DNA from: Candidatus Spyradenecus sp.
GTDB lineage: Bacteria > Verrucomicrobiota > Kiritimatiellia > RFP12 > DVOR01
Direction of reading: 5' to 3'
Assembly: GCA_051884775.1 (NCBI GenBank)
Contig: JBJEVY010000075.1
Location: 1 to 62,333, forward strand
Length of the DNA: 62,333 bases
Shown: one piece after another, positions 1 to 62,333 of the stretch
Layout of the letters: each line of letters starts with the position of its first letter
Position numbering within the stretch: position 1 is the stretch's first letter
Made by a program: the position numbers and the translations under genes
The notes under the pieces: generated by a model
Told to the model about the DNA's origin: nothing
Seen by the model: only the letters and a program-made list of their open reading frames with translations
Databases searched by the model: none

Positions 1-90
1 ACTTCAAACTCCGCAGTAAGCCTTCAACGACAACATACATTACCAACACAAAGAGCACAAAGAAACATAAAGAAAGGCACGCAGGGAAGG
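1..90 (-). repeat. Partial copy of family-A intergenic repeat (CACAAAG-rich), reverse orientation, at contig edge
   Basis: caacacaaagagcacaaagaaacataaagaaaggcacgcaggg resembles the reverse complement of units at 11861-12250 and 62000-62290. Nt 1-55 are the exact reverse complement of 62279-62333. Confidence 0.7.
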
Positions 91-439
91 TGTGGGGGCT
101 ACTCGCCCCCACACCCCTCGGGAGCACGGGGTGCTCCACCCCGGCGCAAGCGCCCTGCGGGCACTTGCGCAATAGAGGAGCGCGTTGGGTGGTAAGCGTT
201 TTGCAGTGGCCTGCTCCGCCAGGCCACCCGATGCGCTGGGGGCTTGGGGGCAGCGCCCCCAAACGGCCCTGGCAGGGAGGCGCGAAGCGCATCCCTGCTG
301 CGCGTGCCACCGTGTGCCCGGCGTGCCCATAGCCGAAGTGCCCGCAGGGCGCTTTGGCTGGGGTGGAGCGCACTGCGCTCCCGGGGTGCAGGGCGAGTAG
401 CCCTGCCGGGGGGTGCGGGGGCGAGGAGTCCCCGGGGCG
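91..439. repeat. Chain of short GC-rich stem-loops (REP-like hairpin modules)
   Basis: Stems seen at 91-113 (tgtgggggc/gcccccaca), 121-137 (ggagcac/gtgctcc), 206-227 (gtggcctg/caggccac), 365-381 (ggagcgc/gcgctcc). 191-227 is a reverse copy of the CGGCCTGGCGGAGCAGGCCG...GCTTACC module found at 11761, 29278 and 30028. Confidence 0.6.
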
Positions 440-1246
440 TTAGAGCACGCCGAGGGTGTGGAGGTAGCGCACCACGCCGTTGTCCGTGTTGGAGGGGGCG
501 TGGTGCGGGCAGAGGGCGAGGAGGTCGGGGTGGGCATTGGCCATCGCCACGGCGTGGGTGCCCAGGGTCATCATCTCGGTGTCGTTGAGGTAGTCGCCAA
601 AGACGACGGCCTCGGCCGGCTGCAGGCCCCGGCGTTGGAGGAGCGCGGCGAGGGCGCGGCCCTTGTTGATGCGCGCGGGCTGGACGTCGATCCAGTAGGG
701 GCTCGAGTGGATAACGCGCAGGTCGGCGCGCGCCAGGGGGGCGAGGCGCTGCCAGAGCACGCCGCCGGCATCGGGGTGGTAGATGGCCACTTTGCAGAGG
801 CGCACGGGCGGGAGCGGATCGAGCGGCAGGTGCTCGCTGCGCGAAAAGTAGTGGCCCACCGCCTCGAAGTTCGCCGGATAGGCATCATCGACCCAGGCGC
901 AGGTGGCCCCGCAGAGGACTGGCGTGGCCCCCGGCACGCGCCGGGCTGTGGCAATCACTTCGGCAAAGAAGTCCACTGGCGTGAGGTCCTCGAAGAAGGG
1001 CTCGCACTCGCCGCCGAGCAGCGCCAGGGCGCCATTCTCGGCGATGATATCCAGCGTCAAGCCCAGTTCGGCGAACTGCGCTTGGAGGTTGGCCAACTGC
1101 CGGCCGCTGGCGATGGCCCAGCCAATGCCGCGCTCGGCCAGGCCGCGCACAATGGCCGGGAAGTGCGCCGGCAACTGCCGCTGACCATCGAGCAGCGTGC
1201 CATCCATATCGGTGACAATCAGGCGCGGGGCAGGCGCGGCGCTCAT
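440..1246 (-). CDS. Cof-type HAD-IIB family phosphatase
   Basis: 268-aa ORF. HAD motif I is IVTDMDGTLL; C-terminal GDYLNDTEMM resembles motif IV. The ATG overlaps the larE stop (ATGA). Confidence 0.8.
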   Translation of the reverse strand: MSAAPAPRLIVTDMDGTLLDGQRQLPAHFPAIVRGLAERGIGWAIASGRQLANLQAQFAELGLTLDIIAENGALALLGGECEPFFEDLTPVDFFAEVIATARRVPGATPVLCGATCAWVDDAYPANFEAVGHYFSRSEHLPLDPLPPVRLCKVAIYHPDAGGVLWQRLAPLARADLRVIHSSPYWIDVQPARINKGRALAALLQRRGLQPAEAVVFGDYLNDTEMMTLGTHAVAMANAHPDLLALCPHHAPSNTDNGVVRYLHTLGVL

Positions 1247-2133
1247 ACAAGCCCTCCATCAAAGGAGCCCGAGCGGAAGCCCGCCAGATCCAGCGTCACA
1301 AAGGTGTAGCCCACGGAGCGGAGGAGATCCAGGACGCTCTCGCGGCAGTCGAGCACCGTCTGGAGGCTCTCCAGCGGCACCTCTAGGCGGGCAATCGGCA
1401 GATGGTCACGCACGCGCAGCTCCCGCACCCCGGGCAACATGCGCCGCAGCAGCGCCTCGGCAATGCCCACGCGCTCGAGCCCCTCGGCCGTAATCGCCGT
1501 GCCATAGGGGAAGCGCGTGGCCAGGCAGGGCGCGCTCGGCTTCTGCGCCACGCCCAGAGCCCACGCCGCGGCCAACGCGCGAATGTCGGGCTTGGTCAGC
1601 CCCGCCTCGGCCAAGGGCGAGAAGATCCCCAGCTCCGCCAAGGCCTTGCGTCCCGGCCGCCACCCGGCACTGTCGCCGGCGTGCGTGCCCTCCATCACTG
1701 TGGCCAGACCCTCCGCCGCGGCCAGGGTCAGCAACTGACCAAAGAGCGCGCGCTTGCAGTGGTAGCAACGGTCGGGCGGATTGGCCACCACCGCCGCGTT
1801 CTGCAAGGTGTCGATGCGTAGCAGGCGGTGGGGCACGCCGAGTTGCCGGGCCACCTCGGCCGCTTCCTCGCCCTCGCGCACCAAGTGAAAGGGCGTTGCC
1901 GCCGTCACCGCCAAGAGTTTGAAGGGCGCCTCGCGCTGCAACCGCGCCAGCGCCGCCAGAACCACCGCGCTATCCACGCCCCCCGAAAGCGCCACGAGCA
2001 CCCCGCCCGCCACGCGTCCACGCAGCACCGTCAGCAGCTTCTCAGTCGACAGTCGGCAGTCGACAGTCGGCAGGGCTGGCGCTTGGTGTGTTTGGCCCGT
2101 CTGAGCCGAGGAAACTTGACCTATCGGGTTCAT
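1243..2133 (-). CDS. larE: LarE, ATP-dependent sacrificial sulfur transferase (PP-loop) for nickel-pincer cofactor synthesis
   Basis: PP-loop ALSGGVDSAV and LarE-like length. The ATG at 2133 lies 4 nt after the larC stop. The ORF stays open to 2178 through a heptad array, so the start is somewhat uncertain. Confidence 0.75.
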   Translation of the reverse strand: MNPIGQVSSAQTGQTHQAPALPTVDCRLSTEKLLTVLRGRVAGGVLVALSGGVDSAVVLAALARLQREAPFKLLAVTAATPFHLVREGEEAAEVARQLGVPHRLLRIDTLQNAAVVANPPDRCYHCKRALFGQLLTLAAAEGLATVMEGTHAGDSAGWRPGRKALAELGIFSPLAEAGLTKPDIRALAAAWALGVAQKPSAPCLATRFPYGTAITAEGLERVGIAEALLRRMLPGVRELRVRDHLPIARLEVPLESLQTVLDCRESVLDLLRSVGYTFVTLDLAGFRSGSFDGGLV

Positions 2134-2187
2134 CTGTCTATCCGTTGTGTACGCAACTGTCGACTGTCGACTGTTCACTGTTCACGG
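2043..2187. repeat. Inverted pair of GTCGACA-type heptad arrays flanking the larC stop / larE start
   Basis: Left arm 2043-2073 is cagtcgacagtcggcagtcgacagtcggcag. Right arm 2157-2187 is ctgtcgactgtcgactgttcactgttcacgg. The inner 17 nt are complementary apart from one G-T pair. Confidence 0.85.
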
Positions 2188-3388
2188 CTGCGGCGGCTGC
2201 CGCGGCATAAACCTCCGGGTAGCCAACCCCGGCGCGATCGGCCACCGCGCGCACGCTCTCGCTTTCGGGGTAGACGCGCTCGAGCGCCCCATAGCGGCAG
2301 CACTTGGCCCGCACCGGGCCATAGGGCGTGGCAACCGTCACCGCCTCGCGCGCCATCGTGATGCGGCGGACCTTGTGGGTGCGCAGGCCGATGGTGGTGG
2401 TTTCGCGCAAGAGCACCTCAGCCAAGGCCGGCACATCGGCCTCGCGGGCCAAGGCGCGCAGGATAATCCCGGGGCGAGACTTCTTCATCGTGCAGGGCAC
2501 CAGCGCCACATCGAGCGCGCCGGCGGCCAGGAGCTTCTCGCTGGCCACGGCCAACGCCTCGCCCGTGCAGTCATCGAGGTTTGCCTCGATCTCCACCGCC
2601 TCCTCGTCCGGTCCCGAGGCCGCCTCAATCACCATTGCCCGCAACACATTCGCGCAACCGAAGTCGCGCTCCCCCACCCCAATGCCCACCTGGCGCACCA
2701 CAAAGCGTTCAGGCAGCGCCGCAGCCGTCCGCATCGCAGCGGCCAAGGCAATCCCCGTGGGCGTGACCCGCTCGCCGCGTACCGCCGTTCGCTCCAAGGG
2801 CAGGCCCGTCTTCCGGGCGATATTGAGCACCGCGGGCACCGGCACCGGTAGCTCCCCGTGCGCGCAGTGGACCGTTCCGCACCCCTCGGAGAGCGCCTCG
2901 ACCACGCACCCGGCCACCCCCAGGTCGGCAAAGAGCACCGCCGTGGCCACAATATCGGCAATCGAATCGAGCGCCCCCACCTCGTGGAAGTGAACCTCCT
3001 CCACCGCGCACCCGTGCGCCTCGGCCTCGGCCTCGGCCACCAACGCAAAGGCCGCCTCGGCCAGGGCCCGCGCCCGGGGCTCCATCGGCAGTCGCGCCAA
3101 AATCGCCTGCACATCGGCTAAATGGCGGTGGGCGTGCGCGTGACCGTGATGTGCGTGCGGCGCGTGATGCGCATCCTTCCCAAAGGCCTCCGGCAGTTCC
3201 ACCGCAAAGCGCTCACCCGCAATCCCGTGCGAGGCGGCCTTCGTCCATCCAAAACGCAACCCCTCGGCCTCCAACGGCGCCAAGGCTGCGCGGACCTTCG
3301 CCTCGCTTCCGCCCAACGCATGCAGCGCCGCAGCCAGCATATCCCCGCTCGCCCCGCAACTGCCCTCAAGGTAAAGGTAGGTGTTCAT
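2138..3388 (-). CDS. larC: LarC, nickel insertion protein (DUF111 family)
   Basis: N-terminal YLEGSCGASGDM signature and His-rich HHAPHAHHGHAHAHRH stretch. GGAGGAG SD before the ATG at 3388. The C-terminal tail (NSEQSTVDS) is encoded by a heptad array. Confidence 0.85.
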   Translation of the reverse strand: MNTYLYLEGSCGASGDMLAAALHALGGSEAKVRAALAPLEAEGLRFGWTKAASHGIAGERFAVELPEAFGKDAHHAPHAHHGHAHAHRHLADVQAILARLPMEPRARALAEAAFALVAEAEAEAHGCAVEEVHFHEVGALDSIADIVATAVLFADLGVAGCVVEALSEGCGTVHCAHGELPVPVPAVLNIARKTGLPLERTAVRGERVTPTGIALAAAMRTAAALPERFVVRQVGIGVGERDFGCANVLRAMVIEAASGPDEEAVEIEANLDDCTGEALAVASEKLLAAGALDVALVPCTMKKSRPGIILRALAREADVPALAEVLLRETTTIGLRTHKVRRITMAREAVTVATPYGPVRAKCCRYGALERVYPESESVRAVADRAGVGYPEVYAAAAAAAVNSEQSTVDSCVHNG

Positions 3389-3398
3389 CTCTCCTCCG

Positions 3399-4088
3399 TC
3401 ATCTCTTCCTTAACATCCGGCACGCTTGCGCGGCGGCACCGAAGCCATTATCGATATTCACCACGCTCACCCCCTCCGCGCAGCCATTGAGCATCGCCAA
3501 GAGCGGGGCCAAGCCCCCAAAGGCCGCCCCATAACCCACCGAGGTCGGCACCGCAATCACCGGCACCTCCACCAACCCCGCCAGCACCGTCGCCAGCGCC
3601 CCCTCCATCCCTGCCACCGCAATCACCACATCCGCGCGCCGGATCGCCTCCAGCTGCCCCAGCAGTCGCTGCAACCCCGCCACCCCCACATCATAAAAGC
3701 GCTCCACCTCCGCTCCAAAGAAGCTCGCCGTCTGCGCCGCCTCCTCCGCCACCGGCACATCCGCTGTGCCCCCCGTGCAGACCGCCACCCGCCCGCGCAC
3801 CGGCCGCTTCGCCCCCGGCAACTGAATCGTCCGCCCCACCGCCTCATAGCGCGCCCCCGGCACCGCCGCCTCCACCGCCGCGCCCAACGCCGCCGAAGCC
3901 CGCGTCCCCAACGCCGCCTGACCCGAACGCGCAAAGGCCGCAAAGATTGCCGCCGCCTGCTCGGGCGTCTTCCCCGCGCAATAGACCGTCTCGGCCATGC
4001 CCGTCCGCCTCAAACGCGCCAAGTCCAGCCGGGCGAAGTCGCCCACCTGCGCCACACCATCGGCCGCATCATACTCGCTCATCACCAA
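3399..4088 (-). CDS. larB: LarB, pyridinium-3,5-biscarboxylic acid mononucleotide synthase (PurE-like)
   Basis: AGMEGALATVLAG...VIAVPTSVGYG motif of the AIR-carboxylase-like fold. AAGGAG SD at 4094-4099. The start is ambiguous among TTG 4088, GTG 4085 and ATG 4082. Confidence 0.8.
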   Translation of the reverse strand: MVMSEYDAADGVAQVGDFARLDLARLRRTGMAETVYCAGKTPEQAAAIFAAFARSGQAALGTRASAALGAAVEAAVPGARYEAVGRTIQLPGAKRPVRGRVAVCTGGTADVPVAEEAAQTASFFGAEVERFYDVGVAGLQRLLGQLEAIRRADVVIAVAGMEGALATVLAGLVEVPVIAVPTSVGYGAAFGGLAPLLAMLNGCAEGVSVVNIDNGFGAAAQACRMLRKR

Positions 4089-4180
4089 AGAGTCTCCTTG
4101 TGCCCCATACTATCCCACATTCCACCGCCGCTTGCCAATACCTGAATTGCGAAATTAGCTTGCTCTAATAGAAGGAGGTG

Positions 4181-4189
4181 TGATACACT
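4181..4189 (+). promoter_or_regulatory. Candidate extended -10 (TGaTACACT) for pflB
   Basis: Matches the TGnTAYAMT pattern recurring upstream of other genes in this window. It lies about 78 nt before the pflB ATG. Confidence 0.35.
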
Positions 4190-4266
4190 GTGGGCACTTT
4201 CTCGGCTTGATGAGCGGCAGCGGTCGCATGGGTCGAGAGTTCACACCGAAAAACGGAGGATACGAG

Positions 4267-6504
4267 ATGTTCCAGTACCCCGCATTTAAGTCCGGCGCTT
4301 GGGAGAAGTCCATTGACGTCCGCGACTTTATCCAGACCAACTACACGCCCTACGAGGGCGATGCTTCCTTCTTGGTGGGCCCGACGGCGCGCACGCAGAA
4401 GGTGAACGCCGAGTACGAGCGCCTGCACAAGGAGGAGTTCGACAAGGGCGGCGTGCTCGATGTGGATACGGACAACGCGTCCAGCCTGCTCAATCACAAG
4501 CCCGGTTATCTGGACAAGGAAAATGAGCTGATCGTGGGGCTGCAGACGGATGCTCCGCTGAAGCGCTCGGTCAACCCCTTCGGTGGCATGCGCATGGCCG
4601 AGCAGGCTGCCGAAGCCTATGGCTATCATCTGAGCGAAAAGCTGAAGACCGAGTTTACCTATCGCACCACGCACAACGATGGCGTCTTCCGCGCCTACAC
4701 CAAGGAGATGCGCGCGCTGCGTTCGGCCCACGTGCTCACCGGGTTGCCGGACGCCTACGGCCGCGGGCGCATCATCGGCGACTATCGCCGCGTGGCGCTC
4801 TACGGCATTGACCGCCTGATCGAGGAGAAGCAGAAGGACCTCGACCAGATCGGCACCGCGCCCGATGCGATTATGGACGATGAGACCATCCGCCTGCGCG
4901 AGGATGTCTGGCGCCAGATTGACTACCTTGGCCGCTTGAAGGAGATGGCCAAGATGTATGGCATCGATATCTCCAAGCCTGCCGTGACCGCCCGCGAGGC
5001 CATCCAGGCCACGTACTTGGGCTACCTGGCCGCCATCAAGGAGCAGAATGGCGCGGCGATGAGCCTCGGCCGCACCGCCACCTTCCTGGACATCTATATC
5101 GAGCGCGACCTGGCCGCCGGCGTCCTCACCGAGGAGACCGCCCAGGAGCTCATCGATGATTACGTGCTCCACCTGCGGATGAACCGCCAGCTGCGCACCC
5201 CCGAGTATAACGACATCTTTGCCGGCGACCCCACCTGGACCACCGAGTCCCTCGGCGGGATGGGCCTCGACGGCCGCACGCTGGTCACCAAGACCACCTT
5301 CCGCGTGCTCCACACCCTCGAGAACCTCGGCCCCGCGCCCGAGCCGAATATGACCGTGCTCTGGGCCCAGGCGCTGCCGCAGGGCTGGAAGGATTACTGC
5401 GCGCACGTCTCGATCGTCACCGACTCGGTGCAGTACGAGAATGACGACCTGATGCGCGAGCGCTTTGGCGACGATTACGCCATCGCCTGCTGCGTCTCGG
5501 CAATGACCGTCGGCAAGGACATGCAGTTCTTCGGCGCGCGCTGCAATCTGCCCAAGGTGCTCCTGATGGCCATCAACGGCGGCCGCGAGGAGATCAAGGG
5601 CAAGCAGGTCGGCCCGGTGAGCGACCTCCCGGCCGAGGGCGTGCTCGACTACGAAGACGTGATGGCCCGCTACAAGAAGCTTCTCTCCTGGCTCGCGCAT
5701 CAGTATGTGAACACGATGAACGTCATTCACTACATGCACGACAAGTACGCCTACGAGAAGATCCAGATGGCCCTGCACGATACGCACCTCGCGCATCGCT
5801 GGATGGCCTTCGGCTGCGCCGGCATCTCCGTGGCGGCCGACTCCCTCTCCGCCATCAAGTACGCCAAGGTCACCCCCATCCGTAACGAAGCCGGCCTCGC
5901 CGTCGACTTCAAGGTGGAAGGCGCCTTCCCCAAGTTCGGCAACGATGACGACCGCGTGGACGCCATCGCCAAGGAACTCGCCGAGTTCTTCTATGCCGAG
6001 CTCAAGAAGACCCCCTGCTACCGCGGCGCCGAGCACACCCTCTCGCTGCTCACCATCACCTCCAACGTGATGTACGGCCGCAACACCGGCGCCACCCCCG
6101 ATGGCCGCAAGGCCGGCGAAGCCTTCGCCCCCGGCGCCAACCCCATGCACGGGCGCGACGCCTCCGGCGCCACCTTCTCCCTCAACTCCGTGGCCAAGCT
6201 CAACTACGACGCCTGCCGCGATGGCATCTCCAACACCTTCACCATCAACCCGATGGCGCTGGGCAAGGTGGAGCCCGAGCAGGTCCAAAAGCTTACCCGC
6301 TTGATGGATGGCTACTTCGTCCAGGGCGCGCACCACCTCAACGTCAATGTCTTCAACACCGACCTCCTCCGCGACGCCCAGGCGCACCCGGAGAAGTATC
6401 CGAACTTGACGATTCGCGTCTCCGGCTACGCTGTGCGCTTCATCAACCTCAGCAAGAAGCATCAGGACGAGGTCATCGCCCGCACCTGCCACAGCTGCCT
6501 GTAA
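4267..6504 (+). CDS. pflB: Pyruvate formate-lyase (formate C-acetyltransferase)
   Basis: [20 protein letters not shown]-terminus, catalytic IACCVSAM, and glycyl-radical motif RVSGYAV near the C-terminus. GGAGGA SD before the ATG at 4267. Confidence 0.95.
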
Positions 6505-6515
6505 GGAAGCAAAGG

Positions 6516-6567
6516 CCCCTTAGAAGCGAACGGCACCGCAGTCGCGGTGCCTTTCGCTTCTAAGGGG
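6516..6567 (+). terminator. Long stem-loop downstream of pflB
   Basis: Outer stem ccccttagaagcgaa (6516-6530) pairs with ttcgcttctaagggg (6553-6567). Inner stem is ggcaccgc/gcggtgcc. There is no clear U-tract. Confidence 0.55.
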
Positions 6568-6589
6568 GATGACGGATGACAGATGAAAG
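6568..6589 (+). repeat. Heptad array (GATGACG GATGACA GATGAAA)
   Basis: Three consecutive 7-nt units directly after the pflB hairpin. Confidence 0.6.
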
Positions 6590-6640
6590 GGTGCGGACAG
6601 CGCTCTCAGTTTATCCATCGCGGCACGCGTGCTGTCATCT

Positions 6641-6692
6641 GCGCTACAACAAAGCGGGGCAGCCGACTGGCTGCCCCGCTTTGTTGTAGCGC
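6641..6692. terminator. 24-bp perfect-stem hairpin between convergent pflB and rplI
   Basis: gcgctacaacaaagcggggcagcc-gact-ggctgccccgctttgttgtagcgc. Confidence 0.65.
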
Positions 6693-6701
6693 GCGTACGC
6701 C

Positions 6702-7160
6702 TTATTCCGCCTCGACCTTGAGGTTGAGCTGGCAGGAGACTTCGCTCATCAGGGCGATGGTCACCTCCAGGGTGCCCAGCTTCTTGATGGGCTCGGGGAG
6801 GAGCACCATCGCCGGGTCGACGGCCACGCCGGCGTCGGTGAGCGCCTTGGCGATATCCGCGGCGGTCACAGAACCGTAGAGCTTGCCCTCTTCGTCGCCC
6901 TCGACGGCCTTGACGACGAGCGTCAGGGTCTGACCCTTGAGCTTGGAAGCCTTGTCGAGCGCCTCGGCCTTGCGGATCTTGAGGAGCTCTTCGCGCTCCT
7001 TGCGGATCTTCTCGAGCTTGCGCAGGGCATTCTTGGTGACGGGCTCAGCGAGGCCCTGGGGCAGGAGGTAGTTGCGGGCGTAGCCATCACGCACGTGCAC
7101 AGTGTCGCCAATCTTGCCGAGGTGGGCGACATCATCCATCAGAATCACTTGAACGGACAT
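6702..7160 (-). CDS. rplI: 50S ribosomal protein L9
   Basis: MSVQVILMDDVAHLGKIGDTVHVRDGYARNYLLPQGLA is a typical L9 N-terminus. Confidence 0.95.
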   Translation of the reverse strand: MSVQVILMDDVAHLGKIGDTVHVRDGYARNYLLPQGLAEPVTKNALRKLEKIRKEREELLKIRKAEALDKASKLKGQTLTLVVKAVEGDEEGKLYGSVTAADIAKALTDAGVAVDPAMVLLPEPIKKLGTLEVTIALMSEVSCQLNLKVEAE

Positions 7161-7178
7161 GGTGTCATTCCTTTCGGG

Positions 7179-7421
7179 TTAGGCGAGCAGGCCCATGTTA
7201 CGAGCGCGGCGGATGCCCTTCTTGATGTGGCGCTGCTGGAGGGCGGTGACGCCCGAGACGCGCGCAGGGATAATCTTGCCGTACTCGGTGATAAAGTGGC
7301 TCAGGAGCTCGACGTTGTTAATGTCGACGAGTTCGGTGGGCTCGATGATGGGCTGACGCTTGCGGGGGACCAGGTCGGTCTTCGGCTTGCGGGAACCGGG
7401 GCGTTTGGGTTTCATAGGCAT
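7179..7421 (-). CDS. rpsR: 30S ribosomal protein S18
   Basis: LLSHFITEYGKIIPARVSGVTALQQRHIKKGIRRARNMGLL is the S18 core. Confidence 0.95.
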   Translation of the reverse strand: MPMKPKRPGSRKPKTDLVPRKRQPIIEPTELVDINNVELLSHFITEYGKIIPARVSGVTALQQRHIKKGIRRARNMGLLA

Positions 7422-7448
7422 GGTGAAAGTTCCTTGCTTACAGAGTGG

Positions 7449-7934
7449 TTAGAAGGGGAGATCTTCGGGGTCTTGGCTCTCAGGAGCGGGCGCGGCGGCC
7501 GGGGCCGGCGCAGGGGCCGAAGCGGTGGGTGCCGCGGGAGCGGGGGCCCACTCGCTGCTGACCGTTGCTCCGCTCGTCTCGCGCCGATTGGCGTTGGGCG
7601 AGTAGAGGAACTGGACGCGGTCGGCGCGCACACGCAGTCGGCTACGCTTCTGGCCAGTGGTCTTGTCTTCCCAGGAGTCGGTCACCAGACGGCCTTCCAC
7701 GAAGACCGGGCGGCCCTTGGTCAGGTACTGACCGCAGTTTTCCGCCACACGGCCCCAGACCGTGACATCGACGTAGGTGACGACCTCGCGGACTTCGTTG
7801 GTGGCGCGCGAGCGGAACTGCTCGCTCACCGCCAGGCTCATATCCGCGACGGTCTCGCCCGAGGGGGTCTGCTTCACGTCGGGATCCCGCGTGAGGTTCC
7901 CCATCAGGAAGACTTTATTGAGGGTTGCGGCCAT
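7449..7934 (-). CDS. ssb: Single-stranded DNA-binding protein
   Basis: OB-fold N-terminus NKVFLMGNLTRDPDV, Pro/Ala-rich linker and acidic tip EDLPF. Confidence 0.95.
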   Translation of the reverse strand: MAATLNKVFLMGNLTRDPDVKQTPSGETVADMSLAVSEQFRSRATNEVREVVTYVDVTVWGRVAENCGQYLTKGRPVFVEGRLVTDSWEDKTTGQKRSRLRVRADRVQFLYSPNANRRETSGATVSSEWAPAPAAPTASAPAPAPAAAPAPESQDPEDLPF

Positions 7935-7952
7935 CGAAGGCTCCCGTTTAGG

Positions 7953-8336
7953 TTAGGCTTCCACGGGGGCGGCTTCGGCGGCGGCCTTAGCGGCGGCTTC
8001 CTGGCGGGCCTTCTTCTCAGCGGCCTGCTTGGCCAGCTTCGCCTCCACGATCGGGTCGATCGCGAGGATCTGCAGGCGGAAGATCTCTTCAATCAGGGCA
8101 TAGCGAGCGCGCAGCTCGTTGACCTTGGCGGCATCCAGCTCAAAGCGGATGGTGAGGTAGGTGCCGCTCTCCTTCTTCTGCTGAACGCGGGCGAAGGTCT
8201 TCTTGCCAAGATCCTGGGTGTCGAGGACCTTGCCGCCGATGCGGGTGATTTCGCCCTGCATCCGCTCAATGGTTTTCGCCCAGGCCTCATCGCGGCCGTT
8301 CTGGACGAAGATGAAATGTGCGTCGTACTGCTTCAT
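7953..8336 (-). CDS. rpsF: 30S ribosomal protein S6
   Basis: MKQYDAHFIF start and position in the rpsF-ssb-rpsR-rplI order. Confidence 0.9.
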   Translation of the reverse strand: MKQYDAHFIFVQNGRDEAWAKTIERMQGEITRIGGKVLDTQDLGKKTFARVQQKKESGTYLTIRFELDAAKVNELRARYALIEEIFRLQILAIDPIVEAKLAKQAAEKKARQEAAAKAAAEAAPVEA

Positions 8337-8344
8337 TACAATTC

Positions 8345-8929
8345 CTAAGGGTTCGGTTGCCGGGGGGCATTGTAGCGGTTCTGGGCCTCAGCGGTGCCGC
8401 AGTCGATCCAGCAGAGCGCCGCTTCGGCGGCTCGCTGGGCGGTCTGCGCGGCTTCCTCGGCCTCCTCGGGGGAGAAGCGGTGGAGGACGAAGTCAATCAA
8501 TCCTCTGCGCTCTCCGGCGCGGCGCCCGGCTCCAAGGCGGAGGCGGGCAAAGGCTTCGGTGCCGACATGCGCGATGATGCTCTTAAGGCCGTTGTGGCCG
8601 CCGGCGGAACCGGCTGGGCGAAGACGGAGCTGCCCGGGGGGCAGGTCGCAATCGTCGCTCAAGACGAGCAAGTCATCGGCACTTGCGCCGTAGTACTTCA
8701 GGAAGGGGCCCACAGATTCTCCGGAGAGGTTCATGTAGGTCTGCGGCTTGAGCAGCCACAGGGTTTCCCCCTTGCGAAGGACTTTGGCAACGAGGGCTTT
8801 GAAGCGCGGTTCGTTTTTCCACTCTGCTTCGAGCTGCGCGGCGAGCGCGTCGAGGGCCAAGAAGCCGAGATTATGGGGAGTTTGGGCGTATTGCGCGCCG
8901 GGGTTCCCGAGACCAACCAACACTTTCAT
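8345..8929 (-). CDS. pth: Peptidyl-tRNA hydrolase
   Basis: MKVLVGLGNPGAQYAQTPHNLGF and GGHNGLKSI motifs. The start was chosen at the internal ATG 8929. Confidence 0.95.
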   Translation of the reverse strand: MKVLVGLGNPGAQYAQTPHNLGFLALDALAAQLEAEWKNEPRFKALVAKVLRKGETLWLLKPQTYMNLSGESVGPFLKYYGASADDLLVLSDDCDLPPGQLRLRPAGSAGGHNGLKSIIAHVGTEAFARLRLGAGRRAGERRGLIDFVLHRFSPEEAEEAAQTAQRAAEAALCWIDCGTAEAQNRYNAPRQPNP

Positions 8930-8976
8930 AGCGTCATTGCCGTGGCCCAGCCGCACGGATGCGGCCGGCCGGTGGA

Positions 8977-9633
8977 TTACTTCTTGGCGGGCTCAGCGGC
9001 CGCGTCAGGCTTCTTCGCGCCGATCACTTCGGGCTCGGCGGCGGCACCGTCAGCGGCGGCGGGGAGAGCGATCTCCTCGTCGGCGGCCACCACGGCGGCC
9101 ACGACGGTATCCTTGTGGGTTGTAACGTGATACTTCTCGCCGAGGTTGAGCTGCGAAGCGAGGAGCGAATCACCGACCTTGAGGGCGGAGACGTCGATAT
9201 CAAAGCTTTCGACGATGTCCGAGGGCAAGCAGTCGACGTGGATGGCGCGGAGTTCCTGCTCGAGCACGCCGTTGGCATTCTTGACGCCATCGGGGGTGCC
9301 GACGAGGTTGATAGCGATTTCCACGCGCACGGTGTGGCCCATGTCAACTTCACCGAAGTCGACGTGCGAGACCTTGCCGGTCATCACATCGTGCTGGGTT
9401 TCGCGCAGGAGCGCGGAGAGCTTGGTGCCGCCGAGATCGATCGAGACGAGGAGCTGATCGCCGTGGTGGGCGCGCATCGTCATATCGTAGGCGTGGGCAT
9501 CCAACTCAATGAGGGTCGACTCCCCCGACATACGCTTGATGACGCCGGGAATCTTCCCCGCGCGACGCAAACGACCGGCGGCCTTGGATCCCTGCTCGGT
9601 GCGCACGGAGGCGTTGAGTGTGATCTGATTCAT
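8977..9633 (-). CDS. rplY: 50S ribosomal protein L25 / general stress protein Ctc
   Basis: RTEQGSKAAGRLRRAGKIPGVI N-terminus and long-form L25 length. Confidence 0.9.
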   Translation of the reverse strand: MNQITLNASVRTEQGSKAAGRLRRAGKIPGVIKRMSGESTLIELDAHAYDMTMRAHHGDQLLVSIDLGGTKLSALLRETQHDVMTGKVSHVDFGEVDMGHTVRVEIAINLVGTPDGVKNANGVLEQELRAIHVDCLPSDIVESFDIDVSALKVGDSLLASQLNLGEKYHVTTHKDTVVAAVVAADEEIALPAAADGAAAEPEVIGAKKPDAAAEPAKK

Positions 9634-9677
9634 GGATGTGTGTGTCCTTGGTTTCTGGAAAGGTCCATCGCTCGCGC

Positions 9678-10628
9678 TTACGACAGGCGGAAGAGCGAGG
9701 AGACGGACTGGTTGTTATGGATGCGAGTGATCGCCTCGGCCAGCAAGGGCGCGACGGAGAGCACCTTGATCGACGGCAACCCCGAGATGGATTCATCCAA
9801 GGGAATGGAGTCGGTGGTAATCAGCTCTTCGATGAGCCCATCGTTGGCGCGCAGGCGGTCAATGCCCACCTGCGTGAGGGGAATGTGCGAGACAACGGCA
9901 CGCACACTGCGCGCACCGCGAGACTTCAGGAGCTTCGCAGCTGCACAAAGCGTCCCGCAAGTCGTCGTCATGTCATCGACCATAATCACGTCACAGCCGT
10001 CGACGTCACCGACGACGCTGAACGCATCCACTTCCGCGGCACCCAAACGCTGCTTCGCCACGATAGCCAGGCCGGTGCCCAGCATCTGCGAATAAGCGTA
10101 AGCCGTCTTGACCCCGCCGGTATCGGGAGAAACGACAAGCGGCTTAGCGAGCTTCATTTCGCGCAGGTACTTCACCATAACCGGCGCGGCGTGAAGGTGA
10201 TCCACGGGAATATCGAAAAAGCCCTGAATCTGCGCGGCGTGCAAATCCATCGTCAACACGCGGTTGGCACCGGCGGCGACGAGGAGGTTAGCCACGAGCT
10301 TCGAGGTGATCGGCACGCGCGGCTGATCCTTACGATCCTGGCGCGCATAGCCAAAATAGGGAAGAACCGCCGTGATGCGCTCGGCCGAAGCGCGGCGCGC
10401 GGCGTCAATCATAATCAGCAGCTCCATCAACATCTCGTTGGGCTGCTTGCAAATCGGCTGCACGAGGAAGAGGTCGGCCCCGCGCACATTGTCGCTCATC
10501 TTGCACCACGTCTCCCCATCCGGGAAATGGCGAATATCCACCGCGCCTAGTGTGGTGCCGATGCACGCGGCAATCTTCTCGGCCAAAGGCTGATTGGCTG
10601 TTCCTGAAAAAACCTGCAAGTTTTCCAT
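9678..10628 (-). CDS. prs: Ribose-phosphate pyrophosphokinase
   Basis: HFPDGE, DLHAAQIQGFF and MVDDMTTTCGT motifs. The start is MENLQVFSG at 10628; the 415-aa ORF extension runs through the tRNA and is not credible. Confidence 0.95.
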   Translation of the reverse strand: MENLQVFSGTANQPLAEKIAACIGTTLGAVDIRHFPDGETWCKMSDNVRGADLFLVQPICKQPNEMLMELLIMIDAARRASAERITAVLPYFGYARQDRKDQPRVPITSKLVANLLVAAGANRVLTMDLHAAQIQGFFDIPVDHLHAAPVMVKYLREMKLAKPLVVSPDTGGVKTAYAYSQMLGTGLAIVAKQRLGAAEVDAFSVVGDVDGCDVIMVDDMTTTCGTLCAAAKLLKSRGARSVRAVVSHIPLTQVGIDRLRANDGLIEELITTDSIPLDESISGLPSIKVLSVAPLLAEAITRIHNNQSVSSLFRLS

Positions 10629-10663
10629 CGCGCTTCCTCGTTTACCAGACGCTGCACCAACCG

Positions 10664-11620
10664 TTATGGTTGCCCGACATGGATTCGAACCATGACTATG
10701 GGCGTCAAAGGCCCGTGTGCTGCCATTACACCATCGGGCAGCGTCTGAACACATGCTCGCCAACACCCCGCCAAAGCCGGATGCCCGAGCGCCCGCTCCC
10801 CCTCCTCGCGACTGCGCACCAGCCCAAAGACCGTTGCACCGCTGCCACAAAGCGTGACCCCTTGGCAGCCGGCCGCCCGCAAAGCTTCCGCCGTCCGGGC
10901 AACCCCCGGGAAAAGCCCAAAACACGCCGCCTCCAGGTCGTTCCCGACCGCCTCAGCCACGCGCGAAACTTCTCCCGCTTGGAAAGAGAGGCGCACAGTA
11001 TCCCACAAATCATTCCCATTTGTCAACTTTTCCCCCGCCCCTCCGGCGCAATCATAGGCCCGATAAACCGCCGGCGTGGGGCAATGCGTCCCATCATTGG
11101 CCAGCACCATCCACACCCCCGGCCCAAAGGCCCCCGTCGCGCGCTCCACCACCTCCCCGCGCCCACGCATCCGCACCAACCCATCCAGCACAAACTGCGC
11201 CACGTCCGACCCCAGTTCCGCCCCCAACTCACACAACCGCTCGCGCGCCACCCCCAGCGCCCACAGCTCGTTCACCCCCCGCAACACCGTCGCCGCATTC
11301 GAGCTCCCCCCGCCAAGCCCCCCACCCAACGGAATCCGCTTGCGGATCTCCAGCCGCGTTGGCAACGCTCGCCCCACCTCCCGCTCCAAGAGCCGCACCG
11401 CCCGCACCGCCAAGTTCTGCTCCGGATCCGCCGGCATCGCCCCCAACGCCACTCCCTCGCCAACCACCGAGAGCGTCGTCTCCGCCGCGCGCGCCAACCC
11501 CACCTCATCGCACAACCCCACCGGCACCACCGCCGAATCCAACGCGTGAAACCCATCTTCCCGGACCCCAAGCACCCTCAGAGTCACATTAACCTTCGCC
11601 GGCGACAACATCTGCATCAT
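10664..11620 (-). CDS. ispE: 4-diphosphocytidyl-2-C-methyl-D-erythritol kinase
   Basis: GHMP-kinase motif KRIPLGGGLGGGSSNAA and N-terminus LSPAKVNVTLRV. The frame has no stop until 10664, so the last 25 codons overlap tRNA-Gln. Confidence 0.85.
   Translation of the reverse strand: MMQMLSPAKVNVTLRVLGVREDGFHALDSAVVPVGLCDEVGLARAAETTLSVVGEGVALGAMPADPEQNLAVRAVRLLEREVGRALPTRLEIRKRIPLGGGLGGGSSNAATVLRGVNELWALGVARERLCELGAELGSDVAQFVLDGLVRMRGRGEVVERATGAFGPGVWMVLANDGTHCPTPAVYRAYDCAGGAGEKLTNGNDLWDTVRLSFQAGEVSRVAEAVGNDLEAACFGLFPGVARTAEALRAAGCQGVTLCGSGATVFGLVRSREEGERALGHPALAGCWRACVQTLPDGVMAAHGPLTPIVMVRIHVGQP
10667..10740 (-). tRNA. tRNA-Gln (anticodon UUG), CCA encoded
   Basis: Minus-strand sequence tgcccgatggtgtaatggcagcacacgggcctttgacgcccatagtcatggttcgaatccatgtcgggcaacca. 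Cloverleaf folded by eye; anticodon loop CTTTGAC; T-loop GGTTCGAATCC. Confidence 0.9.
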
Positions 11621-11628
11621 ACCCGCGC

Positions 11629-11658
11629 AGTATAGCAAAAGGGGCGCTGGCGCGCCCC
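11629..11658 (-). promoter_or_regulatory. GC hairpin plus T-tract fused to extended -10 (TGCTATACT), 8 nt upstream of the ispE ATG
   Basis: Minus strand reads GGGGCGCGCCAGCGCCCC-TTTTGCTATACT-gcgcgggt-ATG. The same unit occurs before hisH. Confidence 0.5.
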
Positions 11659-11860
11659 GTGAACGGTGAGAGGTGAACGGTGAACGGTGAGGTGCTCGCT
11701 ACGCTCGCGTGAGGTGCCGCTGCGCGGCGTGAGGGTGGCGGCTGCGCCGCCGTGAGGGGGCGGCCTGGCGGAGCAGGCCGCTGCACAACGCTTACCGCCC
11801 TCACGCGCGCCCCTGCGCGCCTTTCCCCTTTTTGACATAACTCCTTCGCTTCGCTCGGAC
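11641..11860 (+). repeat. Composite intergenic cassette, copy 1 (heptads, GTGAGG-anchored hairpins, conserved TTGACATA..CTCCTTCGCTTCGCTCGGAC block)
   Basis: 11687-11771 is near-identical to 36877-36961. 11826-11870 is near-identical to 37061-37105. Heptads (GTGAACG/GTGAGAG) span 11659-11694. Confidence 0.85.
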
Positions 11861-12250
11861 TTGTGGTTGCTAACCTGCGTCCATTTCAGCGTGACAAGGC
11901 CTCCACAACCCTTTGTGCCCGCTGTGGTTGCTCATCCTGCGTGCGTTTCGGCGTGCTCTGTGCGTCTTTGTGGTTGCTAACCTGCGCGTATTTCGGCGTG
12001 CTCGGCGTGCGTTCCTTTGTGTTTCTTTGTGTTCTTTGTGGTTAAATCCTGCGTGTGTTTCGGCGTGACAAGGCCTCCACAACCCTTTGTGTTTCTTTGT
12101 GTTCTTTGTGGTTAAATCCTGCGTGCGTTTCGGCGTGACAAGGCCTCCACAACCCTTTGTGTTTCTTTGTGTTCTTTGTGGTTAATATCCTGCGTCTATT
12201 TCGGCGTGCTCGGCGTGCTCTGTGCGTCTTTGTGGTTGCTAACCTGCGCT
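11861..12250 (+). repeat. Family-A tandem array, about 70-bp unit
   Basis: Three near-identical 70-bp units start at 12015, 12085 and 12155 (ctttgtgtttctttgtgttctttgtggttaaatcctgcgtgYgtttcggcgtgacaaggcctccacaacc), flanked by degenerate units. Confidence 0.9.
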
Positions 12251-12263
12251 GCTTTGGGGCGCT

Positions 12264-15200
12264 TTAGTCAACGAGTTTAGCGTGGCGGAGGCGGCGGAGG
12301 AGGGTTTCGTAGCCGGAGCGGTTTCCGCGGGCGAATTCGATAGCGCGCAGTTGGATGAGGGCCTTTTGGAGGTATCGCAGGCCCTGATCGGAGTAGATTT
12401 CGGGCCGGGAGAGGACGCGATAGGCGAGCTTGAGATATTGGGCGGCGGCATCCTCGCGGCGGAGCTGTTTCTCGAAGATTCGACCAATCTTGTACTGATA
12501 AGCGAGGGCGGCATCGGGGTCGCTCTCCAGGTGAGCGAGGGCCTCGCGGTAGGCCTCGAGGGCGAGGGCGTAGCGGGCGGGGTCATCGGTGGCGGTGAGC
12601 AGGAGGCAATCTCCGCGGCGACCATAGGCCTCCCCGATCCACGAGGCGGTGGGGGAGGTCCGAATAAGGGCATCCAGGAGGTCGCGGGCTTCAGCGTGGC
12701 GAGCGAGCTCCATCAAAGCCTCGGCCTGAAGGAAGCGGGCATCGGACAAGCGTTCGGCGCGGGGGAACTCCTTGGCCAGGCGCCCAACGAGTTCAACACA
12801 CTGGACGTAGTCGCTATCCTGGTAAGCGGCGCGGGCGGCGAGGAAAAGGGCTTGGGGCACGCGCGCATCTTTGGGCCAGCGGCGGGTGAACTCGAGGAAG
12901 ACCTTGGTGGCGGCGGCGTAGGCGCCGCGGTTAAAGTCGCTCTTCGCGAGCCAGAGGAGGACATCGGGGATTCGCGGCGAATCGGGATAGGCGGCCACAT
13001 AGGCGCTGGCAAGTTCGCGGGCGCGCTCCTCTTCGCCGAGACCATAGAGACAGAGAACGAGGAAGAAGCGGGCTTCGGCGGCGCAATCGGGATCGGCTGC
13101 CCCCTGCAGAAGGGCGAAGTCATCGCGGGCCTTATCGAGCTGCCCGAGAGCGTAGTAGGTGCGGGCGCGGGTGGCGCGCAAGGGCTCCTGGAATTGCGGC
13201 GCTTGCAGCCGTCCGAGGGCGCGGGAGTACTCGGCCACGGCGTCGATTTGCCGCCCCTCGGCGCAGAGCAACTCGCCCAACCGCGTGCTCGCCACGAAGA
13301 CATCTTCGGGGGGGGCATCGGGCAACTCGCGCACCTCGGCATAGGCCTTGGCGGCCTCGACAACCTTGCCATCGGCCTCCAAGGCGCGGGCCAGACGCAG
13401 CCGGATGGCAGGATCGGCGGAATCGAGACTGCGATAGAGGGCGGCGGCGCGGGCGGGACGCTTGGCGACCATCGCAGCCTCGGCGGCCTCCAGAAGCAAG
13501 CCCTGACGGCGGTCGGGCGAGGACTCGAAGTCGGCCGCTTCGGAGAAGGCGGCAAGGGCCTCGTCAGGACGGTTAAGCTGCAGGAGCGTGCGGGCCTTCC
13601 CCTGACGGACGCGGGCGCGGAACTCAGGGAGGTCGTAGCCGGCAAGGTACTGATCGTAGGCCTTGAGCGCCTCGGCGAGGGAACCGGCGCGCTGAAGGGT
13701 CTCGGCAGAGAAGAGGAGGAGTTCGGGGACCTCGGCCGCGGAGGGGTTCAGGCGAATCGCCTCATCAAGCAATTGGAGCCCCTCCTCGCGGGTGGCAGCC
13801 TCCTCGCACAAGAGCTTCCCCAGCAGGGCGAGCGCTGTGCGCCGGGTGGTCTCCTCCCGGGCGGCTGAGAGGGCGCGGCGGGCGTGCGCCACCTTGGCCT
13901 CGCGCTCGGCATCCAGCTCGGCGGCGGCGAGGGCCAAGCGCGCTTCAATGACCGAGGTCAGCCCCTTGAGCGCCAGCAGGCGATCGAGACAAGCCACCGC
14001 CTCGGCACGATTATCGGCCTGGGCAAAGGCCTTGGGCAAGGCAAGGGCGCAGGAGAGATAGATCCCTCCGCGGTCGGCCGACTCCGCCGCGCGCAGCAGG
14101 GCAACACGGGAGGTGGCATTCGGGAAGCGCGAAGCCCACTGCAGGGCGTTTTCGGCGCGCAAACGCGCATCGGCGCCCTTGGCCTGGTCGATAGCCGCGA
14201 AGTGCTCGGCGGCCGGCAGGTGCTTGCCCAGTTCGAGTTCGGCCTGCAGGGTCATCCGCAGCGCGGCCACGCCCCAGGCATCCTCGGTGCCCACGGCGGC
14301 CTGCGCGTAGGTCTCCAGCGTCTTGGCATAGTCGCCGCGACCATTGTAGACGGCGAGTTGGAAGGCGAGACGGTGGCTGGCGGGCAACTCAGGGGTGGCC
14401 TCGACGCGCGCGAGCGCCTCCGCCCACTCCCCCTTGGCAAGATGGGCGCGAATAAGCACCTCCTCGGCCTTGATCCGCTCCTCGGGCGAGATCCCCAGCG
14501 TGGCGAGGAGGGTCTTAGCCGTCCGCTCGGCGAGCGAGACATTGCCATCATCCATCGCCATCTCGGCGGTGGGCAGCAGCGGCTCGGCGGCCGACAACGC
14601 GCCCGCCACGAGCACAAGCGCCATCAGGCAGCACGCGCGGCGCAGCCGGCAGGCAAAGCGCGCCAACCACACCCCCAAGAGCAAGAGCACGCAGCCCGCC
14701 CCAAAGGTGAGATCCCCCCACCGCAGATAGGCCCCGGCGAAGGGACGCTCAGCCACTGGCAAACGCGTGGGGAAGGCCTCGACGTCGATGGGGCGGCCAA
14801 CGGCATCAAAGGCGGCATTCTGCCCGCCATTGGTGGAGCGAATGATGGGCACGCCGCACTCAATGGCGCGCAGCAGGGCGTGACGAGCGTGCTGCGCGGC
14901 CTGCGCAGAGGGGGCGTACCACGCATCGTTGCTCATATTCACCAGCACCTGCGCGCCGGCAAGGACCGATTCGCGCGCCACATCGCAGACCGTATCTTCA
15001 AAGCAAATCAGCGGCCCGACCACCAGCCCCGAGGGCAGACGCACGGCGGCCACCTCGCGGCCGGGGGTGTTGCTCACGCCGGTGGGGGCGAAGCGCTGCA
15101 GCGCGGGGAAGAGGGTGTCGCCGGGGATATATTCGCCAAAGGGGACCAAGTGGCGCTTACCGTAGACTTGGCGGATGTCCAAGCCATTGCCGGTGAAGAG

Positions 15201-16208
15201 GAGTGCGGCGTTGTAGTTCTCATCCTTCTGCGCGCCATCGCGCTTGAAGTAGAGTCCGCCCACAAGCAGCGGCACGCCGGCCTTGCGAGCAAGCGAGCCC
15301 AACCGCGCCTGCGGCTCGCCATGCAGCGGGAAGACCCACCCGGCGGCAGAGCTCTCGGGCCAGAGCCACAAATCGGGCTTCTGGGGCAACATGGCCAGCA
15401 GCTCGGCCTTCTGCGCGTTTTCGCTGGCCCACATCGGCGGCACCTTCTGCCCGGTAAAGATACACGGCACCTGCGTGGCCTCGCAGACAATAGTGGCCTG
15501 GGTGTGCGGCGCCTGCGTGTAGGCCTTCATCCGCCCGAGCCCCCACAGGAAACTCCCCAACAACAGCGCCAACGGCAACAAGCTCTCGGCCGAAAGCAGC
15601 AGGCGCCCGCGCCAATCGCTCGGCAGGCGCCCGGTCACCCCCAGCCAACAGCGCTCGCAGAGCGTGGCCACCGCGCCATTGACCGAGGCCACGAGCGCGC
15701 TCACCAGCGTCACTCCGCCCACCGAAGCCAGCTGCATCACCGGCAGCGCCTCCGAGCACGCCAATCCCAGCGGATGCCACGCAAAGCCGGTAAAGATCTT
15801 CGAGCGCAGGATCTCCGCCCCGGCCCAGAGCATCGGCTCGAGCAGCACGGTGCAGAGCAGTGCCAGGGACTGGGGCAACACTTGGCGCAGCCGCGCGGCG
15901 GTGGCGGCAAAGGCGCCGATAAAGAGCGCGAGCACCGCGCTCAGCCCCGCCAAGGCCGGCACCACCAAGGGCCACGGCCCGCCATTCTCCGTCAGGCGCA
16001 GCATCCACCCCAACTGCACACACCAGGTGACAAAGCCGCAGAGCCAGCCCCACCCAAAGGCGGCGCGCGGGCTCACCCGGCGAATCAGCAGCAACAGCGG
16101 CACGAGCGCGAACCACGCGGCCGCCGCTTGATTGAAGGGCGCCCAAAGCGCGGCAAGAAGCAGGGCAGAAGAGAGCGCGGCAAAGGCGGAAAGCAGGCGG
16201 GTTTTCAT
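12264..16208 (-). CDS. lnt: Apolipoprotein N-acyltransferase (Lnt) fused to a long C-terminal TPR-like repeat domain
   Basis: Polytopic N-terminus plus CN-hydrolase pattern (WPESS, YGKRHLVPFGEYIP, LICFED). Two further TM segments are followed by about 750 aa of Ala/Leu-rich TPR-like helical repeats. The ATG at 16208 has an AAGGTGA SD. Confidence 0.8.
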   Translation of the reverse strand: MKTRLLSAFAALSSALLLAALWAPFNQAAAAWFALVPLLLLIRRVSPRAAFGWGWLCGFVTWCVQLGWMLRLTENGGPWPLVVPALAGLSAVLALFIGAFAATAARLRQVLPQSLALLCTVLLEPMLWAGAEILRSKIFTGFAWHPLGLACSEALPVMQLASVGGVTLVSALVASVNGAVATLCERCWLGVTGRLPSDWRGRLLLSAESLLPLALLLGSFLWGLGRMKAYTQAPHTQATIVCEATQVPCIFTGQKVPPMWASENAQKAELLAMLPQKPDLWLWPESSAAGWVFPLHGEPQARLGSLARKAGVPLLVGGLYFKRDGAQKDENYNAALLFTGNGLDIRQVYGKRHLVPFGEYIPGDTLFPALQRFAPTGVSNTPGREVAAVRLPSGLVVGPLICFEDTVCDVARESVLAGAQVLVNMSNDAWYAPSAQAAQHARHALLRAIECGVPIIRSTNGGQNAAFDAVGRPIDVEAFPTRLPVAERPFAGAYLRWGDLTFGAGCVLLLLGVWLARFACRLRRACCLMALVLVAGALSAAEPLLPTAEMAMDDGNVSLAERTAKTLLATLGISPEERIKAEEVLIRAHLAKGEWAEALARVEATPELPASHRLAFQLAVYNGRGDYAKTLETYAQAAVGTEDAWGVAALRMTLQAELELGKHLPAAEHFAAIDQAKGADARLRAENALQWASRFPNATSRVALLRAAESADRGGIYLSCALALPKAFAQADNRAEAVACLDRLLALKGLTSVIEARLALAAAELDAEREAKVAHARRALSAAREETTRRTALALLGKLLCEEAATREEGLQLLDEAIRLNPSAAEVPELLLFSAETLQRAGSLAEALKAYDQYLAGYDLPEFRARVRQGKARTLLQLNRPDEALAAFSEAADFESSPDRRQGLLLEAAEAAMVAKRPARAAALYRSLDSADPAIRLRLARALEADGKVVEAAKAYAEVRELPDAPPEDVFVASTRLGELLCAEGRQIDAVAEYSRALGRLQAPQFQEPLRATRARTYYALGQLDKARDDFALLQGAADPDCAAEARFFLVLCLYGLGEEERARELASAYVAAYPDSPRIPDVLLWLAKSDFNRGAYAAATKVFLEFTRRWPKDARVPQALFLAARAAYQDSDYVQCVELVGRLAKEFPRAERLSDARFLQAEALMELARHAEARDLLDALIRTSPTASWIGEAYGRRGDCLLLTATDDPARYALALEAYREALAHLESDPDAALAYQYKIGRIFEKQLRREDAAAQYLKLAYRVLSRPEIYSDQGLRYLQKALIQLRAIEFARGNRSGYETLLRRLRHAKLVD

Positions 16209-16212
16209 CGCT

Positions 16213-17730
16213 TCACCTTTCGGCAAGGGTTAATGGGGTGTGGCCCTGACCGAAGTCGGGCCATTGGAGGAGCGTGTTGGGGTAGACCCGGCGCAGGTGC
16301 GCCAAGCGCTCGGCGCGGTCGGGCGCGGGGGCCAAGTCGGGAAAGTGAAGGGCATAGGTGTAGCCGGCCCAAGCGGCGAGCTTCGGCCCCTCGGCAGCGG
16401 GCGCAGCGCAGGGCGGGGAGAAGGGCCCCATCTCCAAGCCGCGGGGAACCTCAAGCCCGGCCTCGACCGCGAGATAGGTCTCCTGCGTCCAGACCTGGCG
16501 TTCGCCGCGCGCGGCGGCCCAGGTGCGCAGTTGCAGCCCCACGCGGCGCAGGGCCGCAAGGTCGCTCTCGGGCTTGAGGCGGATCCAAAAGCGATCTTGC
16601 GGCAGGGCCACCCAATCCTGAATGAGGGGCGAACCCAGGCAGGTGAGCGCAAGGGCGGCCGGAAGCATCACCTTGGCAAGCGCCAAGCGAAGCGAATCGA
16701 AGGGCAAGCGCGTGAAGGCAAAGGCCACCACCATCGCCAAAGGCAGGGTGGCGGGCACCTGATAATCCTCGTAGGGCACCGGCGCGCAGAGGTGCGCCAG
16801 CCCCAACGCCGCCGCGCACCAGAGCCACAGATTGGCCAGATGCTCGCGCTCGGAGGTTGCCCGCTTCAACGCCGGGCGCGCGGTCACCTGCAGCCACCCC
16901 AGCAAAATCATCCAAAAGGCGAGCAGCGGATTGAAGCGCAGCCACCGCGCCACGCACCCCGCACGCCCCAAGAGCCCCATCGGCTCGCGGGCGCTGTGGA
17001 AGCGAATCGCAGCCAGCAGCTCGGCCGGCCAGCCGATGAGTTCAGGCCCAAAGGCCGCCACCAGCCCAGCCGCCGCACCGGCACCAAACCAGAGCCACGC
17101 CCGGCGGCCCATCTGCGCGCGATGCCACCACAGCCACGCCGTCACCGCCGGCAAGAGCACGCCCATCGACAGGCGAATATCGGCCAGCAGGGCCAGAAGC
17201 GCACCGGCGGCCAACGCGCAGAGGGGGTCGAGCCCCGACCCATCGCGCCGCAACCCGGTGAGCAGCCGCAGCGCCCCGGCGATCCCCAGCGTGCAGAGCG
17301 CGTAGGTCTTGGGGATGACCGTGAAGTAGCCATACCACACATTCAGCCCCAGCAGGCACCAGAGCGTCACACGCGCAGCCCACCGTTCATCCAACCGCCG
17401 GCACCCGGAGGTGACGCAGCCATCGGCCAGAAAGAGCGCCGCCAGACCAAAGAGCGCCGTCAAGATTCGCCCGCCAAGCACACCGAGGCCCGACCACGCC
17501 CAGCCGAAGACCGCGTAGAGGAACGGGAAGAGAAGCCCTTGCGTGAAGAAGAAGTCGCGATGGGGCACCTCGCCGGCCATCATGCGCCGGGCCGCGTAGA
17601 GCCCCCACCCCTCATCTTGGTTGAGCGGCCCGAACCACACATTGAGCACGAGCATCACCACCGTCAGCCCCAGCGCGGCAAGGGCCCACCGCCGAAGCGG
17701 ATTTTGACCCGCCCCGGGTGGTGTTTTCAA
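16213..17730 (-). CDS. GT-C fold glycosyltransferase (family 39/83-like, PMT/ArnT type)
   Basis: First-loop acidic motif GPLNQDEGWGLYAARR and many TM helices. The stop lies 4 nt before the lnt start. The start is uncertain: TTG 17730, or ATG 18159 if the 198-bp repeats are translated. Confidence 0.65.
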   Translation of the reverse strand: MKTPPGAGQNPLRRWALAALGLTVVMLVLNVWFGPLNQDEGWGLYAARRMMAGEVPHRDFFFTQGLLFPFLYAVFGWAWSGLGVLGGRILTALFGLAALFLADGCVTSGCRRLDERWAARVTLWCLLGLNVWYGYFTVIPKTYALCTLGIAGALRLLTGLRRDGSGLDPLCALAAGALLALLADIRLSMGVLLPAVTAWLWWHRAQMGRRAWLWFGAGAAAGLVAAFGPELIGWPAELLAAIRFHSAREPMGLLGRAGCVARWLRFNPLLAFWMILLGWLQVTARPALKRATSEREHLANLWLWCAAALGLAHLCAPVPYEDYQVPATLPLAMVVAFAFTRLPFDSLRLALAKVMLPAALALTCLGSPLIQDWVALPQDRFWIRLKPESDLAALRRVGLQLRTWAAARGERQVWTQETYLAVEAGLEVPRGLEMGPFSPPCAAPAAEGPKLAAWAGYTYALHFPDLAPAPDRAERLAHLRRVYPNTLLQWPDFGQGHTPLTLAER

Positions 17731-18125
17731 TAGACGAGAGGCGATAGACGAGGAGGCTGTCGCCGGAGGTGGAGCGTCCGTCCGATGGACCGCCAGTTCC
17801 TCCGTCGCGGAACGCGCACTGTCGACTGTCGACTGTTGACTGTCGACTGGGCGCGCAGCGCCCCGCCCCGGGTTGACCTCGCATCCGCCCCGGGTTCGAG
17901 GTCGATCCGCCCCGGGTGAAGTTTTCGATAGGCAAGAGGCGGTAGGCGAGGAGGCTGTCGCCGGAGGTGGAGCATCCGTCCGATGGACCGCCAGTTCCTC
18001 CGTCGCGGAACGCGCACTGTCGACTGTCGACTGTTGACTGTCGACTGGGCGCGCATCGCCCCGCCCCGGGTTGACCTCGCATCCGCCCCGGGTTGGGGTC
18101 GGACTCGGGGCGGGTGCGTTTTCGG
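17711..18125. repeat. 198-bp tandem duplication (about 2.1 copies) upstream of, or in the 5' end of, the GT-C gene
   Basis: Unit 1 is 17711-17908 and unit 2 is 17909-18106, with a partial third. Each unit carries a GTCGACT heptad array (17819-17849, 18017-18047), a CCGTCGCGGAACGCGC core and three 22-bp-phased CCGCCCCGGGTT motifs. Confidence 0.9.
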
Positions 18126-18174
18126 GGTGAGGGAGGGGTGTGGGAAGGGGCTCGGCCATCGGCAGGGACCTCAA

Positions 18175-20112
18175 TCAGAGCGAGTGGGTGAATTGGCGCC
18201 AACGGAAGGCGGTCACGCGGCAGAGGTGGCCGGGGATCTCGGGAATCGTCCGGGCGATGACGCCGAGGACATTGCGCACGGAGAAGGGCTTGTGGGGTTG
18301 GCCGGCGTAGTCGTGCATCCCGGGCAGACGGATGAGGGTGGGATCCTGCGGCCAATACCAGAAGTTCTCGCCCAAGTAGAAGCACGGGGTGCCGGCGGCA
18401 CGCAAGTCGCGCATCTGCGCGGGGGTCTGCCAGGCCGGGGTGCGAATGCCGCACTCTGGGAGCATCGCGCGGTAGTAGAAGTCGAAGACATGCGGGGCGG
18501 GAATGCCGCGCGGAAGCGTCTCCCAGGCGGCCAGACAGCGACCATCCTCGCGGTAGCGATCGTGGAGGGAGAGGGTGTAGACGCGCGGGGCCGCCTCGCT
18601 CCGCATCGACTGAACCATCGAGAGGGCGTAGACGCTCAACCCCAGCGACATAAAGAGCTTGCCCGCGGCAAAGAGGTAGGAACTCGAGGCCATAATCGAC
18701 ATCCCCACCGTCCCCAAGAGCCGCCCGCACCAAGGACTGCGCGGCACATTGGCGGTGATGGCATTGAAGCAGACCAGGAGCGGGAACATCCACAGCTGCG
18801 GCACATAGCGCACATAGCCCATCGTCTTGGTGGGCTGGAGGAAGGAGGTAAGCAAAATGGCCGCCAACAGCCACGGCACCGCGCAGCGCCGCGTGAAGCA
18901 GAGCGTCAGGAGCGTCAGGCACATCACAATGCGGAAGCCCGGACCCAGACCGCCCACTTGGTCGAGGTGGAAGATCGGCCGGAAGGGCTTGCGCCCCAGC
19001 TTCCATTCGTAGTAGCGATGGGCGAGGTACTTGGAGAGATAGGCATTCACCAGGCGCCCGCAGTAACCCATCTCGGCCGCGTCATCATTCTGCAGGTCAA
19101 AGTCCGCCGTCATCGCCGGCAGCGGCTCGGTCTTGGAGAAGGTGTGCTCGGGGTAGAGCGGACCGCCGTGGTTGGCCCAATTGGTTAGGTAGGGCGAAAA
19201 GCCCACCGTCAGCGCCAGGACAAAGCCGGCGGCATTGGCAATCACCCACTTCCAGAAGGCGTGGCCGCGCGCCTCGCGTACCGCTCGCCACAGCACCGGC
19301 ACCGTAAAGAGCCCCGCCGAGAGCACCAGCGAAATCATCCCCGTGAACTTCAGGTTGCACCCCAGCACCGGCGCCAACGTCACATAGGTGAGCCACGCCG
19401 TGCGCCCCGTCTTGCGATAGGCACAGGCCGCCAGGAGGAAGATCAGCAGCAGCGCATACTGCGTGCCATCCTGCGCGCCGCAGAAGGCACTCGCCACCAC
19501 CCCCGGCGACAGAAGCGTCAGCGAGGCAAAGAAGAGCCGCTTCCACCGCCCCGGCCCAAAGAGCAACGGCGTCACCCGCCACGAAAGCGCCCCCAGCACC
19601 ACCGCCGCCAACAAAATCAAGGTGTCGCCCGATTCCGAATTGCCCGTCAGCGCCGCCGTGGCCGCACTCCAAGTCCACCCCGCCCGCGGCAGATAGGCCA
19701 CATGATAGGCATTGAAGGTGACCGCATCCGCCCCCGTGGCCGCGAGCATCGCCTCGCGCGTGGCGGCAAAAACCGGATTCCAGCCGCCCAAGAGCAGCCG
19801 CGCCGCCGGCAGATGGTAGGCCTGCGCATCCCACCACGAGAAGAAAAGGAAGATGGCATCCACCGCAAAAATGGCCGCCACCGCTCCGGCAAACCACCCC
19901 GCGCGCTTCAACCCCTCGCGCCAGGTGCCCCCGCCGGCAATCGCCAGCGCCCCGGCCAGCACAAACCCCGCCACCGCCCAACGCCCAGAAGCCGGCAGCC
20001 CCAGCAGATACCCCACCGAAGCGAGCAGCACCGTCAGCGTGGGAAAGGCCAGCAACACCGCCGGCAACGGAAAGAGCCCCCGCGCCCGGAAGCCCGAAAG
20101 AAAGCCCGCCAT
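18175..20112 (-). CDS. Large polytopic membrane protein, function unknown (GT-C or polymerase-like topology)
   Basis: 645 aa from MAGFLSGF, with at least 12 hydrophobic segments and a soluble C-terminal domain of about 180 aa. The ORF is open to 20226 through a heptad region. Confidence 0.6.
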   Translation of the reverse strand: MAGFLSGFRARGLFPLPAVLLAFPTLTVLLASVGYLLGLPASGRWAVAGFVLAGALAIAGGGTWREGLKRAGWFAGAVAAIFAVDAIFLFFSWWDAQAYHLPAARLLLGGWNPVFAATREAMLAATGADAVTFNAYHVAYLPRAGWTWSAATAALTGNSESGDTLILLAAVVLGALSWRVTPLLFGPGRWKRLFFASLTLLSPGVVASAFCGAQDGTQYALLLIFLLAACAYRKTGRTAWLTYVTLAPVLGCNLKFTGMISLVLSAGLFTVPVLWRAVREARGHAFWKWVIANAAGFVLALTVGFSPYLTNWANHGGPLYPEHTFSKTEPLPAMTADFDLQNDDAAEMGYCGRLVNAYLSKYLAHRYYEWKLGRKPFRPIFHLDQVGGLGPGFRIVMCLTLLTLCFTRRCAVPWLLAAILLTSFLQPTKTMGYVRYVPQLWMFPLLVCFNAITANVPRSPWCGRLLGTVGMSIMASSSYLFAAGKLFMSLGLSVYALSMVQSMRSEAAPRVYTLSLHDRYREDGRCLAAWETLPRGIPAPHVFDFYYRAMLPECGIRTPAWQTPAQMRDLRAAGTPCFYLGENFWYWPQDPTLIRLPGMHDYAGQPHKPFSVRNVLGVIARTIPEIPGHLCRVTAFRWRQFTHSL

Positions 20113-20118
20113 GCTCGC

Positions 20119-20207
20119 GATGACGGAAGACGAATGACAGAGAACAGAGGCCTCGGCCGATCCGTCTCGGAACGTGTCCTGTCCTCTGTCCTCTGTCATC
20201 GGTCGTC
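20119..20207. repeat. Inverted pair of GATGACA/GAGGACA heptad arrays immediately upstream of the membrane-protein ATG
   Basis: Left arm 20119-20150 is gatgacggaagacgaatgacagagaacagagg. Right arm 20174-20207 is gtgtcctgtcctctgtcctctgtcatcggtcgtc. An 18-bp stem has 2 mismatches; the core is ccgtctcggaacgtg. Confidence 0.8.
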
Positions 20208-20230
20208 TGCGCGCGTCAGCGCGCATACTG

Positions 20231-21595
20231 TTACTTCGCCAATTCCGGGAAGAGCGTGCAGGTGATGCCCTGCTTCGCGCGCTGTTCCTCGAAGAACTTC
20301 ATCGCCGCTTCGCGCTTGCGCATCTCGGTGAGCTGCTCGGTCAGTTCCTCGGCCGTCGGCACACGCGGAGCCTGCTTGAGCAGCGGGCGCACCGTCACCA
20401 TCGCGGGGGTGTCCTCCACCTTGATGAGAATGTGGGAGGCCTGAACCTTGCCAGCCGCGTCATCGCGCTTGGTCACCTTGACGATGTGGTAGCCAAAGGC
20501 GGTCTTGATAATCGGGCCAACCTCGCCCACCGGCTGCTCAAAGGCCGCCTTCTCAAACTCCGGCACCATCGCGCCCTTGCCAAACTCGCCCAAATCGCCC
20601 CCGGCGCGCGCGCCGCTCGGGCAATCGGAGAAGACCTTGGCCTGATCCTCGAAGGTGGCCTCACCCTTGACGATACGGTCGCGGATCTCCGTCAGCTTGG
20701 CCTGCGCGCCCGCCGCGTCGCCCTGCTTGGCGGCCTCGCGCTTAATGACCTTGAAGATCACCTTCGCCCCGGGCACATCCATCACCGGCGTCATCCCGCC
20801 CTCGGGCACGCTCGTAAGCTGCGCCTGCGCCTCAGCCGTCAGCCCCAACTGGGCCAGACGATTCTCGGGCAAGGGCATCTCATCCTTAATCATCGAGTTG
20901 GCCTTCACCAAATCCTCGAAGGTCGCGGTCCCCTCCACGAGCTGCTTGGCATAGCCAGCCATCTCCTCATCCAGAAGCTTGGCAGCCACCTGCTGCTTCT
21001 CAATCTCAGCCTGCACTTCGGCCGGATCCACCGTCACCTGCGGGAAGACCTTCTCCTCAAGCAACTTCAGCTCCAGCCACTGCTTCTCAAGCATCGACTT
21101 CGCCTCCGCCTCACCCAGCGGGAAGCTCTTGAGGATCTCGTCAAAGGTCTGACCCTGACGCTTCTCCAGCTCGGCAATCTGCTTGGCACGGAAGTCATCA
21201 TCCACCGCCACGCCCAACTCCTTGGCCGCCGCGGCAATCACATTATCCACGATAAACATCTGCACCTGCTGACGGCGAAACTCCTGCTTGGCCTGCGGCA
21301 ACTGCGCGGTAGGAATCGCCCCGCCCGTCATCTTCGCGTAGAGCCCGACCATCTCATCGACCTTGGCCGAGAGATCGCCCCAGGTCAGCTGCGCCTCGCC
21401 CACGCTCACAATCACATCGCTATCCTTCGGCGGCGGCGGCAACGCCACCACATCGCTCTCCACCGAGGCTTTCGGCTTCACTTCGGCCGCAACCGCGCCC
21501 TGCCCCTCGGCAGGCTGCTCCTCGGTCTTGCTGCACCCGGTCAACGCCACGGCCGCAGCCAACGCCGACATCACAAACAAAGGCATCTTCAACAT
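20231..21595 (-). CDS. Parvulin-type peptidyl-prolyl isomerase lipoprotein (PrsA/SurA-like)
   Basis: Lipobox AVALTGC and PPIC motif GGDLGEFGKGAMVPEFEKAAF...AFGYHIVKV. Confidence 0.85.
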   Translation of the reverse strand: MLKMPLFVMSALAAAVALTGCSKTEEQPAEGQGAVAAEVKPKASVESDVVALPPPPKDSDVIVSVGEAQLTWGDLSAKVDEMVGLYAKMTGGAIPTAQLPQAKQEFRRQQVQMFIVDNVIAAAAKELGVAVDDDFRAKQIAELEKRQGQTFDEILKSFPLGEAEAKSMLEKQWLELKLLEEKVFPQVTVDPAEVQAEIEKQQVAAKLLDEEMAGYAKQLVEGTATFEDLVKANSMIKDEMPLPENRLAQLGLTAEAQAQLTSVPEGGMTPVMDVPGAKVIFKVIKREAAKQGDAAGAQAKLTEIRDRIVKGEATFEDQAKVFSDCPSGARAGGDLGEFGKGAMVPEFEKAAFEQPVGEVGPIIKTAFGYHIVKVTKRDDAAGKVQASHILIKVEDTPAMVTVRPLLKQAPRVPTAEELTEQLTEMRKREAAMKFFEEQRAKQGITCTLFPELAK

Positions 21596-21640
21596 ATCAA
21601 CTTCGCTCCATTACAGCGGGGTTCACAAAAAGTAACGCCT

Positions 21641-21649
21641 ATCATACCA
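21641..21649 (-). promoter_or_regulatory. Candidate extended -10 (TGGTATGAT) for the parvulin gene
   Basis: Minus strand reads gattgTGGTATGATagg, about 45 nt upstream of the ATG at 21595. Confidence 0.4.
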
Positions 21650-21672
21650 CAATCACGCCCGCCCCGCGCACG

Positions 21673-21857
21673 CAACCACAGAGGCACGCAAAGCCACGCC
21701 GAAATAGACGCGGGGTGAGCAACCACAGAGAAGCGCAAAGACACGCAAAGAAGCACAAAGGGTTGTGGAGGCCTTGTCACGCCGAAATAGACGCAGGGAA
21801 GCAACCACAGAGAAGCACAGAGTTCACAAAGAAAGGCACGCAGAGGCACGCAGGGGT
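21673..21857 (-). repeat. Family-A repeat array, reverse orientation
   Basis: aaccacagag..cacaaagggttgtggaggccttgtcacgccgaaatagacgcaggg is the reverse complement of units at 12015-12224. Confidence 0.85.
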
Positions 21858-21935
21858 TATCGAAGCAGGTACATGAAGCGAAGCACATAGCCATTAAGAG
21901 TTTTGCTGTGGCCTGCTCCGCCAGGCCACCCGCAC

Positions 21936-22072
21936 GCGCCAAAGGCGCACCTCACGGCCCGAAGGGCCACCCTCACGCGCCGAAGGCGCACCTCACGGCC
22001 CGAAGGGCCACCCTCACGCGCCGAAGGCGCACCTCACGGCCCGAAGGGCCACCCTCACGCGCCGAAGGCACC
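21936..22072 (+). repeat. 41-bp tandem repeat (3.3 copies) of paired GAA-triloop hairpins
   Basis: The unit gcgccgaaggcgcacctcacggcccgaagggccaccctcac starts at 21936, 21977, 22018 and 22059. Confidence 0.9.
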
Positions 22073-22080
22073 GCAAGGGG

Positions 22081-22114
22081 CAAAAAAGGGGGCCCCGCAG
22101 TTGCCTGCGGGGCC
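22081..22114 (-). terminator. Rho-independent terminator of the giant exported-protein gene
   Basis: Minus strand reads GGCCCCGCAG-gcaa-CTGCGGGGCC followed by CCCTTTTTTG. Confidence 0.8.
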
Positions 22115-22149
22115 GAGGATTTATATATTCTTTAGGGATGAAATGGGGG

Positions 22150-25100
22150 TTAGGGGGTGGAGGTCGTCTTCGAGGCGCGGACGGTGAAGCCATGCGTGCC
22201 AAGACCCAGACCCGACATCGGCAGGGCGAACCACCGCTCGCCCGTGCCCGCTGTAATGCCGAACTGAGCGGAAAGCGTATCGGCATCGAGCAACGTCGCG
22301 CCAGAATCGGCGTCATTGAGCCACAGCGTCACCGTGGTGCCCTCGGCGTATCCGGCGGCGGAAGCATCCTCCGCCTTGCCATTGGAGACCTTGGCGCAAG
22401 TCAGCACATAGAGCTGCGCGGCAGCATCGCCCGCCAACTGCGCCTCCTTGATGGTAATATCACTCACGCCAAAGTCGTAGGTGACCACGGCCGTAGCCGT
22501 TGTGCTGAAGCCACCATCCCAATCGGGCGTAAGAACCAGGGTCGTCTCCAGGTTCGTGAAGCAATCGACCGCTTGTACGCTGCCCTTTACCTCACCGACC
22601 GTACTCTGCGTTGTGATGTCCGTGACCTTCGTGATGATATAGCCCTTGCCGGCCCACGCATCAAGCTCCTCTTGAATGGCCGTCTTCACCGCATCGTTCT
22701 CGGAAACCGCTGCGGGCAGGGTGTCTGTCCCCAGCTTCTTCAACACGCTCATCGTCACATCCGTGCCAAAGAAGCCCGTTGCTTCGCTCAGATAGAGTTC
22801 CAGCGCAGTGGCGGAGGTTTCCAGCGTGAAGTGCTCCGACGACCCGGCAGCAAAGACCATCAGCTGGACCGGCTCAGTGGCGCGGACAGTCACCGTGCCA
22901 CTCTCGGGCCAGGTAATGTCTACGCCCGCCAGCGACAGCGATCCGCCAGCGACAGAGTTCTTGGCATCGAAGATGGCCCCCGCCTCAAAGACGATTGGCA
23001 TCTCAATGGCCCCCTCACCAGAGAGCACCTGATTGGCTGCAACTGTCACCACCGGCTTGGTCGTCACCGACTCCGCAAGCTCCATAGAGAGTGTTGCGCT
23101 CTTAAGCGTCAACTCGTTCACGCTCAAGCCCGTCTCGTTGTCACGCGCGGCGTGCAACACCAAGCCACTCTTAAGCGTCAACTTGCCGGGTGCCAAGCGG
23201 TTCGTCTGGTCGGCCGCAAAGACATACTTCGATGCAGCCTTGACCTCCACTTCACCTGCGCCAGTCACATTCGCATTCATCTGACGGGCCGTGTCGACGA
23301 CCAGCTTGCCGCCCTCGGCGACCGTCACCGTCGTCGTTGCCGGCAACATCACACTCTGCGTCCCGGCCGTGCCAACCGTGTAGGTGGCCCCGGCAGCAAT
23401 ATCAATGGCGCTGATGTCGCACCCAGCGGCCGCCTGCGAGACCTGCGTCGCGGCCGTGCCATCGCCGATGACCACCTTGCCCGCGCCCGTCACCGAGGCG
23501 GACAGCGTCGTAGCCAAGGTAGGCATAAGACGCAGTTCCGAGTTGGCGGCCACCTCAATGGCCCCCGCGTAAGTCGCCACGCCATCGGCCACTGTACCCA
23601 GTGTTCCGGCCAGGGTGAGCGTAGAGGCGGTTGTGCCATCGCCGAGGGTGAGGCGGCCGGTACCACTGGTGCCCGCCACCACCGCGCCAGTCACCGTCGC
23701 GACCGAGGAAGAAGCAAAGGTGAAGTAGGAGTTCTTGCTAATCGCCAAGGTTCCGCCAAAGGTCGAGGCGGTCTGCCCCGTCAAGAAGCGACCCTTGAGG
23801 ACCAATCCAGAGGTCTGAGAGCCATTGCCGATGACCAGGCGGCTCGTCCCATCTGCGATGGCAATATCGCCCGACATCTCCTGCTTGATGGGCGAAGTCA
23901 AGGTCAGCGTGGCGCCGCGCCCCACCAGAAGGCTACCCTGGAAGGTCGCCAAATCGTTCGTCGCCGAGCCCAAGGTTGAGGCGATAGTCACAGCACTGTT
24001 CGACAACACGCCAACAACACCCGTGCCAGTAATCGACTTCGTGAGCGGCGTCACCGTATCTGCCACATCAAGCGGATAGAGCGTACCCGAAACGGCAACA
24101 CTGCTACTTGTCAGATGGTTGAGTGCGGCAATCTCCACCGCCGCAACACCCTCCACCGTCAGGGACTTGAAGTTTGCCACGGCCTCTTCAGTGCCCTCGT
24201 AGAAGACCATAAGGTTCTCGCCGCTCAGCGTAAGGTCAATCGTTGAGCAGTAGGCCGAGGACATATCCAGCGCAACATAGGCTCCATCCGCGGCCGCGGA
24301 GACATCCGCCGTTAGGTCCAGGCCCAACATAAAGATGTTCGAACTCACCTCCAGGCCATCCGAGCTCTTCCACGGCAAGGCGCTCCAGGCTGTAGCCGAT
24401 TCGCTCGCCGGCGCAACAGCCGAAAGAACCTTGGCCGTGTCCTTGACCAGCCAGTAGTAGCCCTGCTTCCATGGCAGCGTGTAGCCCGAGATGGCCGCGA
24501 AGCTGACATCGCTCTGCGCTGTGTAAAGCACCGGCTGCACCGCCGCCGTATGACCCGTCACCGTCACCGTGCCCGTGACCGACGAAACCCCCAGCACCCC
24601 CTGGCTCACATCCAACTGCGCGCCCTCAGCAAAGGTGACCTCGCCGGTGACCTTCCCCTTGCCAGAGATAACCGCTGTGCTGGCGAGGTTGACCGTGCCC
24701 GAGAGCGTGACATTCTCCGGCACCGAGAGGGTGCTGCCAAAGGTGAGGCTCGCGTCCGAAGCCATTGTAGCCGAGACCTCATTCGCGAAGGCCACGGGCA
24801 CATTGATGGTGCCGCTGCCCGAGAGGCTCTTCCCGGCGGAGAGGGTGAGCGTTGCGCCCCCAGAGAGCGTGCCATTCACCGTTACATCGCAGTTCTCCAC
24901 GGTGTAGGGGGTCGACGCATAGTTCGGCAAGGCGAGTGTAGCGGTGTTCGTCACTTCGAGGGTGCCGGCAAAGCCATCCTCGCCCGCGACAAGCCCCGTC
25001 TTCCCGGTGTCGCTATCGCGCCCGAGCGTCAAGGTCTTCCCCTCTGCCACGCTAATCTTGCCCGCGCCAACCACCTGGCGATAGGCCGTCGTCGTCTCCG

Positions 25101-28100
25101 TCACAGAGAGCTCGCCATCCACTGTCAGGAGCGCTGTGGCGTGATAGTCGATGGTCGGCCCGGCGAGGGTGCACGTGGCCCTTTCCGCAACCGTCAGCGC
25201 GGCCCCGGCCCCCAGCGTGGAGCCCGAGGCCAAAGTGCCCGTCCCCGTCACCTTGAGCGTCGGCGTTGCGCTCTGGTCTTGCGTAACCTTGCCGTTAAGC
25301 GTCAGTGTCGGCACCACGAGCGTTGCTGCGTAGAAGGTGCGCAACTGCAGCTCGCCTGTCGCCTCGACCGTCAGACTGTTCGTGAAGGGAGCCGTATAGT
25401 TATCGCCACCAATGCCGAAGATGAAACGCGAACTTGCCGGGACAACCGTCTCGCCCGCCCCGGTCACATTGATATAGGCGTAGCCGGAGGTCAACTTCAA
25501 GGTGCCCGCGTTCTCAATCGTTGCATTATCGGTGAACGAGCGCGCTGTCGTTTCGGTAATCGACTCGGGCGTGCCGGTGGCGACCTCCAGCGTGGCACCG
25601 GAAAGCACGCGAATCTTGCCGCCGCTGGCCGGAACCCACGGCTTCTTCACCGAGACCGTAGCCCCATTGACAATCGAGATGTTCTTGAGGAAGTCCGTCG
25701 TGCTACTCGGTGCCGTGGTCGAGCCAATCTGAATGACGAGCTGGTCGTTGCTGGCATTCGCCGGGGTTAGCTCGAAGCTGCCCTCGAAGTCTGCCGCAGA
25801 CCCAATCAGGAGGCTATACATCCACGCTCGGCTACTACCATCCGTTGCACCTTGGAACTTGCCGGTGCCGACCAAGGTGTTGACAACGATGTTCGCATTG
25901 CTAGTTGAGCTTCCATTGGAGAGGGTCAACCCCTCGCCGGTGAGGCGCAGCCGCGGGACCGTCAGGGCATTCATCCAGCCCGCCACGCCATCGAACTCCA
26001 CGGTGGAGTTGGCGTTGCCGTAGGCGTTCGGCCGCAGTTGCGTGTTCGAGCCCGTAATGCCGGAGACCGTGATGGTGCCGGTCCACGCAGCGCTATTGGA
26101 GATGCCGGGGAGGCCATCGACGGCACTCCCAGTCACATTCGGCACCACGCCTTGGAAGCGGAGCGTGCCCGAGCCGGTGATGGCGCGGCAGCTCTTCACG
26201 GCGGCACCATTGCTCACGCGCAGCGTTGCGCTCGCGTCGAGGTCCAGCGTGCCGGTGAAGTCGGCGAAAGGCTCGGTGGTGGCGTAGCCATTGGTCAGCG
26301 AAACCGTGCCGGTACCCGTGAAGGTCGGGAGGGTGGCGGGCGCCTCGGCGGTAGCCGCGCCCATGTCGAGCGTCAGGATTGCGTCGCTGCCCACCGAGCG
26401 CGTGGTAATCGCCGCCGTGCAGGGGAGCTGGACGCGGCTGTACCCCAGGAGCTCCAAGGTCCCAATCGTCGCGCCCTCGGCCAGCGAAAGGGTCAGCAGC
26501 TGGGCGGCGGCCGCGCTCTCAAAGCCCGTCACCACCACCTTCGTCAACTGCGCCTCGGCCGGGATTTCGAGGTTAATCGCCGCCGTTAGCGCGCTGCAGT
26601 CAATCGTGACAAGGCCCTCGGTCGGAACCGTCTGGCCGGACCACAGGGAAGTGTCGCTCCACGTGTGGTTCGCGTTGGTGGGCGACCAGATGGCGGAGGC
26701 GTTGGTGAGGACGAGGTCACCCGTGTCCTCCGCCAGCGAGGCGCTGAACTGGGTCTGCTCAACGCCCATACTGTCCCAAACCTTCACCTGCGAGAGGTTA
26801 CCGCTCCAGCGAACATTCGTCGTCAGCGTTGGCGAGCCCAACTGCTCGTCGCTCAGGCGCAGGACCAAGGTGCCCGTGCAACCTTCGGCGTTGGGCGTGA
26901 TGGTTTGGGCCGCGCTCTGCACTGGCAATACCAGCGTGCCGGAGGTCAATGTAACGGTGCCCGAGCCGAGGCAGCCATCCCCGACTTCCCAGGTGCCGCT
27001 CCCGGCCACTTCAATATTGAGGTGGGGCCCAATCGTGCCAAGCCAGGTGCCATTCTGCGCGCCAATCAGCTTGAGCGTGCGGTCGGTCCCGTCGCCCGTG
27101 CGCAGGGCGCAGCCGCTATTCACGGCCGGCTCGGTCAGCCCCGAGAGGACGTACGCGTAGGCCGTGCCGCGCAGGGTGCCCACGGTCACGGTATCGGCGT
27201 TTACGGCAAGGGACGAGTAGTTCTGGGCGTTCGCGCCATTGAGGTAGAGGTTGGCCGAGCCGAGGGCCGTATTGCTCGCCGCCACAAGGTAGTGCTGATA
27301 GGGGCGCGACTCGGTGCCGCCGGAAGCGCGGACGGTCTCAATGGCCCCGACGAAGCCAGTGTTATCGCCGGTAATTGTCAGCGTGGAGGGCGTGTAGTGG
27401 TTCGTGGTCTGGTTCCACTTTAAGGTGCCGGTGCCGCTCAGGGTGCCGGTGCCATCGGGGCTGCCCACGCTGATGAAGTTGTTCCACGAGGTTTGAGTGA
27501 CCGTCACGGTCGCGCTCCCGAGCGAGAGGACTTCGATATTCTCGCGGATGCTCTCGGCGTTACTGCCCAGCGCGATCGTCAAGGCCGACCCACTGGCCGC
27601 GACCTTCTTGACCGTGTGCCCGCCGGTCCCTGCGAGCGTGAGCGTGCCGGCCGCCTGTTGGAGTTCGCCGCCAAAGGTGGTGCCGCTGTTGAGCGTAACG
27701 ATGCCACTGGGCTTGGAGAGCGTGCCGGTATACCCCGCAGCATTGCCGATTGTCAGGTTCGGCGTGCCGGAATAGGTGGCGAAGGTGAGGTCCTTCGAAC
27801 CCGAAAGCGTCGAGAGGGTCAACGTGGTGCTGCCCGCCTGCGTAATCTTGGCGTTCTCGATAACCTCAACGGTCGAGAGCGTTGCCGTGCCATCCGCGCG
27901 CAAGGCCGCACCCCCATAGGCGTTTGTTTCGCTGTAGTTGGAGGCGCCGAGCACAAAGCGCGTCTGGGTACCCGTCTTACTCGCCGAATTGCTGTCTAAC
28001 CACAACTGGCCGCCCGTGAGGAAGATGGTGGCAACATTGGCAAAGCCGCCCGCCGACCCCACCAACCAACGGCCGGACTGAATATTGAGCGAGGCGGCAT

Positions 28101-29052
28101 TGCTGGCGCCATTGAAGGTCATATTCGTGTCATTCGCGGCTGCGAAGGTGGTAGAGTTCTCGACCCAGGTGCTGCTCTCGCCCAGCCCGGAGAAGGCACC
28201 CGTCGACAGCAAGAGGTTATAGAAGGCGCCGCTTGCATCGGTCGCGGTGAGGCCAGCACCGTTGCTCACCCCGGCGTTGCCGCCGTTCGTGTAGTTCACC
28301 CAGCTGTTCTGCGTCACCGAGACCTGTCCGCGCCCGGCCGTACCCGTGCTGATGTTCCCGGTGTAGTTCGAGCGCAGCGGCTTGCCCGTCTCGTCCAGGG
28401 CGAGCGCCATACATCCCGCTGCGCGGTGCATCAATGCCCCCGCCGCACTGACCGCGTCCGCCGATGTCAGGCGCTCGGTGTAGAGACTCACGCCATAGAG
28501 CTTCATCCCCGCCAAGCCAATCGTAAAAGACTTATAGACCCGACCTGACCACCTGAGGCCATTCTCCCCTAGGATGGACGCGCCGTCTTTGTAGATGTTG
28601 GTGCCATCGCTGGAGCCGTGCACGAGCGTCAACTTCGCACGCGTGCCGTCCCAAGCGGAGGTGGTGCTGTAGTTAGTGCCCGCGCTGTGGCCGAGATTGA
28701 GCGTTGTGCCGGTGAACTTAAGCCAGCCAACATTGTTATCCGTCGCAGTAAAGGCAAAGACGCGCCCCTCGGCGTTCGGGGTTCCCGCGAGCTCGGCCAT
28801 CAGGGAGAAGGCACCCGTGCCATCGCCTGTACCCGTCAGCGTGGCAGCACCGGTGAGCGTAATCGCGCCGGTTTCCGTATCCAGCGTGCCGGGGATCGTG
28901 AGCGTCCATTCGCCTTGAGTCAGCGTGTGCGTCGTCTCCTCGGCAGACGTCGTGCTCTTAAAACTTGCCCAATTAGCCGCGGGGGCGGCCCAGAGAAAAC
29001 CTGAACCTATCGCGGCGATAGAGGCCGCGACAAAGCGGATTAATGCTTTCAT
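22150..29052 (-). CDS. Giant exported protein: signal peptide, LamG/concanavalin-like domain, then about 2,000 aa of beta-strand (autotransporter-associated type) repeats
   Basis: Starts MKALIRFVAASIAAIGSGFLWA after an AGGAAAG SD. The segment LTLVHGSSDGTNIYKDGASI..YKSFTIGLAGMKLYGVSLY is LamG-like. The rest is G/T/S/A/L-rich repeats (GTLTLAGTG, TLTLSG etc.). No C-terminal anchor was recognised. Confidence 0.85.
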   Translation of the reverse strand: MKALIRFVAASIAAIGSGFLWAAPAANWASFKSTTSAEETTHTLTQGEWTLTIPGTLDTETGAITLTGAATLTGTGDGTGAFSLMAELAGTPNAEGRVFAFTATDNNVGWLKFTGTTLNLGHSAGTNYSTTSAWDGTRAKLTLVHGSSDGTNIYKDGASILGENGLRWSGRVYKSFTIGLAGMKLYGVSLYTERLTSADAVSAAGALMHRAAGCMALALDETGKPLRSNYTGNISTGTAGRGQVSVTQNSWVNYTNGGNAGVSNGAGLTATDASGAFYNLLLSTGAFSGLGESSTWVENSTTFAAANDTNMTFNGASNAASLNIQSGRWLVGSAGGFANVATIFLTGGQLWLDSNSASKTGTQTRFVLGASNYSETNAYGGAALRADGTATLSTVEVIENAKITQAGSTTLTLSTLSGSKDLTFATYSGTPNLTIGNAAGYTGTLSKPSGIVTLNSGTTFGGELQQAAGTLTLAGTGGHTVKKVAASGSALTIALGSNAESIRENIEVLSLGSATVTVTQTSWNNFISVGSPDGTGTLSGTGTLKWNQTTNHYTPSTLTITGDNTGFVGAIETVRASGGTESRPYQHYLVAASNTALGSANLYLNGANAQNYSSLAVNADTVTVGTLRGTAYAYVLSGLTEPAVNSGCALRTGDGTDRTLKLIGAQNGTWLGTIGPHLNIEVAGSGTWEVGDGCLGSGTVTLTSGTLVLPVQSAAQTITPNAEGCTGTLVLRLSDEQLGSPTLTTNVRWSGNLSQVKVWDSMGVEQTQFSASLAEDTGDLVLTNASAIWSPTNANHTWSDTSLWSGQTVPTEGLVTIDCSALTAAINLEIPAEAQLTKVVVTGFESAAAAQLLTLSLAEGATIGTLELLGYSRVQLPCTAAITTRSVGSDAILTLDMGAATAEAPATLPTFTGTGTVSLTNGYATTEPFADFTGTLDLDASATLRVSNGAAVKSCRAITGSGTLRFQGVVPNVTGSAVDGLPGISNSAAWTGTITVSGITGSNTQLRPNAYGNANSTVEFDGVAGWMNALTVPRLRLTGEGLTLSNGSSTSNANIVVNTLVGTGKFQGATDGSSRAWMYSLLIGSAADFEGSFELTPANASNDQLVIQIGSTTAPSSTTDFLKNISIVNGATVSVKKPWVPASGGKIRVLSGATLEVATGTPESITETTARSFTDNATIENAGTLKLTSGYAYINVTGAGETVVPASSRFIFGIGGDNYTAPFTNSLTVEATGELQLRTFYAATLVVPTLTLNGKVTQDQSATPTLKVTGTGTLASGSTLGAGAALTVAERATCTLAGPTIDYHATALLTVDGELSVTETTTAYRQVVGAGKISVAEGKTLTLGRDSDTGKTGLVAGEDGFAGTLEVTNTATLALPNYASTPYTVENCDVTVNGTLSGGATLTLSAGKSLSGSGTINVPVAFANEVSATMASDASLTFGSTLSVPENVTLSGTVNLASTAVISGKGKVTGEVTFAEGAQLDVSQGVLGVSSVTGTVTVTGHTAAVQPVLYTAQSDVSFAAISGYTLPWKQGYYWLVKDTAKVLSAVAPASESATAWSALPWKSSDGLEVSSNIFMLGLDLTADVSAAADGAYVALDMSSAYCSTIDLTLSGENLMVFYEGTEEAVANFKSLTVEGVAAVEIAALNHLTSSSVAVSGTLYPLDVADTVTPLTKSITGTGVVGVLSNSAVTIASTLGSATNDLATFQGSLLVGRGATLTLTSPIKQEMSGDIAIADGTSRLVIGNGSQTSGLVLKGRFLTGQTASTFGGTLAISKNSYFTFASSSVATVTGAVVAGTSGTGRLTLGDGTTASTLTLAGTLGTVADGVATYAGAIEVAANSELRLMPTLATTLSASVTGAGKVVIGDGTAATQVSQAAAGCDISAIDIAAGATYTVGTAGTQSVMLPATTTVTVAEGGKLVVDTARQMNANVTGAGEVEVKAASKYVFAADQTNRLAPGKLTLKSGLVLHAARDNETGLSVNELTLKSATLSMELAESVTTKPVVTVAANQVLSGEGAIEMPIVFEAGAIFDAKNSVAGGSLSLAGVDITWPESGTVTVRATEPVQLMVFAAGSSEHFTLETSATALELYLSEATGFFGTDVTMSVLKKLGTDTLPAAVSENDAVKTAIQEELDAWAGKGYIITKVTDITTQSTVGEVKGSVQAVDCFTNLETTLVLTPDWDGGFSTTATAVVTYDFGVSDITIKEAQLAGDAAAQLYVLTCAKVSNGKAEDASAAGYAEGTTVTLWLNDADSGATLLDADTLSAQFGITAGTGERWFALPMSGLGLGTHGFTVRASKTTSTP

Positions 29053-29132
29053 CTCATCTTTCCTTTCATCTCTAGTAGAAGAGGTTATGGGGCCTCTTCT
29101 CCCACTTGACAGGTTCAGTTTAACATCTTTTA

Positions 29133-29142
29133 CCCCCCCCCC
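29133..29142 (-). promoter_or_regulatory. Homopolymeric C10 (G10 on the coding strand) tract in the upstream region of the giant gene
   Basis: tacccccccccc-gtgcaa. On the minus strand, TTGCAC (candidate -35, 29143-29148) is followed directly by G10. It lies about 80 nt upstream of the ATG at 29052. Confidence 0.45.
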
Positions 29143-29215
29143 GTGCAAGTGGTTTTGCGACTATTTTTTGTGGGCGCGAGGCGCTAGGCTCGCAGCGGCT
29201 GGGCGCTGCGAGCCC

Positions 29216-29276
29216 GTGAACGGTGAACGGTGAACGGTGAGAGGGGGCGGAGAGCCCAGCGGACAGCGGACAGCGG
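29216..29276 (+). repeat. Heptad arrays (GTGAACG x3-4, then GCGGACA x2)
   Basis: gtgaacggtgaacggtgaacggtgagagg at 29216-29245 and gcggacagcggacagcgg at 29259-29276. Confidence 0.85.
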
Positions 29277-29385
29277 GCGGCCTGGCGGAGCAGGCCGCTG
29301 CACAACGCTTACCGGCGCTCGCTGACGCTCGCTGCACCGCGCAAGCGCGGTGCCACGGAACGGGCAACGGCAGGAGGAGGGCTGG
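29262..29385 (+). repeat. 124-bp direct repeat, copy 1 (flanks an AT-rich DUF3800 remnant)
   Basis: Identical by eye to 30012-30135. Contains the CGGCCTGGCGGAGCAGGCCG and GCACCGCGCAAGCGCGGTGC hairpins. Confidence 0.9.
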
Positions 29386-29425
29386 CCTTCCGGTAAAGGG
29401 GCCCCAGCGCCGGGCGGGGTGGAGG

Positions 29426-29493
29426 CCAGGCGCGGCCATTGGAGCGGCCGAGGTGCCGGCCAGGCGCGGCCATTGGAGCGGCCGGGGTGCCGG
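29426..29493 (+). repeat. 34-bp tandem repeat x2 (CCAGGCGCGGCCATTGGAGCGGCCGRGGTGCCGG)
   Basis: Units at 29426-29459 and 29460-29493, with related single copies near 30193 and 42494. Confidence 0.8.
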
Positions 29494-29509
29494 GCGGATT
29501 GAACACTTT

Positions 29510-29893
29510 ATGCGCGAGTGCCACGATAAGCATACCGCAATCTTGATTACCGACGATGTGAGTAAGCAGAAGAACCTACAGACGACCATCGCGCATGTTA
29601 ATCTTTATCGAATGGGTTCAACGGCTGGTGTTAAGTTAAAGCATATCATTGAAATGCCGCTCTTCGTCAGTAGCGCCACCTGTGTGGGTGTTCAATTGGC
29701 GGATCTTTGCGCCTACAATGTCTATCGGCGTTTCACGGCCAACGACCCAGACTATCCCTTCTTCAAGAAGATTGAGCCTTACTTCTACTCTTCGGGCCGG
29801 ACGCCGGCACAAAAAACGGACGGATTGAAAGTCTTTCCGCCCGATCAAAAACAAGAGAATGAAGTTCGGCTGGGATTATCCATATCGAGCTAA
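29510..29893 (+). pseudogene. Truncated DUF3800-like gene fragment in a visibly AT-richer segment
   Basis: C-terminal-type motif VGVQLADLCAYNVYRRF. No N-terminal DUF3800 half was seen. Only the part from ATG 29510 looks coding; the upstream part of ORF 29237-29893 is repeat-derived. Confidence 0.45.
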
Positions 29894-30011
29894 CTAGTAG
29901 CACCGAACTGTGATTAGTGTATAACAAGGTGCACCACAAAGTCAACTTGGGCGCTGCGCGGTGGGGGGCGCGGGGCGCCCGTGAACGGGGGAGAGCGCTG
30001 CGCGCCTAGCA

Positions 30012-30135
30012 GACAGCGGACAGCGGGCGGCCTGGCGGAGCAGGCCGCTGCACAACGCTTACCGGCGCTCGCTGACGCTCGCTGCACCGCGCAAGCGCGG
30101 TGCCACGGAACGGGCAACGGCAGGAGGAGGGCTGG
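30012..30135 (+). repeat. 124-bp direct repeat, copy 2
   Basis: Identical by eye to 29262-29385, offset 750 bp. Confidence 0.9.
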
Positions 30136-30155
30136 ATGGGGGGCGCGGGGCGCCC

Positions 30156-30190
30156 GTGAACGGTGAGAGGTGAACGGTGAGAGGTGGAGG
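30156..30190 (+). repeat. Heptad array (GTGAACG/GTGAGAG)
   Basis: gtgaacggtgagaggtgaacggtgagaggtggagg. Confidence 0.85.
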
Positions 30191-30260
30191 GGGCCAGGCG
30201 CGGCCATTGGAGCGGCTGGGGTTTCTTGGAGTGCGGGGGCGTTGCCCCCCGCGCCGGGGG

Positions 30261-30288
30261 CTAGCAGCTAACAGCTAACCGCTAGCGG
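30261..30288 (-). repeat. Heptad array of the TAGC family (reverse orientation) overlapping the mnmA stop
   Basis: ctagcag ctaacag ctaaccg ctagcgg, the reverse complement of units in 35417-35535. Confidence 0.75.
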
Positions 30289-31379
30289 CTTTCTTCGGCG
30301 ATGGTGGCGCCGCCGAGGAGGTAGGCTCCGCGATAGAAGACGCAGGCTTGGCCTGGGGTGAGGAGGGCTTGGGGGGAGGCGGGGTGGACGGTGAGGTCCT
30401 CGGTGAGGGTGCAGTCGAAGGGGGGGTGGTGGTAGCGGGTGACGGCTTGGCAGGTGAGGGGGAAGGTGGGGGGGATGAGCCAGTGGGGGTCGCGGACGGC
30501 GAAGGCGGGGCGGAGGAGGGCTTCGCGGGGGCCGAGGGTGAGGGTGTTGGCGGCGCGGTCGAGGGCGACGACGAAGGCGCGCGAGCCGGTGGCGATGCCC
30601 AGGCCTTTGCGTTGGCCGCGGGTGTAGTTGGCCAGGCCGGTGTGGGTGCCGAGGCGGCGGCCGGCGGTATCGAGGATGGGGCCGGGGGTGGCGGTTTCTG
30701 GGTGGCGGCGGCGGAGTTCGGGGCGGTAGTCGCCACTGGGGAGGAAGCAGATGTCTTGGCTGCCGGCGGCGAGTTTGGCCTCGGGGATGGGGAGGCGCCA
30801 TTCGCGGGCGAGGGCGACGACTTGGGCGCGGGTCATGCCGGCGAGGGGGAAGTGGAGGTGGGGGAGGAGCTCGGGGGGGAGGGCGTAGAGGAAGTAGGAT
30901 TGGTCCTTGGCGGCATCGGTGGCGCAGCGGAGGGTGAGGCGGCCAGAGAGGGGCTCGCGGTCGAGGGCGACGTAGTGACCGGTGGCCATGGGGCCGCCGA
31001 TGGCGCGCTGGAGGAGGCCGAACTTGAGGCGGGGGTTGCACCAGGCGCAGGGATTGGGGGTCTGACCGGCGGCGTAGGCGGCAAAGAAGGGGGCGACCAC
31101 CTCGCGCTCGAAGGCGTCGCGCAGGTCGAGGAGGTGGAGGGGCACGCCCAGGGCAGCGGCGAGCTCGACCACGCCGGGGGCCGGTTCGGCCGAGCAGGTG
31201 AGCATGTGCCAGGCTTCCACCGCGTAGCCTTGGCGCTGGAGCAGCCGGACGCAGACGGCGGAATCGACCCCGCCGGAAAAAGCGACACCAATGGAAGGGA
31301 GCTCGCTACGCTCGCAGTGAACAGTCGACAGTCGACAGTCGACAGGGCTCGCTTCGCTCGCGCAGGGGAGGTCAGCCAT
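30282..31379 (-). CDS. mnmA: tRNA-specific 2-thiouridylase MnmA
   Basis: PP-loop GVAFSGGVDSAV plus NPCAWCN and DQSYFL motifs. GGAG SD lies 6 nt before the ATG at 31379. The first roughly 25 codons are encoded by repeat modules. Confidence 0.9.
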   Translation of the reverse strand: MADLPCASEASPVDCRLSTVHCERSELPSIGVAFSGGVDSAVCVRLLQRQGYAVEAWHMLTCSAEPAPGVVELAAALGVPLHLLDLRDAFEREVVAPFFAAYAAGQTPNPCAWCNPRLKFGLLQRAIGGPMATGHYVALDREPLSGRLTLRCATDAAKDQSYFLYALPPELLPHLHFPLAGMTRAQVVALAREWRLPIPEAKLAAGSQDICFLPSGDYRPELRRRHPETATPGPILDTAGRRLGTHTGLANYTRGQRKGLGIATGSRAFVVALDRAANTLTLGPREALLRPAFAVRDPHWLIPPTFPLTCQAVTRYHHPPFDCTLTEDLTVHPASPQALLTPGQACVFYRGAYLLGGATIAEESR

Positions 31380-31434
31380 CGGTCACTCCGTCGCGGCACG
31401 CGCCTGTCGACTGTTCACTGTCAACTGACGACTC
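31317..31434. repeat. Inverted pair of GTCGACA/GTGAACA heptad arrays bracketing the mnmA start codon
   Basis: Left arm is 31317-31345 and right arm is 31404-31434. The core contains ccgtcgcggcacgcgc (31388-31403), the SD and the ATG. GCTCGCTACGCTCGC lies at 31302-31316. Confidence 0.85.
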
Positions 31435-32401
31435 ATTCTAACGGCAGCTCCAATTGGCCGGAGATCATCATCTTGTGGGCGCCGGTGCCGTCGGAGGTGT
31501 CGTAGACACAGAACTTGACGGTGGGAAAGCGGCGGACGAGGTCCTGCTCGATGTATTGGCGGACGGCTTGGATGTTGTGGGGGTCGTCATCAGAGAAGCC
31601 GATGGAGATGGGCAGGCGCAGGGCGGACATGCCGGTGCGCTCGAGGATGCGCTCGATGTGGTCCATAAAGTCCTGAATGGCAAAGCGCTTGCGCAGTTCG
31701 GGCTTGAGGGGGGCTTCGCTGCCGAGGCGCTCGCTAAAGGACTTGGAGGTGATGGCGTGGTAGCGATTGAGGGCGAGGTAGTTGCGGATGACGCCGGTCT
31801 GCGAGGGGAAGGTCTGAATGTGGTCGAAGCAGTAGGCGTAGCCGCGGAGGTTGATGAGCATCACTTCGCGCTCGACGGGGGTGAGGACGCGCTCGATGAA
31901 GCGCTCAACGCCGCGGCGGAGGGTCTCGGGCTCGTGGCCGCGGGCGGTGACGATGGCGAAGAGGCGGCCTTCAACGAGGGTCTTGCGAAAGGTCTCGAAG
32001 CTTGGCGGGGCGTTGCGGCGCGCGGCGAGGATGTCATCGAGCGCGTGCTCGAGATCCTCCATAAAGGTGCCGCCGCCGAGGGGGGTGCGCTCATCTTGGA
32101 ACTCAACGAAGGCGAGTTCGCGGCGGCCCTGGGGGTAGCGATAGTGCGCAGTGTCCTTGCGGATGATGCTATAGGCGGCGGTGGAGCAGATGTGCGGGAC
32201 CCACCGGCCATCGGGCTCCAAGCGCTCCATGTGGATACGCGTGGGCATGGAGAGGATGTTGTCGTCCCAGTCGAAGATGTAGTACTTGAGGTCTCGGCCG
32301 CGAACGGACTCATTGACCCAGACGCCGTCGACGAAGGCGAGCTTGGCGAGCTCGAACTGCGCCAGGGCGGCGTGGAGGGTCTCGCTTTCGGCAGGGCTCA
32401 A
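31433..32401 (-). CDS. HAD-superfamily-like hydrolase, specific function unknown
   Basis: YYIFDWDDNIL (motif I-like), FAIVTARGH (motif II) and GFSDDDPHN (motif IV). The TTG start overlaps the speB stop (TTGA); the start is uncertain. Confidence 0.55.
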   Translation of the reverse strand: MSPAESETLHAALAQFELAKLAFVDGVWVNESVRGRDLKYYIFDWDDNILSMPTRIHMERLEPDGRWVPHICSTAAYSIIRKDTAHYRYPQGRRELAFVEFQDERTPLGGGTFMEDLEHALDDILAARRNAPPSFETFRKTLVEGRLFAIVTARGHEPETLRRGVERFIERVLTPVEREVMLINLRGYAYCFDHIQTFPSQTGVIRNYLALNRYHAITSKSFSERLGSEAPLKPELRKRFAIQDFMDHIERILERTGMSALRLPISIGFSDDDPHNIQAVRQYIEQDLVRRFPTVKFCVYDTSDGTGAHKMMISGQLELPLE

Positions 32402-33276
32402 GCCATCAGCCCCATCAGCTTTTGGGTGAGTTTGGCGGCGGTGAAGGTGGCGTGGTGGAGGCCGGGAATGGGGGCAAGCTCGACCACATCGCAGCCGACG
32501 ATGTCGTGGGAGGAGGCGATTTCGCGCAGAATGAAGAGGGCCGAATACCAGAGCAGACCGCCGGGGACAGGCGTGCCCGTGGCGGGCATCACCGCGGGGT
32601 CCAGACCGTCGACATCGAAGGTGACGTAGACGCGCTTGGGGAAGCCTTTGGGCAGGATGGGATCGGGCGGGCCCTTGAGGGCAAGGGTCTCGGCATCCAT
32701 CGCGAAGAGGGACTTCTTGTTGGCGGCGCGGTAGGCGGCCTCATCGGCACAGTAGGCGCGGGTGGCGAACTGGGCGAGGGGGAAGCCGAGCTCGTGGCAG
32801 CGGCGCAGGACGCAGGCGTGGGAGAGGGGCGAGCCTTCGTAGCTATCGCGCAGGTCGGCGTGGGCATCGAAGTGGACAATGCCAATCTCCTCGCCGCGGA
32901 CCTTGTAGGCCAAGAGCGCGCCGAGGGTGACGGTGTGCTCGCCGCCGAGGACGACCGGGCGGGCCCCGCAATCGAGCGCCTCGCCGACGGCCTTCTCGAT
33001 GGCGCGCAGCCAGGCTTCGGGGTCCTTGGCCTTGGCGGCGGTGGGCTTGACGGCCGGGCGGGTGTAAATGCCCCCGGCGCAGGGCTCTTCGCCGGCCTCG
33101 TAGGCCTCGAGCTGGTCGGAGGCTTCCAGAATAGCCGCCGGGCCATTGGCCGCGCCGGCGCCGTAGGAGACCGAGAGCTCCATCGGCACGGGGATCACAT
33201 GAAAGCGCGCGGCCTCCTTGTCGGCCGGTTCGTGTTCCGAGCCCAAGAAGGGCTGCTTATTCTGCTTGCTTGCCAT
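32398..33276 (-). CDS. speB: Agmatinase (ureohydrolase family)
   Basis: GGEHTV, HFDAHADL, VTFDVDGLDP and CDVVELAP Mn-ligand motifs. The start was chosen at MASKQNK (33276). Confidence 0.85.
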   Translation of the reverse strand: MASKQNKQPFLGSEHEPADKEAARFHVIPVPMELSVSYGAGAANGPAAILEASDQLEAYEAGEEPCAGGIYTRPAVKPTAAKAKDPEAWLRAIEKAVGEALDCGARPVVLGGEHTVTLGALLAYKVRGEEIGIVHFDAHADLRDSYEGSPLSHACVLRRCHELGFPLAQFATRAYCADEAAYRAANKKSLFAMDAETLALKGPPDPILPKGFPKRVYVTFDVDGLDPAVMPATGTPVPGGLLWYSALFILREIASSHDIVGCDVVELAPIPGLHHATFTAAKLTQKLMGLMA

Positions 33277-35410
33277 GGTCTGTTGCCTCCACCGGGATTG
33301 CCACACACGCATCGCCCTCGCAGGTCGGCGCTTCGGCCGCCGGGGTTTCCGCCGCCGCGCAGCGTTGACGCGGGGAGCAGGGGCAGAAGAACCACCACCC
33401 GGCCGCGACCGCCGCGCCGAGCAGCAGCACCGCCAGCGCGGTCCAGAGGGCCTTGTGGCTCACACGGGCCATCGGCGGGGCGGGGACGAAGCGCTTGCCC
33501 ACATAGCAGGCCTTTTGGGTGTAGTAGCGCCCGAGGGCGGCGGTCAGGCCAATGCGGCGGTTGACGGCCCAGCCCGAGGCGTTGAGAATCGGCGCGAGGT
33601 CGCGCGCACGCAGCTTGAGCCAGGTGAGGATAACGCTGGGCACGGAGACGGCCAAGATGAGCCCCACCACCACCAGCGCGGTCTTCCAGAGCGGCGTGCT
33701 GGTGAGGGCGGCCATCAACCCGGTCACGGCCGTGGCCACAAAGGAGAGGGCGATGCCCAGGGTCGCCACCGAGGCCATGGCCACGCCACCGCCGGGCGCC
33801 GCGGGCTTGTCCCCTTCGGCAGCGGCCTTCCCGGCGCTCTCGGCTTGGGCGGCGAGGGCAGCGGTCGCGGCCTCGTGCTTGCCGGCGAAGGTCTTGCGAA
33901 TGGCACCGGCGAAGGCATCGGCCACCTTGCGCCAGGGGGTGAAGAAGGCCTCGGTCAGGCTCATCGGGTTGGGCTCAAGGGTGGTGAGCGTGGCCTCCCA
34001 ATCGCGCCCTTCCAGATCGTAGAAGATGCCGTTGCGCCCAACGGCGAGGGTGGCGGCCGATCCGGCGGTAAAGACCGCGCAGATGGTGCGCTTTTCGCCG
34101 GTGGCCGGACGCGAGAGGGCGCAGTAGGCCAGGCAGCACTGCGAGGCCTTGGCCTGGGCGGCGTGGGCGGCGGCCGCTTGGTCGATGGGGAAGCAGAGCG
34201 AGCAGGCGCGGCCATCGAGGTAGAGCGTGCCCACCTGGTAGAGGGCGCCGGGCTGCGGGGGATAAAGTGCCTCGGTGTTCACGAAGTTGCGCAGGAAGCT
34301 TAGCAACCCGGTGCGCAGCGTCAGCAGACGGCAGAGGTCGCCATACGCGGCGGCCAGAGGCGCGCGCTTGGCATCGGCGGCAATGGCGCGCGTGAAGGCT
34401 TCGGCCACGGCGGGCTCGGCGGCCAGCGCGAGGACCTGCTCATCGAGCGCGGCGAAGCAGTCAGTCCCGGCGGGCTTGGCGGCCTGCCAGGCTTCGAGCG
34501 GGGCGACCTCGGCAGCGAGTTGCTGCCAGGCGGCCTCGGTGAGTGCCGGCGCCTTAGCCCAGGCCACGATGGGGGCCATCTGCGCAGCATAGAAGGGATT
34601 GAGGCGCCCGCCCTCCAGGGGCAACGCGCCCTCGGCCGTCGGCTCCAGCGCGAGCGGCGCGGCGGCCAACTCTTCGGCGGACTTGGGATTGGGGCGGCCC
34701 TCGGCGGCAGCGGGGTTGTAGCGCACCAGCTTGGCAGCGGCGAAGAAGGCCTCGATGGGCGCGCGCATCGCCGTTACGGCGGCGGCCAACTCCGGCGAAA
34801 GGGCGGCAACGGGCTGGGCGGCGCGCCAGACCTTGTAGGCTTCGAGCGCGGCAGCAAAGGCGGTCAGGTTCTCGGCCGAGAGCCCTTGCTTGCCGTCGAC
34901 CCCAGCCGTGCCGCCGGTGACGGCCACAACGGCCTCGCCCACCGGGGCAAACTTGCTGCCGGCGGCCTCAGGGGCCACCACGCCATCGCCATTCTCGGCG
35001 GCAGCCTTGAAGCCGGCGAAGGCCGCTTCCATCGCCTCGGGGGCCAGACGCTCCCCGGCGGCAACGAGGGTGCCAAAGAGCTCGGCCAGCGGCGCGCCCT
35101 CGGGCGTATTGGCGGCAATTTCAGCAAGGGAGAGCCCCGCCTCGCCGGCGAAGAGGCAATCGAAGGAGGCCAAGCGCGGCTTGAGCCAATCAATGGCCCC
35201 GAGCACTTCGGCCACGCGCACGCGCCCATCGTGATCGGTATCAAGCGCTTCGGCCACGGCGCGACCGCGGGGTCCGAGCCCCTTCACGGGGCAGGAGAGC
35301 GCCAGCCAGTAGGGCTTGGGCAACTCAGCGAGATGGGCAATATCCTCGCCCGAACGCAGGCGCACCTGCACGGTCCGGGCAACAGTACTGAAAGCAAAGG
35401 CGTGGCTCAT
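33257..35410 (-). CDS. Hypothetical 717-aa protein with N-terminal EF-hand loop, Ala-rich helical region and C-terminal TM helices
   Basis: Canonical EF-hand loop DTDHDGRVRVAE. Hydrophobic segments occur near the C-terminus, followed by a Cys-rich tail. The 3' end overlaps the speB start by 20 nt. Confidence 0.6.
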   Translation of the reverse strand: MSHAFAFSTVARTVQVRLRSGEDIAHLAELPKPYWLALSCPVKGLGPRGRAVAEALDTDHDGRVRVAEVLGAIDWLKPRLASFDCLFAGEAGLSLAEIAANTPEGAPLAELFGTLVAAGERLAPEAMEAAFAGFKAAAENGDGVVAPEAAGSKFAPVGEAVVAVTGGTAGVDGKQGLSAENLTAFAAALEAYKVWRAAQPVAALSPELAAAVTAMRAPIEAFFAAAKLVRYNPAAAEGRPNPKSAEELAAAPLALEPTAEGALPLEGGRLNPFYAAQMAPIVAWAKAPALTEAAWQQLAAEVAPLEAWQAAKPAGTDCFAALDEQVLALAAEPAVAEAFTRAIAADAKRAPLAAAYGDLCRLLTLRTGLLSFLRNFVNTEALYPPQPGALYQVGTLYLDGRACSLCFPIDQAAAAHAAQAKASQCCLAYCALSRPATGEKRTICAVFTAGSAATLAVGRNGIFYDLEGRDWEATLTTLEPNPMSLTEAFFTPWRKVADAFAGAIRKTFAGKHEAATAALAAQAESAGKAAAEGDKPAAPGGGVAMASVATLGIALSFVATAVTGLMAALTSTPLWKTALVVVGLILAVSVPSVILTWLKLRARDLAPILNASGWAVNRRIGLTAALGRYYTQKACYVGKRFVPAPPMARVSHKALWTALAVLLLGAAVAAGWWFFCPCSPRQRCAAAETPAAEAPTCEGDACVAIPVEATDHGKQAE

Positions 35411-35416
35411 AGGAAT

Positions 35417-35535
35417 GTTAGCGGTTAGCTGTTAGCTGTTAGCGGTTAGCTGTTAGCGGATAGCTGTTAGCGGATAGCTGTTAGCAGATAGCAGATAGCC
35501 GTTAGCGGATAGCTGTTGGCGGATAGCAGTTAGCG
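35417..35535 (+). repeat. 17 uninterrupted heptads (GTTAGCG/GTTAGCT/GATAGCT) filling the whole intergenic spacer
   Basis: gttagcg gttagct gttagct gttagcg gttagct gttagcg gatagct gttagcg gatagct gttagca gatagca gatagcc gttagcg gatagct gttggcg gatagca gttagcg, with no indel over 119 nt. Confidence 0.95.
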
Positions 35536-36708
35536 CTTGGCGCGAAGGCGCTCGCAGAAGCGGGCGAAGCGGGCGAGGCCTTCCTCGATGTTCTCCATCG
35601 AGCAGGCGTAGCTCAGGCGGACGCAGCGGTCGTTGCCAAAGGCGATGCCCGGCACCACGGCCACGTACTCCTCCTCCAGGAGGCGCGTGGCGAAGGTGAG
35701 CGAATCGAGACCGAAGGAGGCAATGTTCGGGAAGACATAGAAGGCGCCCTCGGGCTTGGGGCACTTGATGCCCTCAATGGCGGAGATGAGCTCGTAGATG
35801 CGGTCGCGCCGCTGGGTGAAGGCGGCGACCATCTTGGCGACGTCCGGCGCGGCCTCCTTGAGCGCAGCCACGGCGCCCCACTGCGCGAAGGTGTTCGGCG
35901 CGGAGGCCATGTGGCTCTGCAGCGAGGAGAGCGCCTTGGCGAAGGGCTTGGGGGCGGCGGCGTAGCCCAGACGCCAGCCGGTCATCGCGAAGGTCTTGGA
36001 GAAGCCGTTGACGGTGATGGTGTGGTCGTAGAAGTCGGGCCCGAAGGAGGCCATCGAGACCTGCGGCACGCCGCCGTAGGCCATCTTCTCGTAGATTTCG
36101 TCGGAGACCATCCACAGGTCGTGCTTCAGGGCCACGGTGCCCAGGGCCTTGAGCTGCTCGGGGCTGTACATCATGCCGGTGGGATTGGAGGGCGAGTTGA
36201 TGACCACGGCCACCGTGCGCGGGGTGATGGCCGCCTCCAGCTGCTCGGGGCTCATCAAGAAGCCGCTCTCCACGCGCGTCTCCACAAAGACCGGCACGCC
36301 GCCGGCCACCTTCACCATCTCGGGATAGGAGAGCCAGAAGGGCGTGGGGATGATGACCTCGTCGCCAGGGTTGATGAGCGTCTGAAAGACCTGCGCGAGC
36401 GCCGGCTTACCGCCATTGGCCACCACCACCTGCGAGGGCTCGTAGTGAACGCCATTCTCGCGCGCCAACTTCTCGCAAATCGCCTCGCGCAATTCGGGCA
36501 GACCCGCGGCCGCCACATAGCGCGTCTTGTTCTGCGCCAGGGCCTCCTCGCACGCGCGCTTAATGCAATCGGGGGTGTTGAAGTCCGGCTCACCGGCGGC
36601 AAAGGCGCAAACAGCCACGCCCTTGGCTTTCAACTCTGCGGCCTTGCTGGAAATGGCCAACGTGGCAGACGGCGCAATGGCCGCGACAGTCCTATTCAAG
36701 TCCTTCAT
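35530..36708 (-). CDS. Class I pyridoxal-phosphate-dependent (aspartate-type) aminotransferase
   Basis: AAGEPDF, NSPSNPTG and FSKTFAMTGWRLGY (PLP-lysine) motifs. The start is MKDLNRT at 36708. The 666-aa ORF extension is repeat DNA. Confidence 0.9.
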   Translation of the reverse strand: MKDLNRTVAAIAPSATLAISSKAAELKAKGVAVCAFAAGEPDFNTPDCIKRACEEALAQNKTRYVAAAGLPELREAICEKLARENGVHYEPSQVVVANGGKPALAQVFQTLINPGDEVIIPTPFWLSYPEMVKVAGGVPVFVETRVESGFLMSPEQLEAAITPRTVAVVINSPSNPTGMMYSPEQLKALGTVALKHDLWMVSDEIYEKMAYGGVPQVSMASFGPDFYDHTITVNGFSKTFAMTGWRLGYAAAPKPFAKALSSLQSHMASAPNTFAQWGAVAALKEAAPDVAKMVAAFTQRRDRIYELISAIEGIKCPKPEGAFYVFPNIASFGLDSLTFATRLLEEEYVAVVPGIAFGNDRCVRLSYACSMENIEEGLARFARFCERLRAKR

Positions 36709-36771
36709 CTGCTCAATCCTTCTCTCAATCGAAGTCGCACTTGCAAGAGGCTCTTTCCCTCTTTCGTGCGC

Positions 36772-36780
36772 ATTGTAGCA
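36772..36780 (-). promoter_or_regulatory. Candidate extended -10 (TGCTACAAT) for the aminotransferase gene
   Basis: Minus strand reads ..GGGGCGCGCAGCGCCCC..gttgTGCTACAATgcgc, about 60 nt upstream of the ATG. AGAAGGA SD nearer the start. Confidence 0.5.
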
Positions 36781-36802
36781 CAACTGCGCGCGCCGCGCGC
36801 AG

Positions 36803-37105
36803 AAGGGGCGCTGCGCGCCCCGTGAACGGTGAACGGTGAACGGTGAACGGTGAACGGTGAGAGGTGAGAGGTGAACGGTGAGGTGCTCGCTACGCTCGCG
36901 TGAGGTGCCGTTGCGCGGCGTGAGGGTGGCGGCTATGCCGCCGTGAGGGGCGGCCTGGCGGGCCGTTGGGTGCGCCCCAGCGCCCCCGGATTTCCCGGAT
37001 TTTCCGGACTTTCCGGACTTTCCGGGTCCCTGCGTGCCTTCCCCACCCTGCGCAACCTTTACCCTTTTTGACATAGCTCCTTCGCTTCGCTCGGACTTGT
37101 GCTTC
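36803..37105 (+). repeat. Composite intergenic cassette, copy 2
   Basis: Nine heptads at 36822-36885 (GTGAACG x5, GTGAGAG x2 ...). 36877-36961 is near-identical to 11687-11771. A 9-nt repeat ccggayttt x5 lies at 36986-37029. 37061-37105 matches 11826-11870. A short family-A remnant spans 37095-37150. Confidence 0.85.
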
Positions 37106-37159
37106 TTTGCGTGTCTTTGCGCTTCTTTGTGGTTGCTCATCCTGCGTGCCTTTGCGGCA

Positions 37160-39217
37160 TTAGCGCTGGGCGAGGAGGGCGGTGGCGCGGGCGAGTTCGG
37201 GGTCGGAGCCGACGAGGACAAGGCTGTCGCCGGCGGCGAGGCGGGTGTCGCGGCCGGGGGAGACATTGAGCTTGCCGCCGCGGGCGGTGACGGAGATGAC
37301 GGCCGCGCCGGTGGTGCCGCGTAGGTTGAGTTCGCCGAGGGTTTTGCCGACCGCGGCGCTCTCGCGCGGGAGGAGGAAGGTCTCGGTGTGGACGGCGAGG
37401 ATGGCGCCGAGGGTGACAGGATCTTCCGGCGGCAGGGCATTGAGGTCGAAGGCTTGGGAGAGGAGGTTGTGCGAGGCGTTGTATTCGGCGCGCAGGCGCT
37501 TGGAGTGGCGCGTACCGAAGGCCAAGGCAAAGAGGACCAGCGGGGCGAGCAGCAGGAAGTTGCTCACAAAGCCCGAACAGAGGATGGCGGCATAGACGAT
37601 GATGCCCGCCCAACCGATCGCGCGCAGGATGGTGCGGATAAAGCGGCGCACGCGCGTGAGGCCGCTCACCTCGCCGGCAAAGGCGTCTTCAGCCACATGG
37701 CGGGCGATCTCGGCCCAGGTGTGCCAAGCGGCCCAGAAGACGGGCGTGGTGATGAGGAGCGCGCCCAGGCAGCAGAGGAGGCGGCCGGCCGGAAAACCGG
37801 GCCAGGGGAGCGCATCATCGAGTTGCGCGAGGAAGGTGGCCACGGGGCGCAACCGCGAGAGGGCGTGGACGCCGGCAAAGAGGATGGCGCAGCACGCGAG
37901 GTCGATGCCCAGGAAGATGGCATGGCCGCGCAGGTGCGCGGCGAGGGAGGAGCCGGACTCGGTGCGGCGCGCGGAGAGGGCGGTGAGCCAGCGGCGATAC
38001 CAGTGGAAGGTCTCGCGGGCGCGCGGACCAAAACAGCGGGCGAGGCCATTGTAGAGGCGGTCGGAGCCGCGCAGGAGGTAGGGGTTGGTGGCGGTGCAGA
38101 GGAGCGCCACGCCGATGGCGATTTGGTAGAGCGGGCGCTGCGAGAGCCCCTGGGCCATCGCCAGGGCGGCAATGATGAAGGAGAACTCGGCCACTTGGCC
38201 CATCCCCAGCCCCACCTTGAAGGCATCGCGCGGACGCTCGCCCACCAGGGTGCAGGCCACGGTGTTATTCACGGCCTTAAGCAGAATCATCACCCCGGTA
38301 ATCAGCAGAATGACCCCGGCATTCTCCCAAAGCACGCGCGGCTGGAGTTGCAAGCCCACCGAGACAAAGAAGACCGCCGCAAAGAGGTTGGTGACCGGAT
38401 GGACAATCCGCTCGATCCGCCGCCGGGCGCGCGCCTCGGCCACCACCGCCCCGGCCAGGAATGCCCCCACCACCAGCGAGAGCCCCAACCCATTCTGCGC
38501 CAGGCACGCGATGGCAAAGCAGACGCCCAGGGCCGCCAGCAGCACCAGTTCGTCATCGAAGCGCTCGGCCGCCCAATTCATCAGCCGCGGCACCAGGAGC
38601 AATCCAAAGACGATTGCCCCCACCAAAAAGAGCAAGAGCACGCCAATCTGCCGAGCCACCGTCAGCACGGTGGCCCAGGCCGCCCCCTCCCCGCCGCCGC
38701 CCACGCCGCCCAGTACCGCGATGAGCAAGATGGCCAAAATATCCTCAATCAGCGCAATGGCGAAGGTGCTATCCGAGAAGCGCTTGCCCAGCCAACCGAG
38801 GCTCTCAAGGGTCTTCGCAGCGATGGAGGTGGAGCTGTCGCACAAAATCAGCCCCAACAGGAAGCCCTCCAGGTTCCCCCACCCCAACGCCTTGCCCAGG
38901 CAAAAGCCGCCGAGCACCATAAAGGCCACATCCCAAATCGCCGGGAAGACGACCCCCGCGCCCATCTGCCGCACCTTACGGAAGGAGAAGCCCAGGCCAA
39001 TGGAGAACATCAGGAACATCACACCCAGATCCGAGAGCATCCGGATGTTCTGCTCATTCTGAATGAGTGCCGGTCCGGCGTGGGGCCCGGCCAACACCCC
39101 GGCCAGAATGTACCCCACCGTCAGCGGCAGACGAAAGCGCGAAAAGAGCAGCCCCACCGCCGCCGCTACCGCAATCACAATGCTCAAATCCGCGAAAAAG
39201 AGTGTGGCGCTATCCAT
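37160..39217 (-). CDS. Cation:proton antiporter (CPA2/Kef-like) with extra membrane domain and C-terminal TrkA-C (RCK_C) domain
   Basis: Na+/H+ exchanger-type N-terminus (LPLTVGYILAGVLAGPH). C-terminus is GKTLGELNLRGTTGAAVISV...GDSLVLVG. GAGGA SD before the ATG at 39217. Confidence 0.8.
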   Translation of the reverse strand: MDSATLFFADLSIVIAVAAAVGLLFSRFRLPLTVGYILAGVLAGPHAGPALIQNEQNIRMLSDLGVMFLMFSIGLGFSFRKVRQMGAGVVFPAIWDVAFMVLGGFCLGKALGWGNLEGFLLGLILCDSSTSIAAKTLESLGWLGKRFSDSTFAIALIEDILAILLIAVLGGVGGGGEGAAWATVLTVARQIGVLLLFLVGAIVFGLLLVPRLMNWAAERFDDELVLLAALGVCFAIACLAQNGLGLSLVVGAFLAGAVVAEARARRRIERIVHPVTNLFAAVFFVSVGLQLQPRVLWENAGVILLITGVMILLKAVNNTVACTLVGERPRDAFKVGLGMGQVAEFSFIIAALAMAQGLSQRPLYQIAIGVALLCTATNPYLLRGSDRLYNGLARCFGPRARETFHWYRRWLTALSARRTESGSSLAAHLRGHAIFLGIDLACCAILFAGVHALSRLRPVATFLAQLDDALPWPGFPAGRLLCCLGALLITTPVFWAAWHTWAEIARHVAEDAFAGEVSGLTRVRRFIRTILRAIGWAGIIVYAAILCSGFVSNFLLLAPLVLFALAFGTRHSKRLRAEYNASHNLLSQAFDLNALPPEDPVTLGAILAVHTETFLLPRESAAVGKTLGELNLRGTTGAAVISVTARGGKLNVSPGRDTRLAAGDSLVLVGSDPELARATALLAQR

Positions 39218-39247
39218 AGTTCATCCTCTAAGCTCGCTACGCTCGCA

Positions 39248-39459
39248 GCGGACAGCCGACAGCTGACAGCTGACAGCGCTGGCGCTCGATGTGCTTAACC
39301 CGTCTGAGCCGTTTGAGATTGAGCGGACAGCGGACAGCTGACAGCGCGCACTGCGTGCGACGGGCGGGCTCTTGGTCTGTGAAATGTGGTTTCATCGTTT
39401 CTTCCGTTTGCTTATCCGTCGCGCAAGCGGCTGTCCGCTGTCGGCTGTCCGCTGTCGGC
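39248..39459. repeat. GCGGACA/GCTGACA heptad arrays in direct (39248-39278, 39323-39346) and inverted (39427-39459) orientation around a conserved core
   Basis: The core shares cccgtctgagccg (39299-39311) and flanks with 2075-2156. 39323-39346 pairs with 39427-39459 over 21 bp with 1 mismatch. GCTCGCTACGCTCGC lies at 39232-39246. Confidence 0.85.
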
Positions 39460-39519
39460 TTGCTTCATTTGCTTCCCTCGCCGCCATTCCTTGCCTCGGG
39501 CGCAACGCCGGCGTCCCCC

Positions 39520-40278
39520 TCACCACGGCAAATCAAGGTCCAGGAACTCCACCTCCAGGCCCGTCTGCTCGGAAAGCCAAGCGCCCAGGGCGCGCACGCC
39601 AAAGCGCTCGGTGGCATAGTGCCCGGCAAAGAGCGCATTCGCGCCCCACTGCTTGGCCAAATTGTAGGCCACCAAGTTCGCCTCGCCACAGAGGTAGACA
39701 TCCAACCCCTCGCGCGCGGCCTCCTCGACCCCCTCGGGCGCGCCCCCCGAGCAAATCCCCACCGTCCGAATCTCCTCGGGGCCGTAGTCAAAGCGCACCA
39801 CCTGCCGCGGCTTGACCACCGCACGCACCGCCGCTTCAAACGCCGCTCGCGTCATCGCCTGGGGCAAGCGCCCGGCAAAGCCAATCTGCTGCCCGTGATA
39901 GGTCATAAACGGCCGCAACTCCGTCAGCCCCAAGGCCTGCGCCAACTGCGCATTATTCCCCAGGCGCGGATGCGCATCCAGCGGCAAGTGCGCGGCATAG
40001 ACCGCGAGATTGTGCGAAAGCAGGTAGGCCAGCAACTTGCGATTGAGCCCGGTGACGCGCGCCAAGCTCCCGTGCCACGAGAGCCCGTGGTGCACCAAGA
40101 GCATCTGCGCGCCGGCGGCCACCGCCGCCTCAAAGGTCTCCAGCGAAGCATCGACCGCCGTTGCCACCTTCCGCACCGGCCCCACGCCAGCCACCTGCAG
40201 GCCATTATCCGAAACATCCCGGAAGGCCCCCAGGCGCAGCTCGCCATCCAGCAACGCCGCAATCGCCTCGGAATCCAT
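39520..40278 (-). CDS. Nif3-like dinuclear metal centre protein (YbgI family)
   Basis: MLLVHHGLSWHG and VYAAHLPLDAH motifs; 252 aa. Confidence 0.85.
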   Translation of the reverse strand: MDSEAIAALLDGELRLGAFRDVSDNGLQVAGVGPVRKVATAVDASLETFEAAVAAGAQMLLVHHGLSWHGSLARVTGLNRKLLAYLLSHNLAVYAAHLPLDAHPRLGNNAQLAQALGLTELRPFMTYHGQQIGFAGRLPQAMTRAAFEAAVRAVVKPRQVVRFDYGPEEIRTVGICSGGAPEGVEEAAREGLDVYLCGEANLVAYNLAKQWGANALFAGHYATERFGVRALGAWLSEQTGLEVEFLDLDLPW

Positions 40279-40287
40279 CGCCGCTCC

Positions 40288-41481
40288 TTAGCTCAAAAGT
40301 TCCACCTTCGGCACGCGGAAGGGCACCCACTTGACCACCGCGTCATCCGAGAGCGGCGTCAAGCTGCGCGCGGCCAAGTCGTTGAAGGTGGCCACGCGCA
40401 GCGCGGCATCCACCTCCACGCACTGGCTCTCATACGCCTTCCCGGCGCGTGCCGCCAAAATCTGCCCGGCAAAGTCACGATACGCCGCGGCCAACGCGGC
40501 AATGTAAGCGGCATCCTCGCCATAGGGCTCGCCAAAGCGCGTGGGGCTCTGCGTCGGCACCGGCGCGCCCTCGACCACATGCTCCACGCACTCGCCCGCC
40601 GCCGAGATAAAGCGCCAACGGTTCCCCGTCCCCTGCTGCCAATAGACGCTTCCCTTGTCGCCATAAATCGCCAGCTCCAGGCCATTCGCCTCGCCCAACG
40701 CAATCTGGCTCACCGCCACCATCCCCATCGCGCCATTCTCAAAGCGCAGCAGCACCGTGGCATCGTCATCCAACAGCCGCCCGGCCACCGCAGGGTGACC
40801 CGCCGCGCACAACGCCGCCAACTCCACCCCGCTCGCCCACTCTGCCACCAACGCGCACGAGCCGGCCAAGTCGTAAATTGCCCCCGCCGCCCCGCACCGC
40901 CGCGGATCCACCCGCCACAGCGCCGAACGGTTCCCAGCCGTCTCCAACCGCACCCCCATCCACCCGTGATAGAAGCGCGTATCGACCCGCCGCACATTCC
41001 CAATCTCCCCCGCCGCCACACACGCCCGCAGCGCCTGCAACGCCGGATAGAAGGGGAAGACATAGGCCGTGGCGTAAATCTCCGGACTCATCAACGTCCG
41101 CCGCTTCAGATTCTGCGCCTCATCCATATTGCAGCTCATCGGCTTCTCGGAAAAGACCGGGAAGCCTGCGTCAAAGGCCGCCATTGTCACTGGATAATGC
41201 ATATTGTTCGGCGCCACCACCGTGATGAAGTCCAGCCGATCCGGCCCCTCCACCTTCGACTCCCGCCGGAACATATCACGATAGACCCCGTAGACCCGAT
41301 GCGGATCCACGCCCAACCGCTTCCCCGTCTCAAACGACCGCTGCCGCGTTGACCCAAACGCTCCGCCTACCAATTCCACACACCCACTCGCCTCAATAGC
41401 CGCCCGGTGAATGTGCCCCATAAAGGACTCATTCCCGCCGCCGACCATCGCGACCTTCAACTTTGCCTCTTGCTTCGTCAT
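40288..41481 (-). CDS. Gfo/Idh/MocA family oxidoreductase
   Basis: Rossmann KVAMVGGG and VFSEKPMS motif. The ATG at 41481 has a GAGGTG SD. Confidence 0.8.
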   Translation of the reverse strand: MTKQEAKLKVAMVGGGNESFMGHIHRAAIEASGCVELVGGAFGSTRQRSFETGKRLGVDPHRVYGVYRDMFRRESKVEGPDRLDFITVVAPNNMHYPVTMAAFDAGFPVFSEKPMSCNMDEAQNLKRRTLMSPEIYATAYVFPFYPALQALRACVAAGEIGNVRRVDTRFYHGWMGVRLETAGNRSALWRVDPRRCGAAGAIYDLAGSCALVAEWASGVELAALCAAGHPAVAGRLLDDDATVLLRFENGAMGMVAVSQIALGEANGLELAIYGDKGSVYWQQGTGNRWRFISAAGECVEHVVEGAPVPTQSPTRFGEPYGEDAAYIAALAAAYRDFAGQILAARAGKAYESQCVEVDAALRVATFNDLAARSLTPLSDDAVVKWVPFRVPKVELLS

Positions 41482-41537
41482 ACTCACCTCAAGGCTCCTG
41501 CCTACTCATATAGCCAACACTCATCAATTCATTGCAT

Positions 41538-41566
41538 ATATTACCGCATCAATGGCAAAAAGGCAA
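41538..41566 (-). promoter_or_regulatory. Candidate sigma70-type promoter (TTGCCT-17 nt-TAATAT) for the oxidoreductase/Nif3 operon
   Basis: -35 at 41561-41566 and -10 at 41538-41543 (minus strand), directly downstream of heptad array 41576-41629. Confidence 0.45.
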
Positions 41567-41575
41567 CTCCCTGAA

Positions 41576-41629
41576 GCGACAGCGGACAGCCGACAGCAGA
41601 CAGCGGACAGCGGACAGTGGACAGCAGAC
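41576..41629 (+). repeat. Heptad array, 7.5 units of NNGACAG
   Basis: gcgacag cggacag ccgacag cagacag cggacag cggacag tggacag cagac. Confidence 0.9.
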
Positions 41630-41630
41630 T

Positions 41631-41666
41631 GCCAAAACAAACGCGGACCGGTTCACCCGGCCCGCG
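41631..41666 (-). terminator. Rho-independent terminator of the PEP-CTERM gene
   Basis: Minus strand reads CGCGGGCCGGGTGAACCGGTCCGCG followed by TTTGTTTT. Confidence 0.7.
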
Positions 41667-41693
41667 CTCGCGTAAGGATCTATCCGCCAATCG

Positions 41694-42272
41694 TTAAGCC
41701 CGGCGGCGCAACGCCAACCCAGCCACGCCCAGCGCCAACAGCGCCAATGCCGTCGGCTCAGGCACCGTTGTGTGGTTGACCGTATCCTTGGCCCATTCGA
41801 GCGTTGTACCCGTAAGGTCGACGGTTTTATCTGCCTCAAGCCCCCACACCGTCAGCAAGGCATAACCAGCACTCGAACTCCCCAAGTTCCACTTGTTGAA
41901 GAGAACGAAGGTGACCGTATCGCCCGTCAAATCGAAGGTCGTCGAGAAATCCGCGAGCGTGACCGGCGCATCTGCTCCCAGATCCCCATAGGTGTTGGAA
42001 TCCTTCACATTCACCTGCGCCAGTGCGCCAAGCGAGGAATCCAACGTCACCGTCGTGTTACCACTATCAACCGAAATCGCAGAATTCAGCGTCTCGCGCG
42101 TCAAGGAGCTACCATCACCGGCAACAAGAAACAGGCCGCAGTATCCCGGCCCATACCCCGGAGTGCCGCTGTTGTTCGGACCACCGAGCGTCAAGTTACT
42201 CCATGTAATTGTAATTGCCTGGAGCGAAAGGGTTGCACACGCAACCGCAAACAGCAAAACAAGCTTCTTCAT
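41694..42272 (-). CDS. PEP-CTERM sorting-signal protein (secreted/surface)
   Basis: Signal peptide MKKLVLLFAVACATLSLQA and C-terminal VPEPTALALLALGVAGLALRRRA. GAGAGG SD lies 7 nt before the ATG. Confidence 0.85.
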   Translation of the reverse strand: MKKLVLLFAVACATLSLQAITITWSNLTLGGPNNSGTPGYGPGYCGLFLVAGDGSSLTRETLNSAISVDSGNTTVTLDSSLGALAQVNVKDSNTYGDLGADAPVTLADFSTTFDLTGDTVTFVLFNKWNLGSSSAGYALLTVWGLEADKTVDLTGTTLEWAKDTVNHTTVPEPTALALLALGVAGLALRRRA

Positions 42273-42346
42273 CGCATGTCCTCTCTTCAAGATGAAAGAG
42301 CTTCTGACGACCGCCGCCAAGAGAACTCCTCAAAAAGAACGCCACT

Positions 42347-42375
42347 AGTATACATCCCCCCCCCCATCAAGTCAA
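42347..42375 (-). promoter_or_regulatory. sigma70-type promoter TTGACT-17 nt-TATACT whose spacer contains a G10 (C10 on plus strand) tract
   Basis: -35 at 42370-42375 and -10 at 42347-42352. The spacer is tgat + G10 (42356-42365) + atg = 17 nt. Confidence 0.6.
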
Positions 42376-42405
42376 GCCCCATATTTTTCCTTGTTTGCCC
42401 CACGA

Positions 42406-42493
42406 GCCAACCTCGGGCGGGTGCGCGGCCAACCTCGGGCGGGTGCGTGGCCAACCTCGGGCGGGTGCGCGGCCAACCTCGGGCGGGTGCGTG
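42406..42493 (+). repeat. 22-bp tandem repeat x4 (GCCAACCTCGGGCGGGTGCGYG)
   Basis: Units start at 42406, 42428, 42450 and 42472. On the minus strand they lie about 30-120 nt upstream of the PEP-CTERM -35. Confidence 0.9.
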
Positions 42494-42646
42494 GCCATTG
42501 GAGGGGCCGGGGGTGCCGGGCGGGTTTTCTCGGGGTGCGGGGGCGTTGCCCCCCGCGCAGGTGCGTGCCGGGGGTTTAGGGGCAGGGCCCCCAACGGCCT
42601 GGGCGGCGAGGCGCGTAAGCGCATCGCCGCGCGGTGTGCTGGCGAG

Positions 42647-42691
42647 GAGGTGAACGGTGAACAGTGAACGGAGAACGGTAAACAGCGGAGG
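42647..42691 (+). repeat. Degenerate heptad array (GTGAACG/GTGAACA/GAGAACG)
   Basis: gaggtgaacggtgaacagtgaacggagaacggtaaacagcggagg. Confidence 0.7.
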
Positions 42692-42715
42692 TGCCCAACG
42701 GGCGCCTCCGCGCGG

Positions 42716-43708
42716 TTAGCGCTGGGCGCTGGCGAGCCAATGGGGCATCGGGGGCGGAATGGGGGCGCAGGAGAAGTGGGAGAGGCCAGCCTGCTGCATC
42801 CAGCCCTCGAGCTCCTGGGCGGAGAAGACCCAGCCGTGGTCGGTGGTCAGGGCCATATTCAGGGCGAAGAGGGCGGAGAAGGGAGGCGTGGTGTGGTCGG
42901 GGCCAGTCATCATATCGAGCACATAGAGGCGGCCGCCGGGACGGAGGGCGGCGGCGGCGCGGCGGAGGATATCGACAATCTGCTCGGGGGATTCCTGATG
43001 GAGGCAACCGAAGAGGGTGACCACATCATAGGCGGCTGCGGGGTAAGTATCCTGATGGTAGTCGCCGGCGTGGCAGGTAATCCGATCGGCGCAAGGGGCG
43101 GTGATTTCGCGGGCGACCTCGGCGATGGCGGGCAGGTCGTAGGTATCGACCGTGCAGGTAGGGTCGGCTTGAGCCATCAGCAGGGCGTAGGTGCCCGGGC
43201 CGCCGGCGAGATCGAGAATCCGCGCGCCGGCAGGCAGCGCGAGGGCGGGGATGACAGCGCGGCCGATGCCCAGGGCGCGCCCGTGCATCGAGAGGGCGAA
43301 GGTGCGGGTGCGCTCGCGGTCGGAGCCCAGATGGAGGGCGGGAGCCTCGACAGGGCGACCGGTACGGGCGAGGGTGGCCAGGCGGCCCCAGGCGGGGTAG
43401 ACATCGCGGTTATAGGCGATCGCGCGGGTGAGATCGTGCGGAGCGCCGCGGACGAGACTGGCGGCGGAGGCCTCGGTCAGCGCAAAACGATCGCCAGACT
43501 TCGTGAGCAGGCCCACCGCCACCGCGCCATTGAGGAGGAGTTCCAGACCCCGCGGGTCGGCGCCGAGCTCGGCGGCGAGGGCGGGGGCGGTGGGGTCGGC
43601 CGCGCGGGAGAGGGCGGTAAAGAGGTCGAGCTCCAGGGCGGCGAAGAGGACGGCCGAGCCGTAGTAGGCGCTGGCGAGAGAGACGATTTCGGGGAGTTGC
43701 AGGGGCAT
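42716..43708 (-). CDS. SAM-dependent O-methyltransferase (family 2 type)
   Basis: SAM-binding ILDLAGGPGTYA and an N-terminal helical dimerisation-like segment; 330 aa. Confidence 0.75.
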   Translation of the reverse strand: MPLQLPEIVSLASAYYGSAVLFAALELDLFTALSRAADPTAPALAAELGADPRGLELLLNGAVAVGLLTKSGDRFALTEASAASLVRGAPHDLTRAIAYNRDVYPAWGRLATLARTGRPVEAPALHLGSDRERTRTFALSMHGRALGIGRAVIPALALPAGARILDLAGGPGTYALLMAQADPTCTVDTYDLPAIAEVAREITAPCADRITCHAGDYHQDTYPAAAYDVVTLFGCLHQESPEQIVDILRRAAAALRPGGRLYVLDMMTGPDHTTPPFSALFALNMALTTDHGWVFSAQELEGWMQQAGLSHFSCAPIPPPMPHWLASAQR

Positions 43709-43717
43709 AGGCTTTCC

Positions 43718-46700
43718 TTATCGACAGGAGGGCTTGGGGGTGAAGAGGCGGACAAGGCGCGAACCGAGGGCGTGGCGCAGGTGCCAGAGGGCGCGGTACC
43801 AGGCCCAGTTGGCGCGGCGGGGACGCGGCGGAGGGATAATGGAGCTCGCCACCCGGCTCGGCGTGCAGGGGAAGGGACGCAGCCAGCAGACCTCAAGCCC
43901 CAGGGCGCGGAAGAAGTCCCAATCATCGGCCAAGACGCAGACGGCGGCATTCGCGCGCTGGAGGAGACGGGCGGCGGGGCGATTGAGGAGGTAGGCGGCG
44001 GCGCTCCAGGCGCGGGGGGCGGTGGGGCGAAGGGTAAAGTCGGCGGGCTCGGGGGTGCCTTCGGTGAGCGAGCAGCCGTGGAGGAGCCAGAGGGCGGGTC
44101 GGTCGGCCGGGAGGTGGGTGCGAGCGTAAGCGAGGGCGGCATCCAGGCGCGCGCGGTCCAGGCAAATATCGTCTTCCAACATCAGCGCGCAGGTGGCCGA
44201 GCTTTCGAGGAAGCGGGCGTAGGCACGTTGGTGACTGAGGGCGCAGCCGACCTCGGCCGGCAGGAGGCGCCGGGCGTTAGCGAGCCAGAAGCGGAAGCGA
44301 GCGACGCGCGCGCCGGGCGGAATGCCATCGACCGCGCGCAGGCGCTCACAGGGGAAGCCACGCAACTGCGCACGCATCGCGGCCAGACGCCCGGGGGCGC
44401 GGTCGAGATTGATGAAGCAGGCGTAGGGAAGGGTGTGGCGGAGCGGGGCGGCGGCGAGGGGGAAGGGCGGGGCGTACCACGTGCGGCGGGCGCAGTGGAG
44501 AGCGTGGCGAAGCCAGCGCCAACGCTCGAGGGCGTAGGTGAAGGTGCGCAGCGGCCAGGCGTTGCCCGTGCGCAGCAGGTGATGGAGGAAGGGGAGGAAC
44601 TTGCGCTCCAGGACCCCCTCGCGCCAGAGGGGCGAGCGGGTGAGCGCGGCAACCTCGCGCCACAGCTCGGCGATGGCAGCCGGGGACTCGGAGGCGTGGT
44701 CGCGGAGGTATTCAGTGAGCGAGCCCCAACAGAAGTCGGTCATCGCGCGGGCGCCGAGGTCGGTGCGGCCGGTGCGCTCCCAGAGCGCGGTGGCCTCGCG
44801 AAAGGCGCGGCAGAGCTCGGCGGTGCGGCGGGGACGGCGAAGGGCGGAGCCGGGCGTGAGCCGGTAGTCGTAGGCGGCCAGGTTGTCCCAAGCGAGCGCG
44901 CGCAGGTGGGGGATGAGGGCGCTGTAGAAGAGGGCATCCTCCTTATAGGCGTAGCCCGGGGCGAAGCGGAGGGAACCCAAGGTGGCGCGGCGGACTTGGT
45001 AGAGGAAGACCCAGCCCGTCTGCGCGCAGAGCGTCCAGGCGGTGGCCGGCAGCGCCTCGCCCGAGGCACACCCGCTGGCGGGGAAGTTGGGGGGATAGTT
45101 CTCGTGGCGCAGGGAGGTCATCCGCAGGCGGAGGAGATCGGCCTGGGGGTGACGCATGCGCAGGGCCTCGAAGGCGGCGAGGTAGCCGGGGCGGAGGGTG
45201 TCGTCGGCATCCAAGAAGCCAATCCAGGGGGCGGTGGCGCGGTCGAGGGCCCGGTTGCGCGCCCGAGAGACGCCGCCATTGCGCGTATGGAGGATGCGGA
45301 AGCGGCGGTCGGCGCGCGCGGCGGCATCGAGGAGGCAGCCGGTGGCATCGGGCGAACCGTCGTCAACGGCCAGGCAGCGCCAGCGGGGGGAGCTTTGGGC
45401 GCGGAGGGAGGCGAGGAGATCGGGGAGCCAGCGCGCGGCGCGGTAGGCCGGGAGGATGAGGTCGCACGGTTCGGGCTCGGGCGTGGGGGCGGAGAGGCGC
45501 GCGAGCCAGGGGCCGATGCTCTCGGCGAGCGTGGGGGGCGCGGGGGGTGACCAGGGCGCGCGAAGGAATTGGCGCAGGCGCTCGGCGAGGGCGGCAGGGT
45601 CGCGTGGCGGGACGAGCGAGGGGTGGCCGGGGGGGACCCAGTCGTCCGTACCTTGGCCGGCGCAGGCGAGGAAGGGGATGCCGCAGGCGGCGGCCTCGGC
45701 ATAGACGCAGCCATAGCCCTCGAAGACGGAGGGGAGGACGAAGAGGTCGAGGGCACGGAAGAAGTCGGGCAGCGCGCTGTGGTCGCGCTCGGGCTCAAAG
45801 GTGACGTGGCCGCGCAAGGCCGGGGTGCGGCGGATGAAGCGCTCGCAGGCGCGGCGGGTCGGGCCCGTGCCAATGCAGCGCAAACGCCAGCCGGCGGGGA
45901 GATCGGGGGCGGCCAGGCGGAGGGCGCGCAGGAGCGTCAGGTGATCCTTGAGGGGGACGAAGTTGGCCACACAGCCGAGGGTGAAGGGGTGCTCGGCGGC
46001 GGGGGCGGGATGGAAGCGCGCGGGGTCGACCCCGTTGGGCAGCACGGAGGCCGCGCGCAGGGTGAAGGGGCGCAGTCCGCGGAGGCAGCGCATGGCGCGG
46101 CGGTAGTCGCCCCAGAGGGTCCAGCGGCCATCGGGGAGGGCGCGGAAGGCGCGTTCGGCAGCGCGGGAGATGAAGACATGCTCATCGATCTGCGCGTGGC
46201 GCTTGGCGAAGGCGCGGTGGAGGAGGCGCTGGTGGGGGGCAAAGTGGCGCAGGAGGCCTTGGGCGAGGCCCGAATCGTCGAGGCTGTGATGGTGAAGGAG
46301 GGTGCGCAGGCGGGGGTTGAGGGCCTTGAGGGCGAGGGGATACTCGACCATCGGCGAACCGTGGGCGTGGCAGATGGCCACCTCCGCCGGGTCGATGCCC
46401 AGGGCGCTCAGGCGTTGAAGGAAGGCCGCGCAGTTGCGGCGAGCGAACAGGAAGGGGAGAATAAAGCCGCGCAGCGCCCGGCGCGAAAAGCGGTGGACGG
46501 TGAGTTCGCCCTGGAGCGGAGCCGGGAGCGGCAGGGTGTAATCCGCGCCCGGCCCGGGCACGAAGACCGAGACGCGGTAGCCCCCGGCGCGGAGAAGTTC
46601 GCAGACGAAGTCGAAGACAAAGCTGCCGCGCCAGGACTCCGGGGAGGGGAAGTGCTGGGTGACGATGAGATAGCGCGGGGGCTGGGCACAGTCGACAGGG

Positions 46701-46759
46701 CGCATACCGCAATGGTCCAGTGCGCCCGCCGCTGTCATCTCTCCTCTGTCATCTGTCAT
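43718..46759 (-). CDS. Three-domain glycosyltransferase fusion (GT4-like, GT2-like, GT25-like)
   Basis: GT4: LFVLPSVFEGYGCVYAEAAACGIP. GT2: LILPAYRAARWL..CLAVDDGSPD..GFLDADD. GT25-like: YACFINLDRAPGR..GCALSHQRAY..LEDD. The ATG at 46759 has a GAGGAG SD 7 nt upstream; an alternative ATG is at 46705. Confidence 0.75.
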   Translation of the reverse strand: MTDDRGEMTAAGALDHCGMRPVDCAQPPRYLIVTQHFPSPESWRGSFVFDFVCELLRAGGYRVSVFVPGPGADYTLPLPAPLQGELTVHRFSRRALRGFILPFLFARRNCAAFLQRLSALGIDPAEVAICHAHGSPMVEYPLALKALNPRLRTLLHHHSLDDSGLAQGLLRHFAPHQRLLHRAFAKRHAQIDEHVFISRAAERAFRALPDGRWTLWGDYRRAMRCLRGLRPFTLRAASVLPNGVDPARFHPAPAAEHPFTLGCVANFVPLKDHLTLLRALRLAAPDLPAGWRLRCIGTGPTRRACERFIRRTPALRGHVTFEPERDHSALPDFFRALDLFVLPSVFEGYGCVYAEAAACGIPFLACAGQGTDDWVPPGHPSLVPPRDPAALAERLRQFLRAPWSPPAPPTLAESIGPWLARLSAPTPEPEPCDLILPAYRAARWLPDLLASLRAQSSPRWRCLAVDDGSPDATGCLLDAAARADRRFRILHTRNGGVSRARNRALDRATAPWIGFLDADDTLRPGYLAAFEALRMRHPQADLLRLRMTSLRHENYPPNFPASGCASGEALPATAWTLCAQTGWVFLYQVRRATLGSLRFAPGYAYKEDALFYSALIPHLRALAWDNLAAYDYRLTPGSALRRPRRTAELCRAFREATALWERTGRTDLGARAMTDFCWGSLTEYLRDHASESPAAIAELWREVAALTRSPLWREGVLERKFLPFLHHLLRTGNAWPLRTFTYALERWRWLRHALHCARRTWYAPPFPLAAAPLRHTLPYACFINLDRAPGRLAAMRAQLRGFPCERLRAVDGIPPGARVARFRFWLANARRLLPAEVGCALSHQRAYARFLESSATCALMLEDDICLDRARLDAALAYARTHLPADRPALWLLHGCSLTEGTPEPADFTLRPTAPRAWSAAAYLLNRPAARLLQRANAAVCVLADDWDFFRALGLEVCWLRPFPCTPSRVASSIIPPPRPRRANWAWYRALWHLRHALGSRLVRLFTPKPSCR

Positions 46760-46777
46760 CCGTCATCTCCTCTCACC
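46731..46777 (-). repeat. GATGACA/GAGGAGA heptad array spanning the ung stop, the SD and the start codon of the glycosyltransferase fusion
   Basis: Minus strand reads TGA-gaggaga tgacgga tgacaga tgacaga ggagaga tgacagc. The repeat itself contains the GAGGAG and ATG elements. Confidence 0.8.
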
Positions 46778-47426
46778 AGTCGATGGGCTGCTGGCCGTGG
46801 GCGAGGAGGTAGGCATTGGCTTGGGAGAAGTGGCGGCAGCCGAAGAAGCCGTTGTAGGCCGAGAGGGGCGAGGGGTGCGCGGCGGTCAGCACCAGGTGGC
46901 GGGCGGGATCGATGAGCGCGCGCTTGGCCTTGGCCTTCGAGCCCCAGAGGAGGAAGACCACGTGCTCGCGGCGTTCGTTGACGGTGCGGATAATGGCATC
47001 GGTGAAGGCCTCCCACCCCAGGCCGGCGTGCGAGAGCGGGGCGTGGGCGCGCACGGTAAGCACGGCATTGAGCAGGAGGACGCCCTGCCGCGCCCAAGGG
47101 GTCAGGTCGCCCAAGGTGATGTGGGCCGGGCGGCCGAGGTCGGAGGCGATTTCGGTGAGGATATTGCGCAGGGAGGGCGGCGGCTGAGTGGGCGGCTGAA
47201 CCGAGAAGGCTAGTCCGTGGGCGTGGCCGGGCGTGGGATAAGGATCCTGCCCCAGGATGACCACGCGCGTCTGAGCCAGGTGGCAGAGCTGGAGCGCGGC
47301 ATAAATGTGTTCGCGCGCCGGGAGGATTTGCTCGCAATCGTAGGCGGAGCGAACCCGAGCACGGAGGGCGGCGAAGTCGGCGCTCGTGATGAAGGGCTCC
47401 AGGGCATCACGCCAATCGGTGCGCAC
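46773..47426 (-). CDS. ung: Uracil-DNA glycosylase (family 1)
   Basis: VILGQDPYP and AAHPSPLSA motifs. The GTG start lies 5 nt after the upstream stop. Confidence 0.9.
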   Translation of the reverse strand: MRTDWRDALEPFITSADFAALRARVRSAYDCEQILPAREHIYAALQLCHLAQTRVVILGQDPYPTPGHAHGLAFSVQPPTQPPPSLRNILTEIASDLGRPAHITLGDLTPWARQGVLLLNAVLTVRAHAPLSHAGLGWEAFTDAIIRTVNERREHVVFLLWGSKAKAKRALIDPARHLVLTAAHPSPLSAYNGFFGCRHFSQANAYLLAHGQQPIDW

Positions 47427-47431
47427 GGGGG

Positions 47432-47875
47432 CTACTCCTCGTCGTTGAAGCAGTCGGTCGGCTCGGCCATGGTCTTGGGGTCGCGCGGCGCGTAGTAGTC
47501 GCGGAAGGCCTCGGTGAAGTCGTAGACCGCATGGAAGTCGGAGAGGGAGTCGGACTGGGTCTTGCCGAAGATGCCCACGGAGATGAGATTGTAGACGAGG
47601 TTACCGATGTCGTCGGTGGAGCGGATATTCATCTCATCGAGGAGATCTGCGGCGAAGGGACCAAACTCGGCGAGGAGGTAGTCGCGGAAGCCGAGAGCTA
47701 GCTGGCGGCCGGAGACATGCCCCTGCGGGCGCGGCGGCTCGCCGGGGTCAACCGGGGCCGGATGGCGGACGGTGTAATCGATCACCGCCGGCATGAGGTC
47801 GTAGGCACGGGCCGGATAGCGCTTGTCATGCGCCAAAATCCGGGCAACGGCCTTATCAAAGCGCTTATCTCGCAT
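47432..47875 (-). CDS. Conserved hypothetical protein (147 aa, acidic C-terminus)
   Basis: The ATG at 47875 has a GGAGAG SD. No motif was recognised with confidence. It sits between hisF and ung with short gaps. Confidence 0.55.
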   Translation of the reverse strand: MRDKRFDKAVARILAHDKRYPARAYDLMPAVIDYTVRHPAPVDPGEPPRPQGHVSGRQLALGFRDYLLAEFGPFAADLLDEMNIRSTDDIGNLVYNLISVGIFGKTQSDSLSDFHAVYDFTEAFRDYYAPRDPKTMAEPTDCFNDEE

Positions 47876-47885
47876 AACGCCTCTC

Positions 47886-48656
47886 CTAGCGCACGGGGAT
47901 GGCCGCCGCGCGCAGCGCCTGCTTAATGCCCTGGCAGGTGTAGCCCATCGTGTGAACCATTGAAGCAACGAGCGCGGCATCGGCCTTGCCCGCGGTCAGC
48001 ACCTCCACCAGATGCTGCGGTGCGCCGGCCCCGCCCGAAGCGATGACCGGCACCTTCACCGCTTCGCTCACTTGGCGAGTAATCTCCAGCTCGTAGCCTT
48101 CGCGCACGCCATCGGTGTCGATCGCGTTCAGGCAAATCTCACCCGCGCCCAGAGCCACCGCCTCCTTGGCCCAGGCCACAGCATCGCGTCCGGTGGGCTC
48201 GCGACCGCCCCGGATGACCACCTCGTAGCCCGAGGGGATAGCCGCCGAAACGCCCACGCGCTTGGCATCCATCCCCAGCACCACGCACTGGCGACCAAAG
48301 GCGCGCGCGCCCTCGGCCAAGATCTCGGGTTTCTCCACAGCCAGGGAGTTGAGCGAAACCTTGTCTGCGCCGGCCAGAAGCGCTGCGCGCATATCCTCCA
48401 CCCCGCGGATGCCCCCGCCAACGGTGAAGGGAATGGTGAGGGCGCGGGCGGCGCGCTCGACCATCTCCAGGTCGCAGCGGCGGTGTTCGGCGCTGGCGGT
48501 GATGTCGTAGAAGACCATCTCATCGGCGCCCTCATCGCAGTAGCGCGCGGCCATCTCCACGGGGTCGCCCACGTCGATATTGCCCTTAAACTTCACGCCC
48601 TTGGTGACGCGCCCATTGCGCACGTCTAGGCAGACAATCAAGCGTTTCAGGAGCAT
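47886..48656 (-). CDS. hisF: Imidazole glycerol phosphate synthase, cyclase subunit
   Basis: [26 protein letters not shown] and IASGGAG motifs. Confidence 0.95.
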
Positions 48657-48657
48657 C

Positions 48658-49272
48658 TCAGGCCTCCCAGGCAAGGAAGTTGCGCAAGAGTTGTTCGCCC
48701 GCGCGGCCACTGCGCTCGGGGTGGAACTGCGTGGCCACCAGCGAGCCGCGGCCGATGACCGCAGCAAAGCGCTCGCCGCAGTACTCCGTCCGCCCGAGGA
48801 TATCCGCCTCGCACGCGGGTTTGGCAAAGTAGGAGTGAACAAAGTAGAAGGCTTCACCCTGGGCGATGTTGGCAAAGAGGGGATGCTCAACGTGGTCGAG
48901 GGTGTTCCAGCCCATGTGCGGAATCTTGGCTTCGGGATCCTTAGCCGGGTCAAAGCCCACGCACGCGCCGGGAATGAGTCCGAGCCCCGCCGTGCCGCCA
49001 TCTTCTGCCGAGGTGTCCAAAAGCAGCTGCATCCCCAGGCAAATCCCCAGCACCGGCACTCCGCGCTTGACCTGTTGCGCGAGCAAGGTGTCAAAGCCAC
49101 GTGTGCGTACGCCAGCTATCCCGCTCCCGGCCGAACCCACGCCCGGGAAGACCAACCGCCCGCCCGTAAACTGCGCGGCATCGATAATCACCCGGGGCTG
49201 CTCCCCGAGTCGCTCAAAGGCCAAGCAGACGCTTGTCAGGTTGCCGGCCCCATAATCCAATATCGTAACCAT
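48658..49272 (-). CDS. hisH: Imidazole glycerol phosphate synthase, glutamine amidotransferase subunit
   Basis: ILDYGAGNL, catalytic GICLGMQLL and ATQFHPE motifs. Confidence 0.95.
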
Positions 49273-49278
49273 AGGGCT

Positions 49279-49323
49279 ATTGTAGCAAAAGCGCGCTGCG
49301 CGCGCGTGAACGGTGAACGGTGG
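49279..49323 (-). promoter_or_regulatory. Heptads plus GC hairpin plus TTTTGCTACAAT located 6 nt upstream of the hisH ATG (possible leaderless start)
   Basis: Minus strand reads CACCGTTCACCGTTCAC-GCGCGCGCAGCGCGC-TTTTGCTACAAT-agccct-ATG. Confidence 0.5.
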
Positions 49324-49460
49324 CGGCTGCGCCGCGGGGAGGGGGCCCTGCGGGCCGAGCGGTGCGGCTGCGCCGCGTAAGGCGCGTGCCGCGACAGGCA
49401 AGCTGGGGCGGCAACGGTCGAAGGGACCGAACTCCTAACGCCGCCGGGGACGGCGGCGGT

Positions 49461-49519
49461 CAAAACGGGCGACGCTGCTAACACGATGGGCAAAACGGGC
49501 GACGCGCTAATACGATGGG
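49461..49519 (+). repeat. 30-nt direct repeat x2 (CAAAACGGGCGACGC(T)GCTAAYACGATGGG)
   Basis: Copies at 49461-49490 and 49491-49519. Confidence 0.8.
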
Positions 49520-49520
49520 T

Positions 49521-49566
49521 AAAGCAAAGGCCCCGCGAGCGTGTTACCACAGCTCAGGCGGGGCCT
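49521..49566 (-). terminator. Stem-loop downstream of the PpiD-like gene
   Basis: aggccccgc (49528-49536) pairs with gcggggcct (49558-49566). On the minus strand it is followed by TTGCTTT. The loop is large (21 nt). Confidence 0.45.
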
Positions 49567-49586
49567 GCTTGGAGAACGCCAGCGCG

Positions 49587-51260
49587 TTATTCTGCGGCGG
49601 CGGGTTCTTCCTCTGCGGCGAAGAGGGGATAGCCCTCGGCGTTGGTGAGGGACTGGCGGGCCAAGTTCCAGGTGAGCCAATCTTCGGCCACCAAGAAGGC
49701 GGTGCGCGGCTGGGCAACATCGGTGCGGCGCGTAGTCTTCTGGAGGGCATCGCCGGCCTGACGATCGGCCACATAGACGAAGAGGAGGTCGTTGCCCGGC
49801 AGAAGAATCGGCTCGGAGAGGGCCTTGACGCCGAGGGTGCCCACCGCGCTCATCACTTCGGCACGGTTGGGAATCTCGAGCTTGGCCGAGTCGGAGAGGA
49901 CGCAGGTAACGGCGGTCGAAGCGGTCAGCCCTTCCACCGCGCAGGCGGCGACGGCCTTGTCAAAGGCGCTCTCGGTGGCAAGAGCCTCCAGGAGCTTGGT
50001 GCGCAACGCCTCGCCATTGGCCTTCTGGCGCTTGGCCAGGAGGTCGCGGCGCAGATCGGCCTGCACGCGCGCCTTGACATCGGCCAGCGGCTCAACATGC
50101 TTGGCGGTAATCTTCTGCAGCTGCACCAGGTAGACGCGGTCGGTGCCCGAAACGGCATTGAAGTTGTTCTCGGTTTCGTCCATCTCGAAGACCGAGCCGA
50201 TGAGCTCGGAGGCGTTCTGGAAGCCGAAGGGGCGATCCTGGCGGACGGTGGTCTGCTTGGGCTCGCCATAGTCCTTGGCCGCTTCGGCCAGACCGGCCAC
50301 CTGGGCCTTGGCCACGAGCTGCTCGTTGACGATGGTCTGGGCGAGCTCAAGGGCCTTTTCGGCGCGGGCCTTGGCAATCACCTGCTCCTTGACCTCTTCG
50401 TAGGGGAGGACCTGGGTGGCATTGGTGCCGGTACCCTTGAACTCCTCGCTGTGGTCGTCGTAGTACTGCATCGCGTCCATCTCTTCGATCGTGACCTGCG
50501 CCTCAAAGGCGGAGGCGGGCACTTCAACATAGGCAATGGTGCGCTGTTCAGGGAGGGTGTAGGTTTCGGCATGGCCGTCATACCACGCCTGCACCTCGGC
50601 CTCGGGCGTTTCAATCTCCTCGACCTTGAGGGTGTTCTTGAGGGTGGCGGTGTAGAGGGTGGTGGTGTCGTAGAGGGCATCGAGGAGGAAATCCTGCTCC
50701 ATGGGCGAAACCCAACCCACGGCATTGAAGACGCAGGAGGTCATCGTCTGCGCAGGCAGCCAAACGGTGGCGAAGGTCTTCTCGAAGAGCGAGGCCTCGG
50801 CGTAGTTATTGCGCGAGAGGAAGGCGCGGTAGTAACCGGGATTGAAGACGCCCTGACCATCAGTGAAGAAGCGAGAGAGGACCTGCTCGGCACCGGCCTG
50901 GGTGGTGGTGAGGCCGTGGTTCAAGGCCACTTCACGCGCGGCAAGCAACTTCCACACCGCCTGACGGCGCGCCTGGGCCGCTTCCTCACTCTCGCCCGGA
51001 TCGGTGCGCATCAGCGCGCCGAAAATCTGCGCGCTCGGCGGCAGGAAGTAGGCATACTCCGAGAGGATGGAGAGGGTCTTGGCAGCGCTTTCGCTCTCCT
51101 GATAGGTCACCGCATTGCCATCCAGAAAACCGGCCACATTGGCGTTGGGCGCGGAGCTCCGGCAAGAATCGGCCACCACGAAGGCGAAGACCATCAGCAG
51201 GGCCAGAAAGCCCCAAATCAACTTGCTCTTAATCAGACGGGAGAAGTGGTAGATGAACAT
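49587..51260 (-). CDS. PpiD/SurA-N-like membrane-anchored periplasmic chaperone
   Basis: N-terminal anchor LIWGFLALLMVFAFVVA and PpiD-like length and composition. No clear parvulin catalytic motif was seen. Confidence 0.6.
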   Translation of the reverse strand: MFIYHFSRLIKSKLIWGFLALLMVFAFVVADSCRSSAPNANVAGFLDGNAVTYQESESAAKTLSILSEYAYFLPPSAQIFGALMRTDPGESEEAAQARRQAVWKLLAAREVALNHGLTTTQAGAEQVLSRFFTDGQGVFNPGYYRAFLSRNNYAEASLFEKTFATVWLPAQTMTSCVFNAVGWVSPMEQDFLLDALYDTTTLYTATLKNTLKVEEIETPEAEVQAWYDGHAETYTLPEQRTIAYVEVPASAFEAQVTIEEMDAMQYYDDHSEEFKGTGTNATQVLPYEEVKEQVIAKARAEKALELAQTIVNEQLVAKAQVAGLAEAAKDYGEPKQTTVRQDRPFGFQNASELIGSVFEMDETENNFNAVSGTDRVYLVQLQKITAKHVEPLADVKARVQADLRRDLLAKRQKANGEALRTKLLEALATESAFDKAVAACAVEGLTASTAVTCVLSDSAKLEIPNRAEVMSAVGTLGVKALSEPILLPGNDLLFVYVADRQAGDALQKTTRRTDVAQPRTAFLVAEDWLTWNLARQSLTNAEGYPLFAAEEEPAAAE

Positions 51261-51307
51261 AATCTGTATCGTGTGTTGTGTGAGAAAAGACGTCCGACCC
51301 GCGCTGA

Positions 51308-52270
51308 TTAGAGCAGGTCGCCGTCGTCAAAGTCGCCAAAGTCATCCGAGGTCGTACCGGAGGTTTCGTCTCCGCCCTCTTCACCCAGCTCCTCGCCTTC
51401 CTCTTCTTCGGCAAAGACCTCTTCAAAGAGTTCGCCGGTGCGGAAGCCTTCGCCGCGGTTCTCGACATAGGCAAAGTAGTTCTTCGCCTTCCCATTATTA
51501 TAGAGCGTAAGCACCGAGACGGTCCAGTTATCCGAGGCACGGGCCTTGGCACGGGTAATCTTGACCGTCGAACCGGGCTGCAGGGGGAAGGTGGTTGTCT
51601 TGCCGGCACCGGAAGGTAGGTCGAGCTTCACTTCGCCCACGCGCCCGGTCACTTCCGTCAAGGCTTCGGAGGCTTCGGCGCCGATAAAGGCATTGGTCTG
51701 CGTCAACTCCGGGGCCGAGAAGTGCTTGCCCTGGAAGCTCGCCGTGCCCGAGAGCAGACGGAAGAAGAAGTTCTCATCGCTCAATTCCGCACCCGGAGCC
51801 ACCTGGTCCATCCGCAAACGCGAACGGCCAACCAGCGAACCAAAAGTTCCCAGCGGCGTCACCACCTGGAACTGACCCGGCTGCACGCGGTCATCCACCG
51901 CCACATTGCACTCGCCGTAGTCCACCGCCACGGTCACGGCCGACCAATCGTCATTGCTCTTCGGGCAGAACTTTGCCGGACCGCGCACCGCCACATAGGT
52001 AAACGGCTCGAAGTTGACGCGCACCTTGGTCCCTTCAGTCACCGTAAAGACCGTTCCATAGGGATAGGCCTTGTAGGGCACCACGGGGACGGCCGCTTCC
52101 GCGCCAGGCTTGAGCACCATCACGCCGGCGCCTTCGCCCGCAACCGCCAACTCGCCCACCTTGACCAAGGCCTCAAAGCGCACCGGCTTGGCTTCGGCTT
52201 CCTGGGCATAGACCACCGGCGCACCGAGCACCAAGCCCAGGGCCAACAACATCATCGGTTTGCGAACCAT
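51308..52270 (-). CDS. Secreted beta-rich protein with strongly acidic C-terminal tail, function unknown
   Basis: Signal peptide MMLLALGLVLGAPVVYAQ. The tail is FAEEEEGEELGEEGGDETSGTTSDDFGDFDDGDLL. AAAGGAG SD. Confidence 0.65.
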   Translation of the reverse strand: MVRKPMMLLALGLVLGAPVVYAQEAEAKPVRFEALVKVGELAVAGEGAGVMVLKPGAEAAVPVVPYKAYPYGTVFTVTEGTKVRVNFEPFTYVAVRGPAKFCPKSNDDWSAVTVAVDYGECNVAVDDRVQPGQFQVVTPLGTFGSLVGRSRLRMDQVAPGAELSDENFFFRLLSGTASFQGKHFSAPELTQTNAFIGAEASEALTEVTGRVGEVKLDLPSGAGKTTTFPLQPGSTVKITRAKARASDNWTVSVLTLYNNGKAKNYFAYVENRGEGFRTGELFEEVFAEEEEGEELGEEGGDETSGTTSDDFGDFDDGDLL

Positions 52271-52339
52271 TCTCGGCTCCTTTCTCTGCGCGGAAAGACC
52301 TGTATCTCACCACGGCTCTGTCAACTTCTAGTTGCGTAT

Positions 52340-52348
52340 AGTGTAGCA
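52340..52348 (-). promoter_or_regulatory. Candidate extended -10 (TGCTACACT)
   Basis: About 70 nt upstream of the ATG at 52270. Confidence 0.4.
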
Positions 52349-52432
52349 CGCCCAACCCCTTGGTGCAAGCAGAAAACGCGAAAGTCCCTGCCTGCGCAGT
52401 CACCTGGTCCGCGCGCAGCGAGAGCGTACGGC

Positions 52433-54034
52433 TTAGAGCGCCTCGGCGGCGCAGTCGATGAGGCAGTGGGTCTTGGGATCAAAGGCCAGGCCAATGGCGT
52501 AGATGGGCAGATTGTGGCAGCGCTGCGCCTCGGCGTAGTTGCGTTCGCGAATCTGCGCAAGGGCCGCCTGGGCGCCGGTCTTGCCATCGCGATTGACCTT
52601 GAGCTCAAAGATGAAGACGGCATCGAGGAAGACGAGCACGAGGTCAGGCCGAGTCGCGGTCTGCTGACGCTCGAAGCAGACTTGCGTGGTGGCAAAGCGC
52701 GAGCGCAGGAGGCAGTAGAGGAGGCGCAGATAGGCAGCTTCGGTAATCTCGGCGCCCTCGGTGGCGTGGTAAGGCAGGTCGGCGTAAAGGACCTTGAGGT
52801 GCGCGAAGAACTCCGGGAAGTCGCGCGTGGTCAGGGCCGTAATCGTTTCGCTAAACCAGGGGTCTCCACCCGGGCGCTTGGCGATAGACTGGGTGACAAT
52901 CGTCAGCAAATCGCGCCGGACTTCCTCATCGGGGATGCCCAAGGTGTAGCCCGCCATCGGATGATAGGCCTTAATGGTGAGGTACCCGGCCTGGAAGAGA
53001 AGGGCTATGGCAGAGAGATTCGCAAGGTCACTGGCGGCCATCAAGTCTTCGGTGACCCCGGGGATATTCTCATAGTCCATCTTGACCAGCTGCTCGCGCG
53101 AGAGGTAGTTCATCAGCATCGAGGGTTTGCCGGTGGTCGACCAGGTGGGCACAAACTCCGGCTCCTGATCGGCCAGCGTATTGGAGATGGCGTAGGGGTT
53201 GTAAACGGCAGACTCCGGCCCGAGATGGAAGCGCGCGAAATGATACCCGTTATACCAGAAGCGCAGCTGCGCGCGATAGGTTTCGTAGTCCAGCCCCATC
53301 ACCTGGGCGTGAGCGGCCATCGCCTCGTGGAAGTAGGTCTCCAATTCCGCTTCGGTGTAACCCAGCAGCGTGGCGGCACGCGCGTCCAGAGTTAGGTCCT
53401 TGACGTTGTTGAGTGCCGAGAAGACCGAGACCTGCGAGAACTTCGAGACGCCGGTCATCATCAGGAAGCGAATCTTGTCGACATTCTTTTTGAGGATGGC
53501 ATAGAAGTCCGCCATCACCTTGCGCACGGCCAAGGCGAGGTCGAGGTTGTCGAGCGTATGGCCGATGGGCGCGTCATATTCATCCACGAGCACCACAACG
53601 CGCTTACCCGTGCGCTCGAAGAGCTCCTGAATGGCGTGGTCAAAGTTGCTTCCAGCCGTCTCTTGGGGGTGGATGGTCGCACCGGCAAGTTGCAACTTCT
53701 GCAAGACGGCACTTCTAAAATCCTGCTTGAACTCCTCCAGCGAGGAGGTCGAGAGTCCCGAAAAGTCGAAGCGGAAGACGGGGTGAACCGGCCAGTCGTA
53801 ATCGGTCTTGGAGATAGCCAACCCCTCGAAGAGCTCCTTGCGGCCACGGAAGATGCTCTCAAGCGTCGAAATCATCAGCGACTTGCCAAAGCGCCGCGGA
53901 CGCGAGATAAAGTAGAAGGCCGAGAGGGGGGCCGAGACGATTAAATCATAGAATGTCTGCGTCTTGTCGACGTAGATGGAATTACTTTCCCGCATCCCCG
54001 GGAAGTCATAACTCATCGTCTCAATGCGTGCCAT
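52433..54034 (-). CDS. AAA-ATPase-like domain protein with C-terminal PD-(D/E)XK nuclease-like domain
   Basis: FYFISRPRRFGKS P-loop-like N-terminus and C-terminal PDLVLV..FIFELKV motif. The start is MARIETMSYDF at 54034 with a GGAGGA SD. Confidence 0.75.
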   Translation of the reverse strand: MARIETMSYDFPGMRESNSIYVDKTQTFYDLIVSAPLSAFYFISRPRRFGKSLMISTLESIFRGRKELFEGLAISKTDYDWPVHPVFRFDFSGLSTSSLEEFKQDFRSAVLQKLQLAGATIHPQETAGSNFDHAIQELFERTGKRVVVLVDEYDAPIGHTLDNLDLALAVRKVMADFYAILKKNVDKIRFLMMTGVSKFSQVSVFSALNNVKDLTLDARAATLLGYTEAELETYFHEAMAAHAQVMGLDYETYRAQLRFWYNGYHFARFHLGPESAVYNPYAISNTLADQEPEFVPTWSTTGKPSMLMNYLSREQLVKMDYENIPGVTEDLMAASDLANLSAIALLFQAGYLTIKAYHPMAGYTLGIPDEEVRRDLLTIVTQSIAKRPGGDPWFSETITALTTRDFPEFFAHLKVLYADLPYHATEGAEITEAAYLRLLYCLLRSRFATTQVCFERQQTATRPDLVLVFLDAVFIFELKVNRDGKTGAQAALAQIRERNYAEAQRCHNLPIYAIGLAFDPKTHCLIDCAAEAL

Positions 54035-54052
54035 CGGGTCCTCCGTGCGCGT

Positions 54053-54061
54053 AGTATAGCA
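54053..54061 (-). promoter_or_regulatory. Candidate extended -10 (TGCTATACT) for the AAA-ATPase gene
   Basis: 18 nt upstream of the ATG at 54034. Confidence 0.45.
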
Positions 54062-54122
54062 TAAGGTGCGTGCGCGGTGTGTGCGGAGCCGAGAGAGGGG
54101 TAACGCGGGGCGAGGGGTGTGC

Positions 54123-54163
54123 GTACCCCAATTGGGGTACCAGTCATTCCCCAATTGGGGTAC
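54123..54163. promoter_or_regulatory. Two copies of palindrome CCCCAATTGGGG (the first extends to a perfect 18-bp palindrome GTACCCCAATTGGGGTAC)
   Basis: Copies at 54123-54140 and 54149-54163, centres 23 bp apart, about 70-110 nt upstream of the AAA-ATPase -10. Confidence 0.6.
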
Positions 54164-54170
54164 GACCTTG

Positions 54171-54203
54171 ACCTCGGGCGGAGACGATTGAAACCTCGGG
54201 CGG
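54171..54203 (+). repeat. Two ACCTCGGGCGG iterons with 22-bp spacing
   Basis: Copies at 54171-54181 and 54193-54203, with the same core and phase as 42406-42493. Confidence 0.75.
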
Positions 54204-54212
54204 GGGAACCAT

Positions 54213-54260
54213 TAAGACTGAGTCTTATTGCAATTAAGAGTTAGTCTTATTGCAATTAAG
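54213..54260. repeat. AT-rich palindrome (TAAGACT-g-AGTCTTA) and 18-nt direct repeat AGTCTTATTGCAATTAAG x2
   Basis: Palindrome at 54213-54227. Direct repeats at 54221-54238 and 54243-54260 (22-bp period). Confidence 0.7.
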
Positions 54261-54361
54261 TCTGGCTCTTAATTATCGGACCCGGGGCTGGGCGGAATTC
54301 GCCCCGGGCGAGAAGGCGGTTTCCGCCGCGCGCGGGTTGGGGCCCGAGCGGCGAGTTCCTG

Positions 54362-54757
54362 TTACTGAAGCGAGCGAGCGATACGCTGGTCGAGGTTGCG
54401 GATCCACTGGTTGTACTTGCGGGAGATGGTCTTGGCCTCGGGGTCGTAATCCATATCAACAGCATCGACGAGCGTGATGGTGTAGTTGGTGGCGGTGTAG
54501 GCGATCTTGGCGGTGACCGAGCGGGGACCGTGGCCGCGGACGAGGCGGACGGTGATCTCACCGGGGTTGTCGCTGATGATGGTCCAGGGGGTGGTCTTGA
54601 TGGCGGTGACGAGGGTCTGGTGGAGGGAATCTGTGGTGGCACCGGGGAGGGTGATGGCGGTGGTAGGCTCGAAGACAGGCTGGCCGGGTTTGAAGGCGCA
54701 GCCGGCGGTGAGGAGCGCGGCGAGGGCGAGGGTCGCGAGGAGGGGGAGCTTGTTCAT
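54362..54757 (-). CDS. Small lipoprotein, function unknown
   Basis: Lipobox LLTAGC after MNKLPLLATLALAA; 131 aa. Confidence 0.7.
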   Translation of the reverse strand: MNKLPLLATLALAALLTAGCAFKPGQPVFEPTTAITLPGATTDSLHQTLVTAIKTTPWTIISDNPGEITVRLVRGHGPRSVTAKIAYTATNYTITLVDAVDMDYDPEAKTISRKYNQWIRNLDQRIARSLQ

Positions 54758-54804
54758 TGTGAGTTTCCTTTCAGTTGTCGGGATTGGGAAAAAGGGGGCC
54801 GGGC

Positions 54805-55596
54805 CTACTGACCGTAGCGGGCGGAGAAGGCATCGAGGATGCGCAGGAGGTCGGGGGTGAGGTGGCGGCGGAGGTCGGGGAGGCGGGCTTCGTCGGCGCC
54901 GTAGTAGGCTTCTGCGATGGAACAGGCGATGGCGGCCTGGGTGTCGGCATCGCAGCCGAGGGCGATGGCCTGGCGGAGGCAGTCATCGAAGGAATCGGTG
55001 AGGAGGAAGGCGGCGATGGCGTGGGGGACGGCGCGGTAGGTGGCGTCAAAGCCGGCTTGAGCGGCCTGGGCGCGGAGTTCTTCCAGGGAGTCGGGGAAGG
55101 TGTAGTTGAAACGGGCCTCGAGTTCGTCGCGGATTTCGGCTTGGTCTTGGCCTTTGCGGGCGAGGAAGATGGCCAGGGCGGTGGCTTGGGCGGAGGCAAT
55201 GGCTTCGGGGGTGTTGTGGGTGCAGGCGGCGGAGGCTTCGGCTTCGCGCAGGAGGTCGAGAAGGGTGTTGTACGCCCAGGCAATGGGGGAGACGCGCATG
55301 GCCGCGCCGTTGCCGAGGCTGCCGTAGGGCTCCGGGCGGCGCTGGTCGAGCCACTGGGCGCGGAAGCGATTGCCGTAGCCGACGGTGGGATGGGCAAGGG
55401 CGAGTTCGAGGAGCGTGGCGTGGTAGGGGCGGCGCTCGAGGAGGGCCTTGGCGATGGCGAGGGTCAGGACGGTGTCGTCGGTAAAGCGGCGCGCGGGGTG
55501 CGCGAGGTCGATGCGGGCCGCTTCGCGTTCAGGGGCGAACTCGTAGGGCGAGCCGCAGAGGTCGCCAATCAGGGCACCGAGGAGGATGTGGGGCAT
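54805..55596 (-). CDS. ADP-ribosylglycohydrolase family protein
   Basis: GDLCGSPYEF, FTDDT and GNGAAMR motifs. The start is MPHILLG. Confidence 0.8.
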   Translation of the reverse strand: MPHILLGALIGDLCGSPYEFAPEREAARIDLAHPARRFTDDTVLTLAIAKALLERRPYHATLLELALAHPTVGYGNRFRAQWLDQRRPEPYGSLGNGAAMRVSPIAWAYNTLLDLLREAEASAACTHNTPEAIASAQATALAIFLARKGQDQAEIRDELEARFNYTFPDSLEELRAQAAQAGFDATYRAVPHAIAAFLLTDSFDDCLRQAIALGCDADTQAAIACSIAEAYYGADEARLPDLRRHLTPDLLRILDAFSARYGQ

Positions 55597-55600
55597 AGGC

Positions 55601-57013
55601 TTAGGCGGCGAGGAGACGCGCGTTGGCGCGGCGCTCGCGGAGGTGGAAGGCAAAAGCGATGAGGACGGAGAGGACATCGGAGACCGGCGCGGCCCACCAG
55701 ACGCCGATGGGCCCGAGGACGAGCGGGAAGGTGAGCATCATCGGCACGAGCAGGAAGCATTGGCGCGAGAGGCTCATCACCAGGCTGATGGTACCGCGGC
55801 CGATGCTCTGGAAGTATTGGCCCACGAGGATGGCGTAGCCCACGAAGGTGAAGCCGCAGAAGAAGATGAGCATCTCGGTGGGGCCGTGGGCCAGCAGCTC
55901 GGGGGCCATCTCCGCGCGGCAGAAGAGGCGGAAGATGGGCACGCGCAACAGCATCACTAGCCCCGAGCAGAGGGCGATGTAGCCCCCACCCCAGAGGGCG
56001 GCGAGGTTGAAGGTGCGGCGGACGCGGTCGAACTGCCGCGCGCCGTAGTTGAAGCCCAAGATCGGCTGCATTCCCTGTGCCACGCCGAGGACAGGCATGC
56101 AGATGAGCATCTGGACGGTCATCACGATGCCGATGGCGGCGATCTCGCGCCCGGCGGTGGCTTCGTCGGGGGCGTAGGTGCGGAAGAGGATGTTGTAGAG
56201 GGCGTTGACAGCACTGCCAACGAGGTTGAGGGCGAAGGGCGGCAAGCCCAGGAGGATGACTTGGCGCAGGAGCCGAGGGTAGACTTTGACAAAGCCAGGC
56301 TTGAGGCGTAGCGTGGCCGAGGGGCGCAGGAAGTGGGTCATCACCCACGCCGCCGAGATTGTTTGCGAGATAACCGTGGCAATGGCCGCGCCCTGGATAC
56401 CCAGGTTCATCGCCGGGAGGGTGCAGAAGCCCAGGGGCACTTCCTCAAAGATAAAGAAGGGGTCGAGGAGGATATTGGCCACCGCGCCGATGAGCATCGT
56501 CATCAGGGCCTTGGTGGGGTGGCCCTGGGCGCGGAGGGTGTGGTTGAGGCCAAAGCCCAGATACTGCGCCAGCGCGCCGCCAAAGTAGATGCGCATATAG
56601 GCCGCTGCGGCCGGGACCGTGGCCGGGGTGCCGCCGATGGCCGCCATGATCTCGCCCGAGAAGAGCGCGCAGAGGGGGTAGACCGCCAGCGAGAGGAAGA
56701 GGTAGATGGCCACGGCCTGGCCCAGGTAACACTGCGCAATGGTGCGCTTGCCCTGCCCCATCGCAATGGAGATGCGCGTGGCCGTGCCCACGCCGATGAG
56801 CAGACCGCACGCGAGCATCACCATCGTGGCCGGGAAGGTCAGCGCCAGCCCGGCCAGGCCGTCCGCCCCCACGCAGCGGCCCACATAGAGGCGGTCGACC
56901 ACATTGTAGAGGGCCATCACCAGCATGCCGACGATGGCGGGCAGGGAATACTTCCAGAGGAGCGCGCCCACCGGCCAGCGCCCAAGCTGTTTGGCGGCGT
57001 CGCTCGCGGCCAT
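55601..57013 (-). CDS. MATE family efflux transporter
   Basis: LWKYSLPAIVGMLVMALYNVVDRLYVG N-terminal signature and about 12 TM segments. Confidence 0.85.
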   Translation of the reverse strand: MAASDAAKQLGRWPVGALLWKYSLPAIVGMLVMALYNVVDRLYVGRCVGADGLAGLALTFPATMVMLACGLLIGVGTATRISIAMGQGKRTIAQCYLGQAVAIYLFLSLAVYPLCALFSGEIMAAIGGTPATVPAAAAYMRIYFGGALAQYLGFGLNHTLRAQGHPTKALMTMLIGAVANILLDPFFIFEEVPLGFCTLPAMNLGIQGAAIATVISQTISAAWVMTHFLRPSATLRLKPGFVKVYPRLLRQVILLGLPPFALNLVGSAVNALYNILFRTYAPDEATAGREIAAIGIVMTVQMLICMPVLGVAQGMQPILGFNYGARQFDRVRRTFNLAALWGGGYIALCSGLVMLLRVPIFRLFCRAEMAPELLAHGPTEMLIFFCGFTFVGYAILVGQYFQSIGRGTISLVMSLSRQCFLLVPMMLTFPLVLGPIGVWWAAPVSDVLSVLIAFAFHLRERRANARLLAA

Positions 57014-57017
57014 AAGG

Positions 57018-57695
57018 CTAGCAGGTTGCGGCGGCCCGGGCGCAGCGCTCGCGCATCTCACGCACAGCCGCGCCCATATCGGCCTGTTTGAAGAGGAAGG
57101 AGCCGGCCACGAAGGCGTTGGCCCCGGCGGCGGCGGCGCGCTCGGCCGTCTCGAAGTTGACCCCACCATCGACCATCAGCTCCAGCGCCGGGGCCTGGGC
57201 GCGCAGCGCGGCAATCTTGGGCAGCACGCTCTCGATGAAGGCCTGACCGCCGTAGCCGGGGAAGACGGTCATGCAGAGCACCTCATCGGTGCACTCGAGG
57301 TAGGGGAAGGCCGCCTCGGCAGGGGTGTCGGGGTTGAGGACCAGCCCCACGCGGGCGCCGCGGGCGTGGATTTCAGCGGCCAGGGCGCGCACATCTAGCC
57401 GGTCGCGTAGCTCCAGGTGGAACTGGATGGTGCTCGAGCCCTTCTCCACGAAGCGCGTGGCGTAGGCCTCGGGGTTGGTGATCATTAGGTGGGTGTTGAT
57501 TTCGCGCTCGGGGCCAAGCACCTTGCGGCAGAGGGCCGAGACGTCGGGAGAGAAGGAGAGGTTCGGCACGAAGTGGCCATCCATAATATCCAGGTGCAGC
57601 GCGTCCGCACCCGAGGCGCCCACCCGGGCAATCTCATCGCCCAGACGCGCAAGGTCCGCCGCCAGCAGCGAGGGCAATATCCGTATCGACTTCAT
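57018..57695 (-). CDS. rpe: Ribulose-phosphate 3-epimerase
   Basis: PSLLAADL, LHLDIMDGHFVPN and MTVFPGYGGQ motifs. Confidence 0.95.
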   Translation of the reverse strand: MKSIRILPSLLAADLARLGDEIARVGASGADALHLDIMDGHFVPNLSFSPDVSALCRKVLGPEREINTHLMITNPEAYATRFVEKGSSTIQFHLELRDRLDVRALAAEIHARGARVGLVLNPDTPAEAAFPYLECTDEVLCMTVFPGYGGQAFIESVLPKIAALRAQAPALELMVDGGVNFETAERAAAAGANAFVAGSFLFKQADMGAAVREMRERCARAAATC

Positions 57696-57724
57696 CTTGC
57701 TTCCTTCCGTTCCCACTGCCGCGC

Positions 57725-57733
57725 ATTGTAGCA
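57725..57733 (-). promoter_or_regulatory. Candidate extended -10 (TGCTACAAT) for rpe
   Basis: Minus strand reads GCGAGCGACGCTCGC-gaattgTGCTACAAT, about 30 nt upstream of the ATG. GGAAGGAAG SD. Confidence 0.5.
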
Positions 57734-57769
57734 CAATTCGCGAGCGTCGCTCGCAGAGCGCCACCTGCC

Positions 57770-58732
57770 TCAGCACCCCAGCAGCCAGAGGCCAATGGGC
57801 ACCGTGAGAATGCAGAGCGCGTGGGTGTTGAGGATCATTGCCGAGACGAAGGGAATGTCCCCGCCGTAAACTTCGGCCATCGACACGCCCACCATCGCTC
57901 CGGGCATCAGCGCAATCACCCCAAAGACCATCCGTACCTCTGGCGCGAGCGGCAGCACGTAGAGCAGCGCCAGGATCATCGCCGGAATCACTACCATCCG
58001 CAGCAGCGTGACGGCAATCTGCAGCGGCGTAAAGAGTCCGCTCAGCTTCAACTGCCCCAGGCGCATTCCGCAGACAATCGCGCTCGCGGGGATCGTCGCC
58101 CCGCCGAGATACTTGTAGAGCGTCTCCAACGCCACACGCGTGGGCAGGCAGCCCATCAGGTCCGCCGAGTTCACGCCGAAGGGGTGCAGCAGCGCCAGGG
58201 TGAGCACGGCGGCGGCCAGGGCGGCAATCGGCGGGCGCAGCAGGAGCGAGGGGAGCGTCCGCAGCTTGAGTTTCTGCCCTGTGAAGGTGCGGAAGCCCAG
58301 GGTCCACATCATCGTGTCCGAGCCAATGGTGGTGAGCGCGACCATCGCCACCCCCTGCTCGCCCAACGCGGTCCCGGCGATAATCATAATCGGCAGGAAG
58401 GAGTAGTTATTCATCGTGCAGGCGAAGTGGAAGGCGCGGCGCGTTGGCGCCCGGAAGTGGCGCACGAAGTAGCGCTTGGCCACCCACCCCACGCACCAGC
58501 CCACCACCATAATCCCCACCGCCCCGGCCGGCAAGAGCCAGTTCTCGGCAATCTTCGCGAGCGTATAGTTACGCAGAATCGCCGAATAGAGCAAGGAGGG
58601 ATAGAAGACCTGCAGGAGCAGTTTCGAGAGCTGCGTGGAGAAGTCCTCGGCAAACCACTGCCGCCGCGTGGCCACCACCCCCACGCCAATCATCGCAAAG
58701 ATGCCCAGGATCTGAATTGCTATCTCAATCAT
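57770..58732 (-). CDS. AEC (auxin efflux carrier) family transporter
   Basis: 10-TM layout and N-terminus MIEIAIQILGIFAMIGVGVVATRRQWF. Confidence 0.75.
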   Translation of the reverse strand: MIEIAIQILGIFAMIGVGVVATRRQWFAEDFSTQLSKLLLQVFYPSLLYSAILRNYTLAKIAENWLLPAGAVGIMVVGWCVGWVAKRYFVRHFRAPTRRAFHFACTMNNYSFLPIMIIAGTALGEQGVAMVALTTIGSDTMMWTLGFRTFTGQKLKLRTLPSLLLRPPIAALAAAVLTLALLHPFGVNSADLMGCLPTRVALETLYKYLGGATIPASAIVCGMRLGQLKLSGLFTPLQIAVTLLRMVVIPAMILALLYVLPLAPEVRMVFGVIALMPGAMVGVSMAEVYGGDIPFVSAMILNTHALCILTVPIGLWLLGC

Positions 58733-58734
58733 AC

Positions 58735-58809
58735 GAGTGAACCGTGAGAGGTGAACGATGAGAGGTGAACGATGAGAGGTGAACGATGAGAGGTGAACGG
58801 TGAACGGTC
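58735..58809 (+). repeat. Heptad array with 14-nt super-period (AGGTGAACGATGAG x3, then GTGAACG x2)
   Basis: gagtgaaccgtgagaggtgaacgatgagaggtgaacgatgagaggtgaacgatgagaggtgaacggtgaacggtcg. Confidence 0.9.
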
Positions 58810-58843
58810 GCTGCCCGTTCTGACAGGCCGCGTCCCCGCGGCC
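58809..58843. repeat. Conserved 3'-end element GCCCGTTCTGACNGGCCGCGTCCCCGCGGCC, copy 1
   Basis: Hairpin ggccgcg-tccc-cgcggcc abuts the stop at 58844. A near-identical copy lies at 60838-60870. Confidence 0.75.
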
Positions 58844-59530
58844 TTAACTCCGCGGCAGCAGGCGCACCAGGGCCGCCCCGCGCTCGGCAATCGGCAGGCG
58901 GATGCGCGCGTCCCAACCTACCGCTTCGTCGCGCTGCTCAGGGAGGCCATCCGCCGCCGAGAGCACATCCATCGTGGCGAAGGGCCGCTCCCCGGGCAAC
59001 GCCTCAATTAGGTCCGCCGCGCGGAAGGTCAGCACCGCCGGCTTCCCGCACGGCAGCACGAAGGCGCCCATCGTGTAGCTGCCATCGACTTCGCGCAGGC
59101 CAAACTGCAAGAACCACCCCGGCTCGCCCCGCCGGCACCAACGCGCCTCCGGCGCGCAACGCAACATCCGCAGCAGCGCGGCAAAGGTTTCGCGATAGAG
59201 TGGCGAGAAGCCGCCCGAGGCGTCCAACATCCACGCCCCCTGCGGACAGAGCGGCATCTCCCGGAAGGCTGCGAAGAGCACCGCCTCGGCGCTCTCCAAC
59301 ACGCGCGGCGAGGCTACGGCCTCGGGGTCCGCCGCCTGGCAGAGCAGCGCGGCCGGCGAAGGGACCTGCCGCTCGACCACGCACCCATCGGCGCGCCAGT
59401 AGCGCAGCGCCGTCCGCCCCTGCGCCGTGAAGTAGAGATTGACGGGCAAGCGCTCGCGGGCATCCAAAACTGCCCCCGTGCCTGCCCGTCGCGGAACGCG
59501 CCCTGTCGACTGTCGGCTGTCGACTGTCAT
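58844..59530 (-). CDS. Hypothetical protein (228 aa)
   Basis: The ORF follows the S1-domain gene stop by 3 nt. The first 10 codons (MTVDSRQSTG) are a heptad array. No motif was recognised and the start is uncertain. Confidence 0.45.
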   Translation of the reverse strand: MTVDSRQSTGRVPRRAGTGAVLDARERLPVNLYFTAQGRTALRYWRADGCVVERQVPSPAALLCQAADPEAVASPRVLESAEAVLFAAFREMPLCPQGAWMLDASGGFSPLYRETFAALLRMLRCAPEARWCRRGEPGWFLQFGLREVDGSYTMGAFVLPCGKPAVLTFRAADLIEALPGERPFATMDVLSAADGLPEQRDEAVGWDARIRLPIAERGAALVRLLPRS

Positions 59531-59531
59531 C
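59503..59531 (-). repeat. GTCGACA heptad array preceded by the CCGTCGCGGAACGCGC core (59486-59502)
   Basis: ctgtcgactgtcggctgtcgactgtcatc. Confidence 0.85.
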
Positions 59532-59535
59532 TTCC

Positions 59536-60735
59536 TTACAGCGAGAGGTTCGCGAAGGGATTGTTGCCGAAGTTGGCATGCTTGGCGCGGTTGGCGCGGA
59601 GCCACTCGCGCGCATCGGCCTCCGGATCGTTCTCCGGGGCGGCGTCCTTGGCCACCGGCTCCTCGGCCGTCACCGGCTTGAGGGCAATCTTGTGCGCGTC
59701 GAGGTCAATCGATTCAATCCGCACTTCGAGCAGCTGCCCCTCCTCGACCACCTCGTGCGCCGAAGCAATCCGCTTGCCCTTGGCCAACGCGGCCAGACGC
59801 CCATTGGAGAGGAGCCCATCGACCCCCGGCGCCACCTGCGCAAAGGCCCCGAAGGTGGCAATGCGCACAATCTTCGCGTTCAGCACGTCGCCCACGCGAT
59901 ACTGCGCGGTGAAGGCCTCCCAAGGATTCTGTCGCAGCGCCCGCAGCGAGAGCGAGATCCGCTCGGTCACGGCATCCACATGCTGCACCAGCACCTCCAC
60001 CTTATCCCCGGGCTTGACCAGCTCCTCGGCCTTTGCGTCGCGCTCCCAGGAGAGCTCGCGCTTGGGCACCAGCCCCTCGGCCCCGCCCAGGTCCACAAAG
60101 ACGCCGAAGTCGACGATGCGCGTCACCGTCCCCTCGCGCGTCTGCCCCTCGGCGAGTTCGGCGAAGAGCGCCTCGCGCGCGGCCTTCTGCTCGCGCTCCA
60201 AGAGCGCCCGGCGCGAGACCAGCAGGTTCATCCCCCGCTCGTCCTCGCCATACTCAGTAATCAGGAAGGTCTGCTTGGTGCCCACGAACTCGGCCGGCTC
60301 CTTTGTCCGGAAGCGCTCCATCTGCGAGTAGGGGCAGAAGGCGCGCTGACCGGCCAGGTCAATCTCATAACCGCCCTTGGTCTCGGCCTTGACCAGACCA
60401 TCGATGGGCGTGCCGGCGGCGTAGGCCTGCGCGATGGCCGCATCGCCGCGCCCGGTGGCCTTATTGCGCGCGGTAAAGGTCAGGTTCCCCTGCCGCATCC
60501 CCACGAACCAGACCTTCACGCGCTCGCCCTCCTGGGCCCGCAGCGTGCCATCTTCCAGGATAAACTCCTCCTTGTCCACCACCCCTTCGTCCTTCGCCCC
60601 CACATCCAACACCACATAGTGGCCCTTCGTCGAGACCACCCGGGCCGTCACCTCCTCGCCGGGGTTAAACCCGCGCCGATAGTTCAAGCCACTGGCCGCC
60701 AACATCGCGGCGAAATCTGCCTTCGCATCCTTCAT
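59536..60735 (-). CDS. rpsA: S1 RNA-binding domain protein (four S1 repeats; ribosomal protein S1-like)
   Basis: Repeated G..V.G.V..I..FGAFV-type OB-fold motifs (e.g. GTVTRIVDFGVFVDLGG, NAKIVRIATFGAFAQV). At 399 aa it is shorter than six-domain S1. Confidence 0.75.
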   Translation of the reverse strand: MKDAKADFAAMLAASGLNYRRGFNPGEEVTARVVSTKGHYVVLDVGAKDEGVVDKEEFILEDGTLRAQEGERVKVWFVGMRQGNLTFTARNKATGRGDAAIAQAYAAGTPIDGLVKAETKGGYEIDLAGQRAFCPYSQMERFRTKEPAEFVGTKQTFLITEYGEDERGMNLLVSRRALLEREQKAAREALFAELAEGQTREGTVTRIVDFGVFVDLGGAEGLVPKRELSWERDAKAEELVKPGDKVEVLVQHVDAVTERISLSLRALRQNPWEAFTAQYRVGDVLNAKIVRIATFGAFAQVAPGVDGLLSNGRLAALAKGKRIASAHEVVEEGQLLEVRIESIDLDAHKIALKPVTAEEPVAKDAAPENDPEADAREWLRANRAKHANFGNNPFANLSL

Positions 60736-60778
60736 CTTCTGTCGTTCCTTTGCTCAACAACAAACAAAAAGCGCGCAG

Positions 60779-60787
60779 ATTGTAGCA
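60779..60787 (-). promoter_or_regulatory. Candidate extended -10 (TGTGCTACAAT) for the S1-domain gene
   Basis: About 45 nt upstream of the ATG at 60735. Confidence 0.5.
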
Positions 60788-60837
60788 CATCCGCAGTTCG
60801 CGCGCCGTCAGGTGGCCCTGCGGGCTGAGAGGAGGCG

Positions 60838-60870
60838 TTGCCCGTTCTGACCGGCCGCGTCCCCGCGGCC
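60838..60870. repeat. Conserved 3'-end element, copy 2
   Basis: ttgcccgttctgaccggccgcgtccccgcggcc, about 10 nt beyond the stop at 60881. Confidence 0.75.
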
Positions 60871-60880
60871 GCGCGTAGTG

Positions 60881-61444
60881 CTAGAGCTGCTTCAAAAAGA
60901 GCCGCCGTAGGAGCGAATCTTCTGCCACCGCCCCATTTAGAATCAGAAAGCACAGCGCCGTCACGCACACCCCCGCCAGCACCACCCCCGCCACATTCGC
61001 CAAATAGAAGCGCTTGCGGTCGAACCCCAGCAAAAAGGCCCCAATCGCCCCCGTCACAGCCCCCGTCCCAGGCAACGGCACCCCGATGAAGATCGCCAGC
61101 CCCCACTCGCCATACTTCTCCACCACCGGGCGCAACTTCTCCTGCCGCCGCTCGAAAATCGGCCACAGCCGCCGCTCAAACCACGCCCAACGCCGCATCA
61201 ACCGCAAACACGGCAGCAGCACCTCAAAGACCGCCACCCCCAGCACCACATTCGCCGCCACGCACACCCCCGCCACCAACCACGGACTCATCTCCACCCC
61301 CGTCCATTCCACCCCCAGCACCCCCGCCAGGCGCTCGCACATCGGCCCCAACGCAAAAAAGCCCACCGGAATTGACGCGCGCAACTCCAACGCCGGAATG
61401 CACGTAATCGCGCACAACACCAAAACCGCAAACAGCCAATTCAT
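60881..61444 (-). CDS. Small multidrug-export-like membrane protein (COG2426-type)
   Basis: IPALELRASIPVG motif and 4-5 TM segments. The start is MNWLFAV at 61444. Confidence 0.65.
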   Translation of the reverse strand: MNWLFAVLVLCAITCIPALELRASIPVGFFALGPMCERLAGVLGVEWTGVEMSPWLVAGVCVAANVVLGVAVFEVLLPCLRLMRRWAWFERRLWPIFERRQEKLRPVVEKYGEWGLAIFIGVPLPGTGAVTGAIGAFLLGFDRKRFYLANVAGVVLAGVCVTALCFLILNGAVAEDSLLRRLFLKQL

Positions 61445-61521
61445 CGCCTCTGCCTCCGCAACGCGCTCCCAAAACAAGAAAAGGCCGCCCTTCGGCAGCC
61501 TTCCATCTCAACCTTCTTAAC

Positions 61522-61612
61522 TGGCGGAGAGGGTGGGATTTGAACCCACGGTACCCATAAAGAGTACACAAGATTTCCAGTCTTGCGCCTTCGACCACTC
61601 GGCCACCTCTCC
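61522..61612 (-). tRNA. tRNA-Ser (anticodon GGA), long variable arm, CCA encoded
   Basis: Minus strand reads ggagaggtggccgagtggtcgaaggcgcaagactggaaatcttgtgtactctttatgggtaccgtgggttcaaatcccaccctctccgcca. The anticodon loop is CTGGAAA. Confidence 0.9.
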
Positions 61613-61628
61613 GTAAAGAAGTGCGCAC

Positions 61629-61637
61629 ATTATGGCA
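61629..61637 (-). promoter_or_regulatory. Candidate extended -10 (TGCCATAAT) for tRNA-Ser
   Basis: 16 nt upstream of the mature tRNA 5' end. Confidence 0.45.
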
Positions 61638-61692
61638 CAACCCTCCCCCAAAAAGCAAGCACTTTTTGCGCACGCCTGCGAAATACACGCTG

Positions 61693-61990
61693 GAGGTGAA
61701 CGGTGAGAGGTGCTCGCTGCGCTTGCGTGAGGGTGGCGGCGGCGCCGCCGAGAGGTGCGCCTACGGCGCGTGAGGTGGCCCTGCGGGCCGTGAGGCGCTC
61801 GCTGCCGCTCGCGAGAGGGGCACCTTCGGCGCGCCGGGGGCCACGCCCCCATGCCCCCGCCCACGAGCAAGCTCATGGGCACGCCGGGCCGCGCCGCCTT
61901 TGGCGGACGCGTGGGGTTGCCGAGGACGGCGGCACACAGAACACAGAACGCCCGGCCTAGATAGCCCTTCAGGCAGCAGACCCACCACAC
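61693..61990 (+). repeat. Heptads (61693-61712) followed by GTGAGG-anchored GC hairpin modules
   Basis: gaggtgaacggtgagaggtgctcgctgcgcttgcgtgagggtggcggcggcgccgcc... parallels 11683-11771 and 36877-36961. Confidence 0.75.
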
Positions 61991-61999
61991 CGCGCCCTT

Positions 62000-62333
62000 C
62001 CTGCGTGTCTGCGTTTCTCTGTGGTTTCCACCTGCGTGTGTTTCAGCGCGACAAGGCCTCCGCAGCCCTTCTTTTCTTTGTGTCTCTTTGCGTTCTTTGT
62101 GGTTGCTAATCCTGCGTGTATTTCGGCGTAACAAGGCCTCCACAGCGCTTCTTTTCTTTGTGTTCCTTTGTGGTTGCTAATTCTGCGTGTATTTCGGCGT
62201 GCTTTGCGCTTCTCTGTGGTTTCCCCTCGCGTGTGTTTCGGCGTGACAAGGCCTCCACTGCGCTTCTTTTCTTTGTGTCTCTTTGTGTTGGTAATGTATG
62301 TTGTCGTTGAAGGCTTACTGCGGAGTTTGAAGT
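62000..62333 (+). repeat. Family-A tandem array (forward orientation) running into the contig end
   Basis: Repeated ..ttctttgtggttgctaatcctgcgtgtatttcggcgtRacaaggcctccac.. units. The last 55 nt are the reverse complement of nt 1-55. Confidence 0.85.

Follow-up and report, generated by a model that had tools for sequence, protein, structure and literature searches.

Heptanucleotide arrays at gene boundaries

The window analyzed here, a 62,333-nt stretch of DNA, comes from Candidatus Spyradenecus, a chicken-gut Lentisphaerota bacterium. A gene map built on codon usage places 44 genes in it and divides it into 86.6% coding and 13.4% intergenic DNA. The initial annotation had claimed at least 25 tandem arrays of 7-nt units, and head-to-tail units are indeed present at all 27 start coordinates that it listed, with TRF reporting the same arrays. 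Four of the sites are weak, namely, 61693 (about 2.5 units), 49306 (2.4 units), 6568 (3 units), and 20119 (4 degenerate units). Unit numbers are highest at 35417 (17 units), 58737 (about 10 units), and 36822 (8.6 units). A period-7 scan of the window revealed 26 runs versus 1.6 expected from Markov-1 random sequence (X-drop scan) and, at a stricter threshold, no run with a period of 4, 5, 8, or 11. Since the same spacers carry arrays in more than 10 independent assemblies (NCBI, ENA, and Logan), an assembly artefact is ruled out.

On the codon-usage gene map, 883 of the 952 array bases (93%) are located in intergenic DNA, which is 13% of the window and of which arrays make up 10.6%. Coding DNA covered by Pfam accounts for 44% of the window, and no array of the 27 overlaps it (P of about 1e-7). 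Within the window, the gene map and the overlap test thus bear out both the enrichment in intergenic DNA and the position at gene boundaries. The spacers are densely populated, as had been described, but "nearly every long intergenic spacer" amounts to about 70%, since 14 of the 20 spacers of at least 100 nt carry an array; three shorter spacers do as well. The placement mostly 5' of minus-strand genes is correct but trivial, because 43 of the 44 genes lie on the minus strand.

The assumption that no such class of bacterial intergenic repeats had been described proved wrong. The STRR of cyanobacteria are intergenic heptanucleotide tandem repeats, including hairpin-forming pairs between hupS and hupL (PMC2670836). 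The GGGAATC arrays of Xanthomonas and the GGGGAYT arrays of Nostoc consist of G-rich heptamers, with inverted pairs among them, and sister species have them in the same spacers at different lengths (PMC4692102), and the TAACTGA arrays of Beggiatoaceae abut start codons (PMC4679880). As heptanucleotide simple-sequence repeats, the arrays of the window belong with the cyanobacterial STRR; such repeats have long been described in cyanobacteria, Xanthomonas, and Beggiatoa, and the window adds a new, very dense case.

Single arrays, palindromic modules, and reading frames

Only five related unit families, types A to E, occur in the window. They are as initially described, and GTCGACA, GCNGACA, GAKGACA, and GCTAACA fit the consensus G-N-N-R-A-C-A; the proposed G-N-N-R-A-C-R superfamily, however, accommodates GTGAACG only loosely and GTGAGAG not at all. 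Arrays are used in both orientations, as had been noted. All eight A-type arrays (GTGAACG/GTGAGAG; CGTTCAC in gene sense) share one orientation, as do 7 to 8 of the 9 arm-core modules, which hints at a strand-specific role or mechanism, confounded with replication direction because 43 of the 44 genes are co-oriented.

Two A-type arrays, at 11659 to 11690 (+) and 36822 to 36881 (+), lie in composite modules, the first upstream of a GC hairpin, a T-run, and the TGcTATACT promoter of the ispE operon and the second upstream of a GC hairpin and the TGcTACAAT promoter of an aminotransferase gene. The remnant at 61693 to 61710 (+) is part of the composite module that precedes tRNA-Ser, the 2.4 units at 49306 to 49322 (+) end a 67-nt module, and an array at 42647 to 42683 (+; CCGTTCWC x5 in gene sense) directly follows a methyltransferase terminator-like hairpin. 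The array at 58737 to 58808 (+; CGTTCAC/CTCTCAT in gene sense) ends 4 nt before the ATG at 58732, which has no Shine-Dalgarno (SD) sequence and is also picked by an independent gene call. The remaining A-type arrays are found at 29216 to 29243 (+; GTGAACG x3 plus GTGAGAG) and 30156 to 30190 (+; GTGAACG and GTGAGAG alternating). Between them, the C-type arrays at 29257 to 29276 (+; GCGGACA x2.9) and 30008 to 30026 (+) belong to the two copies of a repeat pair (29241 to 29385 and 29991 to 30135) that brackets a DUF3800 gene fragment.

Another C-type array (7.4 units; 41576 to 41629, +) is flanked by an intrinsic terminator and by the conserved promoter of a GFO oxidoreductase gene (-35 TTGCCT, 17-nt gap, -10 TAATAT), 11 nt upstream of the -35 element. 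E-type arrays are located at the 3' end of mnmA (30260 to 30284, +; GCTAACA/GCTAGCA) and at 35417 to 35535 (-; GCTAACA/GCTATCC in gene sense), where the array occupies the entire stop-to-ATG spacer and ends 6 nt before the ATG at 35410, without an SD sequence; as each unit contains TAA, this array is untranslated. The D-type array at 46732 to 46768 (-; GATGACR x3 plus GAGGAGA in gene sense) fills the UDG-to-glycosyltransferase spacer and includes candidate ATGs. Single arrays fold weakly (z of +0.6 to +1.3; +0.8 for 35417 and +1.3 for 58737). A B-type array followed by the core motif described below (17818 to 17849, -; GTCGACA/GTCAACA x4.6 in gene sense) differs in that it folds on itself (z of -5.2). 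It lies within the open frame of ORF 16213-18174, inside copy 1 of a 198-nt tandem duplication, and copy 2 contains its duplicate (18016 to 18047, -).

The B-, C-, and D-type arrays are often inverted arms of palindromic modules with a common core, GCGCGTKCCGCGACGG. This core is placed after 5' arms, as at 31388 to 31403 (-), with further copies at 17802 to 17817 (-), 18000 to 18015 (-), 59486 to 59501 (-), and 39416 to 39431 (-, variant) and mismatched copies at 20162 to 20177 (-, 3 mismatches), 6615 to 6630 (-, 2 mismatches), and 49382 to 49397 (+, 1 mismatch). A junction motif, CGAGCGTAGCGAGC, follows 3' arms or precedes A-type arrays (39232 to 39245, -; other copies at 11694 to 11707, 31301 to 31314, 31347 to 31360, and 36885 to 36898) and has 12 matches versus 3.0 expected. 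A 34-nt interior module, CGGCTCAGACGGGYYAARCACAYCRAGCGCCAGC, precedes the 3' arm at 2075 to 2108 (-) and recurs at 39278 to 39311 (2 matches versus 0 expected) as well as in L003 and L004. All five arm pairs show the order GACAG arm, core, CTGTC arm in the direction of transcription. Paired arms fold with z-scores of -4.0, -4.1, -5.7, -6.6, and -4.8 into stems of 20 to 30 bp, which lends support to RNA/DNA structure, one of the roles initially listed.

The larC-larE element has B-type arms at 2156 to 2185 (5' arm, -; GTGAACA x2 and then GTCGACA x2 in gene sense) and 2043 to 2073 (3' arm, +; GTCGACA/GTCGGCA, CTGTCGA in gene sense). At mnmA, the B-type 5' arm (31404 to 31433, -) follows the stop of gene 31433-32401 and precedes the core motif, which bears the SD sequence GGAG 6 nt before the ATG at 31379. 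This arm pairs perfectly over 17 bp with the 3' arm (31317 to 31345, +; GTGAACA and then GTCGACA x3, CTGTCGA in gene sense), and the fold has a z-score of -4.0. The C-type arms of the NIF3-exchanger element (z of -6.6) are located at 39428 to 39460 (5' arm, -; GCNGACA x4 in gene sense, followed by the core variant) and 39246 to 39277 (3' arm, +; CTGTCNG x4.6 in gene sense), with 14 nt separating the latter from the downstream SD sequence of the Na/H exchanger gene. An extra internal C-type 3' arm (39322 to 39346, +) is present only in the window. At the membrane-protein gene 18175-20199, a D-type 5' arm (20179 to 20209, -; GATGACA GAGGACA x2 in gene sense) provides the in-frame ATG at 20199 and folds with a degenerate D-type 3' arm (20119 to 20146, +; CTCTGTY/ATTCGTC/TTCCGTC in gene sense; z of -5.7). 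Similarly, the first unit of the B-type array at 59503 to 59528 (-; GATGACA and then GTCGACA/GCCGACA in gene sense, followed by the core motif) provides the ATG at 59530, the start used by the database call of gene 58844. The D-type array at 6567 to 6586 (+; GATGACR x3), 3' of the rpsF-ssb-rpsR-rplI operon and convergent with the PFL gene, has a partial inverted partner and the core copy at 6615, but its fold is not significant (z of -0.2).

The 7-nt period does not divide into codons, as had been pointed out, but arrays still occur in open reading frames and, in N-terminal extensions, persist and change in 21-nt steps. A new point is that the arrays at mnmA, larE, and gene 18175 lie in predicted translated N-terminal extensions, where they vary only by 21 nt (3 units). 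The 31317 arm reads as PVDCRLST in the MnmA extension, and the frame is intact in 15 of 15 MnmA alleles, whose mosaic extensions span 27 to 78 aa and include variants of +7 and +14 aa of SSVIRHP-type heptad translation; other MnmA proteins have only 7 to 25 aa ahead of the SGGVDS motif. The 2043 arm lies within the LarE extension, and the sister genome L532 lacks exactly 21 nt there, its LarE protein (P0136) being without the 7 aa PTVDCRL. Within the extension of gene 18175, which includes the 20119 arm, L529 carries an additional 21 nt, and the product P0156 is 7 aa longer than P0155. The 2156 arm is read as the C-terminal tail of the window's LarC (416 aa, ending in AAVNSEQSTVDSCVHNG), versus 404 to 405 aa ending in AAVNS in its relatives.

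Unit-number turnover between sister genomes

Comparison with sister genomes of 89 to 91% nucleotide identity showed that untranslated arrays differ by 1, 2, or 5 units. The E-type array at 35417 has 15.6, 10.6, 12.3, 9.6, and 4.6 units in five genomes (109, 74, 86, 67, and 32 nt, four of the five spans being congruent to 4 modulo 7), with two alleles separated by a 14-nt gap. Two genomes differ in the length of the exchanger 3' arm (33 versus 26 nt), and the larC tail shows a 7-nt indel between the window and L532, together with a TGA stop in the latter. Such whole-unit indels support the earlier suggestion that the arrays are slippage-prone.

Several array positions are kept across 5 to 8 genomes, which could reflect function rather than shared ancestry, but others are absent, replaced, or type-switched. 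At 41576, L533 has a single CTGTCCG unit versus 7.4 in the window, and in L001, L534, and L535 9-mers replace the heptads while the TTGCCT-17 nt-TAATAT promoter is kept. The A-type array at 36822, beside a CACCTC seed, exists only in the window and is absent from L001 and L533 to L535; like the lone unit of L533, it speaks for birth from proto-units. The array at 42647 is absent from L001, relative to which the 67-nt module ending in the 49306 array is a clean indel. The whole NIF3-exchanger element is missing from L535, and its arms are both C-type in five genomes and both B-type in two (L001 and L002).

Origin and possible roles of the arrays

We consider it fairly probable that the arrays are STRR-like hypermutable repeats in modular palindromic boundary elements, filtered by reading-frame selection. 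They would arise in place from single proto-units and gain or lose whole 7-nt units, most simply by slipped-strand mispairing, as the indel pattern suggests; from genome comparisons we infer slippage, transcription, and translation of the arrays alike. An element consists of a 5' arm GNNGACA(n), the core GCGCGTKCCGCGACGG, a variable interior, a 3' arm TGTCNNC(n), and the junction CGAGCGTAGCGAGC, and the CGTTCAC and GCTAACA arrays are single and set in longer mosaic spacers. Selection would act mainly as a filter, leaving no arrays in conserved protein cores: in untranslated spacers, arrays would be free to change by 1, 2, or 5 units or to disappear, and in the extensions of mnmA, larE, and gene 18175, which have to be read through, only 3-unit (21-nt) changes would survive. 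Side effects on RNA structure are probable. Single non-self-complementary arrays would yield weakly structured C/A-rich leaders abutting SD-less start codons, and inverted pairs would yield stems of 20 to 30 bp without U-tracts between cistrons, which could change mRNA processing, stability, or translational coupling. The restriction to five families counts against this explanation, as pure random slippage does not predict it; some module dispersal or sequence preference must exist. The uniform orientation of the A-type arrays and of most arm-core modules and the conserved position of several arrays are further points against it.

A selected role at the RNA level, as earlier proposed for STRR and TAACTGA repeats (PMC2670836, PMC4679880), is a possible though less likely explanation. 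Inverted pairs would be intercistronic stem-loops (RNase III/exonuclease barriers or translational coupling), and single arrays would serve as leaders or standby sites that are unstructured and do not depend on an SD sequence; a protein that binds single strands periodically (Csp, S1, or CsrA, in line with a proposal for TAACTGA repeats) might recognize them. Stems without U-tracts (z of -4 to -6.6), the uniform order of all five pairs along transcription, and the weak folding of single arrays are consistent with this, as is the fact that three arrays end 4 to 6 nt before SD-less ATGs, most well-defined starts having an SD sequence. Both arms also switch type together; however, this is accompanied by a non-homologous interior and thus reflects cassette replacement rather than compensatory substitution. 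Moreover, complementarity of the arms is not maintained at variable unit positions, L535 does without the whole element, arrays are missing from sister genomes or replaced there, and translation of some arms would melt the stems.

Somewhat more doubtful is a non-autonomous family of MITE- or RPE-like mobile palindromic elements at gene boundaries, with heptad arms as terminal inverted repeats that expand secondarily; some insertions would be in frame, and some would supply an SD sequence and ATG. Inverted arms with a common core in 6 to 8 copies, the shared 34-nt interior module and junction motif, a composite spacer module in both orientations, and presence/absence and cassette replacement at orthologous sites would fit, and residence in frame in three or four genes resembles Rickettsia palindromic elements (PMC10969869). 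Yet no target-site duplication was recognized, the only candidate being a 5-nt ACGCG microhomology, the window showed neither a transposase nor a RAYT gene, most copies have unrelated interiors, and arrays can arise from one local unit without any element.

Cooperative DNA-binding arrays (omega/RHH-like operators or nucleoid-protein sites) regulating adjacent promoters, an analogy drawn in the initial annotation, are improbable. The 41576 array close to its -35 element, A-type arrays just upstream of extended -10 promoters, the use of direct and inverted orientation, and a spacing in which three units would equal two helical turns speak for them. The units do not match WATCACW, however, and the ORFs of the window yielded neither an RHH nor another small DNA-binding protein; neither the window nor the sister comparisons gave any sign of a dedicated operator or regulator system. 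At about 90% identity, arrays are gained, lost, type-swapped, present as a single copy, or replaced by 9-mers while promoters are kept, many lie in co-transcribed or translated sequence, and the adjoining genes are unrelated housekeeping genes.

Least credible are contingency (phase-variation) loci in which slippage switches or tunes genes, as with neuO, whose 5' coding region contains heptads, or hmw, which has 7-bp repeats in its 5' region: genomes differ in unit number and a one-unit change in the 5' coding extensions of mnmA, larE, or gene 18175 would shift the frame, but the translated arrays are short (3 to 4 units), the genes are housekeeping rather than surface or host-interaction genes, each coding-array difference seen is 21 nt, and all 15 mnmA alleles are in frame, whereas 65.6% of neuO alleles are out of frame (PMC13001214).

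Abundance and anatomy of the heptad arrays

The initial annotation had reported tandem 7-nt arrays at 27 positions, and TRF together with an independent period scan detected arrays at all of them, ranging from 2.4 to 17 units. Period-7 runs were observed 26 times, compared with 1.6 expected in Markov-1 random sequence, and the scan of the window found no runs with periods of 4, 5, 8, or 11 at a stricter threshold. The DNA has a G+C content of ~65% and stems from a relative of Candidatus Spyradenecus, a lineage of the Lentisphaerota (PVC group) from the chicken gut that is represented by MAGs. Pfam scans combined with a codon-usage model yielded 44 genes in the window, 43 of which are located on the minus strand, with pyruvate formate-lyase as the sole exception. 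The proposed enrichment of arrays in intergenic DNA was borne out: none of the 27 touches Pfam-covered DNA (44% of the window; P ~1e-7), and 883 of 952 array bases (93%) are intergenic. Intergenic DNA accounts for 13.4% of the window and consists to 10.6% of arrays, which occupy 14 of the 20 spacers of at least 100 nt. The density of about one array per 2.3 kb is ~10 times the densities reported for other genomes.

Since orthologous sites carry arrays in more than 10 independent assemblies, the arrays are not artefacts. Short-read contigs often terminate within arrays; identical proteins were found in just one other sample (SRR30616791), and contigs there end inside arrays. In practical terms, the arrays break short-read assemblies. 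Long poly-C/poly-G tracts, which may be assembly noise or real homopolymers, were seen at contig ends and inside an open reading frame in sister MAGs (L001 at 18441-18487, L002 at 540-670, and L535 at ~9985).

Two structural classes can be distinguished in gene sense. The first comprises modules with paired arms of B (GTCGACA), C (GCNGACA), or D (GAKGACA) units, in the order GACAG-oriented 5' arm, core, variable interior, CTGTC-oriented 3' arm, and often a junction. The core, GCGCGTKCCGCGACGG, is present in four exact, two to three near, and one inverted copy, and the junction, CGAGCGTAGCGAGC, gave 12 matches compared with 3 expected, with five exact copies. A 34-nt block in the variable interior is common to two elements. 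Paired arms are predicted to form stems of 20 to 30 bp without a U-tract (z = -4.0, -4.1, -5.7, -6.6, and -4.8); one weak arm pair did not fold significantly (z = -0.2), and a G-U wobble test for the folding strand yielded one case each way. The core motif is lineage-specific. A single match in the coding DNA of an unrelated metagenome contig (L088) was set aside as chance, and the candidacy of the motif as an opposite-strand sigma-54 promoter was rejected upon reading because of the wrong GG-GC spacing.

The second class consists of single arrays of type A (sense CGTTCAC/CTCTCAC) and type E (sense GCTAACA), which fold weakly (z = +0.6 to +1.3). The A arrays form the end of longer mosaics upstream of the ispE operon, an aminotransferase gene, and tRNA-Ser, in which ~70-nt CACAAAGAA-rich repeats are followed by 20- to 22-nt units of a small hairpin plus CCTCAC, the heptads, a GC hairpin with a T-run, and a TGnTAYAAT promoter. 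Upstream of surA, an A-type mosaic is inverted and without heptads. An SD sequence is present at most well-defined starts in the window; at the ATGs 35410, 58732, and 20112, an array ends 4 to 6 nt before the start codon, without an SD sequence. With Rfam at gathering thresholds, only two tRNAs were detected in the window and no family at the arrays. A simple scan for sigma-70 promoters and terminators was uninformative (3 promoter-like sites compared with 1.9 expected), so promoter identification relied on visual inspection, with conservation as a check.

Turnover between sister genomes and a probable reading-frame filter

Sister genomes share 89 to 91% nucleotide identity with the window and are syntenic over 30.8-50.2 kb. 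The same spacers are occupied across these genomes, with differing unit number and sequence. The untranslated E array, which contains TAA in every unit, spans 109, 74, 86, 67, and 32 nt in five genomes (15.6, 10.6, 12.3, 9.6, and 4.6 units, respectively); division by 7 leaves a remainder of 4 for four of these spans, and the step sizes do not correspond to multiples of three units. For the 3' arm at the exchanger gene, two genomes show lengths of 33 and 26 nt, respectively. Such whole-unit length changes agree with the earlier suggestion that the arrays are slippage-prone sequences.

Larger replacements were observed as well. Upstream of the GFO gene, the C array has 7.4 units in the window and is reduced to a single CTGTCCG in the sister locus L533; it is absent from three other genomes, where TTTCCGGRN 9-mers occupy its spot, and the GFO promoter (TTGCCT-17 nt-TAATAT) is conserved throughout. 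In the spacer between NIF3 and the exchanger gene, five genomes have C-type units in both arms and two have B-type units, with interiors that are non-homologous between the groups. This is a cassette replacement and not compensatory substitution; as B-type and C-type elements lack positional homology, a column-wise test for covariation of the arms is not applicable. L535 is without the whole element. An upstream open reading frame through the exchanger 3' arm appeared conserved in two genomes and was rejected as a conserved feature, as L533 has lost its TAG stop and a 7-nt difference is seen in the arm of L534. The window alone carries the 8.6-unit A array at 36822, and a 67-nt A module is a clean indel between genomes.

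Several arrays are predicted to be translated in N-terminal extensions. In mnmA, the first canonical start upstream of the conserved IGVAFSGGVDS is ATG 31379, which sits in the core with GGAG 6 nt before it; the predicted peptide begins MADLPCASEASPVDCR. The 90%-identity cluster of MnmA has 17 members from different MAGs, of which 15 were examined. All 15 alleles retain the reading frame across mosaic extensions of 27 to 78 amino acids, and the same frame also stays open upstream of the three "short" gene calls; in more distant MnmA proteins, only 7 to 25 amino acids precede the SGGVDS motif. The heptads are read as PVDCRLST (CTGTCGA, three units), CLLSAVRCPL (GCTGTCY, four units), and SSVIRHP, and variants of +7 and +14 amino acids correspond to three and six units. 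At least about eight module-level indels, all multiples of 3 nt, separate the alleles, for which we estimate a neutral chance of at most ~1e-4.

The database gene call places the start of larE at ATG 2133, 4 nt past the larC stop codon, with the predicted peptide MNPIGQVSSAQTGQTHQAPALPTVDCR. A sister LarE has the identical N terminus minus PTVDCRL, equivalent to a 21-nt gap in the DNA of the 3' arm. The 5' arm of this element lies in the unconstrained LarC tail, where a 7-nt difference occurs and a GTTGACA unit creates a stop codon. As a side observation, the larC/larE junction comprises only 4 nt (TAG acag ATG), yet it is spanned by the palindromic heptad element; the larB-larC-larE operon for nickel-pincer cofactor synthesis (1243-4088) adjoins the pyruvate formate-lyase gene. 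The start of gene 18175 in relatives is an ATG inside a D-type 5' arm (MTEGRGQDAFRDG), which is present in frame at 20199 in the window (predicted peptide MTEDRGQDTFR); one sister genome carries an additional 21 nt, i.e., seven amino acids. The gene call of gene 58844 starts within a GATGACA unit. A non-heptad repeat peptide, GEKPGL..CPSR.ALP.YRLSPIE, is in frame in the N-terminal extensions of P0131 (MnmA) and P0159 (a homologue of gene 18175), two unrelated genes from other Spyradenecus genomes, indicating that non-heptad modules are also read through.

Taken over all loci, array steps are 7, 14, or 35 nt where untranslated and 21 nt where translated. As judged from sequence comparison, this pattern marks a slippage-prone repeat that is subject to a putative reading-frame filter, and it provides a direct read-out of mutation against selection. 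Since the arrays shift predicted gene starts, annotators should expect repeat-encoded N-terminal extensions.

Relation to known repeat classes

The initial annotation knew of no described class with this organization, a view that does not hold, as intergenic heptamer arrays have precedents (PMC2670836, PMC4692102, PMC4679880). Our arrays share with the STRR of cyanobacteria the tandem 7-nt units dispersed in intergenic spacers outside conserved coding DNA, few unit families per genome, variation between sister spacers, and hairpin-forming inverted pairs between cistrons. STRR units include CCCCAGT, TTGGTCA, and CAACAGT. The main units found here differ from these, and only the minor unit GTCAACA/CTGTTGA is a circular permutation of CAACAGT. 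Further differences are the host (Lentisphaerota, ~65% G+C), other dominant units, the core and junction modules, and the 21-nt steps in translated N-terminal extensions. Given the host and the match of this minor unit only, the arrays are of the same kind as STRR and not of the same sequence family. STRR form hairpins between hupS and hupL; they have no known function, with transcript stability or translational coupling as proposals (PMC2670836).

In Xanthomonas (GGGAATC) and Nostoc (GGGGAYT), hundreds of intergenic arrays of 2 to 26 heptamers occur, some as inverted pairs; the same genes flank them in sister species, length and sequence vary widely, and polymerase slippage has been proposed (PMC4692102). 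Those G-rich units were examined for G-quadruplex formation, whereas the units described here lack G-tracts, and neither core/junction modules nor coding residence was reported for them (PMC4692102). TAACTGA repeats of Beggiatoaceae, Cyanobacteria, and Bacteroidetes lie a few nucleotides upstream of start codons without SD sequences, which they replace, differ between strains by indels in 7-nt increments, and have neighbours that share no function (PMC4679880). Arrays 35417, 58737, and 20119 are placed similarly; however, TAACTGA repeats have one dominant unit and 169 direct sets versus one indirect, whereas several unit types and common inverted pairs are found here. According to the work cited in PMC4692102 and PMC4679880, heptameric simple sequence repeats are over-represented in many bacterial genomes, with slippage proposed as the cause. 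Our literature search found no paper on repeats in Lentisphaerota.

GACAG-containing heptads were considered as a special signal. A metagenome scan found at least 120 such loci with 21 to 74% G+C, many with inverted pairs and some, among the matches listed, with typical cyanobacterial units. Control cores were about as common in viral contigs (GAGCA at least 120, GCAAG 91, ACGAG 72), which speaks against any special status of GACAG; heptad arrays are widespread and come in many sequences.

On balance, we consider it probable that the arrays are STRR-like hypermutable heptanucleotide repeats, partly organized as modular palindromic boundary elements and tolerated where reading frames allow, with probable secondary effects on mRNA structure and translation starts. 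A function in RNA is an alternative that overlaps with this interpretation in part. So does a mobile-element origin resembling MITEs or Rickettsia palindromic elements, the latter being known in frame (PMC10969869). Like these and BOX or REP-BIME elements, the heptad elements are short modular palindromes at gene boundaries that sometimes reside in frame in unrelated housekeeping proteins and show presence/absence polymorphism at orthologous sites. In contrast to them, the arms are length-changing tandem heptads and the interiors are poorly conserved between copies. In comparison with MITEs, the arms are inverted and the core (6 to 8 copies), the 34-nt module (2 copies), and the junction (5 exact copies) recur, and the other interiors are unrelated. 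Apart from a 5-nt microhomology at one indel, there was no sign of target-site duplication, and Pfam scans revealed no transposase among the window ORFs.

An improbable extension of this idea is that heptad-armed palindromes are self-propagating "start cassettes", which would insert at gene 5' ends with their own SD sequence and ATG, and become the obligatory translation start of a housekeeping gene once its ancestral start codon decays. Expression and protein N termini would then be tuned in steps of three units, possibly with a periodic single-strand binder that reads ACAG every 7 nt. The core GACGGAG-N6-ATG at mnmA and the GATGACA first units at genes 18175 and 58844 could be examples.

Phase switching by frameshifts is unlikely. 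It would be in line with the arrays in the 5' coding extensions of mnmA, larE, and gene 18175 and has a precedent in the AAGACTC repeat of neuO in E. coli K1, which lies in the 5' coding region, comprises 3 to 53 units, and is out of frame in 65.6% of genomes (PMC13001214). Both systems translate 7-nt repeats at a protein N terminus, with the frame kept by multiples of three units only; however, none of the 15 MnmA alleles is out of frame, and coding arrays differ by 21 nt only. This, together with translated arrays of three to four units, argues for purifying selection on the frame, unlike in neuO.

Operator arrays are likewise unlikely. The heptad operators bound by the ribbon-helix-helix (RHH) omega repressor of pSM19035, WATCACW, had been put forward as an analogy and resemble our arrays in their 7-bp units and their direct and inverted orientation, but WATCACW is matched neither by GNNRACA nor by GTGAACG/GTGAGAG, the shared part being just the TCAC of the A-type reverse complement. 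The plasmid context and a cognate RHH gene are missing as well (Pfam scans of ~50 window ORFs contained no RHH or Omega_Repress domain), as is the conserved promoter overlap: promoters are retained in genomes whose arrays are missing, reduced to a single unit, or exchanged for 9-mers. Moreover, turnover is rapid, and several arrays lie in transcribed or translated DNA.

Decades after their discovery, bacterial heptanucleotide repeats still have no known function (PMC2670836, PMC4692102). Each individual feature described here is precedented. Novelty lies in the lineage and its set of units, in the core and junction modules that elements share, in the array density, and in the clean difference between steps of 21 nt and of 7 nt. 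With more than 10 sister genomes of ~90% identity, this lineage offers an unusually dense natural experiment, in which one repeat class is exposed to selection in three settings, namely untranslated spacers, DNA upstream of promoters, and translated N-terminal extensions. The arrays may serve as strain-typing markers for gut Lentisphaerota.

Other repeats and promoters in the vicinity of the arrays

The CACAAAGAA/CTTTGTG-rich repeats with a period of ~70 nt contain the block GGCCTTGTCACGCCGAAA and are located at 11990-12260, 37060-37160, and 61900-62333 and, inverted, at 21650-21900, with 2.8 copies of 96% identity at 12014-12208. They form the distal part of the mosaic spacers at the ispE operon, the aminotransferase gene, tRNA-Ser, and (flipped) surA, and their number varies in the relatives L533 and L534. 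The tandem 20- to 22-nt units at 21924-22069 (seven copies), 11687-11764, and 61748-61795 consist of a small GC hairpin (e.g., GGCGGCgcaGCCGCC or GCGCCgaagGGCGC) followed by ACCCTCAC. They pass directly into A-type heptads (CACCTCAC, then CGTTCAC), which suggests that A units were seeded from their CCTCAC tail.

Tandem 9-nt repeats (CCGGACTTT/TTTCCGGRN, 4 to 7 copies) are present at 36986-37025. In sister genomes (L001 at ~7600-7670, L534 at ~235-290, and L535 at ~4225-4290), they sit exactly at the promoter-upstream position that the C-type heptad array takes in the window. The segment 41694-42715, comprising a PEP-CTERM protein gene, a 22-nt repeat with 4.2 copies (42406-42497), and the A array at 42647, is absent from L001, L533, L534, and L535, where the methyltransferase-GFO distance is 220 to 370 nt.

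A 198-nt tandem duplication (17706-18101; copies 92 to 94% identical), with a length that is a multiple of 3, lies within the open frame of ORF 16213-18174 (candidate starts ATG 18159 or about 17661), and each copy contains a B array and a core. ORF 22150-29052 encodes 2,300 amino acids without a Pfam match, has an unusual composition (GC1 0.55, GC2 0.55), and is preceded by a repeat-rich spacer of 1.2 kb. Within this spacer, 145-nt direct repeats of 95% identity (29241-29385 and 29991-30135) flank a plus-strand DUF3800 gene fragment of low G+C content (~29490-29893), which resembles an inserted sequence or the decayed remains of a gene trapped between repeat modules.

Extended -10 promoters, TGcTACAAT (~49260-49300) and TGcTATACT (~11620-11650), were found 6 to 8 nt upstream of an ATG. 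The genes behind them are a hisH-like gene and ispE, for which leaderless mRNAs are predicted from this distance; the promoter at 49290 is conserved in L001. Finally, an AT-rich 22-nt repeat, ATTAAGACTGAGTCTTATTGCA, with 2.8 copies and internal palindromes (54211-54271) adjoins ACCTCGGGCGG blocks and a pair of CCCCAATTGGGG palindromes; the whole group precedes the AAA-ATPase/PD-(D/E)XK gene at 52433-54034 on its upstream side.

Follow-up and report, generated by a model that had tools for sequence, protein, structure and literature searches.

The larC-larE junction

In the stretch of Candidatus Spyradenecus sp. DNA analyzed here (62,333 nt, hereafter the window), the genes larC and larE meet inside a pair of inverted heptad arrays that enclose the stop codon of the one and the probable start codon of the other. 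This arrangement raises the question whether the arms form a hairpin dedicated to the two genes (a preliminary description had argued for a hairpin or cruciform under selection) or whether they belong to something more widespread. As judged from its sequence, the feature is one copy of a dispersed family of palindromic repeats, ~140 nt in length. The parts of the junction are as follows:

1243 to 2178, minus strand: larE ORF (1243 to 2133 from its ATG), TIGR00268 profile match
2044 to 2073, unstranded: left arm, AG + TCGACAG, TCGGCAG, TCGACAG, TCGGCAG, T-type (TRF, inverted repeat, unit parsing); 3' arm on the sense (minus) strand, within the LarE frame at about codons 21-30 from ATG 2133 (translation)
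2074 to 2156: core, 83 nt, with the larC TAG and the in-frame larE ATG
2075 to 2110, unstranded: left half of the type-A core (motif matches, family alignment, nhmmer E 2e-21)
2075 to 2090: block 1, GCTGGCGCTTGGTGTG, followed by the 5-nt variable spacer TTTGG at 2091-2095
2096 to 2107: block 2, CCCGTCTGAGCC, followed by GAG (GTG in the family consensus)
2108 to 2138, unstranded: locus-specific 'variable' core stretch (family alignment), carrying the larE start on the minus strand
2131 to 2133, minus strand: best-supported larE start codon ATG, 4 nt from the larC TAG and in frame
2138 to 2140, minus strand: larC stop codon TAG, inside the right-end motif (c)TATCC of the element
2138 to 3388, minus strand: larC, 416 aa, TIGR00299 and LarC2 profile matches
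2139 to 2157, unstranded: right-end motif TATCCGT and small hairpin GTTGT-GTAC-GCAAC, a diverged, compensated form of the family hairpin
2157 to 2184, unstranded: right arm, CTGTCGA, CTGTCGA, CTGTTCA, CTGTTCA, A-type (TRF, parsing, inverted repeat); 5' arm on the sense strand

The window copy thus consists of inverted arrays of four heptads (2044-2073 and 2157-2184) flanking the 83-nt core. TRF returned period-7 arrays at 2043-2073 (units CAGTCGA/CAGTCGG) and at 2156-2174 and 2170-2185 (units ACTGTCG, ACTGTTC), and an inverted-repeat search matched 2049-2073 with 2157-2181 (25 nt, 84%) and 2043-2067 with 2156-2180 (25 nt, 88%). Direct reading confirmed the earlier claim that the arms can pair, with a single G-T pair in the inner 17 bp (2057-2073 with 2157-2173); of the outer 14 nt merely 8 pair. 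The ORF coordinates bear out the core with the larC TAG, a 4-nt gap and the larE ATG, and the translations the overlap of both arms with coding sequence, namely the C-terminal tail of LarC and the probable N-terminus of LarE. The sense RNA of positions 2036-2194 folds at -57.4 kcal/mol (z -3.7), a value that none of 200 shuffles equaled.

A dispersed repeat family

An exact-pattern scan recovered 78 copies in 72 stretches from four Lentisphaeraceae MAGs (9 to 33 per MAG) that are 87-93% identical to the window. These copies represent ~44 distinct loci, and their gene neighborhoods were examined on 8-kb pieces. As far as the scans show, the family is restricted to a small clade of Lentisphaeraceae, namely Candidatus Spyradenecus and its relatives. 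The flanking genes are ordinary and unrelated housekeeping genes (HAD hydrolase, DHODH, NusB and others), and the notion of a device specific to larC-larE does not hold in view of so many copies beside unrelated genes.

The canonical unit reads AG-(C/T N GACAG)x4-C, GCTGGCGCTCGATGTG-N5-CCCGTCTGAGCCGTG, ~30 nt, TATC-CGTC-(GC hairpin), G-(CTGTC N G/A)x4-CT, with a total length of ~141 nt and arms of ~30 nt. The arms are built on an invariant GACAG/CTGTC pentamer with one free base per heptad and occur in three flavors (C..G, T..A and A..T). Their modal unit number is 4+4, and the terminal AG...CT is conserved as a partial fifth unit. A GC-only small hairpin with a stem of 3-6 bp is present in all 42 loci compared and has 17 different loops of 3-4 nt. 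It is preceded by CGTC in 40 of the 42, the window copy having CGTT and one other locus CATC, and the GTC can itself join a 5-6 bp stem. Compared with the CGTC-tagged family form GTCGC-loop-GCGGC, the hairpin of the window copy shows the changes C-G to T-A and C-G to T-G. A small ORF in the core was considered and rejected, given that cores range from 64 to 67 nt without keeping to multiples of 3 and that block 2 would be translated in another frame at locus 2 (see below) than at larC-larE.

Orthologous copies were found in 2-4 genomes, and conservation is higher in the core than in the adjoining DNA (Wilcoxon p 2e-6). At the window locus, the variable stretch is 94-97% identical across the three orthologous copies vs 88-91% in their flanks, a conservation that a simple stem model leaves unexplained. 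Paralogs within one genome have the variable stretch in common (L024, L040), and a whole arm was replaced between L008 and L052. A guide or antisense function of the variable stretch was tried and rejected, own-locus duplex energies being no better than those with other loci (both strands, both flanks).

Searches of Rfam 15 returned only tRNAs at the gathering threshold in the window and nothing meaningful at E up to 10 for the window copy and a canonical copy. No plasmid or phage match was found, and the literature search yielded no paper with the motif strings and none linking Lentisphaerae to heptamer repeats. The family is apparently a REP/REPIN/MITE-like element undescribed so far, and it offers a clean example from the poorly studied Lentisphaerota. 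Its unusual traits are inverted repeats made of exactly four tandem heptads, in which one base is systematically left unpaired, a position at stop codons with a single prevailing orientation, a set of exchangeable cores, and a locus-specific core segment that outconserves the neighboring coding DNA.

Other heptad-armed elements in the window

By its motifs, the type-A family sits within a wider set of heptad-armed elements in which other core types are combined with the same arms and CGTC-tagged hairpin. The window holds the following further members, the first three lines describing one locus (locus 2):

39247 to 39321, unstranded: type-A left part of locus 2 (motif matches, alignment, motif scan); left arm AG + CGGACAG, CCGACAG, CTGACAG, CTGACAG (39249-39276), block 1-N5-block 2 at 39278-39311, then a truncated variable stretch
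39322 to 39412, unstranded: nested or chimeric part of locus 2, missing from the orthologs L037 and L071 (alignment, blast, motif scan); extra left arm AG, CGGACAG, CGGACAG, CTGACAG (39322-39344)
39413 to 39460, unstranded: right end of locus 2, TATCCGTC, hairpin GTCGC-GCAA-GCGGC, arm CTGTCCG, CTGTCGG, CTGTCCG, CTGTCGG, then CT
31317 to 31433, unstranded: heptad-armed element whose core differs but which shares the CGTC hairpin; arms of the T and A types (motif scan)
20133 to 20200, unstranded: short heptad-armed element of the third flavor, ATGACAG, AGAACAG ... CTGTCCT, CTGTCCT, CTGTCAT, with a CCGTCTCGGAACGTG hairpin
17802 to 18047, unstranded: two tandem right ends CCGTCGCGGAACGCG with an ACTGTCG arm, 198-bp duplication (TRF, motif scan)
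59486 to 59528, unstranded: right end CCGTCGCGGAACGCG with CTGTCGA, CTGTCGG, CTGTCGA, abutting the stop codon of a minus-strand gene

The core homology with a distant locus that had been described earlier holds for the left part of locus 2 (39278-39311). The shared motifs (2075-2093 / 39278-39296 and 2096-2108 / 39299-39311) are the sole matches in the window, with 0.2 expected for the 19-mer. Locus 2 is, however, no simple second copy but nested or chimeric, and the right-hand similarity 'ggtt(t)catc..tccgt..gcaa' was seen but is mostly the family right-end motif TATCCGTCGCG-loop-CGC. Locus 2 exceeds its orthologs by 73 nt, and this surplus includes a further heptad array as well as another core type. 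This type-B core (39346-39431; also present in L040:2425-2560) opens with GCGCACTGCGTGCGACGG, and its left end in locus 2 is an inverted CGTC hairpin. It carries inverted CGTC hairpins at either end, whereas the type-A core has one hairpin. For locus 2, the predicted folding energy is -103.6 kcal/mol (z -4.9). The only polymorphisms seen were the nested gain at this locus and arm replacement. Related heptad arrays abound in the window genome, including unpaired ones of up to 17 units (TRF), and further heptad variants include GTGAACG and GCTAACA.

Arm pairing and covariation

The preliminary description had read a change of arm sequence between loci, with complementarity kept within each, as covariation that argues for selection on a hairpin rather than on the arm sequence. 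Across the copies, no such covariation was found. In the arm alignment 78.5% of the cells pair vs 77.9% with partners shuffled among loci (81 of 500 shuffles reached this level), and a covariation score of 0.104 compares with 0.108 after shuffling. The free base of the heptad is complementary in 30% of the cells (32% expected), i.e., mispaired in ~70%. Shifts of -2 to +2 heptads revealed no excess complementarity that would indicate a hidden pairing register, and wobble pairs showed no strand-specific RNA signature (G-T 14 vs A-C 11). Orthologous arms change units, unit number and even the entire arm without compensation, which, like the invariant pentamer, speaks against selection on the hairpin rather than the arm sequence. 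The arms are stereotyped sequences and not freely covarying stems.

What stands of the earlier claim is a match of arm flavor within loci, with exceptions and with the free base mismatched. Among 42 non-orthologous copies, A-type right arms accompany 6 of the 8 T-type left arms but no more than 3 of the 34 remaining ones (Fisher p 4e-4). A third matched flavor, ATGACAG with CTGTCAT, is found in other core types, and over all core types 17 of 22 array pairs are Watson-Crick at the flavor position vs 6.7 expected (p ~1e-5). This matching can equally be explained by descent or homogenization of both arms as inverted copies.

For the core, no folded RNA was detected (mean z -0.01 on the plus and +0.19 on the minus strand). 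RNAalifold on the family gave just a 5-bp invariant helix, and a pairwise scan of all core positions yielded no covarying pairs save one weak, probably subfamily-linked signal. The small hairpin alone stays paired throughout, although its loops vary, and a few of its stems show compensated changes.

These data bear directly on a locus-specific regulatory hairpin, in which selected complementarity would control larE translation or larC-larE coupling while the arm sequence is free. Such a hairpin would account for the stable stem (z -3.7), for the start and stop codons within the enclosed loop and for the flavor match. It is nevertheless largely refuted by the family data, and we regard it as very unlikely. 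Column composition fully accounts for the pairing, the free base is mostly mispaired, and the 78 copies adjoin unrelated genes. In addition, the three larC-larE orthologs differ in their arms without compensation, the LarC stop lies outside the loop in two of them, and at least 10 other co-directional loci start the next gene 9-30 nt beyond the element, not inside it.

Placement and orientation

Of the gene contexts, 28 are co-directional, the element having one orientation in 25 of these and the reverse orientation in 3 (binomial p 3e-5); 12 contexts are convergent, and divergent ones number 1-2. The orientation relative to the adjacent gene is consistent in 37 of 44 cases (84%) vs a regional background of 62% (p 0.001). 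Stop codons were assigned by a GC3-guided method, the longest-open-frame heuristic being unreliable in GC-rich DNA; relative to the element, the upstream stop falls at -38 to -1 nt in 18 of 26 loci and within its bounds in another 7. Several of the loci where the next start codon follows the element carry a purine-rich, Shine-Dalgarno-like stretch in between. As at least 28 of the 33 called genes in the window are on one strand, part of the orientation bias could reflect replication direction, as in single-strand transposons.

A search for U-tract terminators gave no terminator-like site in 1800-2400 and no consistent T-run after the arms across the copies, and no promoter-like consensus sites (sigma-70, sigma-54) were found at the window locus. 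A by-eye comparison with a sigma-54 promoter also failed, since the -12 element lands in the variable spacer. A family of small antisense RNA genes, read from the window plus strand opposite the neighboring genes, would be in line with the constant orientation of the copies and with the GNRA or UUCG-type loops found on that antisense strand in 13 of the 42 small hairpins. We consider it scarcely credible in view of the missing promoter- and terminator-like sites, the absence of an Rfam match, the unstructured core and a variable stretch that is not complementary to neighboring sequence.

Repeat-derived ends of LarC and, probably, LarE

The LarC1 and LarC2 domains finish at residue 380, and the last 16 LarC codons in the window genome are element sequence (right arm and hairpin). 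The predicted LarC frame runs through the sense-strand 5' arm and the hairpin to the TAG in the right-end motif. In two orthologs (L047 and L033), a TTGACAG heptad provides a TGA that ends LarC 13 codons earlier. The most probable start of LarE is the core ATG, from which its frame reads out through the other arm. This candidate start codon is ATG in the window and in L047 and GTG in L033, and no alternative conserved start exists in the three orthologous copies, a downstream GTG being GTT in L047. The LarE profile match starts 41 codons after ATG 2133, and LarE homologs begin 2-15 codons ahead of the aligned region; ~29 N-terminal codons from ATG 2133 are element sequence (core and left arm).

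Both the LarC tail and the LarE extension are open and in frame in three genomes, their translation being predicted from the DNA, and a 21-nt (3-heptad) indel among the larC-larE copies keeps the frame. The translated tails are not conserved as protein, and substitutions in the LarE extension are mostly non-synonymous. With the element present at the same junction in all three genomes, the larC-larE copy is evidently old. A metagenome scan for relatives revealed no empty larC-larE junction, giving just LarE relatives of at most 50% identity, one of them with larC upstream. For annotation, the hairpin at this junction should not be taken as a dedicated regulator, and the LarC C-terminal tail and the probable LarE N-terminal extension should be treated as repeat-derived and variable among close relatives. 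Such repeats appear to donate stop and start codons to housekeeping genes.

Proposed origin and role

We posit, with a probability of roughly 65%, that the feature is a REP/REPIN/MITE-like repeat that has long resided at larC-larE, was co-opted for the stop and start codons, and may act at the RNA level. The proposed mechanism takes REP/BIME, REPIN, ERIC and Correia elements as its model. Either non-autonomous transposition or recombination among the copies may have spread the repeat, which would be co-transcribed with its flanking genes. In the mRNA, the two arms would form a ~28-bp stem with a mismatch at about every seventh pair, directly 3' of the upstream stop. This stem might serve as a 3'-end barrier or processing site, so that the upstream cistron could be stabilized or degraded independently of the downstream one. 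At the larC-larE junction, it would enclose the larE start, and ribosomes ending larC would have to melt the 5' arm; we therefore propose that larE initiation may depend on larC translation. If such periodically mismatched stems form in mRNA, operon expression would be shaped at dozens of junctions. Counting against an RNA role are the lack of covariation beyond arm flavor, the absence of a G-U over A-C excess, the missing U-tract terminator and the location of the GNRA or UUCG-type loops on the antisense strand. No transposase, target-site duplication or empty site was found among the examined loci; mobility is suggested by paralogs and mosaicism.

A purely selfish MITE or REPIN, mobilized in trans (e.g., by a Y1/RAYT-like transposase acting on single-stranded DNA) and devoid of RNA function, is conceivable but rather unlikely. 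The arms and the CGTC hairpin would then be transposase recognition sites, and the placement at 3' ends and the orientation would result from target choice, replication direction and purifying selection. The terminal inverted arms, the paralogs, mosaics and nested copy, the absence of a target-site duplication, which fits Y1 enzymes, the lack of an RNA-strand signature and the strong gene-strand bias in the window all agree with such an element. So do the inverted hairpins at both ends of the type-B core, which recall REP head-to-head dimers or REPINs, and the CGTC-tagged hairpin, which resembles the REP tags surveyed by Di Nocera et al. (2013; PMC3733652). However, the 78 loci include no transposase gene and no long copy bounded by such ends, and most copies are orthologously fixed across genomes that are 87-93% identical. 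Moreover, the cores, including their locus-specific part, outconserve flanking coding DNA, and the orientation tracks the adjacent gene above the regional strand bias.

Alternatively, a dedicated RNA- or DNA-binding protein might read the 7-nt motif (AG or GACAG) on both arms, with pairing being secondary. HutP, which reads NAG-N4 repeats, and TRAP, which reads spaced triplets, would offer an analogy. A binding array would suit a sequence that is conserved rather than covarying, the one unconstrained base per heptad, a unit number fixed at four with a conserved partial fifth AG/CT, and the related, also unpaired, arrays throughout the genome. The core without a fold of its own (z ~0) has conserved blocks that look like recognition sequence. 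We nevertheless judge this improbable: to our knowledge there is no candidate protein, three flavors (C, T, A) in addition to GTGAACG and GCTAACA would need tolerant recognition, and single-strand binding does not explain the inverted symmetry of the arms. Similarly improbable is a genome-wide, hitherto undescribed modular cis-element system in which a dedicated factor would read a 7-nt periodic GACAG/AG code right after stop codons, on two inverted arms maintained as an imperfect duplex mismatched at every seventh pair. The exchangeable cores would then hold locus-specific sequence under purifying selection as a per-gene address or setting for mRNA fate or translational coupling. If this were true, the family would be more than a decaying selfish repeat.

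Comparison with known systems

Returning to the REP/REPIN/MITE-like reading, the closest published counterparts are considered below. CGTC REPs are high-copy intergenic palindromic units in which CGTC precedes a GC-rich hairpin on its 5' side (Di Nocera et al., 2013; PMC3733652). According to that survey, they lie between co-directional or convergent genes and rarely divergent ones, within ~20 nt of the upstream stop, and their ends supply stop codons; some copies are located inside longer palindromes and mosaics with other repeats, and no dedicated transposase is given as known (PMC3733652). The published families have a stem of 8-9 bp opening with two complementary A/T positions, a loop of 4-5 nt, a CCA-like tail and an unpaired terminal CGTC (or TGTC/CCTC) (PMC3733652). 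Measured against these descriptions, the heptad-armed family shares the high copy number, the co-directional or convergent placement near the upstream 3' end, the CGTC before a GC hairpin, the stop-supplying ends and the mosaics. In contrast, its stem is 3-6 bp and GC-only with loops of 3-4 nt, CTGTC heptads take the place of CCA, the CGTC is partly inside the stem, and the ~140-nt unit has conserved non-palindromic blocks and four-heptad arms. Lentisphaerota do not figure among the phyla with CGTC families in the parts of the survey consulted (PMC3733652).

The palindromic character and the copy number also invite comparison with other mobile repeats. REPINs are reportedly inverted REP doublets mobilized by RAYT transposases. 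Like them, the heptad-armed family occurs in dozens of copies without target-site duplication, and two inverted hairpin-bearing ends could give one long hairpin, most clearly in the type-B core; unlike them, the type-A core has its hairpin at one end only, the arms are heptad arrays, and no RAYT gene turned up among the examined loci. As in MITEs, the unit is short (<300 bp), non-coding and multicopy with terminal inverted repeats. The target-site duplication of MITEs is lacking: the base just outside varies (T/A/G at the left end, T/A/C/G at the right end), a constant TA is missing, and the flanks beyond AG...CT share no direct repeat. Neither a long copy among the 78 loci nor a transposase among the neighboring ORFs tested pointed to an autonomous relative. 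Correia/NEMIS elements of Neisseria and ERIC/IRU elements of enterobacteria are 100-150 nt long, have terminal inverted repeats and are co-transcribed; their RNA stems affect mRNA processing and stability, and copies are conserved at orthologous sites. The heptad-armed family differs from them in having no related autonomous IS, a periodic non-complementary base and a strong orientation bias.

Rickettsia palindromic elements (RPE) are likewise read as part of host proteins, as predicted here for the LarC tail and, probably, the LarE extension. RPEs are mostly in-frame internal insertions, whereas the larC-larE element sits at a gene junction and supplies stop and start codons. RPE-4 and RPE-6 are themselves classed as CGTC REPs in the survey cited above (PMC3733652). 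The window element does not show the GC-rich stem plus U-tract of an intrinsic (rho-independent) terminator, and with arm covariation at shuffle level and a core z of ~0, the family does not present itself as a structured cis-regulatory RNA.

With regard to the heptads, cyanobacterial STRR are heptamer tandem repeats. TAACTGA direct repeats lie just upstream of start codons, with one indirect repeat in 170 sets (MacGregor, 2015; PMC4679880). Both resemble the family described here in that a specific heptamer is repeated in short runs of 2-6 or more units, abundant in intergenic positions close to genes, and in a post-transcriptional role that has been proposed but not demonstrated. They differ in unit sequence and host phyla, and, unlike TAACTGA repeats, the arrays of the heptad-armed family are inverted pairs around conserved cores beside stop codons.

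A dispersed palindromic repeat family

The heptad-armed palindromic element at the larC-larE junction fits a known kind, the interspersed palindromic intergenic repeats (REP/BIME, REPIN, MITE). A scan of one genome per species in GTDB r232 with the exact pattern GCTGGCGCT-N10-14-CCCGTCTGAGCC returned 72 stretches (L handles below; coordinates after a colon are positions within the stretch). Four MAGs, namely Lentisphaeraceae W1P29.020, Candidatus Spyradenecus sp., the 'Kiritimatiellae'-labelled HGM23427 and an uncultured Lentisphaeraceae, supply 68 of them with 78 copies, 9 to 33 per MAG; the remaining four appear to be chance hits. Over kilobases, the window shares 87-93% identity with these four MAGs, and so derives from a close relative (Lentisphaerota, PVC group). 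Clustering on the locus-specific part gave about 42-44 non-orthologous loci. Beside two multi-copy loci, the tested ORFs encode common housekeeping proteins (HAD hydrolase, dihydroorotate dehydrogenase, NusB, methyltransferase, NERD helicase). Plasmid and phage sequences gave no match to the family, and a literature description of it was not found.

The canonical copy reads as follows in window plus-strand orientation:

Outer left end: (T/A/G)AG
Left arm: four heptads C/T-N-GACAG, then C
Core, left part: block 1 GCTGGCGCTCGATGTG, a 5-nt spacer, and block 2 (G)CCCGTCTGAGCCGTG(R)(R)AA
Core, middle: about 25 nt, weakly conserved and pyrimidine-rich, with TTgGnCC
Right-end hairpin: T(A/G)TC-CGTC-GCG, a 3-4 nt loop, CGC, then G
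Right arm: four heptads CTGTC-N-G/A, then CT

Arm pairs most often hold 4+4 heptads, and the whole element usually measures about 141 nt. For the window copy, the preliminary description is confirmed in its anatomy. Tandem Repeats Finder places period-7 arrays at 2043-2073 and 2156-2185, around the larC stop and larE start, an inverted-repeat search pairs them as 25-nt arms with 84-88% complementarity, and the inner 17 bp contain, on direct reading, a single G-T pair. The two core motifs said to be shared with a distant locus occur exactly twice in the window, here and at that locus.

Blocks 1 and 2 were preset by the search pattern, but CGATGTG, GTG and TATCCGTCGCG are nearly invariant in the family alignment although they lie outside it. 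Since the spacing from block 1 to CCGTC (64-67 nt) is no multiple of three, the core is non-coding. Between orthologous copies it is better conserved than the flanking 300 nt, which are mostly coding (Wilcoxon p 2e-6; typically 0.96-1.00 versus 0.87-0.93 in clear orthologs), and this higher conservation extends to the locus-specific stretch, which has no complementarity to its own flanks. Arms are less conserved between orthologs (0.85 and 0.83). In all 42 loci examined the small hairpin can form; its stem measures 3-6 bp and its loops are of 17 kinds. In a few loci, the window copy among them (GTTGT-GTAC-GCAAC), the stem has changed yet still pairs. Without arms and hairpin, the core folds at the level of shuffled sequence (mean z -0.01 and +0.19 for the two strands). 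RNAalifold and a pairwise scan over all core positions gave no convincing covarying pairs, and Rfam holds no family matching the element.

Arms tend to share a heptad flavour and do not covary

The change of arm sequence between loci had been taken for covariation, which our analysis does not bear out. With 29 nt per arm joined and pairs counted in 42 non-orthologous copies, 78.5% of cells are paired, compared with 77.9% when partners are shuffled (equalled in 81 of 500 shuffles), and the covariation score is 0.104 versus 0.108 shuffled. The 95% Watson-Crick pairing at pentamer positions simply follows from conservation of GACAG and CTGTC. For the free base of each heptad, complementarity to the partner base holds in 30% of cells versus 32% by permutation, and in C-type loci in 22% versus 31%, which is below chance (p about 0.013). 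No register shift between the arms raised free-base complementarity.

What stands of the claim that arms change while complementarity is kept is an agreement in flavour, the variable heptad position that makes arms C-, T- or A-type; base-by-base upkeep of pairing does not. At the inner heptad, T on the left faces A on the right in six loci, T faces another base in two, another base faces A in three, and 31 loci have neither (Fisher p 4e-4). A third flavour, ATGACAG opposite CTGTCAT, accompanies other core types. Across core types the flavour position is Watson-Crick in 17 of 22 array pairs versus 6.7 expected (p about 1e-5). Exceptions to flavour matching go both ways (L008, L011, L017, L052 and L060). 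Arm turnover between orthologous copies is fast and uncompensated, involving 1 to 5 units and altered free bases; a GCTAACA array stands in place of the entire right arm and hairpin loop when L008 is compared with L052. In the paralogs L024, L040 and L055 the variable stretch is nearly alike and the arms are unlike, with both arms of L055 being of T/A type. Non-canonical arm pairs comprise 14 G-T and 11 A-C, which gives no RNA-strand signature. As every register yields six of seven pairs, slippage leaves pairing intact. Our reading is that both arms are inverted copies of one heptad flavour, through origin, homogenisation or selection. Evidence for a freely varying arm sequence, on which the proposed selection for a hairpin relied, was not obtained.

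Placement beside genes and possible function

Flanking coding strands were called with GC3 guidance. Among co-directional loci, genes run opposite to the alignment orientation in 25 and in the reverse sense in three (binomial p 3e-5); 12 further contexts are convergent and 1-2 divergent. The hairpin-side arm therefore adjoins the 3' end of the upstream gene, with the window minus strand as the element's sense strand. Of 26 scorable loci, 18 have the upstream stop codon 1-38 nt ahead of the element, often by way of the terminal AG, and seven have it within the element. The next start codon follows 9-30 nt past the element in at least 10 co-directional loci, several of which show a purine-rich stretch resembling a Shine-Dalgarno sequence between element and start. 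Outside the AG...CT ends there are no flanking direct repeats. Within the same 8-kb pieces, co-orientation is 84% (37/44) for the adjacent gene versus 62% for distant coding bases (p 0.001), which argues that orientation tracks the neighbouring gene and not replication direction alone. The two accounts are not fully separable, because at least 28 of the 33 confidently called window genes lie on the minus strand. Two tRNA genes (10670-10740 and 61525-61612) are also on the minus strand.

Di Nocera et al. (PMC3733652) describe GTAG- and CGTC-tagged REPs that occur in co-directional and convergent contexts near the upstream stop, provide stop codons, and form intragenic copies, mosaics and REP dimers within longer palindromes; no transposase is known for CGTC REPs. 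The placement, by gene context and nearness to the upstream stop, is the same here. The hairpin carries a CGTC tag but does not fit the published definition of stem, loop and tail, so that we do not file the element as a CGTC REP. From anatomy and analogy, the mechanism we favour is that the element would be co-transcribed and form a REP-like stem just past the stop codon of the preceding gene. In the larC-larE case, such a stem would make larE initiation dependent on ribosomes finishing larC. The element may instead be selfish DNA, or it may bind a protein.

The larC-larE junction

2138..3388, minus strand: larC ORF, with LarC1 and LarC2 profile matches ending at residue 380/416
1243..2178, minus strand: larE ORF, with a TIGR00268 match from ORF residue 57 (profile position 13)
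2138-2140, minus strand: LarC stop TAG
2131-2133, minus strand: ATG in the LarE frame, 4 nt downstream of the LarC TAG on the sense strand

Sense RNA of 2036-2194 has a folding energy of -57.4 kcal/mol (z -3.7). The same element is present at the larC-larE junction of L047 (Spyradenecus) and L033 (W1P29.020), and all three copies depart from the consensus in having GAG instead of GTG and a compensated hairpin. Window LarC runs through arm and hairpin and ends ...AAAAAAAVNSEQSTVDSCVHNG at the TAG of (c)TATCC. In L047 and L033 it ends 13 codons sooner (...AVNS), at a TGA made by a TTGACAG heptad, so that the LarC tail is dispensable.

From the core start onward, all three genomes keep the LarE frame open (ATG in the window and L047, GTG in L033), and it is kept in L033 despite three missing heptads (21 nt). 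The sole downstream alternative start is a GTG, which is GTT in L047. LarE homologs start 2-15 codons ahead of the residue aligned with 'EKLL', compared with 30 codons in the window. On these grounds the ATG at 2131-2133 is the best-supported LarE start, and about 29 N-terminal residues would be element-encoded. Substitutions in this extension are mostly non-synonymous across the three genomes, which argues for constraint on DNA or RNA rather than on the peptide. As at least ten other co-directional loci have their next start beyond the element, the larE arrangement appears to be a secondary co-option.

Exchangeable cores and locus 2

The family's right end, a CGTC hairpin with CTGTC heptads, recurs on the plus strand with another or no left part at 17802, 18000, 20162, 31388 and 59486, and in relatives' loci several further cores are enclosed by GACAG-type arrays opposite CTGTC-type arrays. 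Locus 2, the window's second copy of the shared core, is chimeric. In the orthologous L037 and L071 there is a canonical copy with the larC-larE type of core (type A) and a 31-nt variable stretch; the window locus is 73 nt longer (39313-39415 versus L037:3367-3396). The added sequence includes an additional left arm and a core of a second type, also present at L040:2425-2560. CGTC hairpins lie in inverted orientation at the two ends of this core; because its left end is such a hairpin, it resembles a head-to-head REP dimer. Its minus strand reads GGAAGAA-N3-5-ATGAA(A/G)CC, which is like a Shine-Dalgarno sequence plus start and resembles the larE start region. At 49505-49591 (minus; nhmmer E 6e-7) there is a degenerate type-A core that lacks heptad arms; it begins directly after the stop of the minus-strand gene 49587..51260 and has, relative to that gene, the rarer orientation.

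Other repeats

Tandem Repeats Finder reports about 29 period-7 arrays in the 62 kb window (for example 6567-6586, 11659-11690, 29216-29240, 30260-30284, 35417-35535, 36822-36881 and 58737-58808), many of the 29 without an inverted partner. Their units are one or two substitutions apart (GACAG types, GTGAACG/GTGAGAG, GTTAGCG x17, GCTAACA, GGATGAC). Intergenic DNA in this genome is thus generally characterised by heptad arrays. Cyanobacterial STRR are likewise intergenic heptamer arrays. TAACTGA heptamer arrays are also known from intergenic regions (PMC4679880). Unlike the element, both are direct repeats, and of other sequences.

Several modules adjoin the arms. GACATAGCTCC..CGCTCGGACTTG or its reverse complement recurs at window 37070-37100 and in the left arms of L019, L024, L045, L048 and L058, breaks the type-A left heptad arm in several loci, and in L019 stands on both sides of a 2-kb segment in inverted orientation. 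Immediately after the right arm, about ten loci (L001, L007, L014, L016, L029, L045, L048, L056, L067) carry CTTGCCA(N)GTTATC...TTCCACCG..CCTCG, which shows the intergenic regions to be mosaics in which several families of repeats are combined. The outer module GCTCGCTACGCTCGC, or its complement GCGAGCG.AGCGAGC, is frequent immediately beyond the heptad arms, whether left or right (window 39233-39247, 31300-31315, 36886-36900; L004, L012, L023, L024, L071).

A CTTTGTG/CACAAAG family with a conserved CCTGCGTGTGTTTCGGCGTGACAAGGCCTCCACAAC unit occupies 47-82, 11862-12260, 21695-21822, 37097-37147 and 62010-62290, and includes a 70-nt tandem repeat (12014-12208, 2.8 copies, 96%). The window ends (1-55 and 62279-62333) form a perfect 55-nt inverted repeat, both within a CTTTGTG-type module; because assemblers commonly use a k-mer of 55, the repeat is probably an artefact of the assembly graph rather than a terminal repeat of biological origin. 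A 198-bp tandem duplication (17706-18101, 92% identity) has copies that each finish with CCGTCGCGGAACGCG and an ACTGTCG array, then a 22-nt repeat CCGCCCCGGGTT... Further repeats are a 41-nt unit x3.6 (21924-22069, 98%), the 22-nt GCCAACCTCGGGCGGGTGCGCG x4.2 (42406-42497), a 34-nt unit x2.1 (29424-29493) and a 145-nt pair 750 nt apart (29241-29385 and 29991-30135). In L013, a GC-rich non-coding stretch of about 400 nt (L013:1190-1600) located upstream of the type-A copy looks like a candidate structured RNA gene.

Follow-up and report, generated by a model that had tools for sequence, protein, structure and literature searches.

A palindromic repeat has probably been inserted at the coupled junction between mnmA and its upstream neighbour, such that mnmA would now take its Shine-Dalgarno (SD) sequence, its ATG and an N-terminal tail of about 29 residues from the repeat; we give this reading a probability of roughly three in four. 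The junction lies on the minus strand of what we call the window, the whole stretch of 62,333 nt of DNA that was analysed. The host is an uncultured gut bacterium of the PVC group, from a cluster labelled Candidatus Spyradenecus and known from metagenome assemblies only. The anatomy of the junction, its ancestral state, the lack of any other canonical start and the conservation of frame across differing repeat mosaics can each be read directly from the DNA; the extension itself is likely to be produced, the cell tolerating it as a disordered tail. An invading repeat would have cost a housekeeping gene its start codon, and the gene would have survived on the initiation signals and N-terminal tail that the repeat supplied, in a setting that offers natural replicates. 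The case is found across the lineage but varies by strain, with DNA that looks selfish becoming part of an essential gene. As the block is reshuffled from strain to strain, no constraint on it is visible other than the reading frame.

The mnmA junction and its ancestry

Directly 5' of mnmA is a 322-aa gene (31433..32401, minus strand, from the ORF list) whose product ends in ...KMMISGQLELPLE and has no Pfam match; it is a conserved neighbour of mnmA, found at the same place in L121-L127 and L131. Its TGA stop (31435-31433) is followed at once by the left, or 5', arm of the repeat (31404..31432, minus strand; TRF row 31404-31433), which is made up of four GNNGACA-class heptamers, GTCGTCA, GTTGACA, GTGAACA and GTCGACA, and a final G. 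The initial annotation had given the motif order as it stands on the minus strand; the three heptamers it listed are all present, and the degenerate first unit, GTCGTCA, had been overlooked. Next comes an 18-nt core, GCGCGTGCCGCGACGGAG (31386..31403), of which exact dispersed copies occur elsewhere in the window. The last four bases of the core, GGAG (31389-31386), are separated by 6 nt (tgaccg) from the mnmA ATG (31377..31379) and would form an SD sequence at -10, a spacing used by many genes of the window, in keeping with the earlier suggestion that the core supplies the ribosome binding site. The same ATG GCT GAC CTC CCC start is also used in L001, L125 and P0126. A promoter scan of 30200-33400 returned no sigma-70-like sites and no sign of an element-borne promoter.

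Codons 2-29 of MnmA (ADLPCASEASPVDCRLSTVHCERSELPS; 31293..31376, minus strand) come from repeat modules and are missing in all orthologues outside the cluster. Module GCGAGCGAAGCGAGC (31347..31361) forms a direct repeat with 31301-31315, and the pair flanks the right, or 3', arm (31315..31345), which consists of three CTGTCGA units, CTGTTCA and CTG (TRF 31321-31345, 3.6 copies, 100%). This arm belongs to class TGTCNNC, complementary to that of the left arm, and encodes PVDCRLSTVH; it is followed by module GCGAGCGTAGCGAGC (31301..31315), a dispersed motif adjoining heptamer arrays. The conserved body of MnmA, from Ile30 to the stop (30282..31292), carries the PP-loop motif SGGVDS and the tRNA_Me_trans domains, and opens with ATT GGT GTC GCT TTT TCC GGC GGG GTC GAT TCC (IGVAFSGGVDS). 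Homologues that are 58-84% identical carry PF03054, PF20259 and PF20258, and IGVAFSGGVDSAV is conserved. The number of repeat-encoded codons had been put at about 25, with the correct peptide, ADLPCASEASPVDCRLSTVHCERSE; we count the extension as 29 residues before Ile30. Neither ATG nor GTG nor TTG occurs in frame between the ATG at 31379 and the PP-loop, which leaves 31379 as the sole canonical in-frame start 5' of the motif.

The ancestry of this junction is visible in relatives outside the genus. Four of them (L121-L124) retain the gene order, in which a gene of ~700 aa, a member of the arginase family and a gene of ~323 aa precede mnmA. The mnmA junction reads GA-ATGA in L122, L123 and L124, with mnmA beginning at that ATG, and TAAgccGTG in L121. 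The ancestral junction is a 4-nt stop/start overlap (ATGA), that of a translationally coupled pair. The window still has GAATGA, with an ATG (31436-31434) that overlaps the upstream stop (ATGA, 31436-31433). Since the relatives start mnmA at this same ATG, the 17-codon ORF that it opens (MSRQLTVNSRQARAATE; 31383..31436, minus strand) is taken as a relic of the ancestral mnmA start; it crosses the left arm and the core and stops at a TGA (31385-31383) that is 3 nt before the ATG at 31379 and in the mnmA frame. The N-terminal extension proved to be lineage-specific, the question for which an orthologue alignment had been proposed: it is shared by none of more than 50 orthologues at 58-78% identity, which have 7-30 residues before SGGVDS, the exception being P0008, a gene call with 78. 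Set beside the empty sites of L122 and L124, the window junction showed no visible target-site duplication. In L001 a 13-nt repeat, GCCGAAGTGCCCG, does flank the ATG-bearing segment, but it belongs to another repeat module.

These observations suggest a course of events. Insertion of the repeat would have put ~55 nt between the 322-aa gene and mnmA, severing mnmA from its original start. Translation of mnmA would now begin at the element's own ATG (31379), with the core's 3'-terminal GGAG as SD, and the 3' arm of the palindrome would be translated along with the flanking modules as the 29-residue N-terminal extension. Coupling may even have been restored by a relay, in which ribosomes leaving the 322-aa gene re-enter at the relic ATG and translate the 17-codon ORF, melting the hairpin, before terminating 3 nt short of the new ATG and reinitiating there. 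Termination-reinitiation requires overlaps or very short spacers (PMC10666635), and the mnmA spacings of -4 nt and then +3 nt are within reinitiation distances, as is the +4 nt at the larE junction described below. We infer such a relay from the layout of the window, a layout not conserved in other strains: in L125 and L127 at least ~23 nt separate the end of the relic ORF from the next start, and in L125 the window's TGA is replaced by TGG. Recombination or slippage between modules would apparently have continued to alter the repeat block, with frame-breaking variants removed by selection.

Reading frame, strain variation and alternative readings

Junction DNA was read in eight cluster strains, seven of which reach the gene junction; the eighth, L130, begins inside the repeats. 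No two of the eight junctions have the same repeat mosaic. Cluster members (~84-90% identity) that reach the 5' end have an N-terminus of 43-85 residues that translates repeat modules, and the cluster MnmA proteins are 365, 375, 385, 388, 404, 405, 409, 410, 411 and 416 aa in length, the exact architecture of the window (365 aa) being found in one assembly only. Some of the differences are simple. Between L001 and the window there is one 120-nt gap only, and the 16 residues by which P0127 and P0121 differ cover the peptide of the GCGAGCGAAGCGAGC/GCGAGCGTAGCGAGC modules plus the array between them. Others involve the start itself: seven cluster members start MT[ED][ED]RQ from a GATGACA/GAGGAGA heptamer array, and in L126 the ancestral ATG is itself in frame and open for 112 codons. 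A core-borne SD and ATG would accordingly seem to be one of at least two start solutions in the genus. Three proteins called from internal starts were considered as out-of-frame counter-examples and rejected, the DNA being open in frame in each; for P0141 the array itself supplies an in-frame ATG, and the short calls of P0128 and P0130 reflect a rearranged or truncated contig.

Across the 99-474 nt of repeats the mnmA frame contains no stop in any of the eight junctions, against 0-5 stops in the other two frames, and stop-free junctions number 8/8 for the mnmA frame, 3/8 for frame +1 and 0/8 for the remaining frame; the strains share modules, so that the junctions are not independent observations, and composition partly favours a stop-free frame (66% GC, with CTGTCGA, GCTGTCC and TCCGTCA stop-free in every frame). 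In the seven full junctions every canonical in-frame start is within or 5' of the repeats and none is 3' of them, the nearest being 24-66 codons ahead of the Phe codon in the PP-loop motif. Length changes follow the same boundary. Net differences downstream of the start are 0 mod 3, whereas those upstream are 0, 1 and 2 mod 3 in the ratio 2:4:4, and individual gaps are multiples of 3 in 13/21 cases downstream of the start versus 5/21 upstream. Translation through the repeats, which the initial annotation had set against a start downstream of them, is on these sequence comparisons indirectly but strongly supported.

The same data can be held against the idea that the element is an untranslated leader, MnmA starting at a non-canonical ATT (31292, Ile30) or CTG (31329, Leu17) and the open frame being a by-product of GC-rich, stop-poor heptamers. 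Several heptamers are indeed stop-free in all frames, frame +1 is open in those three junctions, and orthologues do begin just a few codons ahead of SGGVDS, within the range given above. However, no SD lies 5' of the ATT or the CTG, the Ile codon is ATC in L125, L126, L127, L129 and L131, the frame that stays open throughout is that of mnmA, and indels keep the frame 3' of the proposed start but not 5' of it; a three-heptamer step in LarE also fits a translated array. An untranslated leader is therefore very improbable. Repeats of this type also bring to mind contingency loci, such as those of Haemophilus and Neisseria, where non-triplet tandem units in the 5' coding region or leader mediate phase variation. 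Slippage of a 7-nt unit might likewise frameshift mnmA (and larE) on and off, giving phase-variable tRNA thiolation, since 7 is not divisible by 3, perfect arrays of 3-4 units lie inside the reading frame and array copy number varies between strains. Unlike such loci, the arrays here are short (3-5 units) and reside in housekeeping genes, mnmA among them, all assembled strains are in frame, the single clean copy-number difference is a frame-preserving step of 3 units, and the short calls of P0128, P0130 and P0141 have the explanations given above; we find switching no more credible than the leader. That the repeat block was mis-assembled in the contig is hardly to be believed. The 365-aa version does come from a single assembly and repeats are a known source of error, but reads are much longer than the arrays (<=32 nt), the same module types occupy this junction in seven independent assemblies from other samples, and on either side of it the window is collinear with L125 at ~91% identity.

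A different kind of alternative, compatible with a translated start-donating repeat, is that the hairpin is retained as a functional RNA that would control mnmA translation, RNase III-type processing or stability, possibly through a heptamer- or ACGGA-binding protein. A repeat search gave inverted arms of 25-27 nt that are 81-88% complementary (95% for a 20-nt subset), with 56-66 nt between them. The predicted fold of the 161-nt RNA is stable, at -70.5 kcal/mol versus -55.9 +/- 4.5 for shuffled sequences (z = -3.26, with 1/200 shuffles as stable), and has the GGAG partly paired to a CCUCC farther downstream (unpaired probability 0.25) and only the AUG exposed. The left arm sits right after the upstream stop and the right arm in the N-terminal coding region of mnmA, an arrangement also seen in L125, L126 and L127. 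At another element, before a 683-aa gene, the stems of the window and L125 differ by one compensatory and three wobble-compatible changes and by none that is disruptive, but arm-to-arm gene conversion would likewise preserve pairing. At mnmA, on the other hand, the unit variants of the two arms are out of register, strain differences in the arms are uncompensated, and a comparison across strains found no register-true covariation between them. Nor is the predicted start accessibility of mnmA an outlier among 18 genes, the pairing of its GGAG being within the range of the others, and some strains use a different start module. Rfam recognized only two tRNAs in the window at the gathering threshold and nothing at E<=1 in 31200-31520. 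A functional hairpin is thus conceivable, though on balance we think it unlikely. More doubtful is a proposal in which arrays and core are a lineage-specific set of portable initiation/coupling cassettes. A dedicated factor that binds RNA (CsrA-, Csp- or S1-like) would read them, or slippage of the units would tune them, and copy number and hairpin register would set or switch the expression of housekeeping genes such as mnmA and larE. In the GATGACA/GAGGAGA units a single 7-nt repeat does combine ATG, TGA and SD, and the last bases of the core are ACGGA(G/U). If the repeats were to act in translation control, heptanucleotide repeats near start codons, a poorly understood phenomenon, could be studied through a testable model that makes clear predictions.

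The larC/larE junction and the repeat family

An element of the same architecture, with an arm-core-stop-ATG-arm layout, lies at the larC/larE junction (2043..2185, minus strand). Two GTGAACA and two GTCGACA units are followed by a degenerate core ending in ACGGA, then TAG, ACAG, ATG and the right array; TAG-acag-ATG occupies 2140-2131, the larC stop being at 2140-2138 and the larE ATG at 2133. The PF01969 domain of LarC ends at residue 394 of 416. After the larE ATG come CTGCCGA, CTGTCGA, CTGCCGA and CTGTCGA, and then EKLL..SGGVDS; distant LarE proteins start M-T/S-D/E-K/R-L directly, and other LarE proteins start MTEETDS.. or MTDDREQ.. from GATGACA arrays. The LarE protein P0137 is 296 aa long as opposed to 289 aa for P0135, P0136 and P0138 from other strains, a difference of 7 residues, or exactly 3 heptamers. 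Judged by its layout, larC/larE appears to be an independent replicate of the mnmA arrangement. The interpretation first put forward for mnmA is supported, and can be generalised, because larC/larE shows the same architecture: heptamer-array mosaic elements would colonise junctions of translationally coupled genes, supply them with SD and ATG, and be translated. The frame in which homologous modules are translated differs from locus to locus (SAQTGQTHQAPA versus RLRRVKHIERQR), on which ground an element encoding its own small protein was ruled out.

Mosaic repeat modules fill the intergenic DNA of this lineage. The commonest are short heptamer arrays, mostly GNNGACA/TGTCNNC, often as inverted pairs around the core. 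The window has 19 period-7 arrays, all of them located between conserved coding bodies, against 0-3 for periods 5, 6 and 8-11; 880 kb of unrelated high-GC loci has five, a density roughly 50-fold lower, and period-7 arrays are a feature of the genome rather than of chance. The GACAG/CTGTC class accounts for 47/75 heptamer arrays. The core GCGCGTGCCGCGACGGAG is exact at 17800-17817, 17998-18015 and 31386-31403; a further copy, at 59484-59501, has 2 mismatches, and every one of these lies on the minus strand. Its copies outside mnmA had been noticed before, at coordinates 2 nt off, together with degenerate variants that are real (~20161-20177, ~39415-39431 and ~2141-2157) and each lie directly 3' of a heptamer array. 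The first two copies, of the form (CAGTCGA)n + GCGCGTTCCGCGACGGAG, are part of a 198-bp tandem duplication (17800..18047, minus strand), and the array and core at 59484..59528 (minus strand) come right after the stop of an S1-domain gene. Core matches at <=3 mismatches number 7 versus 1.45 expected, a count reached in 0/100 shuffles. Module GCGAGCGTAGCGAGC recurs exactly at 11694, 36885 and 39232, in each case on the minus strand, and has 9 matches versus 1.3 expected.

By analogy, the closest known systems appear to be the Rickettsia palindromic elements (RPEs) and the intergenic heptamer repeats. RPEs are short dispersed palindromes inserted in frame in housekeeping genes, where they are translated and apparently tolerated (PMC10969869). 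The mnmA element resembles them in being an in-frame insertion that preserves the ORF (in 8/8 strains) and whose extension is missing in outgroups. RPEs are, however, units of ~150 bp with family-specific conserved peptides and usually lie inside ORFs, and are set apart here by description rather than by sequence comparison; the window elements are mosaics of 7-nt arrays and small modules at gene junctions, where they replace start codon and SD, and encode no conserved peptide, being rearranged and peptide-variable between strains. Heptamer repeats near starts include TAACTGA of the marine Beggiatoaceae and the cyanobacterial STRR, short intergenic arrays of 2-6 copies, some longer, often a few nucleotides from start codons (PMC4679880), and in several genomes heptamers dominate among the long simple-sequence repeats (Mrazek 2007, as cited in PMC4679880). 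The window shares the over-representation of tandem 7-nt arrays relative to other periods and their intergenic position. Yet the Beggiatoaceae have one heptamer, with 169 direct sets versus one indirect (PMC4679880), whereas the arrays described here come in many heptamer flavours, commonly form inverted pairs about an 18-nt core, and are partly translated. A new phylum, of the PVC group, and a new architecture, inverted arrays around a core, are thereby added to heptanucleotide repeats near start codons.

MITEs and REP/BIME-type repeats (Correia, ERIC, BOX, RUP, REPIN) are many-copy small palindromes that look non-autonomous, are mosaic and co-transcribed with flanking genes, and can yield in-frame fusions or expression signals (PMC10969869). 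The 25-27-nt terminal inverted arms (81-88%) recall MITEs, but these arms are tandem heptamer arrays and not unique TIRs, and instead of a whole unit with fixed ends there are dispersed modules (core, arrays, GCGAGCGTAGCGAGC and an H module), the ATG-bearing segment being unique in the window. Among the 30 window proteins scanned, from 62 kb of genome, there was no match to a transposase, RAYT or Y1. For the annotation of PVC-group MAGs the repeats have practical consequences, with gene callers giving 303 to 416 aa for one orthologue and extending other ORFs through repeat blocks.

The reach of the family beyond the window was gauged from the core. A search of metagenome contigs (JGI set) for ACAG-N0-1-core gave six matches, all in unrelated bacterial coding sequence without arrays, and the family was not found there. 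A scan of genome contigs with a 16-nt core gave 119 loci, almost all of them chance matches in high-GC genomes, the pattern being too short. Among these 119, an array adjoins the core only in L092 (Kiritimatiellae MAG HGM23427) and L100 (a Candidatus Spyradenecus MAG), and there, as in the window, L125 and L127, the core is always 3' of a heptamer array, of whatever flavour.

Anatomy and origin of the mnmA junction element

Reading the minus strand, the 322-aa gene upstream of mnmA ends with ...CTG CCG TTA GAA TGA (stop at 31435-31433) and is followed, without a gap, by four GNNGACA-type heptamers, GTCGTCA GTTGACA GTGAACA GTCGACA (31432-31405). This left array leads into an 18-nt core, GCGCGTGCCGCGACGGAG (31403-31386), and six bases past the core lies the ATG of mnmA (31379). 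The first ten codons after this ATG include the module GCGAGCGAAGCGAGC (31361-31347), beyond which stand a right, complementary array, CTGTCGA CTGTCGA CTGTCGA CTGTTCA CTG (31345-31315), the module GCGAGCGTAGCGAGC (31315-31301), TCCCTTCC, and finally the MnmA PP-loop, ATT GGT GTC GCT TTT TCC GGC GGG GTC GAT TCC (IGVAFSGGVDS). The whole element spans about 140 nt (31432 to ~31293). Its two arrays form an inverted pair (25-27 nt, 81-88% complementary, 56-59 nt apart), and the predicted fold of the region (-70.5 kcal/mol) is 3.3 sd below that of shuffles. The motif order described in the initial annotation holds in the minus-strand reading, though its positions are offset by 2 nt and it missed one degenerate heptamer. 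The dispersed core copies that it listed were recovered, two of them exact (17800-17817 and 17998-18015) and one with two mismatches (59484-59501); at up to three mismatches, the window holds 7 core matches against 1.45 expected.

The gene order [~700 aa]-[arginase family]-[~323 aa]-[mnmA] is common to the window and four relatives (L121-L124; MnmA identity 73-78%), all of which lack a spacer between the ~323-aa gene and mnmA. The upstream stop and the mnmA start overlap as GA-ATGA in L122, L123 and L124, while in L121 the stop is followed by gcc-GTG. The window retains GAATGA, and its relic ATG (31436) opens a 17-codon ORF, MSRQLTVNSRQARAATE, that crosses the left arm and core in the same frame as mnmA and ends at a TGA (31385-31383) three bases 5' of ATG 31379. 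Given the empty ATGA junction of the relatives and the GAATGA and relic ORF of the window, the element occupies precisely the site of a translationally coupled junction. At the level of sequence, these comparisons show that it is inserted into an ATGA junction and that the ancestral start no longer initiates mnmA; judged in the same way, the few original N-terminal codons of mnmA are displaced by the element.

Probable translation through the repeats

The proposal that the repeat core delivers the ribosome binding site agrees with the position of its GGAG, at -10, the same place as GGAG/AGGA motifs before many window genes. Between ATG 31379 and the PP-loop, the window sequence has no in-frame ATG, GTG or TTG. 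The best homologues of MnmA come from MAGs and are labelled Kiritimatiellia or Kiritimatiellae, and the 90%-identity cluster that includes the window's own MnmA (P0123) carries the labels Candidatus Spyradenecus sp. or Lentisphaeraceae bacterium; NCBI taxonomy places Spyradenecus in the phylum Lentisphaerota (PVC group). MnmA length across the cluster is 365-416 aa, and all predicted N-termini correspond to repeat modules in differing combinations, such as SPVDCRLST from a CTGTCGA array, CLLSAVRCPLS from a GCTGTCC array, SSVIRHPSS from a TCCGTCA array and, in other strains, ACSLPKCPQGASAGVER from the "H" module. The initial annotation had asked whether the extension is lineage-specific, and alignment finds repeat-encoded N-termini in the cluster; elsewhere more than 50 orthologues have short starts, with 7-30 residues before SGGVDS and a single exception, a 78-residue gene call.

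Eight junctions were compared (the window, L001, L125, L126, L127/128, L129, L130 and L131), and their architectures are all different. Over 99-474 nt of repeats, the mnmA frame is free of stops in eight of eight (0-5 stops in the other frames), a count drawn from metagenome assemblies of strains that have modules in common and do not make independent observations, and from GC-rich heptamers that are inherently stop-poor. Translation starting downstream of the repeats, which would leave the element in an untranslated leader, is made unlikely by the seven junctions whose sequence extends to the gene boundary (that of L130 starts within repeats): in every one, all canonical in-frame starts are placed within the repeat block or 5' of it, the nearest being 24-66 codons ahead of the PP-loop motif's Phe codon. 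The L126 relic ATG is itself in frame, open for 112 codons. The window differs from L001 by a single 120-nt gap, L125 from L126 by a single 3-nt gap, and L001 from L130 by a 21-nt and an 84-nt gap; pairwise length differences upstream of the start codon fall 2:4:4 among 0, 1 and 2 mod 3. Of the two start types, one, MADLPC..., stands 3' of the core in the window and L125 and 3' of a different flank in L001; the other, MT[ED][ED]RQA..., arises from a GATGACA/GAGGAGA heptamer array with GGAGGA a few bases 5' of its ATG. As far as sequence can tell, these junctions show that the element bears the Shine-Dalgarno sequence and ATG, and that frame is kept through a fast-rearranging block. We infer that the repeat-encoded extension is made and is tolerated as an N-terminal tail before beta-strand 1 of the PP-loop domain.

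Gene calls for one MnmA orthologue (the P0001 cluster) range from 303 to 416 aa, and some start within the PP-loop (MDSAVCV...). In these MAGs, 5'-end repeat blocks pose a systematic hazard for annotation.

A possible relay, the hairpin and other repeat-borne starts

The relic ORF raises the possibility of a two-step relay in the window strain. Ribosomes ending the upstream gene would resume translation at the relic ATG that overlaps its stop, cross the 5' arm, terminate 3 nt ahead of ATG 31379 and reinitiate there. Experiments in other organisms indicate that termination-reinitiation coupling requires overlaps or very short spacers (PMC10666635), and the spacing fits coupling at both relay steps in the window, as well as at larC/larE (+4 nt). 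Because the layout is not kept in other strains, the relay is regarded as a possibility and not as a conserved mechanism.

The hairpin at mnmA may also have a regulatory role. In the predicted fold, GGAG is mostly paired with CCUCC 13 nt downstream of the AUG and the AUG is exposed; these pairing values are inside the range of 17 other genes. Arm differences at mnmA show no compensation across strains. In a related element ahead of the 683-aa gene, the stem differences that separate the window from L125 include one compensatory change and three that are wobble-compatible, a pattern that would arise from selection on structure or from arm-to-arm conversion alike.

The larB-larC-larE operon (3399-4088, 2138-3388 and 1243-2178) contains an element with the same arm-core-stop-ATG-arm layout as at mnmA (2043-2185, minus strand). 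Two GTGAACA and two GTCGACA units precede a degenerate core ending in ACGGA, then TAG (the larC stop, 22 residues beyond where the LarC domain ends), ACAG and ATG (2133); some 70 nt beyond lie CTGCCGA CTGTCGA CTGCCGA CTGTCGA and EKLLTVLRG..SGGVDS. Repeats encode about 22 residues of the LarC C-terminus and about 30 of the LarE N-terminus. Distant LarE proteins start M-T/S-D/E-K/R-L, at the EKLLTVLRG.. helix. The extensions of close relatives are repeat-encoded, P0137 differing from P0135, P0136 and P0138 by exactly seven residues, or three heptamers; other LarE starts read MTEETDS... and MTDDREQ.... In L138, a related locus, one array (~300-340) supplies both the larC stop, as the TGA of GATGACA unit 1, and the larE start, as the ATG of unit 4, and may have grown from an ATGA junction. 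Within the window, GATGACR/GAGGAGA arrays on the minus strand lie directly at the start codons of three genes, those for a 1013-aa glycosyltransferase (46733-46767), the 683-aa membrane protein (20180-20200) and LarC (3390-3403), and every unit holds either ATGA, a start/stop overlap, or a GGAGGA-like Shine-Dalgarno sequence.

Repeats across the window and its lineage

The window (GC 65.6%) has 19 period-7 tandem arrays and 0-3 at each of periods 5, 6 and 8-11; 880 kb of unrelated high-GC loci have five period-7 arrays. Across ten loci of the lineage, the GNNGACA/TGTCNNC class makes up 47 of 75 arrays. The core is invariably directly 3' of an array, of flavour GTCGACA, GCGGACA, GAGGACA, GCTGACA, GGTTAGC or GTGAACG. 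Besides GCGAGCGTAGCGAGC, dispersed modules include a small hairpin, GCTCGC-TGAC-GCGAGC, and the H module, GCCGAAGTGCCCGCAGGGCGCTTCGGCCGGGGTGGAGCG.... Two large DNA scans gave no guide to wider distribution; only two of their loci have a genuine array plus core, both of the same lineage (L092, from MAG HGM23427, and L100, from a Spyradenecus MAG).

The closest functional analogue of the mnmA-junction elements is the Rickettsia palindromic elements, in-frame insertions in many housekeeping genes (PMC10969869), and the closest structural one is intergenic heptanucleotide repeats, including those of heptamer-rich LSSR genomes and the TAACTGA repeats of marine Beggiatoaceae, which occur within a few nucleotides of start codons (PMC4679880). 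Unlike both, the Spyradenecus elements combine many heptamer flavours as inverted arrays flanking a conserved core, lie at gene junctions where they supply the start codon, and encode no conserved peptide, the block varying by strain. As tested, the elements fall outside the definition of a MITE: the unit as a whole is not repeated, no target duplication is clear, and no transposase turned up in the DNA examined. The element matched no Rfam family, and the literature searched had no account of repeats in Kiritimatiellia or Spyradenecus.

Elsewhere, a 198-bp tandem duplication (17709-18101; 2.0 copies, 94% identity) carries in each copy a CAGTCGA array, an exact core and a downstream CCTCCGGCGAC able to pair with the core's GCGACGGAGG; the next gene's longest ORF (16213-18174) crosses it, probably spuriously. 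The 1.1-kb spacer between mnmA and a 2332-aa gene (29150-30280) is mosaic repeats throughout, among them two occurrences of a ~120-nt segment (about 29260-29380 and 30010-30130) as well as GTGAACG, CAGCGGA and GCTAACA arrays; the L125 version has different modules, some in opposite orientation. The giant 2332-aa protein (22150-29148) evolves fast, is presumably a surface protein and lacks a close counterpart: only patches of 77-87% DNA identity align with the syntenic 2216-aa gene of L125, whereas the flanking genes are ~91% identical. The longest window array (35417-35535) has 17 GTTAGCG-type units (GCTAACA/GCTATCC on the minus strand), reaches the ATG of a 717-aa gene and is untranslatable because TAA or TAG occurs in every frame.

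A separate family (11659-11770, 36822-36960, 61712-61830 and 21924-22069) joins CACCGTT/CACCTCT heptamers to 20-22-nt units of CCTCACG plus a small GC hairpin, then a terminator-like hairpin (GGGGCGCGC..GCGCCCC-TTTT) and a TATACT/TACAAT box just 5' of genes. An AT-richer module with CTTTGTGTTTCTTTGTG motifs (12014-12208, tandem, 70 nt x 2.8; 21724-21853; 37064-37129; 62031-62288; in L125, 4319-4420 and 19186-19680) recurs 5' of several genes, for which it may be a shared promoter or leader. Downstream of a HAD-hydrolase gene, the H module forms an inverted pair (92-177 and 329-433) whose 58-nt arms are 81% complementary and lie 155 nt from each other. A pyruvate formate-lyase-like gene (4180-6504) is the sole exception among the ~40 credible window genes, which otherwise are on the minus strand, as is every core copy in the window.
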